Positions 1 through 64,000 of a DNA stretch of 64,000 nucleotides are shown here, piece by piece. The stretch is from Sphaerodactylus townsendi (taxonomy: Eukaryota). The notes under the pieces are model-generated. The model was not told the origin of the DNA. It made no database searches and was given only the letters and a program-made list of their open reading frames with translations. The stretch is taken from positions 46,748,001 through 46,812,000 of the forward strand of contig NC_059436.1 in assembly GCF_021028975.2 (NCBI RefSeq), written 5' to 3'. Numbering within the stretch: the first letter of the stretch is position 1; each line of letters starts with the position of its first letter. A program made the position numbers and the translations under genes.

Positions 1-2001
1 ACCTTATTAGACCATACAGTTGTATACCCCTTTGCTGTTGTCCCAGTGCCCGCATTTCTGTTACCTGGCAAAAGCCTGGTGCTGGTAAGTTTCACATTGC
101 ACAAAGAAACTGAACCTGTGCCCGAGATCCTTTGGCAGTTCTATCAGGTTGACGCTTCCAAATGAGTTATATAATGAGTTACATAACCTGGAGTGGACAG
201 GTTCCTTCCCTTGTGTGCACCTGACAAAAAGGAGCTTTATTGCAGGGGTGGACTTGAATCCACATCTGAAGAGCTCCCTGCAGCTTATTCATTCCAGGGC
301 TTCACAGAGGTCTGCTTCCAGTAGGGTCCAGTGTTTCCTTTGTTCCTTTTTTCTTGGTATTATCTGTGTCAGGGCAACAGTCGGACAGAATAAAGGAGAG
401 CACAAACTCAGGCAATGGTAAACCACCTTGGAATATCTCTTGCCATGAAAACCCTGCAGGGTCACCGTAAGTCAGTTATAACTTGATTGCAACAATGAAA
501 TAAAATAAGGGGAGCACCAGCACATCAATCAGCATGGTGGCTTGCAGAAGAGTTGCTTTGAATCCTAGTGCCAGTGCTGGCAGTGCTGACACCATGCTAG
601 CAATGTGTTTCACAGGAGACTAACCAATGCAAACAGCAAGTTGACAAAACAGCAGCTTCGGTGCAAGTCTCAATTTTTATTTTGGCATTTCACATTGATT
701 TTCTCCCCAGTGAGGACTCCAACCAGCCTACAAAAACACAGTTTGAAAAAGCACAAAAGAAAACAAAGTACAAGGAAAAGTACAATAGTCCCCTTTTTGC
801 AGGACAGCCCCACATTTTTTTAAACAGTTAACAATGCACTTTCTACGTTAGATGTGACCTTGGGGTCAGTACAGTGTGCTCAACTTTCTCTTTTTATTGC
901 TGGGTTTTATATGGCTATGTACTTTTACATTCTACTGTTTATATTGTGCAGCGTAACCTCATGAGCTGGTCTCTTCTGAGCTAAACGGCACCTTGTGAAT
1001 ATCAGGAAGGTGAATGTATGAGGAAGCTTGGTGCATCAGATACACAGGTCGCCAGTTCAACCCCTGACATCTCCAGTTAAAAGGCTACAGGGGAGCCGGC
1101 TTGAGCATGCCCTCCATCTAATACTCTGAACCGTCACTACCAGTCACTTTCAGCAACACTGGGCTGAATAAAGCATTCAAACAATGGCAAAAGGGTCACA
1201 TTAACATGGCTCCAGCCACATATGCAGGAACACAGACAAAAGCACAATAGGAATATTGGAAAGAGTACAGTCCTCATGTAGCCCCGATTCACTCCTCCTC
1301 AGTTGCGCACCAAACATTCCGGGCCGTGTGCCACCATGCTTTTCTTAGCTCTATGGCAACGCCTTCCATAAGCTGGCAAAATGATGAAGTGGCATTCTTC
1401 ATATCTGAGTTACAGAGTACTCAGTGTCTCATTACCAAGGCGTGTTCTGGAAATGAGAACTTGCCAGGAAAAAATTGGGACTATCCATATCTACGCAATC
1501 GCCTTGCAGAATTTCTAAGATACCTGCGGCAAATCTGGCAAGCTGTGCAATCGCTCCAGGGCCTCTTTGCTTGGTATTCAGAATTCAGCTATCTCCTGCA
1601 TTGCCCTGACCCCCAAGTCTTCTACACATGGTAGCAGCAATTCCTTAGCAACTGAAGCAAAGCCAAGCAACTGTGTAGGAACAGAGGAACAGACAGCAGA
1701 GGATGCTAGAATGTACGTTTTCACATCTTGGGCTGCTAAGCTGTATTTTCCAAGAAGCACTTTCAGTGTATGCTTACGCTGATAGAGTAGGGGTAATAAT
1801 TTAATAAAAAGACAGAAAGAATACGAGTAGAAAATCTACTTTATTGCAAAGTCTGAAAAATACAAAATTTGCAACAAAAGTGGGAAAATATCAAGCTGAT
1901 TCAGTATAACAGATCACAAATTCCACACAAGCGCCCAGAGGCAAAGAGGCTTCCAACTGTATGAAGAGGGCATCCTGGGAAGAGTTTGGGCAGATGCCCT
2001 A

Positions 2002-2139
2002 CAGAAGTCCGCAACCTGCGGCTCTCCAGATGTTCATGGACTACAAATCCCATCAGCCCCTGCCAGCATGGCATGCTGGCAGGGTCTGATGGGATTTGTA
2101 GTCCATGAACATCTGGAGAGCTGCAGGTTGCAGACCCTG
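2002..2139. mobile_element. Palindromic hAT MITE (ACTACAnnTCCCA core family)
   Basis: Whole element is a fold-back centred on CCAGCATGGCATGCTGG; right TIR GGTTGCAGACCCTG. Confidence 0.8.
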
Positions 2140-3400
2140 CCTAGAAGCCTGTCCTGTTAAGAAGCAGCAGCAACAACTGAAAGGTGGTGGCTTTGGTCTT
2201 GGCATCAGCCACGGACTGGCCATGGCCAGCCACCTGCTTCCCAGAAAGATCCCTGCAAGAGGATGGGAATAGCAGGAGCCATGGAAGGCCTGTTAGATGG
2301 ATGACGAAGGAACAGCTTCCACAGAGCTGTAACAGAGCAAAACAGGCGAGAGGAAAAGCAGAAGATGCTAGGAACTATCTCCTCCTGGTTCCAGTAGGTG
2401 TTCTGTGGATAAGACTCATCCACAACTTTCAACTACTCACACACGTAAGTAGTACATTATTATAAGGCAAACCATACATACAAAGAAAGACACGTAATAC
2501 TCAAAGGGAAATAAAAGGCTGTGTTTACAAGTGTAAGAGATGAAACTGTAACACAACTGGCAACTCATCTGACACAATCATGAGCTGGTAGTACACAAAA
2601 GTGACATACAAAATAAACTGACATCAAAGTTCTGTGCGACATTAATACAGTTGCCAAATTCTGAACCAAATCAGCAAATATGCGCCAGCCCATGCAGTTT
2701 ATGGTGGGACAGAGCTGGCCATACTTCTTGATATGCATGAGAAGGCAAGAAACGGCAGCTCACATGCAGGAATGTGACAGCTGAGACACACGAGAAGATG
2801 AGTGACAGGAGAGCTTCCCGAGTCTACAAGAGAAGAGATTAAAGTTCAGATGAGGATTTAGGACATGAGCAGATGGAGGAAATGTGATACCAAGGAAGTA
2901 CGAAGGTAAAGCTGCCAGACAGACTCCTACTAGCACAAATTTAGTAAGAGTCAACAGGTTCATGGTAGACAAGGTTACAGACAGCAGAAACACACAATAT
3001 TTTCACAAAAACCACTTTGAGCCACTTTTTAATGTATCATACTTGTTCTTTTTACATTGGCATTTAATCTTTAAAAGAGAAAGCCAACAAATGGTATTAG
3101 TAATTCAAAGGAGTCTTCTGGCTAAAGTAAATATTATTCATATTAATCAACTAAACGGCATTTCAAAGCATTTTAATAAACCACAATCCAAATGCAGGCA
3201 TTTCTTTATACTTTTCCACAAATTCTGCTCTTATCCTAACAGTCTGTTGAACAGCAAATGCATGCACATATTCGAAATGCAATCCCAGTTTTATAGCCTA
3301 ACTGGGTTGCACCTCAAAGGTTAGATGGCAACCAAAGCAAAACACCAGAATGTTTGGCAAAACCTAATTTAAACCAGCATTCCATACTAATTATTTATTT

Positions 3401-3678
3401 TGTCGAAGGCTTTCACAGCCAGAATCACTGGGGTGCTGTGTGGTTTCCGGGCTGTATGGCCGTGTTCTAGCAGCATTCTCTCCCGACGTTTCGCCTGCAT
3501 CTGTGGCTGGCATCTTCAGAGGATCTGATGGTTGCCAGTTGCCAGTTGTGTTACAGTTTCATCTCTTACACTTCCTACCATCAGATCCTCTGAAGATGCC
3601 AGCCACAGATGCAGGCGAAACGTCAGGAGAGAATGCTGCTAGAACACGGCCATACAGCCCGGAAACCACACAGCACCC
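3401..3678. mobile_element. Penelope-like element remnant: inverted arm pair, each arm with a minimal hammerhead motif (subfamily A)
   Basis: Arms ~3431-3531 and ~3577-3678 are reverse complements. Flanked by direct repeat CTAATTATTTATTT (3387-3400 / 3678-3691). Confidence 0.8.
3586..3628 (+). ncRNA. Minimal type I hammerhead ribozyme motif (mirror copy on - strand at 3481-3523)
   Basis: TCCT-CTGAAGA-T-GCC...GGC-GAAA-CG-TC-AGGA: core CUGANGA/GAAA, stem II GCC/GGC, palindromic ACGU stem III, GUC cleavage triplet (after 3624), stem I TCCT/AGGA. Confidence 0.75.
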
Positions 3679-4314
3679 TAATTATTTATTTGTTCTAAAT
3701 CAGAAACATGTCACTTCTACCATCCCACAACAATGAAAAGTATTTTTTAAAAAAGTTTAGAACAGAAACAGTAAAAATTGCCATCCAAGTCTTGCTTTCC
3801 TTGCGGCCTTCCCCCAGCAGAACCTGGAGTTGTTCCTTTTTTCATCTCCCCGACCAACCTAGAGACCTTTTTACCATTTCTTTCTCTGGAAGGCTCTGGC
3901 TCTCTCTTCATTCTTTCACTTCTCCTCTCCATCTTCAGATTTTTTCCTTTTTTGTCCCTTCCCCTTTCAGTTTTGCTTCCCTTCTATTTTCTCCCTTCTA
4001 AAGCCCCCCCCCCCCCACACACACAAAATTAGACTTGAAATGCTATGCAACGTTGGTTGCTGGTTGCCTAGCAAATCCAAAATTTCACTATGTCATCTGA
4101 CTATGATCTAAGCAGCACTTCTGTTCTAGAAGGAACAGCGCTGCTAATCACTAATGCATTTTTTAAATGTTATATGTGTTTCTGCAAAACTGCCCAGTTT
4201 GTAGAATACCTAGTGTCGGTCAGTGACTTTATAGTGTGTATTTTCAAGCCTCACTCTACCACTCAGTTTAGAATTAGATACTGATATGTAAATATCAGTA
4301 TGTCTTTGTCAATA

Positions 4315-4510
4315 GGAGCCCGATGGTACAGGGTGGTCAATTGCAGTAAAGCAGTCAAAGCTCTGCTTGCAGCCTGAGTTCAGACCCTACAGAAGTCAGG
4401 TTCAGGTAGTCAGCTCAAGGCTGACTCAGTCTTCCGTCCTCTTAAGATTGTTAAAATGAGCACCCAGTTTGCTGAGAATAATGGGGCAAGGCAATGGCAA
4501 ACCACCCCGT
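4315..4510 (+). mobile_element. tRNA-derived SINE with a GCTCAAGGYTGACTCAG...TAAAATGAGYACCCAG central domain (Meta-domain/Squam2-like)
   Basis: Recognisable decayed central domain and tRNA-like head. Confidence 0.55.
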
Positions 4511-6609
4511 AAATATTTTTACTTTATGTCAATATAATATATGCACAAAGGTAGGATTTCAATAATTAAAGTTAACCATGTAAGGAAAATAGTATTCAAG
4601 AACGGGCTCAAAGTGTTCCAAATAAATATAAACTGTGCAACTACAGTTCCCATCAGATCACAAATATGAATCTTCTAATCTACATTAAGGGGGGAAACGA
4701 CATCTGAGGCAGTCAAACTACTTTGACAGAGAAATATTTTAGTAGAAAATGCCAAATGATGTAACTCTCATCTGGCAAGAATGGCATATCAGACTTGATT
4801 GTAATTTTCACAGGAAAACAGACATGTTACATACTCCTCACCAAAAAAAGACCTATGCTATAAATGATACACTTCCCACAGAAACTGCTTAACCATTCCT
4901 TACACCAGTACCAATCAAGTCTATTACACCAGTTTCTCTGCAGAAAACATGAACTATGTTCTTGTGCAGCACTTGTTTCATCCATGTCAACTTCCAGCCA
5001 CACCACCTCACAGAGAGGGGATAATGCCCACCTACTGTCTCAAAGAGGATTCATCCTTACACTGGCTTTTGGCAAGCCTCCACAGAGCTGTAAACAAGGA
5101 ATGTTGGAAGCTGATAGCAACATAAGAACATAAGAACATAAGAACATTTGCCATTGCCATGGACTGACACACCTAAACACCTTATGAAGTGATCATGTGA
5201 GTCTTCTGCAGACAAACAGAAATGCTAAATGGACTACGTGACTCAAGAGATTGGAAATGGGAGACAGGGAAAGGACCAAGCAAGTTTCGGTCCTGCCTCC
5301 TAATCAATGTAGATAGCGATGTCAAATACAGGAAATAATTGAGGAGTACACTGGAATTTAATATTCTGCTAGTCTAGACAACAACGAAACAGAAAAGAAA
5401 TGGGTAACTGAAGATACCCGGACAACTAATACAACTCTCTCTTTACTGGAAAAAAAACAGGTTGCAAAGAGAGTCATCTGCCATGAGTACTGTCTCCGTT
5501 GAACTCCACTAACTCACACTACAGCAATCTTGACAACACATTTTGCTCTGAAGTTCTGGAGAAAAGAAATTTAGCTATTCCTTTGAAGAAATCTCCTATA
5601 CATTCAGAGACACAAAAGGAAAGCAGCACAGATAGTCCCATCCAGACAGATAGTCACATCCAGACACTGACCACATCCAGACATTGACTTTGCTTCAGCA
5701 AGGTGACTACATCTCATGCCTTCCAACCATATCCCGGGAGTCACATAAAATTTGGTTACAACTGTTTGCTCCTTTAAGTCTCACAGGAAATTCAACAAAA
5801 CTTTCTCCCAAGAAGGCTCACCTAGAGTGCCTGTACCTAGATTCACATTGAATCCCTTGAGACTTACACCCCAGTAAACTAGGCTCTCTCGGCCAGCTTA
5901 CCTTAAAAGTAAACCATATCAAAATCAAGAAGAATTTCATTTCCCAAGGAAGAAGCCTAATAATTCCAGGGCCGATTTGTCAATATCACGCATTCCAATA
6001 TTATCTTTCTCCCTAATTTGATAAGTTTCCAATACAATCATAAATCATCCAGTCATGATCACCCGCATCTTCAGCCAAGACACAGATTGACAGTCAGGAT
6101 GAGAACTGGACTTAAGACTCACATGTTTCGTTTTAAAGAACCAGCGATCAGTAACTTGGATCCATATCCCTGCCTGGATCAGGAACTCTCTGTGGATAGT
6201 CTTAAATCAGGCTTTGCGTCCGATCACACACTTACAGGGCAAGCGTTGCCTGCTCATTTCCATCCAAACTGCTCGACTGATGCTTAAAAGCAAGAACAGA
6301 CCCTTAAAACGACAATCAGTTTTATATGTAGTCCATTGCACATTCACCCCTGACTGGGTCTTGGAATAATGGCCAAATTTTCTAGAACACCCAGTGCCTG
6401 GACAAGGGGGTTAGTGATCAATTAAATGAGCTTGCAGGTTAGTCAGTTAGGAGGCAAAGAAGTGACTGCAGCTTAGTCAAGATGTTTTCTGTATTGCATC
6501 TTTGTATTAGTAAGTTGGGAGGCGTATTAGGAGAGAGCAGCTAACATTCTGTCTGAGGGAACCAATATGTCGCCATCAGGGAAGTTTTATGCTGAATGCG
6601 TTAACTAAA

Positions 6610-6757
6610 TTGTTGAAGGCTTTCACAGTCGATTCAACTGGTTGTGGTGGGTTTTCTGGGCTGTGTGGCCGTGGTCTGGTAGATCCTGTTCCTAACGTTT
6701 ACCTGCATCTGTGGCTGCCATCTTCAGAGGTGCATCACAGAGAGAAGTCTGTTACAC
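6610..6757 (-). mobile_element. Penelope-like single arm (subfamily B), degenerate hammerhead
   Basis: Same TTGTNGAAGGCTTTCAC tail and GCATCTTCAGAGG-type end as the other copies; GAAA box mutated. Confidence 0.7.
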
Positions 6758-6789
6758 TTGTCAAAACTTGTACTGATTCATTCTAATTA

Positions 6790-7324
6790 TGTCTGTTAGT
6801 CTTAGATCACGATCCTTAAAGCAATAAAGCTGCTGTAGATCGCTGATCAGTAGTATTTATTGAAAAGGTAACACAGGACCCAGCTTGCAAAAAGCCAGTT
6901 TGTCCAGACCTGGGTTTTGCACTCCTCTTTATTACACACAAATTCTCCCTTCCCATTTTCCCAAAGAATGTGAGAAAGAGTTACATGGGAGTCTGGAAGG
7001 TCCCAATGTCAGCGACAGACAGAGATAATGCCATTTGACCATCTGCCCCCACAGAGCAACGGAAATACGCTTCCCATGGGAGTAGAAGGTGTCATGGACA
7101 AGCCTTGTTTGTCTATCAGACCTGTGAAAGAATGAAAGTTACGAACAAAACAATAACGTTCCATGAACAGAGTGGTTACATTTAGCAGGCCAAATACCTA
7201 TACCTCCAAGCAGTTACATTGACAGGACTGCACCTCAATCACCCAGATACAATCACAGTCTACATTTATATGGGCTCGCCCTATAATCAGGAACGCATCC
7301 CAATCATTAGGTGCATCCCTGACA
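6790..7324 (-). mobile_element. Candidate solo LTR (Gypsy/ERV) in SLC25A25 intron 1
   Basis: TGTC...GACA inverted termini, flanks ATTA/GTTA, minus-strand AATAAA near the left end, 535 bp. Confidence 0.5.
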
Positions 7325-7572
7325 GTTAACCACCCTGAGCTTGGGGTATTAAAATCGAATTAAAAAAATAAAAATAAATCTAAATTTTAAAAATAAAAAA
7401 AAATCTACCCTTTTTGCGAGAAGCTTAAATAGAGCTCCCCTGAGTCTTTTACCGACACAACAACCCTGCGAGGTGGGCAGGCCTGAGGGACTGAGTTTCT
7501 GGGCTACGTATTTTGTAAAACTCTATCTCAGCACTCCTCCGTCCGGCCGCCCTTGTACCCCGTTGGACTCAC

Positions 7573-7839
7573 CCGCAAGTCCCTCTCGGAGCGGTGGAGG
7601 CCCAGCCGGCCCAGCCCCACGGCCAAGTCGTTGACGCAAAGGGCGCCGTCGCGGTTCACGTCGAGCAGGAGGAAGAGGCTGTGGAGGCGCCGCTCGTGCT
7701 CGCAGGTGGAAGAGGCGGCCGCCTCGCTCGCCGGCAGCGGCCCGGCGGATGGGGCCGCGACGGCATCCCCCCCGCAGCACTGACAGAGCACGCCGCTCAC
7801 CACCGGGGAAGCCAGAGACCGCCGCGCGCCGACCGGCAT
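7573..7839 (-). CDS. SLC25A25: SLC25A25 (SCaMC-2, Ca-binding mitochondrial ATP-Mg/Pi carrier), first coding exon of the long EF-hand isoform; downstream exons are outside the window
   Basis: 89 codons, MPVGARRSLASPVVSGVLCQCC...RLHSLFLLLDVNRDGALCVNDLAVGLGRLGLHRSERDLR. This matches the recalled human exon 1 (MVSSVLCRC...LFQTLDVNRDGGLCVNDLAVGLRRLGLHRTEGELQ). EF-hand loop DVNRDGALCVND; ATG in gccATG context; phase-0 GTGAGT donor at 7572; head-to-head with NAIF1 as in mammals. Confidence 0.93.
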
Positions 7840-8760
7840 GGCCGCCTCACGAAGCCACTCGCCGGTCAATGAGGCGCTCTGCCCACAGAAGGAGCCGGCC
7901 GGTTCCCTGATGCGCAACGCCCGCCCACCCGGGTTGCCCGCGCCGCTACCGGATTGGTCTCATCAGCGCACGCTCGCCTCAGCCAAGTCACCCATAGGCC
8001 AAACCCTCGCACGTGGCTCGCGTCCAATCAGAAGGCGGGAGGTGTGGGCCTGACGCTAAACGGGGCCTTGTCTAGACAAGATGGGAGGATTGGAGGAAAA
8101 AAGAGTGACGATGCATCGTGCGCGTGACTCTTGTCTTTCCGCCCACGCCGCATCAACGGGCGGGACTTTGATGTTTTACGCCATGACGTAAAAGCGCCAA
8201 TGAGAGCAAGGCAAAGCAGATACTGTGAACTGATTGGTGTTTGTCAAAGGAAAGGTTTTCTATTGGTTGGTGAATCGGCAACGTAGAAAACTGACAGCGC
8301 AAGCCAAAACTGGTCGGGAGGCGGGACTTTAAAAAAAAGGTTAGATGGGCGGGAGTTAGGAGTTTGAAGCGTGACAGACAAGCTCAGCAGCCAATGAGGG
8401 CCAGAACACTTCACAAGGCAGGCGGCAAGAGAGACAAAGGGCGGGGCCGACTAGCACCAACCCTCCAAGGTGCGCGACGTCGTATGTCTAGCTAAGGAAC
8501 CAATAGCCGCGCAGTAGGGAAAGGGCGGACCCTAGATTCCTGATAGGCAGGAACGTGGCCCAATTAGGGGAGAGAAGCGAGAAACGCTGATTCTAGAAGC
8601 CATTACGCCACTGCCGCAAGCCAGAGACGCTCTTTGGTGCGGGTTCCGCCGGGTGGCCGCGGTACGCAATTTGCGTAACTGGATCTCTCTTAAGGGGAGG
8701 GAGAGGGAGGAGGCGGGCCCCTGAAAGATCCCTTAGGGGCCCCCCAGAGGCCCTGTGGGG
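7840..8760. promoter_or_regulatory. Bidirectional CpG-island promoter shared by SLC25A25 (-) and NAIF1 (+)
   Basis: CpG-rich. CCAAT/ATTGG at 7953, 8024, 8089, 8197, 8233, 8262, 8391, 8500 and 8560; several GC boxes (GGGCGG/GGCGGG); CRE-like TGACG half-sites; lies between two divergent genes. Confidence 0.85.
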
Positions 8761-9925
8761 GCCAAGGCCACTGAGGGATGCTTGTGTCCCGCGGGGAGAC
8801 CTTCCTGGTGGGCCTCAAGGCTTTGGGCCTGGTCTGGATTTCTGACAGCTTCTCAGCTAGGCCATCTTAGGCCCTCCGTAACTCTTCCTCACGCTCCTGT
8901 GAATCCCCTGCTCAGTTTCTTTTCCATTTTTACGAGGCCTCTCTCAACAGCGTCTTTCCAAGCCTCCCTCCTCCCCAATTACAAACCACATTGAATTATC
9001 TCTGCTCTCTCCTGTGTGGGCCCTTCCTCTTCTATTTACCTTGTCTGGGCCCTTCATTTGCCTCATAATTTTCACCTTTCTTCATCGCCCCCATGGATTG
9101 AGCCCTTTTTATGTCCAAGAGCCCCCCTCCTCCCCCAATATCCCTCTCTATGGCTTCTCTTTTCTGCCCCAGGACCCTCCCCTCCTAAATTACCCTTTTG
9201 AAAGCATTAACCCGTTTACCTGCCTCGCATCACGATTTTGGGCTAGTTTACATGGAAATGAGCCCCACTGAGTTAAACAGAGGTTATTCCCAAGGATATG
9301 TGCACAGAGTTGGTCTCCTGTGCACGTCAGCCCTTTTGTGTGTCCTGTATTTGCATGGCACATCTTTCTTGCTCACCCATTCACCTTATACACTTCATAT
9401 TCACCTTTTATGCCCCTGCCAAGAGTTACCGAGTGCCCCCTCATTCTGTATGTCTCCCTGGGTTTTGTGCCCCCATCTCCCTATTTCCCTTTATTTCCTA
9501 CATTTCATCTCTCGCCACCCCAGCCAACTACAAAACTTTCACGAAGTAGCCATGTTAAACTTTACACCTGGTCCCTGCTTGCCATCAGCTGAGATATTTG
9601 CCTTTGATCAAATTAGCCTGTGTATTATGTGCTTTCAGTCTGCCACTTGGACCTTACAGACATGTCAAGGTTTCTTTTTCCTATTTTTTACCATGACCCT
9701 GTTGAACTTAAATCTTGTTGTTGTTGCCCCCCATAAAGGGTTCCTGCCTCGGTCCAACGGGCTTAACTTCATCTCCCATCCTTTTCCAGCATTTTTCAGC
9801 TTGCTCTGTTCCATTGCTGCTTGGTTCCTATTTGGTTCCCTACTGTTTCCCCAGGCTTCGTCATCCTGGCCTGTCCCTGGACGTGACCTTGAGCTCAGAA
9901 CTTCCCAGCTTGCCTTGGGCATCCC

Positions 9926-10433
9926 ATGGCAATGTCCTCCCCCCCAGCACCACCGGCTAAAAAGCGGAAGATGAACTTCTCCGAGCGGGAGGTGGAGATC
10001 ATTGTTGAGGAACTAGAGCGGAGCAAGCACCTGCTCATCAATCACTTCAACGCAGGTGTGTCCCTGGCAGCCAAGGCGACTGCCTGGCACAACATCCTAC
10101 GCCGCGTGAACGCCGTGGCCACCTGCCACCGGGAGCTGCACGAGGTCAAGAAGAAGTGGTCAGACCTCAAGACGGAAGTGCGCCGTAAGGTGGCCCAGGT
10201 CCGAGTAGCGATGGAAGGTGGCGATGTCCATGATGGCACTGGAGAGGGCCAGGATGCGGAGGAGCCAACTGGCGCCACCACTGCTCCAGTTATCCTCACC
10301 CCCATGCAGCAGCGTATTTGTAATCTGCTAGGAGAAGCCACCATTATAAGCCTGCCTGCTGGAGACTGCACTGCTGCAGACGGGTCTGAACTCCCAATCA
10401 CAGCCGCAGCCACAACTGTCACTCTTACCCAGA
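9926..10433 (+). CDS. NAIF1: NAIF1 (nuclear apoptosis-inducing factor 1) coding exon 1, with NLS and Myb/SANT-like trihelix domain
   Basis: [22 protein letters not shown]...[40 protein letters not shown]...[21 protein letters not shown]...TVTLTQ is nearly identical to recalled human NAIF1. Phase-1 donor A|GTAAGT at 10434. Confidence 0.97.
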
Positions 10434-11255
10434 GTAAGTGAGTCGTTTATACAGCCACAGCACTTCTGGCTAGTTCAGAAGGGTTTGGCTTGAGGGGGAT
10501 AAATCGCTTGGTGTCAATTCTGTGTATGTTGCCAGCAAAATGAGCAAGGGTGGTGTTTTTATCTGAGACTAATACAGATCACAGGAAGTCTTGTGACTGC
10601 CCAGATGGGTAGATTTACTGTGACGTAAGCACAGGCTGGCAAATACTTTTGTCAAACACACAAAAGAGTTGTGTACATTTGAGAACGTAAGCTCAGAGCC
10701 CATGAAAACTGATAAATCTGTAAGTGCCTCAAGACTTTCTGTTGGTTTTGTGGCCACAGGCATGCACACCTGCCCTCCTGCCATTTATCTGACAGCAGTA
10801 AAGGAGAGATTTCTGCTTGCTTTATTTTTATCCTGCTTTTGCAAAAGTTGATATCTTTAACATGAATTATGTTTATAATATAAAGAAATATGAGTAACTT
10901 CTCAGAAACGAGATAGGATCTGTGTTTTCTGAGAACAGGAAGTTGGGTGGTAAGGAATCTCCTGGCTCTGCACGAAATGTTCTTCAGGAAATTCTGGAGG
11001 GCAAGTTCAGTCATGTTTGAGAATTTATGATCACTGATTCTGGAACCAGGAAACTTTTTTGCCATATTCTGGTGGCCGGCCTGGATGTGGCCAGCTTTCT
11101 TAATTAATTAATATTCCTCACACTTATCTGCGGCGGCCCTCTATGTGGTCTGCGTGAGTTGTGGGTATCTGGCCCTGCTATTGTCTGTTTGCTTGGCAAC
11201 TCTACACACCTAACAGATATGCATGGTACACTGGCTGGCCAACAATCACAGTAAG

Positions 11256-11552
11256 GAGCAGCAGTGGCGTAGGAGGTTAAGAGCTCGTGTATCTAATCTG
11301 GAGGAACCGGGTTTGATCCCCAGCTCTGCCGCCTGAGCTGTGGAGGCTTATCTGGGGAATTCAGATTAGCCTGTGCACTCCCACACACGCCAGCTGGGTG
11401 ACCTTGGGCTAGTCACAGCTTCTCGGAGCTCTCTCAGCCCCACCTACCTCACAGGGTGTTTGTTGGGGGGGGGGGGAAGGGCAAGGAGATTGTCAGCCCC
11501 TTTGAGTCTCCTGCAGGAGAGAAAGGGGGGATATAAATCCAAACTCTTCTTC
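11256..11552 (+). mobile_element. tRNA/CORE-type squamate SINE (Squam3-like) in the NAIF1 intron
   Basis: A box TGGCGTAGGAGG, B-box-like GGTTTGATCCC, CORE-like GCTGGGTGACCTTGGGCTAGTCAC, (TTC)n tail; seven similar copies in the window. Confidence 0.8.
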
Positions 11553-12093
11553 ATAATTCTTATTCCAATATCTGTATCACTCATAAGCATGTAGTCATTC
11601 AAATCATATTCATATCCATATATATATACTATTATGAAAACGTGATCAATCACATGTTATTCAGTCTCCAGAAGTACAACAGAAACATATAATAGTCCAA
11701 CAGTAATCTTCACATTGATCAATCTTGACCAGAACTGGCAAAAAGTAATCCAAAACTCATGTGTACAAACGACAAACTTCACTTAAATCCTCTGATGAAG
11801 TTGCATGAATGGCAATGAACAATAGAGTTCCTGTGACAGTGTCCATGGGCTGAAAGTAGGGACTTGAATCCATAAAGTAAGTTGAATCCACAAGCATGAT
11901 CATTGCAATCATCAACGGAATTGTGAGCACCGCGGCCACACAGCCCAGAAAGCCCAGCACAACCAGATGATCAAACCCTTCGGAGTGGTGCCAGCATCAC
12001 ATTTCTGACCATTCAGGCGACAAGCCCCCCAATGGAGCTCAGAACCCAGTGGTTTGAACACCCTGACCTCTTTCTCTTCCTCTTTTGTTCCAG

Positions 12094-12566
12094 TTCCCGC
12101 AGAGACAACCTACCACAGTCTGGAGGACGGCGTTGTGGAGTACTGCACGTCAGAGACCCCCACCACGGTCACGGCCGAGTCGCCCTTAGAGATGATGGCC
12201 CAGCAAGCCGAGGTCTCCATGAAGCCCCAGGAGCTGAAGAGCAGAATTGCCCTCAACTCAGCCAAGCTCTTGCAGGAGCAGCGGGTGACCAACCTGCACG
12301 TGAAGGAGATCGCCCATCACCTCGAGCAGCAGAACGACCTGCTGCAGATGATCCGCCGCTCTCAGGAGGTGCAAGCGTGCGCGCAGGAGCGGCAGGCCCA
12401 GGCCATGGAAGGGACGCAGGCTGCCCTGAGCGCCCTCATCCAGATCCTCCGCCCCATGATCAAGGACTTCCGGCGCTTCCTGCAGAGCAACACCCCAGCT
12501 CCTCCCGTGGCCGTGGACCCCGGCCAGGCAGCCCAAAACGGACAGCAGGACGGCATCATCCAGTGA
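12094..12566 (+). CDS. NAIF1: NAIF1 coding exon 2 (terminal); spliced CDS 981 nt, 326 aa
   Basis: Polypyrimidine tract plus CAG acceptor (12091-12093). The junction codon A+TT gives Ile, then [18 protein letters not shown]...[27 protein letters not shown]...[10 protein letters not shown], matching the human C-terminus. Confidence 0.97.
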
Positions 12567-12886
12567 AGGCAAGCCTTATCAGATGGACCTGGTGGAGAGG
12601 AACAACACCTCCGTGCCCATCCTTGCCAGTGCAGGCAAATGGGTTCATTGCCTGCCTCTGGAAACTGAAAGGATCATCCTGCATTTTTTAATAAGAAATG
12701 TTTGCATGATTTGTGGACGTGGCCCTTGACTGAGCACACACACAAAAAAGACTCTGCCTTTTTACAGAAGGTTTGGAAAGCAGGTTTTATATAAAAGGAG
12801 GAAGAAACGTAGCCTTTTTTTAAAACTGCGACGAATGATGACTTCGGGGATTTTACTGCTGATCGTTCGCGCAAGAGTCTCAGATC

Positions 12887-12892
12887 AATAAA
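12887..12892 (+). terminator. NAIF1: Candidate NAIF1 polyadenylation signal AATAAA
   Basis: First canonical AATAAA I found after the stop, ~320 nt downstream and just before repeat-derived sequence. Confidence 0.6.
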
Positions 12893-13079
12893 ATGCAGTT
12901 CTGGAGAGTCCCTTCTTTAGACCCTGCAGGCTGATTTAGCTGTCAGTAAGTGCATTTCTCACAGGCATTAAAGTCGTATTGTTCTCCTGGTGCCACAGCT
13001 TGGAAAGTACATTTCAAAAGGTTTGGCTGGAAGACCTCTCTTCAGCCCCTGGGCCACTGGCATCAAAAGCCTTACCATG

Positions 13080-14165
13080 TTCCTTGTTGCCTCCCATGTT
13101 TTTTACCATATACGTGCAACGGCTGGCAGAGATTAGCTGGGGATTTGGGATGAGCTGTCATGAGTAGCCAGACGATACTCAACTTTGTCTCTCCAACAAG
13201 ATCCCGGAAAGCTGCGGTTGAGTGTAACTAACATAGGTCAGCCATGAGGGACTGGATGAGGACAAACAAAGCGAAATTAAACCCAGACAAAAGGAAGGTT
13301 GTGTGGGTCAGAGGTAAAACTTCTCTGGAGATAGGTGTTCAGTTTCCCCTAAGTGGGACTGTAAAGGCTGCTGTCTGGAGGAGCAAGCTTGTAGTTGGGG
13401 TGTGCCCTTGGATCTGGGTAGTCAGGAGTGCATTTTTAAAAAGGTTGGTTCGCTAGTTTCAGCCTTTCCTGGAGAAGTCAGACTTGCTCTTGATCATATA
13501 TGCCACACAGGTATACTGTAGCACATAGGTGTCAAATTCGCGGCCCTCCAGATGTTATGGACTACAGTTCCCATCATCCCCTGCCAGCATCGTGCTTCCA
13601 GGGATGATGGGAACTGTAGTCCATAACATCTGGAGGGCCGCGAGTTTGACACCTGTGCTGTAGCACCTTCAACAAGGGACTGCTTTTGAAGATAGCTCAG
13701 GAGCTTCAACCAGTTCAGAACATGCAACCAGGCCGTTTATATCACTCCCATCTTGTATCAATTATGTTGCTTCTTGCGTGTTTCTGACCGATGCTTAAGG
13801 GCTTGGGTCTAAGGTATCGGGTGGACTGCCTCCAGCCCCGCATACCAGCTTGTGCTTTGCGGTAAGCTGAGCAAGTTTTATTGCAGGAAGGGCCTGTCAA
13901 AGAAATCTGGTCACAGAGGACCCGCATGAGGGCTTTTTCAGCAGGAATTCACTCCCCTTGCTTTGCAGACCGTACATTCTCCAGAGGGCTCGTAACTTCA
14001 GCAGAAAGCTTTTTTAATTCCAAATGGCCTTTTTGTAACAAAATCTGTTTGTTGTACTTGTACATTTTAAATAGCTGTGGACTATTTTAGCTATTTTATA
14101 TGGCTTTTGTTATGGTTATGGTGCCCTGAGTATTGTTAGAAATGTGGAATATAAATATCCAAATG
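13080..14165 (+). mobile_element. Old decayed L2 LINE fragment
   Basis: MRDWMRTNKAKLNPDK and ADDTQL-like remnants. Confidence 0.65.
13524..13657. mobile_element. Palindromic hAT MITE, CAYAGGTGTCAAA TIR type, inside a decayed L2
   Basis: Perfect 8-bp TSD CTGTAGCA. Confidence 0.9.
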
Positions 14166-14582
14166 AATACAAAACTTCTTTTCTAAACAAGTCCCTCTAT
14201 CAGCATCCAAAGCCAGATTATTTGTTGGAAACGTTGTGTCCCTGCAGTCGCAACCGAAAATTTACAGTCCAGAATACGTTTTTTTTTTTAAATAAACCAC
14301 TGCCATAATATTTAGGAAAACAGCACCATCAAATGTCAACACTAAATCTACATCAGATAATAATGGGGAGCCATAGGACAAGGAGAAGAGTACTAAAATG
14401 GATCATACATCTATAGTGAAAGGTAAGTAAAAGAACCCAGAACAGTGGTTAAACTGTCCCTCCTGGGCACCTAAAATTGCTAAAAACAGACACCGGGCAA
14501 ATGGCTACAGGAGGGAATTCCATGGTGCCACTACTGAGAAGAACCCATCATTGGTACCTACTAATCTTGCCTCAGTCTAGAG

Positions 14583-14648
14583 CAGGGCAGGGGCTGATGG
14601 GAACTGTAGTCCATGAACATCTAAAGCACCATAGGTTGGCCACCCCTA
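14583..14648. mobile_element. hAT MITE with left arm deleted
   Basis: Perfect 8-bp TSD GTCTAGAG retained on both sides. Confidence 0.8.
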
Positions 14649-16922
14649 GTCTAGAGGAAGGTGTCTGAGAGCAGACTACAGTTACAGTTACTCGATCCTC
14701 CTTGATCTGAGATTGCAAATGCCTTAGCAGACCTGGTGCTCGGGAGCAGCAGCAGCAGAAGGCCCTTGCTTTCACATCCTGCAAGTGCGCTCCCAAAGGC
14801 ATCTGGTGGGCCGCTGCGAGTGCTGGACTAGATGGACTCTGGTCTGGGCGAGAAAGCACCATGCTGCAATGTTTTAGAAAATATCTAGTTTTTAGATTTT
14901 TCTGCAAACCTGGGGGGACCTCAAGTTTGCAAGATTTTCCTGCTCTCTGTCTAGTCACAATCCACCGAATGAGGTAAAGTTAGCTATTGGTTATCGTTGG
15001 AACAGGAGAACTTTCCACTGTCTCTTAACCTCGGACTTCAGAAGGGGACTTGACTAGAGAGTCCAAGGATATTTGTTTGAATAGATAAAAGGCTCTGAGT
15101 AACTTTGTTCTTGGCAGACACACAGACTCAATGGGCTTTGCTGGGCACAACAGACTTTACACACTCTGCTGCATTGCCAGATTTTTACATATATATGGGG
15201 GGGAAATCCTAGCAAGAAGTGCAAGAAGTATGTTCTGTTTTGACAGGGAGAATCAAAACCTAATTCAAATTACCTCATTTTTCTTTCACAGGAAGGGGAT
15301 ACTTAGCTAAGTGGGATCTATGCAAATGTGGGCGGGTGCGTGGCTGTCTCCTTCCCTCGCACTTGTGGACCTATAGATGAAATCAAGAGCTGCAATGCTG
15401 GCTGGGCTGTTATCTCATCCATGCTAGACGGAGTGAGGCCGGACCCTTAAACATTATTCCTTCCCACGAGCACGTGACTGAGGTAGTGCAAAAATGCTGT
15501 ACAGCTGCATTTTAAAAACCCTTATTAAATGAGCAATTAAGTCTAAATAAAACAAGCCACCAACCACAACAACCGGAACTACTTTCGAGCAATCTCCAGG
15601 AATCGCACGGAATGGGATGGAGATGCAGAATGGACCACTCCATCCTGTAGGATATTTGGGGCGATTTCATTTCCGTCCGTCAGGTGGCGCTGCATAACCA
15701 GGAAGGGTAGGGAACAATTTTATTCGCCGCCACGTGGCTGATCTAACGTGGCTGGTAAAGGTCAAAGTAGCTGTGACAGCGGAACCCGGGGACTGATCTC
15801 TTGCTTCCCAAACCCTTCCAGTATGGATTTGGAGGGGATAGTAGGATTTCAGACTTGTTTTTAGTGACAGGAGAGCAATCGGATTGCTAACACTGGATGA
15901 GGAAATGGCGTATATTTATAATAGCCACTACAATGAAAGAATCTGCTTTCCCCCTGATATTTGCTGAGTTGGTTTAGTCTCATGGGGTGGAGTCCCTACT
16001 TTGTTGGTTCTGTTGGTTATAGGGAAGCCGGCTTGAGCTTTACAGTGCTGTGTTCAGCCGGTCAGTTCCCTATATCTCCTTGTAGCTGAGGTAAATAAAA
16101 AAAAATATGTACGTGCCTCCATGCAAAGGCATGACAGCAACCTGCATTGTTTCCGTGGGCTCCACTCGCTGCCTGCATGGATGCAGGTGAACGCGAAAAC
16201 AGGCGAGCGGGTTCCTTTATCCCAACTGCAACCCGCTGTACATTTGCTGTGCGGAAAGGACCTTACAGGCACAATAGTGGGAGGCCTTGGGAGCCAGACA
16301 AAACATGGTTTGAGGCTGTGAATGCAGCTGCCGCCTTCTGCAAAGGAAAAGGGGATTATCTAATCACTGTCTGACCTTCCTTGCAAGGTTGTTGTGAACA
16401 TAACATTTCCTTTGAGAGAAGGTGGAATAAAATGCAAGGAATTAAATGGGGAGACGTATGGAGCAATGCACAGAAAGAGTTATTCGGTTATTGATGCCAA
16501 TGTATGGGCAACGTGAGGGGGAAGGTTAGAGGGAACCTTTGTTAAGGGACCACTTAGCAGCAACAGGGAAAAGCTTTACCATCTATGTCCCCACTTGTGG
16601 GCTTTCTGGAGCATCTAGTAAGCCACTGTGAGAAACAGGAGGCTGAACTAGATGGGCATCACTTACATCCTGTCAGGATGCTTAAGGGGTTCTGAGGCTG
16701 CTTGCTGCATTGGGCGTTGGGGGGATGGGTAGTTCGTATTGTGTTACTGTTTCTTGCCTGGTTCTACCACCAGGAGCTGGCCAAGGTCAGCTCCAATGGA
16801 CTTCTACTCTTATCAAACTGTCTACATATTTTGTGCCTGTTCCCATGTCTGTTCTCATAGGTAGATCTTCAGTTGGGGGATGGATCTTTTGTCGCAGAGT
16901 TGAGTTTACGCTAGAGGAAGCC

Positions 16923-17390
16923 TGTTACAGAGGCCAGCAAGGTGCGGCTAAGCACTGGCTGAGCACAGCTGAAAGTTTTACTGTGAGGAAAAACTTTATC
17001 AACAGTGCAGATATTTACAGTGCATACAGGAACTCAAACAGCAAACAGGCAGCATGCCGTGCAGCAATAGGCAATCCCTAAGAGCTAGTACTAGTAAGCA
17101 AGCACTTTTTTTATATAACAAGTAACCAATCATAATGAAGAACAGCTGACTGGTTTCAGCTGGTTCTGACAAGGTGCTGGGAGGAGCAGCTGTCAGATTA
17201 GATCAGTTTGATCTACTTGTCTGCTCTCAAGATGTGTACAGGTATTTTGGATACTGTAACATCTTTGTGCTTTGGATTTAGGCTACTGTTTAAGCGGGAA
17301 AAAGTCAATTCTGGCTTTCCCCCTCCTGTCCTCCAGATGAATAAACCTTAGTTCTCTACAAGGTGTTGTTTCTTTATTGAGGATCTTACA
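16923..17390 (+). mobile_element. Candidate solo LTR
   Basis: TGTTA...TTACA termini; AATAAA ~50 nt before the end; no clean TSD. Confidence 0.4.
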
Positions 17391-18260
17391 CACCCTTAAG
17401 AAGCTGAGATCGGTATCAGATCCCTTTTAGTCAGCAACTGAGCCCTCTAATTTTCCTCTGCTAAGACTTTCTATGAAGTATGTGACAGACGCGAAAATGT
17501 TGTTAAAACTCCAGGTCCTTGCTGGCACCTGTTATGATGAATGGTAAGATCTGATCTCAGAAGAACACCAGGAGTCCATACTGGGAACAGTTACTGCGAG
17601 TCAGTCGTAATTCTCATTGCGTACGCTTCAGTTCCACCAGGTACGAACTGATCTTTAAAGCAATGGCAGCCAGGTGAACCGGTCTGAATTCCTTTAAGAC
17701 CAGTTTAAACCAGCTTGGATGAAGTTTGTTCATGATTGTGCCTTCCACAGTCTACTGAAACTAAGGAAGGATTTTTCTACTAGGTATTTAGCATGCTTTT
17801 TTAAAAAATCCAAAAGTATTGAGATTTTAAAAGTGACCTCAGGACTATATGTTTTTTTAATATACTTGTGTAAAAGAATTAATTGACACAGGACTGATAT
17901 TGCTTCTTTTCGCCAGTAAAGATTCAATAAAGATTCGCTTTCTTTCTCTGCCCTTTGTTGGTTCTTTCTTTCTGTGACCTCTGGTTGCTGCTCAAACTCC
18001 CTCTACACAGAAAAGTATTAGTAAGAAGACAAAGTTTGTTGTTTTCTCCTTGATGTGCTAGATTTCTATAGGCATGAAATTTTGTGTGTAGAAGCATTCC
18101 ATCAGATGAGCTCTCATCTCTCCCCTGCTTCAATTCTTTTTTCCTTTTCTGCATGTGTTTTCCTCCCTCTAGTGGTCAATTCGATATTACATTGGTTTAT
18201 GTCCAGCGTATCTTCCAGCACATTTAAACTGCAGACATAAAGCAAAAACAATGTTGAATA

Positions 18261-18459
18261 ACTGGGATGCTGTGTGGTTTCCAGGCTGTATGGCCGTGTT
18301 CTAGCAGCATTCTCTCCTGAAATTTCACCTGCATCTGTGGCTGAAGATGCCAGCCACAGATGCAGGCGAAACGTCAGGAGAAAATGCTGCTAGAACACGG
18401 CCATACAGCCCGGAAACCACACAGCACCCCAGTGATTCCGGCCGTGAAAGCCTTTAACA
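18261..18459. mobile_element. Penelope-like inverted remnant (subfamily A); hammerhead core on + strand at 18341-18379
   Basis: Inverted arms fused by a central deletion that removed the 5' strand of stem I. Approximate TSD TGTTGAATA/TATTGAATA. Confidence 0.75.
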
Positions 18460-19071
18460 GTATTGAATATATCACTAGATGGAGCAAAACACATCCAGAA
18501 CAACTTCCCCCTCCGAGCAACAAGAACTCATAAGCGAGTAAAATGAGAATGCAGAAAAGCCCAGTCAGTGGCCCCCTACAAACATTTTACTGGGAGCAAA
18601 TCTGATAGAACACAGTTTATTAGGATCCTCAGCAAACCTGCTTAGGATAAGCCTTTATTCAGAAGATGCAAATTTAGCCATCCTGATAACAGGAAACTGA
18701 ATTAATGCAGCCCAACAAGCAGATCAAAAGGCTGTTTTTCATTTAAGCTGAAAAGCTACATGCTTAGAGTCCCTGGCTATCATAGAATAATGCCACCAAA
18801 TGGGAAAATAGTGTCTTGTGTTGTTTCCATGGGTTCTTCAGCGTGTGTGTTCCAAGAGACAGGGTTTTGTCTGGTTTCTTCCATCCTAAAGCACTCACTG
18901 CCATAACTTGGATGGCCCCAAGTTATACCAAGTTATATGTTTGGGATAAAGATGAGCGCTGGATGGAAGATCAGTCTGTGGCTCCTTCATGGACCTTCTT
19001 GTAGTTGAGTGCTCTGGTGGGTCCTAGTGATGATGTTTGATGTTTGGGGAGAGTTGGAGGGGGCTTGGGAG

Positions 19072-19463
19072 CAAAGGTGGGATCCAGCAGGTTCTCGCAG
19101 GTCCCCTAGAGTAGGTTACTAATTATTTGTGTGTGCCGAGAGGGGGTTACTAATTGGTGATTTTGCCATGTGATTTTTGCCTTAGTTACGCCCCTCCTCT
19201 CAGCAGTAGCGCGCAGAACTTGAAGCAGTCTAGCAGGAGGTGCACCGGCGTGCGTGGCACCCTGCGCCTGCGTGCATTTGTTTCCCGCCCAAGGACCGGC
19301 GCAGCGGCTGCGTCCTTGCCACAGCCCCGCCCAGGAATGCCCCGCCCCAGGAATGCCTGGCCCCACCCCCGTTGTGCCCCGCCCAGCCCCATTGGCGCTA
19401 CGCCACAGTTTGAATCCCACCACCATGGGAACCTGTTACTAAAATTTTTGGATCCCACCACTG
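19072..19463 (+). mobile_element. ~370-390 bp GC-rich non-autonomous hAT element (CAGWGGTGGGATCC TIR)
   Basis: Highly similar to copies at 20563-20929 (inverted) and 44403-44774. No clean TSD at this copy. Confidence 0.82.
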
Positions 19464-19466
19464 GTA

Positions 19467-19626
19467 TAGCCTGATCTTGTCAGATCACAGAAGAGAAGCA
19501 GGGTCGATCCTGGTTAGTATTTGGGTGGGCAATCGCCAGGGTTGTGATGCAGAGGCAGGCAACGGCAAACTGTCCCTGAATGTCTTTGGCCTTGAAAACC
19601 GCATGGGGTCATGTGACTTGATAGCA
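19467..19626 (+). mobile_element. 5S rRNA-derived SINE with RTE-type tail (5S-Sauria-like)
   Basis: GCCTGATCTTGTCAGATCACAGAAGAGAAGCAGGGTCGATCCTGGTTAGTATTTGGGTGGG resembles the 5S rRNA internal control region; the tail is shared with 408-497 and 49342-49546. Confidence 0.7.
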
Positions 19627-20562
19627 TGCGCACAAACACACACACACACAAACACACAAAGGTGCTCATTCCTGGCTCTAAGGCCCAAACCACAGCTACT
19701 GCAGAGAATTATTTCATTAAAAAGCTCCGAGAAGGGGGCTTCCCAGAAAGGTAACAAAAGGTGATTGCATCTGAGTGGACACAAGTTCTCGCAGGGTGGA
19801 GGTTTCACCCATTGCCTGAGTCAGGTTGGGAGGAGACATTCAGAGTCTGCAAAAGCAATCACGCCTGCCTGGTTGCTTGATAGTAATTGGATTGTGTATT
19901 CCAGAAGACTTGACTTTGCTGATAAAATCACACTGATAGATCTAGGTTTTGCAAGCCCCTCTGGCAATGGATAGACATGCAGATGTTCCGTCGGTGAGGG
20001 AATCAGTCTCCCACCCAAAGTTTTTGACAGACAGCCTTGATGGTGCCTTCTCCAAAGCGTAGCATTGCCACCTCCTGAAACGGTTGTCAAAGTGAATTTA
20101 GCCAACATGGAATCAGACAGCAGACATCTGAGAGAGGGGGACCCTAGTAACAGCCATACGAGAAAGCACACATCTGAGATGACCCATCTGAGAAAGGGGG
20201 ACCCTAGTAACAGCCATGGACCACTGAGCTTTTTGTTTACTTGGCAATTGAATATCATCAGATCGATCAATGTAACAATATGTGAGTCTTGTATTCTGAA
20301 TTCCCAGCTTCCTTTTAAAAAAAAAATCTCTATCCCAAGGATCTTAAACCTTTTTCAGGGTGGTGGGCAAGACCCCAAAATGGCCACCACAGGAGATGAA
20401 CACAAACCCAAAATGGCTGCCGTAGAAAGTGAAGCCAAATGCAGCATCTTCCTCTGCACTTTGCAAAAGTTTTGCTTGCCATCAGGATTTTTAGCTCTGG
20501 TTGCGAAATTTCTGTGATTTGTGAGAGGAATCTGGGGGGGGGGGGGGGAAGGACCTCAGCAG

Positions 20563-20929
20563 CAGTGATGGGATCCAAAAATTTTAGTAACAGGTTCCCA
20601 TGGGGGTGGGATTCAAACAGTGGCGTAGCACCAATGGGGCTGGACGGGGCATGACGGGGGCGTGGCCGGGCATTCCGGGGGCGGGGCTGTGGCAAGGACA
20701 CAGCCGCTGCGCCAGTCCTTGGGCGGGAAACAAATGCGCGCAGGCTGCCACGCACCTCCTGCTAGACTGCTCCAAGTTCTGCACGCTACTGCTGAGGAGC
20801 GGAGGAGGGGCGTAACTAAGACAAAAATCACGTGGCAAAATCACTAATTAGTAACCCCCTCTCGGCACACACAAATAATTAGTAACCTACTCTCGGGAAC
20901 CTGTGAGAACCTGCTGGATCCCACCTCTG
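20563..20929 (-). mobile_element. Non-autonomous hAT element, same family as 19072-19463
   Basis: Perfect TSD CTCAGCAG. Confidence 0.88.
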
Positions 20930-21488
20930 CTCAGCAGCCCTTTTTCTACACACAGTGGAACTGACCTCAGTAGTTGAGCACTAGAATTCTGGGAGATCTC
21001 CAGGTGTTACCCTCAAGGTGGCAACCCTACGTGTCAACCATGGTGAACACAGGAAGCTGCCTGGTTCAGAGTCAAGCCATTGACTAATATGACCTGTTGG
21101 ACTTTGCATTATCACTCTGAGTGGGCACACAGTCCTCCTCCATTGGGAAGACCGCAAGCTCGGGAAAGGCGTAAAGTTGGGTGGTATAGGGAATGGGAAA
21201 TGGGACTGCACAGTCATTAAGGAAAGCCTGAATGCTTAGCAGTCCTCCCTATAATGCCGTAGCTGTTCCTAGTATTTCAGCTGAGGAGAACCTGTACATT
21301 TAAATGAAGGCAGCAAACAAAACCCACACCTTACATCAGCCCCACACACTTTCTGACTAGCGTGGGGTGTGCCAGAAGAAGTACTAGTGGGCATCATGGG
21401 AAGTACCTGTGGGTACCATGTTGGTGACATCTGCTCTAGCCCCTCAGTTGCCTGTCCCCTTGTATCTCTGTAAATAAAGGAGCTAGAG

Positions 21489-21636
21489 CAGGGGTAGGGA
21501 CCCTGCGGCTCTCCAGATGTTCAGGAACTACAATTCCCAGCAGCCCCTGTCAGCATGGCCAATTGGCCATGCTGGCAGGGGCTGATGGGAATTGTAGTTC
21601 CTGAACATCTGGAGAGCCGCAGGTTCCCTACCCCTG
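21489..21636. mobile_element. Palindromic hAT MITE, CAGGGGTAGGGAACC TIR type
   Basis: Near-perfect 148-bp palindrome; TSD AGCTAGAG/AGCTGGAG. Confidence 0.9.
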
Positions 21637-21688
21637 AGCTGGAGACTTAAGTGTTACCCTTACACATGTTGTGTTATATGGATATAAC

Positions 21689-21991
21689 CGGTGATGGGAT
21701 TCAGCAGGTTGGCACCACTTCAGCAGAAACAGTTGTTAAAATGTATTGTCAAAGGCTTTCACGGCCGGATTCAACTGGTTCTGGCGGGTTTTCCGGGCTG
21801 TGTGGCCGTGGTCTGGTGGATCTTGTTCCTAATGTTTCGCCTGCGTCTGTGGCTGGCATCTTCTCTGATACACCTCTGAAGATGCCCGCCACAGATGCAG
21901 GCGAAACGTTAGGAACAAGATCCACCAGAACCAGTTGTTAAAATGGTGCTTGTAAACAACCAGTTGTTAAATTATTTGAATCCCACCACTG
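21689..21991 (+). mobile_element. Short hAT MITE (CAGTGGTGGGATTCA TIR) interrupted by a Penelope-like insert
   Basis: TSD GATATAAC/GATGTAAC; uninterrupted paralog at 38622-38757. Confidence 0.85.
21746..21929. mobile_element. Penelope-like inverted remnant (subfamily B) nested in a hAT MITE; hammerhead on + strand at 21873-21913
   Basis: CCT-CTGAAGA-TGCC...GGC-GAAACGTT-AGG. Flanked by duplicated CAGTTGTTAAAATG (21730-21743 / 21932-21945). Confidence 0.8.
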
Positions 21992-22889
21992 GATGTAACA
22001 ATATTTAATTGCTGATTTAAAAGCAAAAAGCACCTTCCCCTGCTGAAAGAGACAGAAACAGTCTTGGGGACAGGGGCTCTAAACCCAAACTTGCCACCCC
22101 CAAGGCAACCATTACTGGGATCTTTCCCAAAACTTTGCAACAAAGCACGTTTGAAAGAGACTGGAGCAAAACTGAGGAAACTCCAGGAGGTGCAGGAATG
22201 CACCATCATGTTGTAGGAAAGGAGGGGGGAAATTGCTTCTCAGCATCTTAGAACACGGGGTGACTATGCAGTGAAAACAGCAGGACTGCAGCCCCATGGT
22301 TCTGCATGCCGGACACTAATATGGCACTATTTTTACTGAACGAATGGCTCTCTGAAGGAGGAAAGCGAAATTATGAGCACATAAAATGATTGTTATCCTA
22401 GATTGCTCTTTAAATGCTGTTGTTGATCACGTACACATATGTATGCAAAGTACCAGCAAGACGGGCTTCAGTACTGCACGGTGGTCATCCTAGATCTTGC
22501 TTGCCTGCCTTTTGCAAAGCACGACGTAGAGCGGTGGGAATTAAACATTGTTAAATTACAGTGTGTTCAGCAATTCCCCGGGCTCTTAACCCAGCCTGTT
22601 TATTTATATCAGTCACATTGTCCAGTTTATTATAAAGCAAACACTCAGGCTTTTACCCAAAAAAATTTCTTTTGTACAAGTCATAGGGTAAATATGCGTG
22701 CAAAGGGCAAGATTTATGATCCCAGTCAACTTTAACACTCATTCCTGGTTGCTATAAACATCAGGGTAAAGTCCAGAGGGGAAGTCAAGAGAAATAATCA
22801 TAAAAGATATCCATAACGTCAGTGTCGTAGTATTTAGGAAAACACTGGGGTTTTTTTCCAAGCGAAGGAAGTGAATTGTTCAAAAGCAT

Positions 22890-24738
22890 TTAAATTGAGC
22901 AAGGAGCAAGGAGTCTTTCCAGATGGGTTGAAGGAGGCAGTGGTCCGCCCACTCTTGAAAAGACCATCGTTAGATCCTAGAGATCTGGCCAATTACCGCC
23001 CCGTCTCGAATCTTTCGTTTCTGGGGAAGGTAATTGAGAGAGTGGTGTTGGAGCAGCTTCAGGGTTTCCTGGATGAAACATCAGCTTTCTCGGAATTCCC
23101 TTCCAGTCCCGGGCTTCCGTGCTGGGCATGGGACGGAGAGCGGTTCTCATCAGCTGTCACAGATACGCCTCCGTATGCAACTTGACCGGGAGAGAGCGTG
23201 GATTCCGGCCAAGCTGCTGGTGTTGTTAGATCTCACCGCGAGCGCTTGTCAATGATGGCTTCGCACTCACGCACCTTTGGCTCCACCGGGCCTGTGCCAG
23301 CCTCTCGGGGTCCGGGCACTGTCGCCTTCAATGGATTGTCTGGATGCCTCCGGGGCGGAGTCAGCAAGTGTGGTGTGGGGACAAAAGCCTTCCCAGAGGT
23401 ACCGCCCAGCTTCGGTAGTTGTGGTGTTAGCACTCAGGGGGCATTGTTGTCCCTACTGTTATTTAACATGCTATATGCGACCCTTGCTCGAAGTTGAGTA
23501 ATGGAGCTTCTTTGGGCTGGTCTGCCATCAGTATGCTGGATGACACTCAGCTCATTCTGTCGATGGAGGCGGGGAGCTGCTCTCACCGCCCCTGCAGCTC
23601 TACAGCATTGTTTGGCAAGGCTGGTTAAGCTGGTTGGTTACAAACAGAGCAGGTTAAAACTTTAATCCATCGGCACGGAGATCCCTCCTGGCTTGGCCGG
23701 GGGGTGGAGATTGGGAATTCCTGTCAGCCGCCCGATTGTGGGAGGGGGTCAGCATTGGCTGCCCGACACTCCCTCCGGCCCACAGCACTGGGGGGGTCCA
23801 CTCTGGATTAAAACGGCTCTTTTCAATGGAGACCCAGGTGGGCTCCATACAACCCGGGTTGTAGCTTTTTCTCCCATTCTCGACAGGCCCGACGGGCTGA
23901 ACCGCTTCCTCTCCAACGCCTGACCTTAGCCACTGTGATCCATGCAGCACAATGTCACCTCCCAGGCTAGACTATTGTAACTTGTAACTCGGGCTTCACG
24001 CTGGCTCTTCCCACTTTATGCCTGGATTCGAAGCTAAAACTGGTCCAACATGCGGCGGCACGGTTGCTTACAGGCAGCGCCATCTGGGGATCATATCCAG
24101 CCTGTGCTGCGCCAGCTGCATTGGCTCCCAGTGGAGTTCCGAATCATTTTCAAGGTAAGTTGGTGTTGACCAACTTTAAGGCCTCAAGACAAGTGCCTTG
24201 GGGACCCCTCGTACTCTTCTGGGACCCAGACAATTACCCCCATATGTCCCGAAATGTTTCCTCTGGCGCTCAGCAGAGGGCCAATTTACCTGGAGATCCC
24301 TGGCCCCTCAATGATGCTGCTGGTTCTTTCCACTTTCGGCCAGGGGCCTTTACTGCTCTGGGCTCCTGCCTGGTGGGAACACCTCTACTCACTCAGCTGT
24401 CCGGGCCCTGTGGGACCTTGGAGGAGTTCCACAGAGGGCCTGCAAGACCTAATTGATTCGCACCGAGACCTCGGAGAGACCTAGCCAGCTGAGGGTGTCT
24501 TCCCTCTGCTTTCATCCTCCCCCCTGCTGTATAGGGTCCCTAACATCATCGGGACCCATCATTCTTCTTGGGAGGGTTGCATATGGGTTCGTGGGATACT
24601 GTTTTAGAATGAAAATTTTAAACTTTTATATGTTTATGTTTATATATGCTTTTATATTGTTCACCGCCCTGAGCCCTTTGGGGATAGGGCGGTATATTAA
24701 ATCAAATAATAAATATAATAAATAAATAAATAAATAAA
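22890..24738 (+). mobile_element. 5'-truncated L2-clade LINE (reverse-transcriptase region plus 3' end), heavily frameshifted
   Basis: LKEAVVRPLLKRPSLDPRDLANYRPVSNLSFLGKVIERVV; remnants of the QG..LSP.LFN and YADD motifs; ends CCGCCCTGAGCCC...GGGCGGTATA followed by (TAAA)n. Confidence 0.85.
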
Positions 24739-25424
24739 TCTTAGGCCAAGGTTAGGGCTTGATTTCAGTCTTACATGATCCGCTTTGTTGGGGATCTGGG
24801 ATTTGTTTGTTTTCTGCTAGGATTCCTATGGTTCATTGGTGCCTGATACTTATACTAAACAAGGGTACATACCTTAGATCTCTAAGCGGTTACAGCAGTC
24901 CGGTCATTGTGAATCTACACTCTCTTATCAGAGAATTCTAAATCTGGATTAAGCTGTGGTGTAATTCTCAGGGGTTTTGAGGATGCTAATTCATTTGCAT
25001 CTGTATGCCTGGACATAAGTTATGGTAGTTAGTTTCTAGCCAGGATTTCTTTATCACTCTGTGCACAAGGAGGAGGGGAATGAGGCACAAATGAGCTTGG
25101 CAAAAAATCTGGTTCTAGTTGGAACCCCTGAACGCAGCCTACAAAATGATGATCATGAAAAATACAGAGACGTTACAAGCGGTCAGTTTTGCTGAAAAGA
25201 GAAAAGCAGTAATTCACCATCCCCCCCCCTTCCAAAGAAACAGATTCAACATCCATTGAAATGCTGCAGGAGTGAACAAGAACCAAAAAGCAGGAACAAG
25301 GGATAAGTATTGGATGGAGTCTGCAACCTGTGGCTCTCCAGATGTTCATGGACTACACTTCCCATCAGCCCCTTCTAGCATGGCCAATGGGCATGGCCTC
25401 ATTTGGAATACTCATTTGGAATTT

Positions 25425-26170
25425 GGAATACAGACCAGTGGCCCATCTAGTCCAGCATCCTGTCTCCCATCCTGCCCACCAGTTATTGTAGAAGGCCAAG
25501 GTCTTCCCCTGATGTCACTTCCTAGCACCATATTCAAAGGTTTACTGCCCCAAAATGTGAAGGATCCCTTCAGGGTCCATTGGTAGTAGCCACTAAAAGA
25601 TCTCTCCTCCATGAATTTGTCTAATCCTCTTTTAAGCCAACTATGCTTGCGACCATTACAACGTCCTCTAGCAGGAAATTTCACATTTTAATCGTTCTTT
25701 GGATAAAGAAGGAGTTCCTTTTCTCTGCTCTGAATCTATTGCTCGTCAACTTCATTGGGTGCCTCCAAATTTCACTACTTTGGAGAGGGAGAAAAAGTTA
25801 TCCATCCCATGCATCATTTTATAAACATTTATCCTATCTTCCCTCAGGCATTTGTTTTCTCAAATGAAAGTCTCTTTTGCCTTCCCTCATAGGAAATGTG
25901 CTCCAGTTGGTCAATTATCTTTTCTATGTTTTTTCAGCTCTCCAGTGTCTTTTTTGAGAAATGGTTACCAGAATTATACAGAGTATACCAAGTGAGGCCA
26001 TGTTACAATCCTATACAGGGGCATTATAACAGACAGTTTTCTTCTGAGCCCTTTTCTTAATAATCCTCAGCATGAAGTTTGCCGTTTTCACCACCGCCAC
26101 ACACTGAGTTGACTTTTTCATTGAGTTATCCACTTTTGGAAGTCCAAATATACAATGTCAACTGGATCAC
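25425..26170 (-). mobile_element. Decayed CR1 LINE 3' fragment
   Basis: Minus-strand LKRGLDKFMEERS and CR1 3'UTR GCTGGACTAGATGGGCCACTGGTCTG. Confidence 0.75.
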
Positions 26171-26172
26171 CA

Positions 26173-26421
26173 GGAGCAGCAGTGGCGTAGTGGTTAAGAG
26201 CAGGTGTACTCTAATCTGGAGGAACTGGGTTTGATTCCCCGCTCTGCCGCCAGCTCTGGAGGCTTATCTGGGGAATTCAGATTAGCCTGTACACTCCAAC
26301 ACATGCCAGCTGGGAGACCTTGGGCTAGTCACAGCAGGGGAAGGGTAAGGAGTTTGCAAACCCCTTTGAGTTTCCTATGGGAGAGAAGGGGGGGGGGGGA
26401 TATAAATCCAACTCTTCTTCT
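26173..26421 (+). mobile_element. Squam3-like SINE, internally deleted
   Basis: Similarity to 11256-11552. Confidence 0.78.
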
Positions 26422-26789
26422 ACCTACAGGCTTATTTTCTTTCTCAAAGAATTTCAAAAGCTAGGTGAGGCAGAATTTGCCTTTACTGAAGCCATGCCAA
26501 TTTTCTCTCAGCAGGCCTTGTTCCTCAGTATGCTTTATAATTGTATCTATCTAGACTTCACCCTCCAAAGCAACCATTTTCTCCATGGGAATGGCTCTCT
26601 GTAGTCTGGAGATCTGTTGTGATCCTAGGAGATCTCCATGCCGCAGCTAGAGATTGGCAACCCTACTGAGCAATTAGTGTGTGTCTGTTACAGTTGAATA
26701 TGGTAAATTGACCATATTTACCTTGAAATTCATGGCATCTCTTATGTTCAAAAAATTTGCTATTTTACAATCCGTTATCAACAATTCAA

Positions 26790-27585
26790 AATAGAAAGAG
26801 ACTGACCAGTAAAGACAGTGTAGAATTGATGGACAGAAGATAGGAAACTAGCTATCCTTTCACACAGATCTGCGGAAGGGCTATTTAATAAAAGGGACAT
26901 CAAAGGTGCAAAAGAGGAGTCAGCTCTCAGTGCAAGAACAGGGGTTAAGAACTTAGCCTGTATCTCAACATAGAATGACCAGATGAATAAAATAAGTTGT
27001 GTGGTTTCAATAGTGCCTGAATCACTCTTTCCGTACATGGTACTCTCTGGAGTCTGGGAATCCCAAGCACATCAGGCCATATAGCTGAATATCTTTCTCT
27101 TACAACATCTGAGATCGCACAAAGCTTATGCTCTCACATGCAAGCCGAGATTCCCAGACTCAACCAGCAGCATTTCTTAGAGGCATACTGGCACTAATTT
27201 GTCAGGTGCAGACCAGGAAATAGAAAGAGAGCCAGTTTTAGAATGGTAAGAAAGGAAGTCAAAGCTGCAACAGAGGAGTCAGCTCTCAGTGCAAGAATGA
27301 GAGTTAAGAACTTAGCCTGAATCTCAGCACAGAATGACCAGAAGAATCAAATATGTTTGTACTGTTTCAATAGTGCCTGAATCACAAGGGCAGACTCTTT
27401 CTGCAGAGAGTAAAACAGATGGCATAGCATTACAGCGTGCGAGAGCATAAGCTATACACTGCCTTGGATTTTGTAAGAGGGAAAGATGATCTGGTATGCT
27501 TGAGATACCCAGACTCAACCGGCAGCATTTCTTAAGAGGCTTACAGGCACTAATTCATCAGAGACCAAGAAATAGTAAGCGCCTT
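26790..27585. repeat. Diverged local tandem duplication (~360-bp period)
   Basis: 26901-27025 resembles 27261-27385, and 27147-27230 resembles 27502-27580. Confidence 0.8.
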
Positions 27586-27849
27586 TTTTAAGCATTGCAC
27601 ATTTTCAGCCAGATGTTGGTCAGGTAGTTTTATCCTGCAAGCAGAGCACAACTCAAGGCTTTGTGGCTGTGTGTCAGCTGCTGTATAATGGAGCCCAGTA
27701 ACCACCCCTGCGTAAATTGCAGCCAGTGTTTTCAAAAGTGGGACTTCATCTGATTTGCACATTTGTTCAGCTCCACCATCCCCCCCCCCCGCTAATGTTA
27801 ACCACTTAGGTGCTGCTCCCCTTTTATTCTCTCCCCCATTGCTACTACT

Positions 27850-28180
27850 ATGGAGCAGCTGCTCGCTCCCTCCCTCCCCTTCGCCTGAGGTAACAGCGAA
27901 CAGAACAGAAAAACGGAGGAGGGAGAGGGCGGGCCCTTTTCAGCGTGACTGAAGGCCCCTCCCACCAATCGCCGCGCTGCCATTTCCTGTCAGGGCTTCC
28001 GGGACCCAATAGAAAGCCCGAACTCCCCTTCTCCCCCTTCTTTGCCCTTTCTGTCCAATCTACAGAGAGCATTTTACCCTCTCCCTTTGAGCCGGTCGGG
28101 TTGCTCTCCCGCCCCCTTTTACGCTGTTGGCGTAGCGGGCGCAATCAGCGCAGTGCTGGCAGGGCCAGCGAGAGGGGAAG
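27850..28180 (+). promoter_or_regulatory. EEIG1: CpG-island promoter and probable non-coding first exon of EEIG1/FAM102A
   Basis: CpG-rich; CCAAT at 27965, 28006 and 28055; GC box; strong donor AAG|GTAAGA at 28180/28181; 6.4 kb upstream of the first coding exon on the same strand. Confidence 0.65.
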
Positions 28181-29169
28181 GTAAGAGAATCGCGCTGCAG
28201 CTGGGACGCCCCCCCCACACCCGCCCCAGTCCCAAAATGGGGGGCTCTCATCGCTCTGAGGGGCAGCTGGTCGTAAACTGGGGTGTGTGTGAGGGGGGGT
28301 TTCTCGAGGGTTTCAAAATGGAGCTTGTGGGAGGGGAAAGGATCGTTTTCAGCTTCGGGGAGCTGAGAACAGGGCTGGTTTATGGGTTGGGGAGGTTGCA
28401 TTCAGTTGTGGAAAGAGTGGGTCTCTCTTGGGGGGCTGGGGATGTGTTTCCTGGGGAGGGGTTTCTTCTTCTTTTCCTTCCCAGGTGCAAACTTGGAGGG
28501 GGTGGAGGGTGTTTGGGGGGGGTGGTCTTGTGGGCCCCTTTAAATACTTCTGATGTTGCCCCATGCAACCCTTCCTGGGGAATCAGCCTCCTTGGGCCAA
28601 GGGAGGCTGACTCCCGAGTAAAGCCAGCCAGGCATGCAGTTGTGGCAGAGGCGCTCGAAGCAGGTTCTTCTGCGGTTCTGCTTCATCCAACTCGTCCTCC
28701 TGACCTTTCTTTCTTTGGCAGGTTTTTTTTTTTTATGTTTATATGACACGTGTACAGAGAGGAAGGAGGGGAACCAGCCAACAGAGGAGTCACTGGAATG
28801 CATAAGGTCCTGCCTGTGACATTTGCATGCATTGTGCAATTGTATGAGAGACTGGCGGGCTAGCAGCCGTAGTCGTAGGTGGTAAATAAGGTCAGGCTTC
28901 ATGGAGGTGGTGAGGTGGGTTCTGGCCCAGTAAACCTCACTGAAACATTTCAGGTGCGGCGCAACCTCCCTTCTTGATTTGGCTACGAACGGAGTAATGT
29001 AACTATCGTGTTTGGTCCCGTCACGTTAACTCACTGTAAGTTTCTTGACGGAAATGTGGAGCATCTTTCTCCTATACCGGAATCCTGGGTTGGGTGGGGG
29101 CTGAAAGGGGTTTACTTCTATTAGTATATTTGCCCTTTAATATCCCAGCCTTGGGATCGGGCGCCCCCA

Positions 29170-29322
29170 CTATTGTTTACTGGATATGTAATGCTGCTGT
29201 GTTCTATACAGTTTAGGTTATGGGTTTTAATTATTTATTTATTGTGTATTATTGTCGTACTTATCGTTTTGTTGTACACCGCCCAGAGCCCTTTGGGGGT
29301 GGGCAGTTCATTAAATCTAATC

Positions 29323-29370
<48 letters not shown>
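29170..29370 (+). repeat. L2 3' end with (AAT)n microsatellite tail; similar tails at ~33130-33245 (+) and ~58310-58500 (-)
   Basis: CCGCCCAGAGCCCTTTGGGGGTGGGC stem-loop followed by an AAT run. Confidence 0.75.
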
Positions 29371-29372
<2 letters not shown>

Positions 29373-31147
29373 CTACAGCCTTATTGTGGCATTACCCAAT
29401 CTATTTGTTTTCAAATATCATGACACGTCTCCTCTTCTTGCTGTAGTAGGCTAGTGTTTTATCTTGGAGACCTATTTCTACTCTGCTATTATTTTATTTA
29501 TTGATTTTATTTATGCCCTTACTTTGTCCCTGGTGGGGACTCGAAGCAACTTACATTGTTGTCCTGTCCTCCATTTTACCCTCACAACAGCCCTGTAAGG
29601 TCAGATAGCCTGTGTGAAGAGGTTGTTCAGGCCCAAAGTTACCGGCCAAGCTTGCATGGCAGAATGAGGATTTAAACTGGGTTTCCCTAGATCCTAGATT
29701 GACATGCTAGGGAGGTGCTGTAGGGAGCTCAATACCATGTACACAGCTATTCTTTCTTCTGATTCGCCATCACAGTGAGGTAGAATGTGACTAGCCCAAG
29801 ATCATCTAACTAGTTTCATGGCTGAGCAGGGATCTGAGCCCAGTCTCTCTGGCTAGATATTCCATCTGCTCTGTTAGTTTTTCCTCTCTATTTGTAATGT
29901 GTGTTCTGGCATCTCTGCCGTAGTTTGACCTCTGTAGGGTTTCCAAGTGAAGGGTTAAAACAAGAGTGGTTTGATTGCAGCCTTGTGTGATCTATTTCTT
30001 GTTTTCATCAAAAATATTCCTCCTCAGCCAAGGAGGTAGATTGAATTTTTGAAACAGAAGTGAATGCTCTGGATCTCTTAGCTTACCTGTAATAAGTGAT
30101 TTGGTTCCTGGGCCCCTTAGTGAAGGGGGGTGGGGAGTGAGCTGCCTCCAGTCTTGCTTAGGTTACCTTTTGCTGTGGTCCACTGGGGTGTTTGCAATTT
30201 TCAAAACAGTAGTTAACTTAAATCTTCGTTAAGAGCAGCTACCATACTGTCCAGCCTGCCTCCCGCTGACCCTGACATCCTCCATTCAGAGTCCAGGCCG
30301 CATCTGGCCCCATTACCACTGCGCCTGAGGCCGGCTGGATTTTCTGTAGCTTGCTTGTAATTTAGTGAATTAGGCAAGTCTCCACCTTATCCCCAGCTTC
30401 CTGGAGGAGGAGGGAGTCTGACGCGCTGAAGTACCATAACAAGGCTTCTTCCCACTGTCCCAGGAGGAAAATGGCACCCAGAGACAGCCATTCTCCGGGT
30501 GCCCCCCACAATGCCAGGGGGCAGGGCACAGGGGGTGGGGCTCCACCCCCCGAGCCCTGCCCCTATGCTTATAAAAGCAAAGGAGCTGTGCACGGTGCAT
30601 TTCAGTTCCTTCTGCTCTCCCCAGAGGAGAGGGCAGAAGGGACTGCTGGCTAGGAGCCGGGAGGGGGGGGGCAAGGCCTGGGAAGCAGTGTCCTCGGGCT
30701 GCCTTTGCACCACCCATGTTGATGACAACAGGGGCAGGGCCAAGGGTGCCCAAAGATGATGAGGCAACAGGACTTCCTGGTCACGTGGGGGCCAATTTTG
30801 CCCCCCCACATGACCAAATTAGTGGCGCCTGGGGACAGAGGGTACCCCTGTCCTTAGGCAGATACACCACTGCACTGTCCTTTCTTATGCAAATTCTTTT
30901 GGGAATGAGTGGGAGGGGGGATTGTTTGGGTGAGCAAATGTTTCAAGATATATATGGGGCGGTGTGAGAGACAGAGCCTTCAGCTCTGGCTTTTTGAACC
31001 CCGGGTCCTGACACAGGTCAATAAAGCTCTTGAAATATTCCCAAGTCTCGATTATTGACTGGAGTAACAGACCCTTACACATACTGACTAGAATCAAGGC
31101 TCACCTTAGCCTGATCTAGAATTTCAGCAAGCCAGTATGCGCTAGAT

Positions 31148-31293
31148 CAGTGGTGGCGAACCTTTGGCACTCCAGATGTCATGGACTACAATTCCCATCA
31201 GCCTCTACCAGCATGGCCGATTGGCCTTGCTGGCAGGGACTGATGGGAATTGTAGTCCATAACATCTGGAGTGCCAAAGGTTCGCCACCGCGG
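31148..31293. mobile_element. Palindromic hAT MITE, CAGTGGTGGCGAACC TIR type
   Basis: Perfect TSD CGCTAGAT. Confidence 0.9.
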
Positions 31294-33285
31294 CGCTAGA
31301 TGTTTTACCCAGAGTTGGCCAGTGGTCCGCTCAGTCTGCATCTTGGAACGGGAGACCAGAAGTAAAGGAGAAAGGTAGTCTATGTTTCCTCTAGTTTATC
31401 CCCATGATCGCTACCTTCTCCTGCCTTTTGTACAAACAGCACAGAATTGCACCAAGAGAATTATGAGAGTCAAACGTGGATGGTAAAGCTTAGCTGAAGA
31501 ACTTTCTGAGGTTTGGCTCTCTCCTTGTCCATCAATCTCCACCCTTGGACGCAGTGTCCTACTAAATGCATTCTCCTTCTTTGCACCACTAAACGGAGCT
31601 ATCGGTCTGTGCTCCCCCCATATTATTCCCTAAGTGAAGGTCTGAAGTCCTTACAGTGTTGGAGGAAGGAGTGTTGGAGGAAGGAGGAAGCACGAGGATT
31701 TGTAGAAACTGCTGGAGGATTCGGTCCTAAACTCTTGAAGCATCCAGTTGGAAGACAAACTGTTTTGGCTTGTGGGAAGGAGAGACAAAGGAGAGCGTAC
31801 AGTTGGCATTTGGCCTGAGGATCTGATTTGAGGAAAATCTTGGCTCTGTGCTCTGAGCTTAAAACTAGGACGAAGTTTGCTGCACGGGAAATTCGAGGAG
31901 TTAAGGCTGGTGACTGGGCAGCATGGTTGAATACAGAAGTCCCCAAGCTTTTTGAGTCTGTGGGCACCTTTGGGATTCTGCCATAAAAGGTCAAACCAAC
32001 CACAAAAGGGCCGCCACAAGAGGTAAGGCCAAGCACAAAATGTCAGGGAGTGGATTCATGCGCAACTCTCATAGTAACTCTTCATTTCCGGCAGAAACTC
32101 AGTTCGAAAGGATGCCTTTTAAAACGAACTAGTGTTTTAAAATATTTTTTTCTTGCATACGCACAGTGCACCCTCAGTCATATAGTAAAGATGCTCGGGT
32201 TGTAGCGGCCGTTCCTGCTGGCGGTGCTTTGTTGAAATTCTGCACAGCAAATCAGATCTTCAGTGGCCAGTCCCCCCTCCCCTTACCCTGCCCACTTTCT
32301 AAAATTCTTGTGGACATCTGGAAAGGTGTTTGAAGGCACCCTGGCTCCCATGAGCACCATGTTGGGGATCCTTGGGTGAGCAAAACAGAGTGTTGCCGAG
32401 ATCAACTTACTGTTGGGGTGGAGGGCCAAGAAGGGAACTGAGGGAGCGTGGAAGCCAGCTGGGAAAAACATGGCTTAGGGAACCACTGTTCGAATTGTGC
32501 CCAGAAGAAAGAACTTATTGCTTGAGAGGCTCACTGGGGTGAGATGACAGGATAGGAAGCCAAGTAAAATGACTGTGTGGGAAATATTCATTAGTTAATG
32601 GAAATTGGGATGTTTCATGGGTGTTTCATGGAAATTGGGATGTTTCATGTTTGGAGAAGGAAGGAATAAGGAATGTTTGAGATGCTAGTCCGACTCAGAG
32701 TTGGTAGCTTCCTTTAACTGTTAAGACTTCGAGCTTGTTGCATGAGGGGTGCAGCTGAAGGGGTGGTTCTGAACTTCAGGATCATTCCTTGAAGAGTGCG
32801 GGAGAGGAAGTGAGCCTATCAAGAAACATGACAGACCAAGTCCTGAGAATCCATTTCGTGTGTTTATTTTTGCCATCAGCAGACTCATCCCTTGTACTTG
32901 CTTTCCAGTCAATAATTTCTAACCAGGATCTGCTTTGCTAAACCTGACTGTTTACCTGCTGTAAGTCACTGAGAATTAACAACTGAGTCAAATCCAGAGG
33001 TTTAAGAACACCGATTAAAGGCAGGTTTAAGGCTGGATGAAGGCTGTCTGGTTATAAAATTGGGGTGTTTAATTTATAGCTTTTAATGTGGTAAACTGCT
33101 GCTCAGGTTTTAGGTTTTTAATGATTTTAGTGTTTATGCTGTTGATTTGCTGTCCGATTCAACAGCCATACTGTGAGCCGCCTTGAGCCCTTCGGGGATA
33201 AGGCGGCCTATAAGTCTAATAAAATAAATAAATAAATAAATTATAATACAGCTTTGGAGGACCTTGAGCAAACTCCTGTACCTGC

Positions 33286-33556
33286 TGGTTGTGGTGGGTT
33301 TTCCGGGCTGTGTGGCCGTGGTCTGGTAGATCTTGTTCCTAACATTTCTCCTGCATCTGTGGCTGGCATCTTCAGAAGTGTATCACTGAGAGAAGTCTGT
33401 TACACACTGTGTCCAGTATCCCTCTGCGATACATCTCTGAAGATGCCAGCCACAGATGCAGGCAAAACATTAGGAACAAGATCTACCAGACCACGGCCAC
33501 ACAGCCCAGAAAACCCACCACAACCAGTTGAATCCGGCCGTGAAAGCCTTCGACAA
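33286..33556. mobile_element. Penelope-like inverted remnant (subfamily B); both hammerheads mutated in the GAAA/stem III region
   Basis: Inverted arms; TSD TCCTGTACCTGC/TCCTGCACCTGC; the + arm core reads GGCAAAACATT instead of GGCGAAACGTT. Confidence 0.8.
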
Positions 33557-34518
33557 TCCTGCACCTGCCTTCTCCCTTGACATGCTTCTGAGGTGGCCGA
33601 GTACTTCTTGAAGCTGGCTGAAAATCGCAAGAGAAAGGCCACAAACTGAATTTTACCAAAAGCTTGTTAGCGTATACATGAGTGTAGAGAAATAGAACAT
33701 GATGGTCCTTTTTGATGCGTGATGTGTCTTATTGATGTGTCATATTGATGTGTATTGAAAATTATATAAAAATATTTTTTCAGGGTTGTACATCTTGATT
33801 GTTTCAAGAGGACTGCGGTAGCCGTTGCTATGTACAGGAAAGAATGATGTTTGGGGTGGGAGGAAGATAACCTGCATTGGTGCTTAGATCAGAATGAGAT
33901 AAGACTTGAGCGTTTGTCTATAATTAGATGGGGCTGGGTACAGAGGGAGGAGCTTCACGCTGTCTCTGCCTAACCACCTTGCTTCCTTCCTTAGGCTGAC
34001 AAGAAACCTGTGATAGCCACAGCAGAAGCAGCAACGGCTTTTCTGCGTTTGAAGCTTTGCACAAGGGGAGGAGGCTGAAACTGTGAAGCTTAGACTGTGC
34101 CACACGCCAGCTCAGAAAGAAGACGGCAATGCTTTCGAGAGGGGCCCTGCAAGAAACCGATCACTTCCACCTGTAATCAAAACAGCTCCTGCTGGTCTGG
34201 AGTTCAGATTCCCACCCTCTCCTGTTCCCCTCCCTTGGAGATGAACCAGAGGCTCGATCTTTCCTCCTCCTTGCCTGAAATCTCCATCAGCAATGATACT
34301 ATAGCCAGATCCGACCACCAAAGAGAGAAGGAGATTTTTCCCTTTAAAGCTAGGCTTCTATTGCAACTGAACTAGGATTCATCCTTTATTTTTTTTTAAA
34401 TTGGATCAACTGTGGGCTTTTAGGTTTCATTTGACATTTTGAAACATCATTATTGTTTCCATTTGTTGTCATAGCTGCTGCTGCTGTTGGTTTTCTTGGA
34501 TAAAAATTGGATTTATAA

Positions 34519-34695
<177 letters not shown>

Positions 34696-35898
34696 TAAGA
34701 AATCGTTTGGGCAGTGCTGTTCTCTGCCTCTTCTTTACCGGATATATGTCGCTCTGAGCAGGTTGTGTATGACTAGAACTTTTCCTTTTCTTCCGTTGTT
34801 ACATACGGCTGCCCCCTCTTTTTTTTGATGTAAAACTGTGGGAAGAGATACTCCGCTGTGTGTAGTCCCCAGATTCTTCTGGGAGTTGAGCTGATGCTCT
34901 TCCCTAGAAACTGCATACTTGGCATTGCCATCCTAAGCAGAGATAACCTTTAAGTGATCTAGAGCACCTTCCCTACTCAAGTCGCCCATATAGTAATGAG
35001 AAACTCCGTAGAGTAATGAGAAACTCCCTACTCGAGTCGCCCATATAGTAATGAGAAATGGGGAAGCTGCTTTGCTGTGTTGCATGAAAGCAGTGCAGAC
35101 TCTTGTGGCACTTAAAAGCTTAACACACGTTCCGGCATAAGAGCTCTTGAATGAAAACTCACTTTGTTACATGTGTGAAGTGTTAGTTATGGGTTCAGCC
35201 CTCCATGGCGACTGAGAAGAGGGGATGTTCTAAAAGAGGCCAGAAGATCCAGCAATTCAAGAAACAGTTTAATGTTATTGAACCCTCATACAGACAGCAG
35301 CTTGGTTTCAACAGAAGCAATGCGTGTCCCACCCTGCTTGGATCATTTATGCTTTTGACTGGGTTATTTCTTTGTGGTCTGCATAGTAAATTATGATCTG
35401 CATCTATCTTTGGATGGCTTGACCTTCTGGTATCGTTTTGCAGTCATCTTCCCCACCCTTATGTCTGTTAGCATATGTGCATGGAAATCTATTATAAATG
35501 CATGCTCATTTATCAATATAAATGAAGGGAGGTGACTGCAGAGTGAGGCTCAAAGGCCCAGAGATCCAAGGAACAGATGTTATGAGCACAAGATCCAGTT
35601 AGAGTGGGAGTGGATCGCTCCTAACTGCCGATGAATTGCTGAAGTCAAAGGAATGGGGTACGCCGATCGCTGAAGAGGGACAATCCCTTTCTGTAAAGTG
35701 CTTCCTGATTCTTGTTAAGACCAAGAAGTTTCCTGTGCAGTTTTGACACTCTTCAGTCTGTTCTCTTGCAGCTGCCTCCCATCCCTCCCTTTTGTTTGTA
35801 CCTGTTTGCATCACCTGTAGTGAAGGGAGTTGCCTCTGTGCCAGTCACGAAAGCTGGGAAACTATGCAACCCAACGACAGTGTAAGAGTCTGTGCATA

Positions 35899-36049
35899 GG
35901 GTGCTGTGTGGTTTCCGGGCTGTATGGCCGTGTTCTAGCAGCATTCTCTCCTGACGTTTCGCCTGCATCTGTGGCTGGCATCTTCAGAGGATACAGCCCG
36001 GAAACCACACAGCACCCCAGTGATTCTGGCCGTGAAAGCCTTCGACAAT
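35899..36049. mobile_element. Penelope-like inverted remnant (subfamily A); intact hammerhead on - strand at 35949-35991
   Basis: Perfect 12-bp TSD AGTCTGTGCATA (35887-35898 / 36050-36061). Confidence 0.82.
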
Positions 36050-37002
36050 AGTCTGTGCATACTCGGGCAGGCCCCCAAAATATGCAGGAAAAGATTAGTC
36101 AAGTCAGTCAAAAGAGAGACTTTTCTCCCCACCATCATGGCTTCTGAGCTGATAGTTCTCCAGAAGGCATGGTGTCAATTAAAGGAGAGGGGAAATCAAC
36201 CTAGTCAAGGCCTTGAGGGGTTATGGGGTCCTGGAGGGAAACATTTTTGAGGTGGGTAGACGATTTCCAAACTATTCTGCAGTTCCTTGCAGGCCTCTGA
36301 CTTGTGCATGTATGTGTATTAGATAAGCCATATGTTAACTCTTTAAGGTGCACAAGCCCCTTTACTGTAACAATGAGAGCAAATTCACTGAGATCTAATT
36401 AGGGAAGTCATCTGTTTGCCAAACTTTATCATGCACTGTTTAGCTGTGATCCTCTGTTTTTGCTCCTCTTCCAACTTTATGAATTACTGCATAGTAAATA
36501 ATGTACTGCATCTATCTTTACATTAGTTTTGGAATGGCTTATAATAAAATATTTAAAAAATCACCAATCATATGCAGTTTATCCTTTGTTCATAAAAAAG
36601 AGGCGAAAAGGTTGCAGAAGAAAGATGAGCAGGACAGGTTCTGAAAAGTTATTTTTTGTCATTGTAATTATAATCTTTTCTGTGCTTCTCCTTGCTTTAA
36701 TGAAGAGACTGTCCCGTCTGTCAGCGTCTGCTAATCATGTTTTGTTGGTTTTGTTGACTGTGTGCACATTGATTATTGCCTAGCACCATGCCAGCGCGAA
36801 TTCCAAAGCAACTCATGACTTGCTTGTGAGCCGTCTTGTTCCAGATGATTCTGGAATCTTCTTGTGTTGGGACACAAGTATGTGGATCTGAATAAAGGGA
36901 CAGAATTTGATTGGGAGTGACACTGACTTTGTTAGACTGTGAATTTTGTGGCATGGAATCTTCTTATGCTGCTACTGTCATCGATATTCTGTTTTTCTAG
37001 AG

Positions 37003-37255
37003 CAGAGGTCTTCAAACTATGGCCCCCCAGATGTTCAGGAACTACAATTCCCATCAGCCTCTGCCAGCATGGCCAAGTAGCAGGGCTGATGGGAATTGTA
37101 GTTCCTGAACATCTGGAGGGCCATAGTTTGAAGACCCCTGTTCTAGAGGTTGGACATATCTTCCTTTGCAGGGGTCTGCAACCTGCGGATCTCCAGATGT
37201 TCATGGACATTTGTAGTCCATGAACACCTGGAGAGCCGCAGGTTGCAGACCCCTG
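37003..37255. mobile_element. Two adjacent palindromic hAT MITEs (37003-37140 and 37169-37255, the second centrally deleted)
   Basis: The first has perfect TSD TTCTAGAG. TIRs differ (CAGRGGTCTTCAAA vs CAGGGGTCTGCAACC) around the same core. Confidence 0.88.
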
Positions 37256-38394
37256 CTTTAGAGCCTAGAGAAGCTTTAATTTAATGCCTGCGGTCTTCAG
37301 AGGTGTTGCTTATCACTACAGCTGTGTGTTTCCCTTTTCCCTCCTCCCATTTAATTTGCCCCAAAGCTTCAGGTGAAAGCAGCTTATCCGAGGAATTTGA
37401 ACTTTGTGGAAGCTTGGGAAGAGGAAGGAACTAATCCCTCCAGTACTTACATTGGCTCGAAAGTGGCACTCGGGTCCGCTCCTTGTTGAACTTGGATATA
37501 GAAGCACCGGGGTTCGCCTGCGTTGGTGGTGGCTGCTAACTCTGTGTGGCTGCTTTTTTAAAAAAAATTGCTGGCTGACGTTCAGGAGCCCTATCTGCAT
37601 GAGAAGGTTGCAGATCGCTGACATGTTCCAGCAGGGAAACTGCCTCTGATTTAAGCCAAATGCATGCATTTCCCCCCTCTTCCTCTCGCCACAGGCTTGG
37701 TCGCTCATAATCCAGTAAAGTGGAAAGCTGGCAGTAGGGTTTGCAGCCTAGTTGCCCACCCACCCCTGGGCAGCCGACCCCAGCTGAAAGCACATGGCAA
37801 CATGTTCCCTTTTCCTTGAACTCTGGTATTTTATCAGCTGGGCTCTCTTCTATCCCAGCCTCTTTGAAAGCTGGAGCGAGCTGCAAATGTCACCCCCCCA
37901 GATAGTTGCTGTGAAAACATTCCCCAGTTCTTCCTTGTCGTCCTGTTCAGGCCAGTTGGAACATATGAAGAGTTGGGGGGTTGGGAGGAGGCTGTGGGAT
38001 TTGTCCTTTCCTGCTTTTCATGTTTATATGCAAATTCCCTCACTTCCCTCTAGCCAGTAGTGTTGTTGTGTTCCATCGCTGCATTAGATTAAATAAGATT
38101 GACTGTGCACGTAAAGATAAAAGTCTTAAGAGTAGGTTTAGGCCTCTGTGAAGTTGTACTGTAATCCAGGTATATGCAGCCACACATAATGCTGCAAGCA
38201 GCTACAGGCTAACTATGTGTGCAGCATAGGTCATCATGGGAGTAGCATAAAGAGACATGTGTTTAAATCCCTACAGAATGATGAGGTTTTCTGAGTGACC
38301 TTAAACCAGTCACCCCCAGGTTTGTTTTAAAGGGAAGTAGTGAGGAAAAAACTGTGTGTGTAACCCTGAACTTGTTGCTGGGAGGTCCATAAAC

Positions 38395-38876
38395 AGCAGC
38401 GGCGTAGAGGTTAAGAGCAGGTGCACTCTAATCTGGAGGAACCGGGTTTGATTCCCCGCTGTGCCACCTGAGCTGTGGAGGCTTATCTGGGGAATTCAGA
38501 TTAGCCTGTGCACTCCAACACATGCCGGCTAGGTGACCTTGGGCTAGTCACAGTTCTTCAGAGCTCTCTCAGCCCCACCCACCTCACAGGGTGTTTGTTG
38601 TGAGGGGGGAAGGGAAAGGAGCAGCGGTGGGATTCAGCAGGTTCGCACCACTTCGGGAGAACCGGTTGTTAAAATGGAGCTTGTGAACAACCAGTTGTTA
38701 AATTATTTGAATCCCACCACCAAAACCAGTTGTTAAATTATTTGAATCCCACCACTGGAAAGGAGTTTGTAAGCCCCTTTGAGTCTCCTACAGGAGAGAA
38801 AGGGGGGATATAAATCCAACTCTTCTTCTTCCTCTTCCTCTTCCTCCTCTTCTTCCTCTTCCTCTTCCTCCTCCTC
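38395..38876 (+). mobile_element. Squam3-like SINE with nested hAT MITE and expanded (CTT/CTC)n tail
   Basis: Similarity to 11256-11552, interrupted at 38622-38757. Confidence 0.8.
38622..38757 (+). mobile_element. Short hAT MITE nested in a SINE
   Basis: Perfect TSD GAAAGGAG. Confidence 0.88.
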
Positions 38877-40550
38877 CAAATAAAACTACCTGAACATTTG
38901 TTCAAGTTGTGTAGATTGATGAGACCTCATTCTCACGGCATCACTTTTTAAAAATCCCCGTTTGAATGAGATTCCAAGAACATAGAAAATAATGATATAA
39001 AAAGTTATTAAAAATTATCTGTAGATTCAACACAGTGAAAGTTGTATTTCTGTGGGACTTCTTGATTTACCACTATGTTTTTCCCCCAAGCGACTTTGAG
39101 GGGCTCATCACTATAACTCTCACTTTATAGACCGAGAATTGAGTGAGTGAGTGATCTGGAGTGAACCATCTCAGTCATTGGCTGAGAGAAGAAATCTGAC
39201 TTCAGGCCTATTGCTTGCATAGATATATCTGATGCTGCAGGATAGCTTTCACTGAACCAGTTGTAACCCCCAGCCTTGACTCTTTCCTTCTGAAAGATAT
39301 TGAGAATTAAGTGCTTAAGATAAGGAGTAAAAGTTGTAAAGGGTAGTTTCTTTTCCTTTTTTTAAGGGTTATGTGACTACCATGTGAACATCCTGGCTTC
39401 AAATGTCTTCCCTGAGCAGTTATCTTCAATCCTTTGAGAGTGGGGCCTACCAGGGCCTGCGCGCCTCTGTTATGCCTCAAGACCCCTCCCAGAACGCCTA
39501 CCCCTGAACTGGCACACATGCCTGGTGCATTGACAGGCACAAGACACGCTCCCTGTCCCCTTGGTGCTACGCCACTGGGGCCTATCTTTTAACCTCAATC
39601 ACCAACATGGAACTTGGCTTTAATTTGGTATGACTCAGAACATTTGCACTGTGCAGAAACTACTAATTTTTCTTTCCTTCTAGTGAGCCCTGGGACTCGT
39701 AGTGGGCTGGTGGTAAATCGTGTAGAACTCTTAAAACCTCCCACCAAACCACAGTTCTCAGGATTAAGGTCCGCAAGAGACCTGACAGTGGTGTAATCTT
39801 TTGTAGTGTATTTATACCCTTCTTAAAAAAATTAGGTATCCTGGCAGATGATTTGTCAAAGCTTTGGACAAACTCATTTATGGGTTTCCTGATGGGCTGT
39901 TTGCAGACCAGCGTTCTAGAGAGAGTGGCATGTATCAAATCCCAGTATAGTAGGTTTTGCTGTTGGCCCTGTTCTCCGGCCCCCACTCCTTTCCTTCTCT
40001 TCAGACACCCTGAAAGTAAACAGTCAGCAAATACTGATAACTACTAGTATGTACTTTCCTTGGGCTTGTTTCTGTTTCTGAAAATGTACAGCCACTGAGT
40101 TATGTGGGTATGTTTGGAGGAGGTGTAAAAGAATTTCAGAACCCATGGCATAAGACTGAGCGTGTACATTTTTCCTTTTAGATTTGGCTGTTTAAAATAT
40201 AGTACAAGGAGAGGGTCTCCAAGGAAGTTCAGGAAAGGAAGCAATTTAGAACCCCCCACCCCTGGATTCTATCAGGGATTTTAAGATAAACACACACATA
40301 CACGCAAGACACACACAGACCTTGAATCTTTTAATTGATGGTTGAGTGCCCTCTGTGTTGCATGTCTACTGGAGCATGTTCAGTCCCCATCAGAATTTTC
40401 AACAAAACCTTCAGTCATATTTTTCAGCATAATTCAGGTGTTCCCTGACTATTTTGAAACACCTTTTTTTAATGAGAGACTTAGTTCTGCTTTCATGATT
40501 GTGGCAGGCAGGCGGCGGTCATTTCACAATTGGTAGATACAGAGAGGTTA

Positions 40551-40853
40551 GAGAAGAAGAAGAAGAGTTTGGATTCATATCCCCCCTTTCTCTCCTGCAG
40601 GAGACTCAAAGGGGCTTACAATCTCCTTACCTTTCCCCCCTCACAACAAACACCTTGTGAGGTAGGTGGGGCTGAGAGAGCTCCGAGAAGCTGTTCCTAG
40701 CCCAAGGTCACACAGCTGGTGTGTGTGGGAGTGTACAAGCTAATCTGAATTCCCCAGATAAGCCTCCACAGCTCAGGCGGCAGAGCTGGGAATCAAACCC
40801 TGTTCCTCCAGATTAGATACACGAGCTCTTAACCTCCTACGCCACTGCTGCTC
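40551..40853 (-). mobile_element. Squam3-like SINE
   Basis: Reverse complement of the 11256-11552 family. Confidence 0.8.
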
Positions 40854-41359
40854 CAGATTTTACCATCCCATTTAGTATAAAAATTGGAATAACCTGGCCA
40901 ATTCTAGATAGGCATCAAAAAGAATACATGAAATAATGGACAGAGCACTTTTTCCATGTCAAGAACCACACTGGGAACCGAGCATGAGAAATTTAGAAGG
41001 GATTGTAATTTATTCATATGCTCTATCTGTATTTCCTTTGGCTTTAAGTATTTGCAAAGGTTCCTATCTGCCTTCTGTACATTGCTTTCATTTACAGTAT
41101 TCTACAATTGCTGGTCCTGTGCTGTTTTAAAAGCCAAGCAAAGTGTGTTCATTCTTTCTTTTAAAAATATCCTAGAAAAATAGTTATTAGCACTTCAAAA
41201 TGAGCCTTTGCTAAAATCTGAAACGGTCAGCTGTGTATGCATGGCACATCTTAATGTTGATGTGTGTTCTTGCATGGCATTCCCCCACTCTCTGAGGTTT
41301 GACATCTTTAATACTTTGGTGGAGAGACCTGACTCTTTGGAGAGGGGAGAAGATTCCCA

Positions 41360-41918
41360 ATTTACTGATGGATTGGAGCACCTTCCTTATGAGGAGAGGC
41401 TGGAGCGTTTAGGACTCTTTAGTTTGGAGAGGAGATCTGAGCGGGGATATGACTGAAGTCTCTAAAATTATGCATGGAGTAGAAAATGTTGACAGAGAAT
41501 TTTTTCTCTCTTTCTCACAATACTAGAACCAGGGGGCATACATTGAAAATGCTGGGGGGAAGAATTAGGACCAATAAAAGGAAACACTTCTTCACGCAAC
41601 ACATGATTGGTGTTTGGAATATGCTGCCACAGGAGGTGGTGATGGCCACTAACCTGGATAGCTTTCAAAGGGGCTTGGACAGATTTGTGGAGGAGAAGTC
41701 GATCTATGGCTACCAATCTTTATCCTCCTTGATCTGAGATTGTGAATGCCTTAGCAGACCAGGTGCTCGGCGGCAGCAGCAGCAGCAGCAGCAGAAGGCC
41801 ATTGCTTTCCCATCCTGCATGTGAGCTCCCCAAGGCATCTGGTGGGCCACTGCAAGTACCAGAGTGCTGGACTAGATGGACTCTGGTCTGTTCCAGCAGG
41901 CTCTTTCTTATGTTCTTA
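41360..41918 (+). mobile_element. CR1 LINE 3' fragment (ORF2 C-terminus plus 3'UTR)
   Basis: GLEHLPYEERLERLGLFSLERR, TRGHTLKML..RKHFFTQ..VWNMLPQEVV; ends TTCTTATGTTCTTA. UTR-only copies at ~14695-14850, ~60660-60838 and ~62910-63120 (-). Confidence 0.88.
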
Positions 41919-42814
41919 ATTTGTGAAATGTTGGAGGGTATGAACTAAACTAAAAAGGTGGTCTAAAAATACTGTCGTTTTTAACTTTCTCCTTTTTCTC
42001 CTGCAATTTCTGTTAACTGGGGCAGGAACAAAAAAAACCTCTTTGCTTGGTGGGAAGCTTGCGCAAAAGGCATTAAGATTTTAACACTGTCAGGAATTTG
42101 AAACATCCCGGAGACTTCAAGTCTGGTGAGCACTTCCAGTTGGTTTAGGTTTCTGGATTCTCAGAAATGTGCCCTTTTGCACACTCCCAGAGAGCTGCAT
42201 TTGAGGTACTGACTCTTATCCTGAAAGTTGGTTGAAGGGCTGCTTTGCCTGTCTGTCATTGAATTCGTATCAGAGGTCCGTGACGGGGTTCAGTCCCGTG
42301 GCAGGGCTGCAAGCTATCGTGCGGTGGTCATCTTATCACTCCCCTGCTGTTTGTGTTCAGGGAAGGAGCTCCTTGGCGGACTTCCCAAATGCTGACAGAC
42401 GGGTTTAGTTTGCCATCGCAGGAGAAATATCTGCGGTTCCACTGCTTATTCTGTTCTTTCCCAACCTTTACAAGGTGTCGTTTTGCAATCAGAAAACCAA
42501 CACTGGCCTTCTGTTTATCGCAACATATCACGCTGCAAGGATATCGGTCTAAATCCCTGTATATCAGTAACTATCGAGTGGGGAAGGGATTGAAGTCTTG
42601 TGACTCAAAAGTAATGGTTCCTGGTTGAGATGCCACGATTCCTTCAACTATGAAGTTTGTAACTGCCATGTTTGCACTTTAAGGTTAAAATGGCCAGGGC
42701 AGGTCAAAGCGCTATCTGGACGTGTCCGAGTCTGGAATTTGAATTTACCTTTGTTTATTAGGAATGGGGGAAGAATGATTGGTTTTGAAAAACTGCAAGA
42801 AACAGTGTGTAGTG

Positions 42815-43099
42815 CAGTTGTGGCGAACCTATGGCACGGGTGCCAGAGGTGGCACTCAGAGCCCTCTTTGTAGGCACACGAGCTGTTGCCCCAGTTTGGG
42901 CACTCGGCAGGGCATAGCGCCAAGGGGCGAGGGGTACGACGCATTGGCTTATTGCCTCACGGGGAGTGCGGGAGGCTGGACATTCCGCATTCCAGGTCAG
43001 GGTGGGGACGGAAAAGGCACAGGGCGACACCTGCCCCAGGTGCAAGTTTCCGTCAGCTCTGCCCCTGGCACTCAGTCTCTAAAAGGTTCGCCATCACTG
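42815..43099 (+). mobile_element. Non-autonomous hAT element with CAGTGATGGCGAACCT-type TIRs (hAT1-like)
   Basis: Perfect TSD GTGTAGTG; termini shared with 62053-62563. Confidence 0.85.
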
Positions 43100-44319
43100 G
43101 TGTAGTGTTACTATCACACATTGTATCGGTTCTTTGAATATATATCTTAGTTGCAGTACTTCTATCTGAAGGCCTTTTTAAATTACTGGCTTTTGAAGCG
43201 GTAAACCTGCATCTGCTCCTTTTGTGGTAGCCAGCCATCCCATCTCAACGGTGGATTCCGCACGGGCCCCTACAGTGGTGTCCCACCGGCATATATAATG
43301 CCGGTGGAGCCCCGGGGCCCTTCGCATGCTGAGGTGCAACTGGCCCCAGAGCGGCTGCAGCCCATGAGGGCGCCTCCGCATGGAAGCACCTCCATTTTCT
43401 TTACCCACACTTACCTTTTCTTTACCCACACTTACCCAGGGGTCGAAGGGCAGTGTAGGTGTGCTTCCCTGTCCCTGAGGAGCTCCGCAGGGAGAGAAGA
43501 TAAGTGAGGGGGGAAATGAAGGCGCTGAAAAGTGGTGCCGGCAGGGAAACGCTGTTTCCCCAAAACCTCACTCATTGAGCAAGGGGGAGCATGGCGCTGT
43601 CTTGTTGTGGAGGCGGTAGCCGTGCGAACAGTGCCCCTGGAACAGTGTTTTAACCATTCTGGAGTGCTGTTTTTGGCCTGTGCGGACTCTGCCAAAGAGG
43701 TGCTTCCGTTGGTGTTTCAGGCTCTATTCATGATCTGTTTTTTTGCTTTGGTTTCATGATGTGCAGACAGTGACCAAAACAGAGGAAAATGTTGTATATT
43801 TTTAACTATGATTCTGTAGGGCAGAAATAGTGTGATCCCCTTCCATGGCACATGATTTACCTTTGCTACCACCATCTCCACTTTCAAGGTACTGATGATG
43901 CTTCTTCATCTCTGGCTTAGGTCAGTAGACTAGCTGTACTCTGCCATATGTGAGGGAATTGCTGTTGTGTAGACCAACTGAACTGGATGGTCTCTGAACT
44001 GGTTCCCTTGGGGTTCTTTGGTTTATCAGAGAAGTGATCTCTGTATTAAGTGGAAGAGAAAGCTGCTGACTCGGGATTTTTATTCCTTGATCAAGCACCA
44101 TGGAAGTAAAAGGTCATTTTCTTCACACACTGTACTACATTAAAATTTGTCCCTGGGAAAATGAAACAGAACAAGCAGCGCAATGTGGCTGGTTGCCCTT
44201 TGGCGCAAGGTCGGGCCTCTGGGTGGTTTTCCCCTCTTTCCCCCCTTTTGCTGGGTTTCTCCACTGAAATGCCACCCAGTCTGCAAACTAGTGGCCAAGT
44301 GCAGCGCATTAGCTGGATA

Positions 44320-46184
44320 AGTTGGTGGCCTTCTAGTATTCGGCTAACAGCGCAGCTTTCCGAGTGGAACATTCAATGCGGTGTGCCGCAGGGGGATCCT
44401 ATCAGAGGTGGGATCCAGCAGGTTCTCACAGGTTCCCGAGAGTAGGTTACTAATTGTGTGTGCCGAGAGGGGGTTACTAATTGGTGATTTTGCCACGTGA
44501 TTTTTGCCTTAGTTACGCCCCTCTCCTCAGCAGTAGCATGCAGAACTTGAAGCAGGAGCAGGAGGTGCACCGGCGTGTGTGGCAGCCTGCGCCTGTGTGC
44601 ATTTGTTCTTCGCCCAAGGACTGGCGCAGCGGCTGCGTCCTTGCCACAGCCCCGCCCAGGAATGCCCAGCCCTTCGGCCGCGTAGCTCCCAGCCCAGCCC
44701 CATTGGCACGAAGCCACAGTTTGAATCCCACCACCATGGGAACCTGTTACTAAAATTTTTGGATCCCACCACTGGATCCTATCCCCAGTGCAATTTAACA
44801 TCTACATGCGTCCCCTTGCTCAGCTGCTGCGGAGTTTTGGGCTGATTTGTTATCAGTATGTGGATGACACTCAACTCATTCTGTTGATGGAAGGCGGGCC
44901 GGTCTCTGCCCCTACGGCTCCTTCACTGTTTGGAGGCAGTAGCTGGTGGGTTGAGGCTAAGCAGGTTAAAACTAAATCCATCAAAGACAGAGGTCCTTCG
45001 GGCGGATCGCAAAGGGAGAGCTGCAGGATTTCAGGCGCTGTTGTTTGAGGGTGACTCCCTTTCAGTGACCTCCTCTGTCCGAAACTGGGGGTCTACCTGG
45101 ATTCGTCTCTATCCACAGAGACCCAGGTGGCCTATATGGCTCGAGTGGCATTTTATCATCTACGCCAAGCATGGTGGCTGGCCCCTTATCTCTCCTTATC
45201 GATCTAGCCTCAGTGATCCATGCCACGGCCACCTCCAGCCTAGACTACTGTAACTCGCTCTATGCCAGGAACTCTGGTATTCAGATGTTCATATTCTACT
45301 TCTACCAGCATGGCCAATTGGCCATGCTGACAGAGGCTGATGGGAATTGTAGTTCCTGAACATCTGGAGAGCCGCAGGTTCCCTACCCCTGCTCTATGCG
45401 GACCTTCCCTTACGACTGATCCAGAAATTGAAATTGGTCCAGCACGCGGCGGACGGTTGCTCGCGCGCGGGGGGGGGGGGGATCTACATTGCATCATATC
45501 TCCCCCATTCTGCGCCTCTTGCACTGGTTACCAATTGAATATCGGGTGACCTTCAAGGTGTTAATACTTACCTTTAAGGCTCTCCACAGCCTGGGGCCCT
45601 CATACCTCAGGGACCGTCTTTCCCCCTATGTCCCCCCATGCGCTCAGCAGAGACCAATTTGCTGTTGGTCCCTGGCCCCTCTATGATGTGGCTGGCCTCC
45701 ACCCAGGGCATGGCCTTTAGTGCCTTGGCCCCAGCCTGGTGGAACACTCTGCCTCCGACCATCTGGGCCCTGTGGGACCTTGGGCAGTTCTGGGGGGCCT
45801 GAAAACAGAGTTGTTTCCCCAGGCCTTTGGGGGAGTCAGCCGCTGATGTCTGTGCCATTCCCTATACCAAGGGTGTCAAATTCATGGCCCTCCAGATGTT
45901 CATGAACTACAATTCCCATCAGTCCCTCCCAATACGAGCATTGGCTATATTGGCTAGGGCTGATGGGAATTGTAGTTCATGAACATCTGGAGGGCCGCGA
46001 ATTTGACACCTGTGCCCGATACGATGATAAGATGGGCCGCCCCCGCGAAATTTAGGTAGAGCTTGCCATCTGAGATGTTTTTCGCTGTTAGGTTTGTGCT
46101 TTTAAATTTTGTGATGCTTTGTAATGTTTTATTGTTGATTGTCCACTGCCCAGAGCCCTTCGGGGGTGAGGGGCGGTATATAAA
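44320..46184 (+). mobile_element. L2-clade LINE fragment carrying three nested hAT insertions (44403-44774, 45266-45391, 45868-46014)
   Basis: GVPQG / FNIYMRPLAQL..YQYVDDTQL, LDYCNSLY, HISPILRLLHWLPIEYRVTFKVL. Nested TSDs GATCCTAT, CTCTATGC and CCCTATAC/CCCGATAC. Confidence 0.88.
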
Positions 46185-46192
46185 ACGTGATA

Positions 46193-46493
46193 CAGTCATA
46201 CCTTGGGCTTCGTCGGTAATCCATCTGGTGACGCTCGGCGAAACTCGAGCCTACGCCGTATGCGCCAATGGCGGGGCAAATTTACGCAAACGGCGTAATT
46301 TACGCAAACGGCGTAATTTATGCAAACGGCATTTACGCAAACGGCGTAAATTTACACCGTTTGCGTAAACGAAACCCGAGGCGACCAGTGAAACCCGAGG
46401 TAAAACAATGGCCAGGAGCAACCGGCAAAACCCGAAACCGGCAAAACCCGAAAGCAACGAAACCCGAAGGCAATGAAACCCGAGGTATGACTG
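46193..46493. mobile_element. Tc1/Mariner (Tigger/pogo-like) MITE with internal tandem repeats
   Basis: TA|CAGTCATACCT ... AGGTATGACTG|CA; internal 18-bp repeat (AATTTACGCAAACGGCGT)n and (GAAACCCGA)n subterminal repeats. Confidence 0.75.
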
Positions 46494-46597
46494 CATGTAA
46501 ATAAACAAATACATTAGGTTGGTTTCAACGTATGTACCTGTGTTGCCGGGACGCCATGTGGATGATGGTTTCCCACCCTCTCTTCAATGGAATACAT

Positions 46598-46732
46598 CAT
46601 AGGTGTCAAACTCGTGGCCCTCCAGATGGTATGGACTACAGTTCCCATCATCCCCTGCCAGCATGATGCTGGCAGGGGATGATGGGAACTGTAGTCCATA
46701 ACATCTGGAGGACCGCGAGTTTGACACCTGTG
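46598..46732. mobile_element. Palindromic hAT MITE, CAYAGGTGTCAAA type
   Basis: Perfect TSD GAATACAT. Confidence 0.9.
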
Positions 46733-48908
46733 GAATACATATATGGCTTCTTGGTAAGTTTGGCCATATTTAGAAGTAGGCAGTTACATTGGTGTGTGTG
46801 AATGGACCGATCACTTGTGATCACTCTCCAGCTTTGGAGTGCTTTCCCCCCCTCGTTTTTGGAGCATTCCCAAATCTAAAGAAAAATACCAAAGTAGCAT
46901 TCTTTGGTTTTCTTAACCAGTGGAGGGTTCCATTGTGACACTTGGGGAGCCAGACTTTGAAACTGAGAAAATGAAATGTCACCAATATGAGAATGACCTT
47001 GATATGTTAAATATGAAAGGTAGGCTGATGGGAAAATACTGTGGAAAACTGCTATGTTCGGGGCTTGTAAACTGAAAGTGAGATGTAGTCGCCAGCCGTC
47101 TCCTTAAGAAGAATTCCATATTTCTCACTGGGCTGAGCTGTGTGAACTTGTTTGTTTGTTTGTTTGTTTGCTGACCACCCTTAAAATAAAGAGAAGGATC
47201 ATGTGATATGAGAAGCTATACAGGCTGGACTTTTGAAACGGGACTTTTGACTCTCGCTAGCCTTGAGCAGGGTTCGTCTTGCGTTGTGTTTTTGGTTGGG
47301 CCATTCCTAAAAGCTTCATACCAGCAACATCTTGACGTTTGCAGCTTTTGTTTAACCAAAACAGAATGGCTGGCTGATTTATCCCTAATCTATGGATTTT
47401 CTCTGTGACAGAACCATTTATTATTACTATATTTTATAGGATAGCCATTTAACGTTTGGTCCCTTATTTCTGCCATAATACGGCCCAGGGGTAATTGAAG
47501 TAGGGTTTGCTATGGGACATCCCAAGTGGCCCTTTTGCGCCTGGGCTTTGGAGAAAGATCTTCTAGAACTGAAATCGTGTTGTCTGCCTTAGCTGAAAGC
47601 ACGGCACATCTTGATGGAGAAACCAAGCACTGAAATTTACCTTTCTTCGTTTGCCAGAAAGGCGGAGGTGGATTCCACATGGGCCGAAAACAGTGCAAAA
47701 GGGTTTACACTGTTTTCACACCTTTTTCACACTGCTGTTTTTGGCCCATGAGGAATCTGCCCGAGAGTTTTTGTGACACTGAGACTTTCTGGTTCGGGCT
47801 GAGAATTAAAACATCTGCTTGCATGTCAGTGCGTTCAGCTGGGTAAGAATGAGTGGCCGGGATGGCTTTTGAGTGTAATTCGATGCTGCCAGCAGCCATC
47901 TTGTAATGTAACACTTTGTCATCGGGACGCAATCTGCGATAGAAGGCTGCGTCGGCCACGTAAGCACAAGTGTTATTCCTCCCTCCTCTCTAGCCGCGCA
48001 TAACCAAGGAAGAAAGCTAGCATGTAAACAAGATGCATTTCTTTCCAGCAGAATTTTGAAAACTGGTTAGGCAAGGAAAGGTCCAGATGGCAGCCGCTTC
48101 TGAGAACATACTTCAGTGAAGAGTGGGATGTGGGAAAGCTATGCGAAGGAAGCGGTGGAGCAGGCAATGAAAAGGTCCCCCAGATAATGTTTCTTTTGTT
48201 ACTGTGCTGGAGCTGTGGCCACTCGTGCTCCACGTTGTTTACACCGTATTTTTTCTCAGGGTCTGATTCTCGCACCTGCGTTGGATCAGTGGAAAGCAGC
48301 CTTTGGCTTCTCGCTTACCCCCTTTATAAAACTATCTGTGCAACAGCTTCTAGGAACATTGTCGCCCGTGTTCTCTTGTGAAAGGATGATAAAAACACTT
48401 CCGTCCTACAGAGGTCTGTATCCTGTTATGCAAGGATAGCCCCTGTGGTTCTGACTTCCTTTTCTGTTTGACCTTGCTCTTGTCAGGTGTCAACATTTTG
48501 TGATGGAAGAATCTACCTAATGGCCTGTAGCTATCATGTTGGTAAAGTCTGGAGGGTTGGTTCTGATGCAGTTTGGTTCATGATAATGTTAGCTACGCTC
48601 GTTGCTGCTGAGGCATGAATCCCATACACTTTAAAGGTGAAGCAAATTACCTTGAACTTGTGTTTTTCCTCAAACCATAAGTCTTCTGCCCTCTTCAAAA
48701 TAACTGAAGCTGTGTTGTGGAAGAAAGTGTTCTGTCAGTTCTGCATACAGGATGTCCCATGTTCAATTTCTGACCAATCACATTAAAAGGATCTTGGGTA
48801 GTAGCTGATGGAAAGATTTTCCTCTGTTTGACCTTGAAGAGTTGGGAAGACACTACAGATCTCCCATATTCAATCTTCTGTTAGTCTCAGCTAACAAGTG
48901 TTTGGAGA

Positions 48909-49197
48909 AAGAAGAGGAGGAGGAGGATTTATACCACACGTTTCTCTCCTATAAGGAGACTCAAGGTGGCTTACAAGCTCCTTTCCCTTCCTCTCCCCAC
49001 AACAGACACCTTGAGAGGTAGGTGGGGCTGAGAGAGTTCTGAAGAACTATGACTAGCCCAAGGTCACCCAGCAGGAATGTTGGAGTGCGGAAACACATCT
49101 GGCTCACCAGATAAGCCTCTGCCACTCGGGAAGGAGTGAAGAATCAAACCTGGTTCTCCATATTAGAATCCACCTTGTTTTAACCACTACACCACGC
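48909..49197 (-). mobile_element. Squam3-like SINE, divergent subfamily
   Basis: Same architecture on the minus strand. Confidence 0.72.
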
Positions 49198-49341
49198 CAT
49201 TTTGTGCCTGTGGCATGGCTCTTAACCTTCAATCCAGTATTCTCCACCAAGTATATAACATCAGTTTCCTCCCCTGAGTTATGATGTAAGTAAAAAGTTA
49301 AGATACAGAAACAGCATTTCAAACAAGGCAACTTTATATCT

Positions 49342-49546
49342 CTAACCTGGATAGCCCCAGGCTAGCCTGATCTCATCAGATCTCAGAAGCTAAACAGGAT
49401 GGGTCCTGGTTAAATTTTAGATGGGTGACCTTCAAGGACTGCCAGGGGCGGGATGCAGAGGGAGGCAATGGGAAACCATCTTTCAACATCTCTTACTTTG
49501 AAAACTCACCTGGGGTCACCATAAATCAGCTGTGACTTGACACACA
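49342..49546 (+). mobile_element. 5S rRNA-derived SINE with RTE-type tail
   Basis: GCCTGATCTCATCAGATCTCAGAAGCTAAACAGG head; GGGGTCACCATAAATCAGCTGTGACTTGAC tail. Confidence 0.7.
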
Positions 49547-50078
49547 AACCTACACATTTATATACATATTTTATAGTACACACATAGGATATTGCGAAGA
49601 GGTTGATTTGGGTACAGTGTCAGGCAGATTCACACTAGCCTGACAAGGGCCTTTGATCTCCGGATAGGGGACCAAAAGGCTTGGAATAGATTACCCAGAG
49701 GAAGCTAGTAGCCAAATGGTGGTAGAACAAAGAACTATTTTACAGCATGGCCAGGAATCGGAGTTTACCTGAGAACCAAGGAGATTGTAGTCCATAAACA
49801 TCTGGAGAGCCACAGGTTGCAGACCCCTGAGCTAGGTTGGAGCAGGCCTTGGATTGGCCATTGGAGACCTGATTTGCTGTTTTTGGAGAAAATGCTTTTG
49901 AGAAAATGCTCCACAGCATAGGAATGTTCATGGTATAACTGGAGGTAAGCTGTGTGTAAACAAGAACATATTTTTAAAGCACTATGTTAATTTAAAAAGG
50001 CATCAGCACTTTCTCCTGATGCATAACCTGAGTCCTTGACATTTTGTGGCTGGCACCTACTCATGTGCCAATCACTTG

Positions 50079-50227
50079 NNNNNNNNNNNNNNNNNNNNNN
50101 NNNNNNNNNNNNNNNNNNNNNNNNNNNNNNNNNNNNNNNNNNNNNNNNNNNNNNNNNNNNNNNNNNNNNNNNNNNNNNNNNNNNNNNNNNNNNNNNNNNN
50201 NNNNNNNNNNNNNNNNNNNNNNNNNNN
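50079..50227. other. Assembly gap (149 N)
   Basis: Run of n. Confidence 1.
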
Positions 50228-50385
50228 TCAGGCCATTGGTCTCTCAAGGTCCATATTGTCTGCTGAGGCTGCGAGCCGCTCTCCAGGGTTTTCCGGCGTA
50301 GGTCTTTCCCATCCCCAGCCACGTCATCTTTTTAACTGAAGATGGGACCTTCTGCATGCCAAACAGATGCCCTACCACTGAGCCC
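50228..50385 (-). mobile_element. tRNA-derived SINE abutting the gap; decayed relatives at ~1020-1170 and ~48710-48850
   Basis: The minus strand reads GCTCAGTGGTAGGGCATCTGTTTGGCATGCAGAAGGTCCCA (tRNA-like head). Confidence 0.6.
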
Positions 50386-51269
50386 TACCACAGAATCTTC
50401 CTCTAAGCCTTCCCAGTGGTTTCAAAGCAACATTTCAAAGACAAGTTGTTTTTACTGCTCCCCTCATGCCAATCTGGTGTTTCCACACTTACTGGTTACC
50501 AGTAATTGGAATCCGTAAGTGGTGGGCATTATCTCTGAAAATGTATTAGGCCTTGGCGGGGAGCAAAAATTCAGTAGCCCTAAATCTCTGTCACCATTGG
50601 TGTCTTGGTTTCCAGAAATTTTACTTGTGGTGTACCACTTTGCTTACTTTTTGTCACAGAGAAGCAAAGTACTCATTTAAAAAAATAAATACTTATAACA
50701 AGAAGCAGGAAGTATATCGGGTTATGATACATCAGTAGCTCTTCTGGAGCAATAGATTACAATATTCAAACAAGACAATCCCCAGACAAGTGGAGATGTA
50801 TCGGACATTTAAAAAGGTAACACTCAGACACCAGCAAGGAACATTTTCCCTGATATCCTGTTGCCATACTTCAGTTTAAAAAAACCCAACATTTTAAGAG
50901 AGTGATTCTAACCAAGCTGGAAGTCTTGAGTTCAGAGACTACTAGATAGTTTGCTACAGAAAATAATGTTGCTTTGGCAATTCGCCACCAATTAAGAACA
51001 GCCTTCACCCAATCAGACTGCATCTTTTTTTTTTGTTTTTTTGCTGGGTTTCATTTCCATGCATGCTGTGCCTTGTAAAATGACACACCTGTCTCTTGCC
51101 TTCTGGTCTCGCTTGGGAAACACCGACACACACATCTTCTGCCAGTACCCATTTGTGTGTGTATATTGCCTATATCTGCCAAGCAAGGATAACTGGGCAT
51201 CCAATAAAACAAGGTTTAGCCCACAAAAGCTTATGCCACAAAGCCTTCACTGGTGTTTAAGGTGCCATG

Positions 51270-51563
51270 GAGCAACAGTGGCATAGGTGTACTCTAATCT
51301 GGAGGAACCGGGTTTGATCCCCTGCTCTGCCGCTTTATCTGTGAAGGCTTATCTGGATAATTCAGATTAGCCTGTGCACTCCAACACATGCCAGCTGGGT
51401 GACTTTGGGCTAGTCACAGTTCTTCGGAGCTCTCTCAGCCCCACCTACCTCACAGGGTGTTTGTAGTGAGGGGAGAAGGGAAAGGTGTTTGTAAGGCCCT
51501 TTGAGTCTCCTTACAGGAGAGAAAGGGGGGGGGATATAAATCCAACTCTTCTCCTCCTTCTTC
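51270..51563 (+). mobile_element. Squam3-like SINE inserted in an old Penelope-type fragment
   Basis: Similarity to the family; flanks AAAAGCTTATGCC...TAAGGTGCCATGG and GGACTCCTTTTTGTTTTTG read as one interrupted repeat. Confidence 0.75.
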
Positions 51564-52441
51564 ATGGGACTCCTTTTTGTTTTTGAATGTAACACACTAA
51601 ATATAGCTTGAATTGGTCACAGAAGTCAAAAACGCTCTAGCGAAAATCTGGTTGTAAATATAACTTTATATAATTGTAAGCAATAAAGGAAATAACAATA
51701 AAACCAATTAAAAACGTAGAGCCACAAAACCAAGCATTTGCTTGCCTCTATGACTCCCTTTCTCATCTTGAAATACACCTCTGTCAGAGTAGGCAATAAT
51801 ACCTCCCCAATCTTAAATTTATTGTTCAGGCCTAGTATTTCCACCTGCAGCAATTCTGTGGAGGACTTTGTCTTAACAATTTTTAGTTTATTTTTTTTGT
51901 CTCACAGTTGAAAGTACAACGTGACGTTGTCTCCAATACATCCTTCCTTAATGCTTTTTATAAACTCTGGGTCCAAACATAACACAGATTTTCTTTTCTC
52001 TCCACATTCCTCCAGTTTTCTAAAACGCTGTTCTCACACATTATCTCTGTTCTCTTTTTCCAGCCCTACGCTTTGACTTTAAAGCTTCTAGCACTTGCAT
52101 GTAGAGATTTCTGCCAGGTTTCCTTCTCAAAGTATCCTTGGCATACATGGTTTCCCCTGTGGCTGTTTGGTCATATTAATTCCTGAGCTGTAAGGTTCAT
52201 CTCCTCAGGAAGGAAGTATCTGTCTTCAGAATTCTTCTCTTCTCTGGTTGCAGTCTTCCTCGGGCCCACTTAACTTCACTTGCTGGCAGCTGAAATGCAC
52301 GTTTGTGACGGTTCTGAGCTACTCTCTGGATGGCACCATTCAGTAGCGTTTGAATCTCATTTTAGTGTCTAGGTTTGAAAGGCTGTTCCCACTAGATAAC
52401 AGTTATGCTGATGTTCATGAAGTGAATGCTATGCCAAAGAG

Positions 52442-52575
52442 CACAGGTGTCAAACTCATGCCCTCCAGATGTTATGGACTACAGTTCCCATTATCCCCTG
52501 CCAGCATCATGCTGGCAGGGGATGATGGGAACTGTAGTCCATAACATCTGGAGGGCTGTCAGTTTGACACCTATG
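52442..52575. mobile_element. Palindromic hAT MITE, CAYAGGTGTCAAA type
   Basis: Perfect TSD CCAAAGAG. Confidence 0.9.
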
Positions 52576-53019
52576 CCAAAGAGTTTCTCCCTCATGCTTG
52601 TGGCACTGAAACTGTGCTTTCCCCCCTTCTTTTTAAATATAGTGATGGTTTTTCTTCCCACTCTTACTGGGTTGCTGTCCTGGGGATCAGCGAAACCCTT
52701 CCAAAGAATATGTGATGTACAAATCAGGGTCAGAAGGCTGCTTTGGTTTATTAAATGTATCATATCTTCTAATTATCCTGCTTTTGCTAAAATGTGGTAA
52801 AGTACGACAAGAAACGAGACTTGTTAGTCTGGTAGTTTGAGAACCATACCGCAGTACGGGTACACATAACCTCGTTTCTTTGATTTAGTTAATTTTATAT
52901 TATCGTGTATATGCCAATAAAGGTTTATTGAATTGAATTGAATTGATTTAGTTAAAAACCTGCATGGCAGTATTAGATGCCCCTTTGGTTTGAGCCAGTT
53001 TCTCTCAACAGCGGCGGCA

Positions 53020-53375
53020 GAGGAGGAGGAGGGTTGGATTTTATAACCCCCCTTTCTCTCCCGCACGGAGACTCGAAGGGGCTTACAATCTCCTTTCCCT
53101 TCCCCCTCCCTCACAACAAACACCCTGTGAGGTGGGTGGGGCTGAGAAAGCTCAGAACAGTGGTGGCGAACCTTTGGCACTCCAGAGGTTATGGACTACA
53201 ATTCCCATCAGCCCCTGCTAGCATGGCCAATTGGTCACTCAGCTGACATGTGTTGGAGTGCACAGGTTAATCTGAATTTCCCAGATAAGCCTCCACAGTT
53301 CAAGCGGCAGAGCGGGGAATCAAACTCGGTTCCTCCAGTTTAGAGTACACCTGCTTTTAACCACTACGGCACTGC
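53020..53375 (-). mobile_element. Squam3-like SINE with half a hAT MITE inserted (53158-53233)
   Basis: SINE similarity is interrupted by CAGTGGTGGCGAACC...GGCCAATTGG. Confidence 0.75.
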
Positions 53376-53519
53376 TGGTCAAGGCAATGAGAACCGGGTG
53401 CCTTGAAGCAGCTCACAAGCAATCTCCTATTTTGTCTGTAGTGTCTAGAAAACAAAAGATTTTCCTTGACTATCAAGATTCCAGTCTTGGCCTCCTTTGC
53501 TAAAAGCCATTGATTAGAC

Positions 53520-53692
53520 CAGTGGTTCTCAACCTGGGGGTCAGGTCGAACAACCCTTTCACAGGGGTCGCCTAAGTCTCTCTGCATCAGTGTTCTCCAT
53601 CTGTAAAATGGATAAATGTTAGGGTTGGGGGTCACCACAACATGAGGAACTGTATTAAAGGGTCGCGGCATGAGGAAGGTTGAGAACCACTG
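53520..53692 (-). mobile_element. SPIN/URR1-type hAT MITE
   Basis: CAGTGGTTCTCAACC TIRs; internal reverse complement of GACCCTTTAATACAGTTCCTCATGTTGTGGTGACCCCCAACC; perfect TSD GATTAGAC. Confidence 0.88.
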
Positions 53693-56093
53693 GATTAGAC
53701 AGTTTATTCATGAATATAAGTCTAAGACACCTTCTCCATTACTATGGTAATATGTTGAGTGGAATGATCCAATAATTTCTGTGTCAGTGGGAAACTTTTA
53801 AGCACACATGTTGCTTATGATTAGAGTGTGTATTAAATGTAAGATTCCAGAGTGGTAGTAGAGTTAGTCTGTTGCAGAAGTGACGTGAAGAGGTCTTGTG
53901 GACCTTCAGAGATTAACAGATCTATTATCCCACATTTAGCCCACCTCACTGGGTTGATTTGCAGAATAACTGCCCTGACAACTATCGATAAACAAACTGT
54001 GGTTATATATGTGACGTGGAAAATTCTCTCCCCTCCATCATTGGCTTGTGTGAAGAGTTGAAGATTCTTGAAGTTGGTGTCATGTCACTGGAACCATTTT
54101 TCCTCTGGTGAAACTGCAAGAGGAAAGGATAAAAAAATGATGCAATTCGGTGTTGCCAGCAATAATTGGTTCCTCTGAAGTAAACTACATAGGGTGGAAC
54201 AGAATTTTAAGCAAACTCCTTTCATTTTCGTTCTTTTTGTGATCTGGAAACCTGCTGCAGCTGAGATTGCTGTCTTGCTGTTTCATTGTTAGTGCTGAAA
54301 TACTTTTCTGTACTGTGACATACAGGTGGAGCGCGGAATGACTGGGTGAAAGGGTGCTGATTCCTTGGGGCAACGGCTTTGTTGATTCTTTGTTCACTTG
54401 GGTAGCACCTGACAGATTTTTGATGGAGTATGCCAAAATATGTTGGGGTGTGGACCTCTCATATAATCAGGGCTATTTTTATATCACCTGTTATATAATG
54501 CGCATTTCTCTGGCATTTCCGGTCTCGAGCTGCATTAATGTTTGGCATAACTTTTTTTTTTTAATCCCTGAATTTAACAGTAGAAAAGACTCCTGTTTGG
54601 GTGTAGTCTTTTGAAGGTCCAGTTTGTTTGCATGTTCATGGTACGTATTGAAACTCACAGTGCATAAGAACAGGATCTCTGCGGGTTTTTTTGGGGGGGG
54701 GGTGTCTTAAATTCTTTTGTCTTAGAGAAGAATCACTCATTTCGTTCTGTTTGACAGAAACCTACGGAAACAAGCCTTGCCTTCCCATTTCCCACCTCAA
54801 AAACAAAATGAAGATGACAGTAATGGCACAAAGCCTAGATCACGAAGCAGAAGTTTCTTCAAAGGGGTGTGAGCCGTATAGATCTTTGTCAGCCTGACGG
54901 TAGAATGCTTTGAAGAAGAGCCATTGTGCAAACCTGACTGTGAACAAGCAGGGTTTTGTATTACGCTTCTACAAAATGGTAACTCAGGTGCCCAGCACTT
55001 GGTGGGAACAATTCACTGGGATATGAGAACGACAGAGGAATCCCGATGTCCTCCTTAGGGAGTTCTGGTTCACAAAACGATATTGTGTAACTAGGTCTGT
55101 CACGTTTAATACAAGAACTGCTCTGTGGCCCAGTGTTCATAAGCAAGTTGTGGTAGCAGTGACCTTCCCCAGCCGTCCTTGTCATCTGGAAGCTGGAGGC
55201 ATGCTTTTCTGACTATAGATGTGGTTTTCTCTTCTCATGGCTAGCAGCCTTTCATAGGCCTGCCTTCCGAGATGCACTAATTGCGGATAAGGTGGGGGAG
55301 TACAGAAGTTCACTAATTAAAAATATATAATCTGCACCATGGCTTAGCATTATAAAAACTGTATTTTAACTCTTATCACAGGCAATACTTAAGTAAACAG
55401 AGACTGAAATAAAGAACTTCGGCCCATAAAATAGTTGCAAAATAATTCCTGTTATCACAGGACTGTACTGACGCTACTCGCATCTGTCGTTTAAAGAAAC
55501 AGAACTCGGGAAATTCCGATGTAACGAAGTAAACAAACAGGCCTAACAAACTAGGAGGGGGAAAGGGAACAAAATAATTTCTCACTGTCAACCAGGACAT
55601 GAAGGACAGCATTGCCTTCCAATCAGTATATGCCCACTGTAGTCCTTACTATGTGGAAAAGCTCAGTTAAGTACATGCAGGGCTGATTAACTCACAGCTG
55701 GAACCATTAATCACCAAGTGCCCCCAGTCAGATAAACAGGGATTCTGATTAAGTCCAAAGGGTTCCACGCACTTGAAACGAAGTATGAAGTAAGATTCAG
55801 TCTGAAGAAGTCTTCTATGAACATTAAAGCGTTGGTTCCCTGATGTTGTCGCAGTCACCAAAAGAGGAGCCTCTGCAGGGTGTTGATGACAAATAAAGTG
55901 GTTCACCAAACTAATTGCATGACTCATTTCGTTTTAGTATGTGACTGGAGTTTTTCAAAATCGCCGTTCAAGTTCCAGGAAAAGGCTATTAATATTGAAG
56001 AGCTATGCCAGTTTTCTCAGAATGGGTCTGCATACAGACATTGCTGAAGCTTTCTCATAAAGATCTTACAATATCTTCTACTTCCCTTTATAC

Positions 56094-56291
56094 CAGTGGT
56101 TCTCAACCTTCCTAATGCCGCGACCCTTTAATACAGTTCCTCATGTTGTGGTGACCCCCAACCATAAAATTATTTGTGTCTCAGTTCCTAAGACCATTGG
56201 AAATAGGTGTTTTCCGATGGTCTTAGGCGACCCCTGTGAAAGGGTCGTTCAACCCCCAAAGGGGTCACGACCCACAGGTTGAGAACCGCTG
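56094..56291 (+). mobile_element. SPIN/URR1-type hAT MITE
   Basis: CAGTGGTTCTCAACCTTCCTAATGCCGCGACCCTTTAATACAGTTCCTCATGTTGTGG...GACCCACAGGTTGAGAACCGCTG; perfect TSD CTTTATAC. Confidence 0.9.
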
Positions 56292-56382
56292 CTTTATACC
56301 ATTGTGCATTTCCACAAAATTGTTCTCCTTCAAAGCCTAGTCCATTTCTGGTATCCACTAGTCTCGTGGATACCAGAAAGAA

Positions 56383-56724
56383 CTTGGAAGAACTCTATAA
56401 TTCCCGAAGCCTAAAGAAAGCCCAGAATATTCTGAGAGACCCGTCTCATCCAGCACACTCTCTTTTTGAACTGTTGCCATCCGGCAGACGATACAGGTCT
56501 ATCAAAACTAGGACAAAGAGGCTCAGAGACAGCTTCTACTCTAGAGCTGTGGCTATGCTAAACTCCGTGGCTTCGTGTTGATGTGTTTGGGGCTGTGTAG
56601 GGATGGGTGGAGGAAGGGGAAAGTGAGGATGGGGTATGAGTCTGAAATTGTGTGCATCGAGGAATGCAGTTGTAAATTTCGTTGTGCGTGCACAATGACA
56701 ATAAAATGCTTATGCTTATGCTTA
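56383..56724 (+). mobile_element. Rex1/Babar-clade LINE 3' end
   Basis: LEELYNSRSLKKAQNILRDPSHPAHSLFELLPSGRRYRSIKTRTKRLRDSFYSRAVAMLN; ends AATGACAATAAA plus (ATGCTT)n. Confidence 0.8.
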
Positions 56725-58775
56725 AAGAAGATCTAACATAGATGATAAACATGGATGTTGCTAGGTAGAGCTGAATCATTCTTCTCCTTGGACGCTACCA
56801 GTTTGTGGTACTGATTTCTTATACTAGACCTGCTATCCTCAACAAATCTGGCATCTTCCCATTGCATTTTAAATGCTAAAGGCTTGTGATCGCCACAACA
56901 AAGAGGCACCTTAAAATGAACAAATGGGGCATCAGCTTTCACGGACAAGTGTTCAGTTCATCAGACACATTAAATGTACCCTCAAATTGGCAAACATACA
57001 CCCCATTCTGAAAACTCTGGAAAGCTAAAGCTTTGTCTTCATGCGCTACATCTTTTTATCCCCCTTTGAAATCCAGCCTCATAAAATGTTTTAATGAGCT
57101 TGAAAACGTGCTCACTGCTTTAGTCAGTCGTATTACAGGCGTTACCTCCCCTGTTGTGACTCTATCTTTTCCTCTAGCATTTACTAATTACCACTTACCA
57201 TTCTAATGACTGAGAGAATTTTCTTGCTATTCCTACCCATTTTTGGTTAGGATGCTGTTCTAACTTTTATTTATGACCGTGACTGCAAAGGAAGGGGGTG
57301 CTGTCTGTATCAAATCCAGAACAGGGTTATTTTTGTGTATTGCTCACAATGTGTCAACACTGAGTTCAGTCAGCAGCATGATGTTTAACAAGCTGCGCTT
57401 GTGGGGCAAGTAGTCACAAAGAATGTCTTTCTGTGTTCCCCGAGCTTCCAAAGTCAGAACTGAGTTGCAAGGTAGTTTTCAATAAAAGCAAAATCTTACA
57501 ATTAATTGCCGCTATCTCAAAATTGAAACTAGATCCTAATATTTAATGCTGCCAATGTCACTGCTACGTCAGTGCTGTCAACTTTAAACTTTGCCAGATG
57601 TCTTCCAAATACACCGAACATGGCTGCAAAGTGAGTGGCTTGGGTTTCCTGGTGGAAGGTTCCAGAAGATGGATTACCACTGAGAGAACACTGCTCCTGG
57701 ACTTGTAGTTTGCAGCTTGTTTCAATTCTCTTACTGTTGAGATAATGTGACCTCCAGTGTCTACTTCTGGATCGTTGCATTGTGCAGCGGTTGCTACTTC
57801 AATAGTAAGTTCTAGAGGTCAGTTCTGGATTATGGCAGAGGAGGAAAGCTTCTGTTCTAGATGAGAGAGGGGTGAAAATGTTAGAGCGGATATTTTAAAC
57901 TTACATCCCGGGGGCCAAATTTGACCCCTTGAGGGGGCTTATCAGGTCTTTGAGTCAGCGAAGGCAATCCCCTCCCTCACTCCTGATTTAGGCTGGGGGG
58001 TTGCCTCCGCTAACAGACCTGATAAGCCCTCCCAAGGCAGCCACCTCACCTCACTGGGGGCTCGCCAGCCCAACCACCCCAACAGAGCCCAGCCCGACCA
58101 AGTCATATTTATGTCACATCCAGCTCTCATAACATATGTTAACCTCTGTGTTAAGAGTGTTAAAAGTCAAGATAGGCAAGCTTGAGTTGTATCTAGAAAA
58201 TTACAGAGCCAGAAGAGAGATAAGCGCTGACGTAACATATTCTTGTCAACCAAAACGTTAGGACATTTGGCTTGCCATGTTTCATCACCTTCGAAGTGTA
58301 CCTGTATAAATATATTATTATTTTATTATTTATTAAATTTATAGGCCGCCTCATCCCCGAAGGGCTCGAGGTGGCTCACAACACAGCTGTTTCAACAGCA
58401 AATTGATACAACATAAAAATTAACCCATTAAAACTCAGCAGCAATTAATAACAATAAATAATTAAAACAGCAAGATTGTGTAATACATATACACATATAC
58501 ACAGGCGCCCGATCTAAAGGCCAAAAGAAGAAAAGAAGAAGAAAGAGGGAAGAAGGGGAGGAGATAGGCAGGGCCCGAGATGGAATTTGGGCCCAACCAA
58601 GATTGTCCGACCAAAATAGCCACTTGTTTGCTCACCTTGGGCAAGTAAGAACTGTTTGCAGGTGAGCAAGCATGGAAGCTTAAAAATAAAATCCCCGCCA
58701 TTTCTTTTGGCCCGCAGAAATATGTAGACAGGAGGGCCACTAACTTGCATGGGCCTTTTGTGGGCTTATCAGTGC

Positions 58776-58883
58776 CAGAGGCGTAGCTGGGTCATACTGT
58801 GGGGTGGCAGGGGTGATTTCCCGCCCCCAGCCATGCGCCCGGTGCAACGCGCACACCCCGGCTCCCTGGTAGCTCTGCCTCTG
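58776..58883. mobile_element. Small hAT (Tip100-like) MITE
   Basis: TIRs CAGAGGCGTAGCT / AGCTCTGCCTCTG; perfect TSD ATCAGTGC. Confidence 0.8.
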
Positions 58884-59459
58884 ATCAGTGCATATACTTA
58901 GACATGTTGCAGATGCTCCAAAGGCATGCCCCAGGAAAGCCTTGCCATCCAGCTGTGGTCATGGCTCATTTGCCGCCACCAGCAGCATGAGTTTATTTGG
59001 ACTGCTGCAGTACTTCCTTCTGGCAACTGTCCTGGCTTCTCACCAAAAGCAATCCATGTTCTTTCTGTCGATGTGGCAGTAAGACTTTGTGCTGAACCGT
59101 TCCAACTTCTTCATGCTGCGCTTCACTTGTACCTTGAAATCGTAATTGATCACCTAACTCCCGTAACCTCTGGTCCAAACTCTGCAACCTTTGCCGTGCC
59201 ATTTGCTGCGTTGCTTCTAATAGTAACGCCTTGGCTCAGAGACCCGGTTGTACTTTGAATTGTAATGACAGCACAGTAGTAGCATGGTTGAGAAATTTTG
59301 CCCAAGGACAAGTAGCAGGCGTGTTAGATCAATCCAGCAACTGAATTCACTTGTATGCTTGCTCTTCGTTTTATAAGAACATTGTGTACCTGCCAGACCT
59401 CGGATTCGAAAATAAGACTAACTGTAGGTTTGCTCAGTGATCTGTATTTGGAACCTGAA

Positions 59460-59875
59460 GGACAGCATTACAAAGACGTTTCTGAAAAGCCCTAGCATGT
59501 ATACTGCTCAAGGCCTTAAAGGTTGGAACCAAAACCTTGAACATGATCTGGAATTCTATTGGCAACCAGTGCAGCTGGCATAGTATCAGTGTAATATGGG
59601 CTCTCACCCTTGCTTCTGCGTTCTGAACCAATTTTAGCGTCTGAATCAGTCTCAAGGGCAGGCCTGTATAGAGTGAATTACAGTAATCTAACCTAGAGGT
59701 GACCGTTGCATGGATCACTGTGGACAGGTCTGAGTGGAAGAGGTAAAGGGCCAACTATCTGGCCTGATGCAGATGGAAGGAGACCACCTCGGCCATATGG
59801 GCGACCTGGGTCTCTGTAGACAAGGACTCCAGTCACACCCAGGCTCTTGACAGATGAAATGGGTATTAATGCCAC
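59460..59875 (-). mobile_element. L2 LINE fragment
   Basis: VIHATVTSRLDYCNSLYTGLPLRLIQTLKLVQN...LHWLPIEFQIMFKVLV. Confidence 0.8.
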
Positions 59876-60502
59876 TTCTTGAGAAATGGTGCAAGGAGTG
59901 TATGAAACAGGGAGAATAATTTTTTTTCTAAATTTAAAACAATCAGATTTTTATTTAAATCAGATTTTTAAAATAAAATGCCTTTGAGGAAAAAAATCTA
60001 TCTAAATATAGTTTTCTATTTAGGATACATTATAGACCAAAGATCATGGAATAAGGATTAGTTTTTAATTGCATAGCATGAGACTGTATATTCACGCCGT
60101 GTTTATTTTTGGGAGTAATTGAATTCCACTAATCCGTTCGCAATGTCATGCTCTTCCAGAGGTTTCTGTAAGATTGTTTGGTGCTATTTTTCTAAAAGAC
60201 ATTGTGGATGCTTGGTTTTGCCATTCTGTAAAACTGCCCAAAATAGAATCTGTGCTTTTGTCAAATCAAAGATCTCTGTGAATCTATTCCCAAGTGTGCT
60301 GTGTTTAGTATTCTGTATCACTGGATCCATTACTAAACTGGTTGGCTCTTGTGTGGTTAACTAAAGCCATACAAGAAAGAGATGCATAGACAAGGTATTT
60401 ACGTGCTAAAGGACTTCCTAGACTGGGAATAAACATGATTTTGTCAGATAACCCAAAGGGGAATCCTAAAATGTTGGAATAGAATGTTGAGAGCACCTAG
60501 AC

Positions 60503-60631
60503 TAAGGGTGGGCAACCTATTGTGCTCCAGATGTTCATGGACTACAATTCCCATCAGTTGGCCATGCTGGCAGGGGCTGATGGGAACTGTAGTCCATAAA
60601 CATCTGGAACACAATAGGTTGGCCACCCCTG
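60503..60631. mobile_element. Palindromic hAT MITE, CAGGGGTGGCCAACC type
   Basis: TSD ACCTAGAC/AGCTAGAC. Confidence 0.85.
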
Positions 60632-60844
60632 AGCTAGACCATGGAATCAGGTTGCAAGAAGACCAGACCAGGTGCTCACTTAGCAGACCAGCTGCTCAGG
60701 AGCAGCAGCAGCAGAAGGCCATTGCTTTCACATCCTGCACGTGAGCTCCCAAAGGCACTTGGTGGGCCACTGCGAGTAGCAGAGTGCTGGACTAGATGGA
60801 CTCTGGTCTGATCCAGCAGGCTAGTTCTTATGTTCTTAAGAACC

Positions 60845-61465
60845 AGTGAAGAGCTCTCTCTTTGGCAAGGTGCAGTGTGCTTCCTTCAGCTGTAACAACA
60901 AGAAGAGGTCTAAAAATTCCCTACCAGGACAGAATCTGTGATTGCAACATGAAGCAGACTGAATCTGTCATTCACATGCCTCTACATTGCCCATTTTATA
61001 AGACAATCAGGTCCAACTTGCTGCCCCTGTACTCATTAATAAAGAAGGTCTATCAGACCAACAAAAAAATCTGATCTTTTAAACAATGATTCTTCCACTA
61101 TCTCTGAAATGGTGGCTAAGCACCTGTGTTATGTAATGTCAAAGGCTTTCACAGCCGGATTCAACTGGTTGTTGTGGGTTTTCCGGGCTGTGTGACATTA
61201 GTCTGGTAGATCCTGTTCCTAACATTTTGCCTGCATCTGTGGCTGGCATCTTCAGAGATGTATCACAGAGATAAGTTTATTACACACTGTGTCTGTTACA
61301 GATGCAGGCAAAACGTTAGGAACAAGATCTACCAGACCACGGCCACACAGCCCGGAAAACCCACAACGATCAACCACCTGTGTTATGACATTAAGTTGCA
61401 ACCATGATTGTATTACTCTGTGTTCACTACTAATCTGTATTATTTATTATGCCAGTAAAAGGTTT
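60845..61465 (+). mobile_element. RTE-X-like LINE 3' fragment with CCHC knuckle; similar tail at ~52880-52950
   Basis: LARCSVLPSA...IPYQDRICDC...ESVIHMPLHCPFY; ends TATGCCAGTAAAAGG. Confidence 0.6.
61134..61374. mobile_element. Penelope-like inverted remnant (subfamily B) nested in an RTE-X-like LINE fragment
   Basis: Perfect 13-bp TSD CACCTGTGTTATG (61121-61133 / 61375-61387); hammerheads degenerate. Confidence 0.8.
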
Positions 61466-62052
61466 GATGGGAAGTTGCAAGAAACTTGAGGTAGGGCAGC
61501 AACTCAAAAGCTATGCAAGCAAGAAAAGTTTGAGTCTGACTTCATGGGTAGGAGGCTGTGGTAGCCCATGTCAGTGATCCGCAAGAAATGTTCTCTGTGG
61601 AACAGCTGATTGTCATTTGCATCACCGATTAATTGAAATTACCAAAGCTGACATCATCTGCATCTGAGCCATTCTCTCCCTATTGTGGGGATTGCTTTTT
61701 GTTTAGAGAATTGCTGTAGTGTTCTGGGAGCAAAACAGTGCGGAGAGGATGAAACAGATGAATGTTCATCTGTTGAGTGTGGCTGTTTTCTCTCCATGGA
61801 TGATATGAGTCAAGTCACGAATGAATGACTTTCGAGCATGACTTTTTGTGTCATGGCTGGAGGTTGCCTTTTGGCCAAGACAGAATGCCTTTTGAGTGGG
61901 CTGTTGCTGTTCTAAAGTTTGTCACTACTTGCATCTTAAGCTTCTGTGTCATGCATTTACGGGACAATGTAAAATCTTGAATCCAAGAGTGCGCTTACAG
62001 ATAATGCAGCTTCTTGGCTTCCAACATGGTTGAGGCCTTGGTCATCTTATCA

Positions 62053-62563
62053 CAGTGGTGGCAAACCTATGGCACGGGTGCCAGAGGTGGCACTCAGAGC
62101 CCTCTCTGTGGGCACGTGCAAACAGAATCCCCCCCCCAACACATCTAGGCTGACCTGGACCACTGGGCTCGATTATTAGCATTAAACCTAAGACCAAGTT
62201 TTGGGGAAGCAGTGTAGGTAACCCTGTTAAGCACTGCTAAACCCCACTGATTTTCATGTCAAGAACTAAAGCACTATCCTTTACCTGGAAGTAAGCTCGG
62301 TTGCTGGCAATGGGGCTTGCTTCTGAGTATACCCTCCTAGGGTCGTGATTCACCCATTCAAAGAGTTGCATGGTTGCTTCACAGCAAAGCCACCGACTAC
62401 CACCGAGCTTACTTCTGAGTAACGCATGCCTCGGAGCCAACCATTTTTTCTAAACTAAAACCTCAGTATTCAGGTTAAATTGCTGTGTTGGCACTTTGTG
62501 ATAAATAAGTAGGTTTTGGGTTGCAATTTGGGCACTCGGTCTCGAAAAGGTTTGCCATCACTG
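62053..62563 (+). mobile_element. Non-autonomous hAT element with the same termini as 42815-43099 but a different interior
   Basis: Perfect TSD TCTTATCA. Confidence 0.85.
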
Positions 62564-63789
62564 TCTTATCAGATGGCTTTTGCCTTGGTCTACTAATATA
62601 CATGTCTACTAATATACATCTCTAATGGTTGTGGCCTTGGTCTACTAATATACATTTCTAATGGTTCTCTCCAACTATTCAACAGCTTTTTATATCATCA
62701 GCCATGGACTCTTTCTGGACTGTTTGGCTCAGAAGGCCCTAGGAGTCAATGTTATGTTGGATACAGCCTTTCTAAAATGGGTAGGCATTGGAAGGAATTA
62801 TGTCTGTTTTGCCCCTTGGTCAGTGGAACACTAGAGTTTTCTCTCATCCCTCATCCTGTTCTGACATATACAGGAAACCTCTGAGAGATCATCCAGAGAT
62901 TTGGACTACAAGAACATAAGAAAGAGCCTGCTGGATTAGACCAGAGTCCATCTAGTCCAGCATTCTGCTACTCGCAGTGGTCCACCAGATGCCTTTGGGA
63001 GCACACGTGCAGGATGTGAAAGCAAGGGCCTGCTGCTGCTGCTCCCGAGCACCTGGTCTGCTAAGGCATTTGCAATCTCAGATGAAGGATGATCAAGATT
63101 GGTAGCCGTAGATCGACTTCAAAGAACAGTGTGATGTTTTTCCAAAGAGACACTCCAAATCTTAAAGCAATATTTGCAGTGCTGAAAGATAAGATGGAGA
63201 AGTACTGTTGGTGCTGAGCCCATGAAGGGAAGGCCATCTTATAAATTCAATTATTATTATTTAATTTCATTCAATATCACAGCTTCCAGTTCTCTAGCTG
63301 GTTGTTATTGGCCTTTCATTTCAACTCGAGCCTCACCCGGAGGCCTGGGACATTGCAGTGTATCGGTGTAGTATTCGTGCAGAAGGCAGGGCTGCCTTCT
63401 GAATCTGACAGATGTTGGTTTTGTTGACTTGAAGACTTCAGGTCTGCCCTGGTGTTTTTGGAATGGCACCCAGGGTGCTGATTGCCGCTGGGACAACCTC
63501 AGCTGGTTTGTGCCATAGTTGCCGAATTTCAATTTCCAAACTGTGGTATTTAGTGACCTTCTCCATTGAGCCAGAGGACATCTGGGTATTCTTCTGCAAC
63601 CATTCAGGGAGGCAGAAATATTAATTAACTTTTCAGCTTCCATGGTCTGCTGGAGACGGCCCCCTTCCCCTCCAGTTCTGTTCCTGCCTCTAGGGAGAGC
63701 AGAAGTGCTTAGAGACTGTCTTGCTTTTTCTCTTAGTCCTTTCCCTTTGTCTTTAACCGGCTTCTTGCTGCCTTTCTTTGGGAGGGGAC

Positions 63790-63985
63790 TCCATCCTAAG
63801 GAGGTCTATTGGCACAAGTTAGATGTCAGAAGGGCACTTAAAGCCTTCTTAATAAGGACTCGTGATTTCAGGAAGCCTGAAGCGTTATTCATTTCGGTAG
63901 AGAATCATAATAGGGGGACCAAAATTTCTTTGCAGACTATCAGCAAAGTGTTTTAGAGAATGCATTGCTGAAGCTTATAGGGTAT
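63790..63985 (+). mobile_element. DIRS-type retrotransposon tyrosine-recombinase fragment
   Basis: HPKEVYWHKLDVRRALKAFLIRTRDFRKPEALFIS...GTKISLQTISK resembles the LDVRRAL..Y..RT..FR....LFV motif of vertebrate DIRS1 recombinases. Confidence 0.7.
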
Positions 63986-64000
63986 AGAGCAGTGTTTCCC

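Follow-up and report, generated by a model that had tools for sequence, protein, structure and literature searches.

Miniature inverted inserts of Sphaerodactylus townsendi as probable truncated copies of two Poseidon-type Penelope-like elements

Short, mostly inverted inserts ('stubs') in the genome of Sphaerodactylus townsendi are, with a probability put at roughly 0.7, pLTR-end copies of two autonomous Poseidon-type Penelope-like elements (PLEs), dead on arrival and made by two-strand priming and run-off. As judged by sequence, the arms of the inserts are pLTR ends of these two elements, families A and B, and the shape of an insert, with a long end, a short end and a family-specific inner stop, likely records one RNA copied onto both cut strands. 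As elements, parents and stubs are ordinary: they add two Poseidon families, with truncated copies of each, to those known, and earlier papers already describe inverted pLTRs, tails and hammerhead pairs on opposite strands.

Within the window (the whole 64,000-nt stretch analysed), seven inserts in two families lie where an earlier, sequence-only reading had placed them: 3401, 18261 and 35899 belong to family A, and 6610, 21746, 33286 and 61134 to family B. Its counts of inverted arms (6/7) and of clear target-site duplications (TSDs; 5/7, 12–14 bp each) were borne out. With arm positions numbered from the parent ORF's ATG, the family A insert at 3387..3691 (14-bp TSD, 3387-3400/3678-3691) comprises a left arm (3401-3532, minus) with a tailed end and an inner end at -18, a filler at about 3533-3571, and a right arm (3572-3677, plus) running from an inner end at -23 to a short end at +83. 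At its junction, 3537..3573 is a 37-bp exact inverted copy of window positions 2529-2565, about 1 kb away, and on this match is read as a templated insertion. Intact minimal hammerheads occupy both arms, at 3586..3628 (plus; predicted cut after 3624, +29), which encloses the parent ORF's ATG at 3596, and at 3481..3523 (minus) in the inverted arm. The family A insert at 18249..18469 joins, through 3-nt microhomology, a minus-strand left arm, with a short end and its inner end at +5, to a tailed plus-strand right arm that begins at 18341, has its inner end at -5 and is missing stem I's 5' strand from its core; the TSD of the insert is imperfect (7 exact bp, or 12 with two mismatches). In the third, at 35887..36061 (12-bp TSD, 35887-35898/36050-36061), 2-nt microhomology joins a minus-strand left arm spanning 35899-35992, which has a short end, its inner end at -10 and an intact hammerhead at 35949-35991, to a right arm (35991-36049, plus) that extends from +57 to the tail and carries no hammerhead.

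Three family B inserts are inverted. That at 21730..21944 (13-bp TSD, 21730-21742/21932-21944) has a tailed left arm (21744-21863, minus; inner end -3) and a plus-strand right arm, beginning at 21862, that has its inner end at -19, a short end in which sequence after +48 is internally deleted, and an intact hammerhead at 21873-21913 (plus; predicted cut after 21910); that at 33274..33568 (12-bp TSD with one mismatch, 33274-33285/33557-33568) pairs a left minus arm (short end, inner end -47) with a tailed right plus arm (inner end -23), both hammerheads being mutated (palindrome or G12); and that at 61121..61387 (13-bp TSD, 61121-61133/61375-61387) pairs a tailed left minus arm (inner end -43, core mutated) with a right plus arm running from +10 to the short end. 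The single arm at 6609..6757 (minus; tailed end, inner end -35) has a core broken by the missing G12, and no TSD was found there. An eighth copy, overlooked earlier, is an old 42-bp family B fragment at 11929..11970 (plus; +48..+89). The four hammerheads reported as intact are so, with an ACGU palindrome, and the cut sites predicted after 3624 and 21910 are correct; the proposed inverted hammerhead pairing holds fully for insert 3401 and fails for the rest (1/7 in all), where one arm terminates inside the motif or ahead of it, or the core carries a mutated base.

The description of the inserts as very abundant also stands, although one copy per 9 kb proved a local figure: in a sample of 136 arbitrary 10-kb stretches the density was about one insert per 23 kb, or about 43 per Mb. 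Genome-wide the number is roughly estimated at about 77,000, and about 1% of the sampled DNA consists of such sequence. Region 3570-3680, used as a query, recurred at 100% identity elsewhere in the genome in 40/40 scored matches, so the inserts are not due to chance. Their size range is narrow (135-287 bp in 32/37 unselected pairs). Removed before counting were L031 (the locus of L019), the duplicates L001, L191 and L221, and L042, in which A and B arms lie 1.1 kb apart without a TSD; 14 of the 84 pairs were left unclassed owing to a truncated outer end, giving 70 classifiable inverted inserts. An initial search with the upstream sequence of family B matched a nested SINE, and those loci count as extra sequence only.

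Copies grade into RT/GIY-YIG parents in the same genome, which bears out the Penelope derivation first proposed from the window, and the suggested search for full-length parents recovered near-full-length copies. Family A copies read from the pLTR ATG into the ORF and run through the RT (Pfam RVT_1 match) and the GIY-YIG motif; in L072 and L085 the RVT_1 match lies upstream, in a single frame, of the motif GVY-x-IPCSCGQ-x-YIG, so that the parents carry a single ORF with RT followed, C-terminally, by an endonuclease (EN) of the GIY-YIG type. The best named match of the family A protein is the uncharacterised Anolis sagrei LOC132775540 (85% at the amino acid level), and family B reaches its own endonuclease, 70% identical to that of A. 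EN+ Penelope/Poseidon elements are described as having two cysteines between GIY and YIG (CCHH) and no CX2-5CxxC finger (PMC8557442); family A has CSC between the two motifs and histidines downstream, and the Neptune/Nematis CX2-5CxxC linker finger is absent between its thumb and EN, a result for family A, the family B endonuclease being seen from YIG onward only. Pfam GIY-YIG models gave no match on the endonuclease domain pieces (some relatives carry PF01541), and a PDB sequence search returned weak bacterial RT matches only. A pLTR overlapping the ORF start, partial tandems, an inverted pLTR, a 30-40-bp tail and a variable TSD are all present.

The inserts follow a one-tail rule: 67/70 classifiable inverted inserts combine a tailed with a short end, 3 have two short ends (in no case with a TSD reaching 10 bp) and 0 have two tails (p=4e-17 against independent choice of ends). 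The same pairing is found in 22/25 inserts from arbitrary stretches alone and in 13/13 further ORF-reading inserts. Arms end near +83 and +118 and measure 90-170 nt, and either may be the longer; the short-end arm reaches >20 nt further 5' in 22/67 and the tailed arm in 13/67, and in L008 and L083 the short-end arm reaches 500-1900 nt further. TSDs of at least 10 bp flank 57/84 pairs (41 of these 12-14 bp) and 15/83 unpaired arms; TSDs are of 11-15 bp and AT-rich (65.5% AT vs 54.5% background). Microhomology of at least 2 nt is present at 16/22 filler-free young junctions vs 15% expected (p=3e-9). Non-CpG variants common to both arms occur at 0.0137, which is 3.4 times the 0.0040 of permuted pairs (1000 rounds, maximum 0.0071), a sharing that also fits two RNAs stemming from a single source locus or period, or gene conversion at a later time. 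Single-arm copies occur, some with TSDs; beside the 83 'single' arms there is one clear inverted stub, L026, with a 9-nt tail by the short-end arm. A few short direct repeats are also present (L091, L294).

Inner ends cluster at about -11 in family A and at -38 to -47 in family B. Among arms at risk, ends at -16..-7 are seen in 20/31 A vs 1/33 B (p=8e-8), and ends at -49..-36 in 21/22 B vs 1/6 A (p=4e-4). TATATA begins at -47/-45 in family A and at -75 in family B, and the stop lies 28-33 nt below it in both; motif spacing and copy ends together point to a putative transcription start at about -12 in A and -47 in B. The A stop recurs at direct ORF-to-pLTR junctions (8/16 at -14..-9) and at the 5' ends of ORF-reading copies (8/30 loci, two of which are one insert). 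A splice acceptor at A -11/-10 is not favoured, as the junctions there share no upstream exon.

The closest described system is PAc, the Poseidon of Anolis carolinensis, whose ORF starts at stem II, with the ribozyme cut 26 nt after the start codon, and whose predicted dimer protein starts reverse transcription at +111-118 and at a second site, cuts and extends both strands, and in vitro needs the first 172 nt of the ORF (PMC11167929). The S. townsendi elements share its RT and C-terminal GIY-YIG order, an ATG where stem II begins, the cut 26 nt after the start codon, two sites at which copies end, the outer at +111-118, and AT-rich targets; they differ in host and in forming two families, and the likeness is to PAc as described, not to its sequence. 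In vitro, the PAc start site was the same on both strands and pairing lay outside the assay, and one-tail pairing, the inner stop and the junction features are unreported in the passages on PAc (PMC11167929).

On the reading preferred here, the element protein would prime reverse transcription on both nicked target strands from one RNA. A protein dimer would cut the strands 12-14 bp apart, and each 3' end would prime at a different one of two start sites (about +83 and +118), with run-off at the likely 5' end of the RNA. Transcription would begin some 30 nt below the TATA motif, near -12 in A and near -47 in B, so that neither priming site would be more than about 170 nt from the RNA 5' end; most cDNAs would end at or before that 5' end, leaving arms of the size observed. 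Microhomology-type end joining would then link the two same-sense cDNAs head to head, in some cases via a short palindrome at the stop; longer copies would arise when the enzyme jumps from the RNA 5' end to a downstream 3' end, or when its template is tandem or circular. The single tail of each insert, the fact that either arm may be the longer and the TATA-spaced stops together favour two primings on one RNA with run-off at its 5' end. L1 twin priming also uses both target strands, which copy non-overlapping parts of the RNA, whereas in a stub one segment is copied into both arms, starting from two fixed sites, at the target; retroviral strong-stop DNA is likewise a short cDNA, made by run-off at the RNA 5' end and dependent on a jump to continue. 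The stronger proposition that PLE integration follows an obligatory two-primer, one-RNA route has about an even chance. On it, a protein dimer would prime both target strands at two fixed sites close to the mRNA 5' end, each strong-stop cDNA would have to jump to a downstream RNA end before the gene could be copied, and the tens of thousands of palindromic stubs would be failed jumps whose inner ends map the transcription start of each family; if true, it would unify tail, inverted pLTR, partial tandems and miniature copies in a mechanism distinct from LINE and LTR integration.

Priming could be two-sided and the inner stop still be a structural pause or joining hotspot at a hairpin or at the TATA/palindrome, not the RNA 5' end. 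A short hairpin lies in each stop zone (A -14..-2, B -49..-32), so that a structure-induced stop or an annealing bias could give an equal pile-up, and the promoter mapped for Penelope of D. virilis has no TATA motif (PMC2377424). However, the stops lie on the far (5') side of hairpins already traversed by the RT, are still seen where the partner arm has a different end point (5 cases in A, 6 in B) and at direct junctions that have no partner arm, and keep the same TATA spacing in both families, which renders this account unlikely. The hairpins would equally serve snap-back self-priming, in which a cDNA from the tail site folds at the palindrome and copies itself, later cleavage giving the short end, an idea akin to the self-priming outlined in PMC3846280 and the EN-mediated resolution outlined in PMC8557442. 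Snap-back yields one tail per insert and identical arms, and a few junctions are symmetric on the A palindrome (L112, L303); yet a copied arm cannot exceed its template 5'ward, as the short-end arm does in those 22/67 inserts, and many junctions lie off palindromes, with 2-5-nt microhomology or fillers. The long short-end arms exclude it as the general route, and although it may account for a minority of inserts, it is improbable as their explanation.

The sequence-only reading had favoured an undescribed non-autonomous, ribozyme-bearing miniature family, itself transcribed and re-mobilised by Penelope protein. High copy number and narrow sizes agree with this, as do the exact junctions of two window copies, found 9 and 22 times in the genome (the latter that of insert 18261, its loci counted only), and animal retrozymes have been proposed as PLE derivatives (bioRxiv 10.64898/2026.07.22.740005). 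Against it, the 84 inverted inserts show 82 distinct junction patterns, the independent breakpoints which that reading had itself named as contrary evidence; the 9 same-junction copies split 7 vs 2 in tail side, each with its own TSD; the inserts grade continuously into 5'-truncated and near-full-length RT/GIY-YIG copies; inverted-insert RNA is a perfect hairpin; the tandem arrays that define retrozymes are absent; and the narrow size is accounted for by the inner stop. Stubs end at +83 or +118, short of the 172 nt that PAc requires, and independent breakpoints, decaying hammerhead cores and the missing +119..+172 thus argue that the inserts are not a non-autonomous family, a reading that is very improbable; nor do they behave as a SINE/MITE-like fixed unit amplified from master copies. 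Least probable, to the point of being negligible, is that hammerhead cleavage creates the template end and so fixes stub size: the motif is conserved between families and the PAc ribozyme cuts with protein help (PMC11167929), but inner ends do not cluster at +30 (arms ending at the cut: 0/42 A, 2/44 B), the family B stop lies 30-40 nt upstream of the motif, and PAc ribozyme mutants insert normally in vitro (PMC11167929). A cleavage role is refuted for stubs, leaving any role in the parent's RNA 3' end or circles untouched.

Arrangements described for EN+ PLEs (Craig 2021, PMC8557442; Arkhipova 2013, PMC3846280) include an inverted 5'-truncated copy placed head to head, a 30-40-bp tail often at just one end, a pLTR TATA plus Inr, a 5'-end palindrome and partial tandems, all shared by the present elements; here they are counted on 84 inserts, most without ORF, and the data oppose self-priming as the general route. 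The literature searched gave no count of the one-tail rule or of a family-specific inner stop, which Arkhipova 2006 and Evgen'ev and Arkhipova 2005 may describe. The stubs thereby offer a natural data set on a question stated in the PLE papers, the origin of tails and inverted pLTRs, and because the two families of this genome stop at different points, the stop can be told apart from the edge of the ribozyme. As family A is close to PAc, the PLE working in vitro, three rules are directly testable: one tail per insert, either arm longer, and a stop tied to promoter spacing, not to the ribozyme. Metazoan PLE hammerheads number thousands per genome, reptiles included, and opposite-strand pairs 100-700 bp apart, from truncated PLEs, were published in 2014 (Cervera and de la Pena 2014, PMC4209133); the core, the extra base before stem II and the palindromic 15.2-16.2 are as in that description, with no difference in kind. 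Non-LTR retrozymes (bioRxiv 10.64898/2026.07.22.740005; PMC7229834) are similarly non-coding and PLE-related with a type I hammerhead, but are described as head-to-tail arrays with a ribozyme per unit, whereas stubs are single or head-to-head with variable breakpoints, and no head-to-tail tandem units occur among the window copies.

The hammerhead, recognised by its core letters, has the minimal type I features (CUGANGA, GAAA-UH core, stems I and II, palindromic 15.2-16.2); an Rfam scan of the window at E<=5 gave no hammerhead match, just hairpin matches below threshold. Comparison of the two families shows better conservation in the motif (41/43) than in its flanks (12/50 upstream), in agreement with the sequence-only reading. 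It is fully intact in 4/8 window arms that span it, and its core is kept in 28/61 spanning arms overall. CpG decay, at 0.253 in the core and 0.24-0.25 at neighbouring sites, indicates neutral decay; against this, non-CpG substitutions stand at 0.035 in the core, 0.043 in the rest of the motif and 0.063-0.088 in the flanks, and we tentatively ascribe the lower non-CpG value in the motif to source-subfamily variation. Folds of six arms as monomers gave no hammerhead and a stability no better than shuffles (z -0.3 to -1.6), which is uninformative, as expected of a motif without stem III, and published minimal motifs are described as cleaving weakly or requiring protein. The hammerhead likely serves the parent element, stubs carrying it as a passenger. 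A hairpin is predicted to trap it in inverted inserts, and much insert sequence would form perfect hairpins if transcribed; the RNA of 3401-3677 folds as one hairpin of -225.8 kcal/mol.

Of the seven inserts that the sequence-only reading placed in two Penelope-derived families, all are confirmed in the window, comprising family A (copies at 3401, 18261 and 35899) and family B (6610, 21746, 33286 and 61134), with an additional eighth fragment at 11929. Six of the seven are pairs of arms, each arm a copy of the pLTR end, joined head to head, and five carry target-site duplications (TSDs) of 12-14 bp, both as claimed; a sixth pair has 7 exact bp only. The four hammerhead ribozymes listed by that reading are likewise intact; among the eight window arms spanning the motif, four are fully intact, one is without the ACGU palindrome and three have a broken core. 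The claim of inverted ribozyme pairs stands only for insert 3401, which holds two intact ribozymes, and fails for the other inserts. The RNA of insert 3401 is predicted to fold as a single hairpin (-225.8 kcal/mol), and its paired ribozymes are therefore predicted to be inactive. No hammerhead match was returned by an Rfam search of the window. Minimal hammerheads have been described in thousands per genome, with opposite-strand pairs 100-700 bp apart and weak cleavage (PMC4209133), and copies of Penelope-like elements (PLEs) as inverted and 5′-truncated, often with a tail at one end (PMC8557442).

Genome copies identical to the arms run 5′ for varying lengths, through a 3′ UTR, then a GIY-YIG motif whose half-motifs flank two cysteines, then reverse transcriptase (RT); in near-full-length copies (loci L171-L173, L295, L304 and others) the pLTR ATG opens an ORF. 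Element coordinates take the A of this parental ATG as +1, which falls at window 3596 in the first copy; the preceding base is 0. The Neptune-type linker finger is absent from the family A protein inspected, and family B reads into an endonuclease of its own that shares 70% identity with that of A over 94 aa. In PAc, the Poseidon element of Anolis carolinensis, the ORF is reported to start at stem II, with the cut 26 nt past the start codon, and RT to start at +111-118 and at a second site, both defining the tail (PMC11167929). The parents here share this geometry in ORF start, cut position and both RT start sites, so that the arms equate to the last bases of the 3′ UTR plus the first 83 ('short' end) or ~118 nt ('tailed' end) of the ORF. 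The inserts are thus read as ordinary Poseidon products (probability about 0.93). The family A protein inspected, itself decayed (L072:1341-2759), has its closest match, at 85%, in an uncharacterised ORF of Anolis sagrei, the next relatives, many of them from insects, lying at ~60% or less; the family may have been transferred horizontally between lizards, or acquired from arthropods. A Poseidon-like RT protein (P0037) assigned to Escherichia coli, from a contig of 2.6 kb, is probably contamination.

An undescribed, non-autonomous family had been proposed for these inserts, and is not upheld. Among 84 inverted inserts (31 from arbitrary stretches, 6 from the window and 47 in search-fetched loci), 82 junction patterns are distinct. 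The junction of copy 35899 is found unchanged nine times in the genome, each with its own TSD and with the tail right in seven and left in two, indicating separate origins; that of copy 18261 occurs 22 times. The stubs stop by ~+120, short of the first 172 nt of the ORF described as the template requirement of PAc (PMC11167929). The motif is better conserved between families (41/43) than its flanks (upstream 12/50; +34 to +83, 35/50; tail 31/35), a difference that comes from selection acting in the parents, whose motif doubles as protein-coding sequence. After insertion, CpG mutation in the core (0.253) matches other CpG sites (0.24-0.25), and the core is kept in 28 of the 61 unselected arms, from 108, that span the motif. 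Non-CpG rates of 0.035-0.043 in the motif versus 0.063-0.088 in the flanks count against a wholly neutral reading, and are probably due to source subfamilies differing in their flanks. The inserts are a real feature of a known kind, their modest interest resting on mechanistic rules open to testing; one-tail counts or family-specific stops were not found in the PLE literature searched, a scope excluding older reviews.

Among 70 classifiable pairs, 67 combine a tailed and a short end, three have two short ends and none two tails. This one-tail rule holds in 22/25 pairs from arbitrary stretches alone, in every one of the 54 classifiable pairs whose TSD reaches 10 bp, and in 13/13 further ORF-reading inserts read by hand. 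TSDs of at least 10 bp, AT-rich, flank 57/84 pairs (41 of them 12-14 bp) and 15/83 unpaired arms, where several are doubtful and some 5′ ends fall outside the locus. Variants common to both arms of an insert are 3.4 times as frequent as in permuted pairs. Within the 67 tailed-short pairs, the short-end arm is longer by >20 nt in 22 and the tailed arm in 13; since either can be longer, a tailed first strand copied by snap-back is ruled out as a general route. Of 45 young pairs, 22 have filler-free junctions, 16 with 2-5-nt microhomology (15% expected), features that we take to resemble polymerase-theta-type end joining. Fillers are often element-derived; that of insert 3401 (3537-3573) reproduces, inverted and without mismatch, host DNA lying 1 kb off (2529-2565).

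Inner ends are family-specific, stopping at -16 to -7 in 20/31 A arms at risk and 1/33 B arms, and at -49 to -36 in 21/22 B arms and 1/6 A arms; in arbitrary stretches and the window alone, the A-type stop is found in 13/16 A versus 1/22 B arms and the B-type stop in 13/13 B arms. Arms ending at the ribozyme cut are rare (0/42 in A, 2/44 in B), and family B stops 30-40 nt upstream of the motif, so the stop is not set by the edge of the ribozyme. TATATA starts upstream of each stop, at -47/-45 (A) and -75 (B), which leaves 28-33 nt to the stop's far edge. The inner stop is probably the RNA 5′ end, the start site being inferred from copy ends and the distance to the TATA motif. A structural stop is the main rival, kept plausible by hairpins at both stop zones and by the TATA-less Penelope promoter of Drosophila virilis (PMC2377424). 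TATA, Inr and 5′ palindromes have been described in PLEs, and self-priming has been proposed for them (PMC3846280). In the preferred reading, both nicked target strands would prime on one RNA, one at each start site, most cDNAs would stop at or before its 5′ end, and the two cDNAs would be joined head to head. Two-sided priming is likely; for PAc, cutting and extension of both strands and a predicted dimer are reported (PMC11167929), which fits the proposed pairing without showing it. The whole scheme, from Poseidon products through two-sided priming to a stop at the RNA 5′ end, is on balance favoured.

For longer copies, the enzyme would have to jump to an RNA end further downstream, or work from a circular or tandem template. 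Many ORF-reading copies comprise an inverted arm, an ORF piece to +300 to +500 and a terminal arm, which begins at -14 to -9 in 8/16, with a short A-run at 4/8 such junctions. Locus L294 holds the unit -9 to +316 twice, with one junction (L294/L299, G000:C6:21328169-21331688), and L091:7738-8079 a direct repeat of a short unit, -11 to +111, beginning at the stop. Both look as if from rolling-circle copying or repeated jumping, and are possible seeds of retrozyme-like arrays; retrozymes have been described as tandem PLE derivatives (bioRxiv 10.64898/2026.07.22.740005).

Across 136 arbitrary 10-kb stretches (1.36 Mb of a 1.81-Gb genome), 94 arms in ~58 inserts occupy 1.0% of bases and are present in 42/136, a density of ~43 inserts per Mb that extrapolates to roughly 77,000 genome-wide; window density is two to three times the average. 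Within the window, a plus-strand Myb/SANT-like ORF (9926-10441; Pfam Myb_DNA-bind_5) with a likely second exon (12054-12566) is accompanied by an EF-hand exon on the minus strand (7528-7917). These host genes resemble NAIF1 nested in an SLC25A25 intron, in which case several inserts would be intronic. SINE-like repeats of ~300 bp, presumably Sauria-type, lie at 11252-11542, 26170-26406, 38387-38819, 40599-40854, 51285-51541 and 53097-53384. Long inverted arms at 19061-19463 and 20563-20940, 139 and 125 nt in length (91-93%) and separated by about 1.1-1.6 kb, are perhaps a larger DNA transposon derivative. A second, denser palindromic family, MITE-like and of 80-190 bp (2029-2113, 13550, 21516, 31174, 37030, 45895, 46624, 52467 and 60530), matches Rfam mir-5408 at a score under its threshold, which suggests that this miRNA family derived from such an element.
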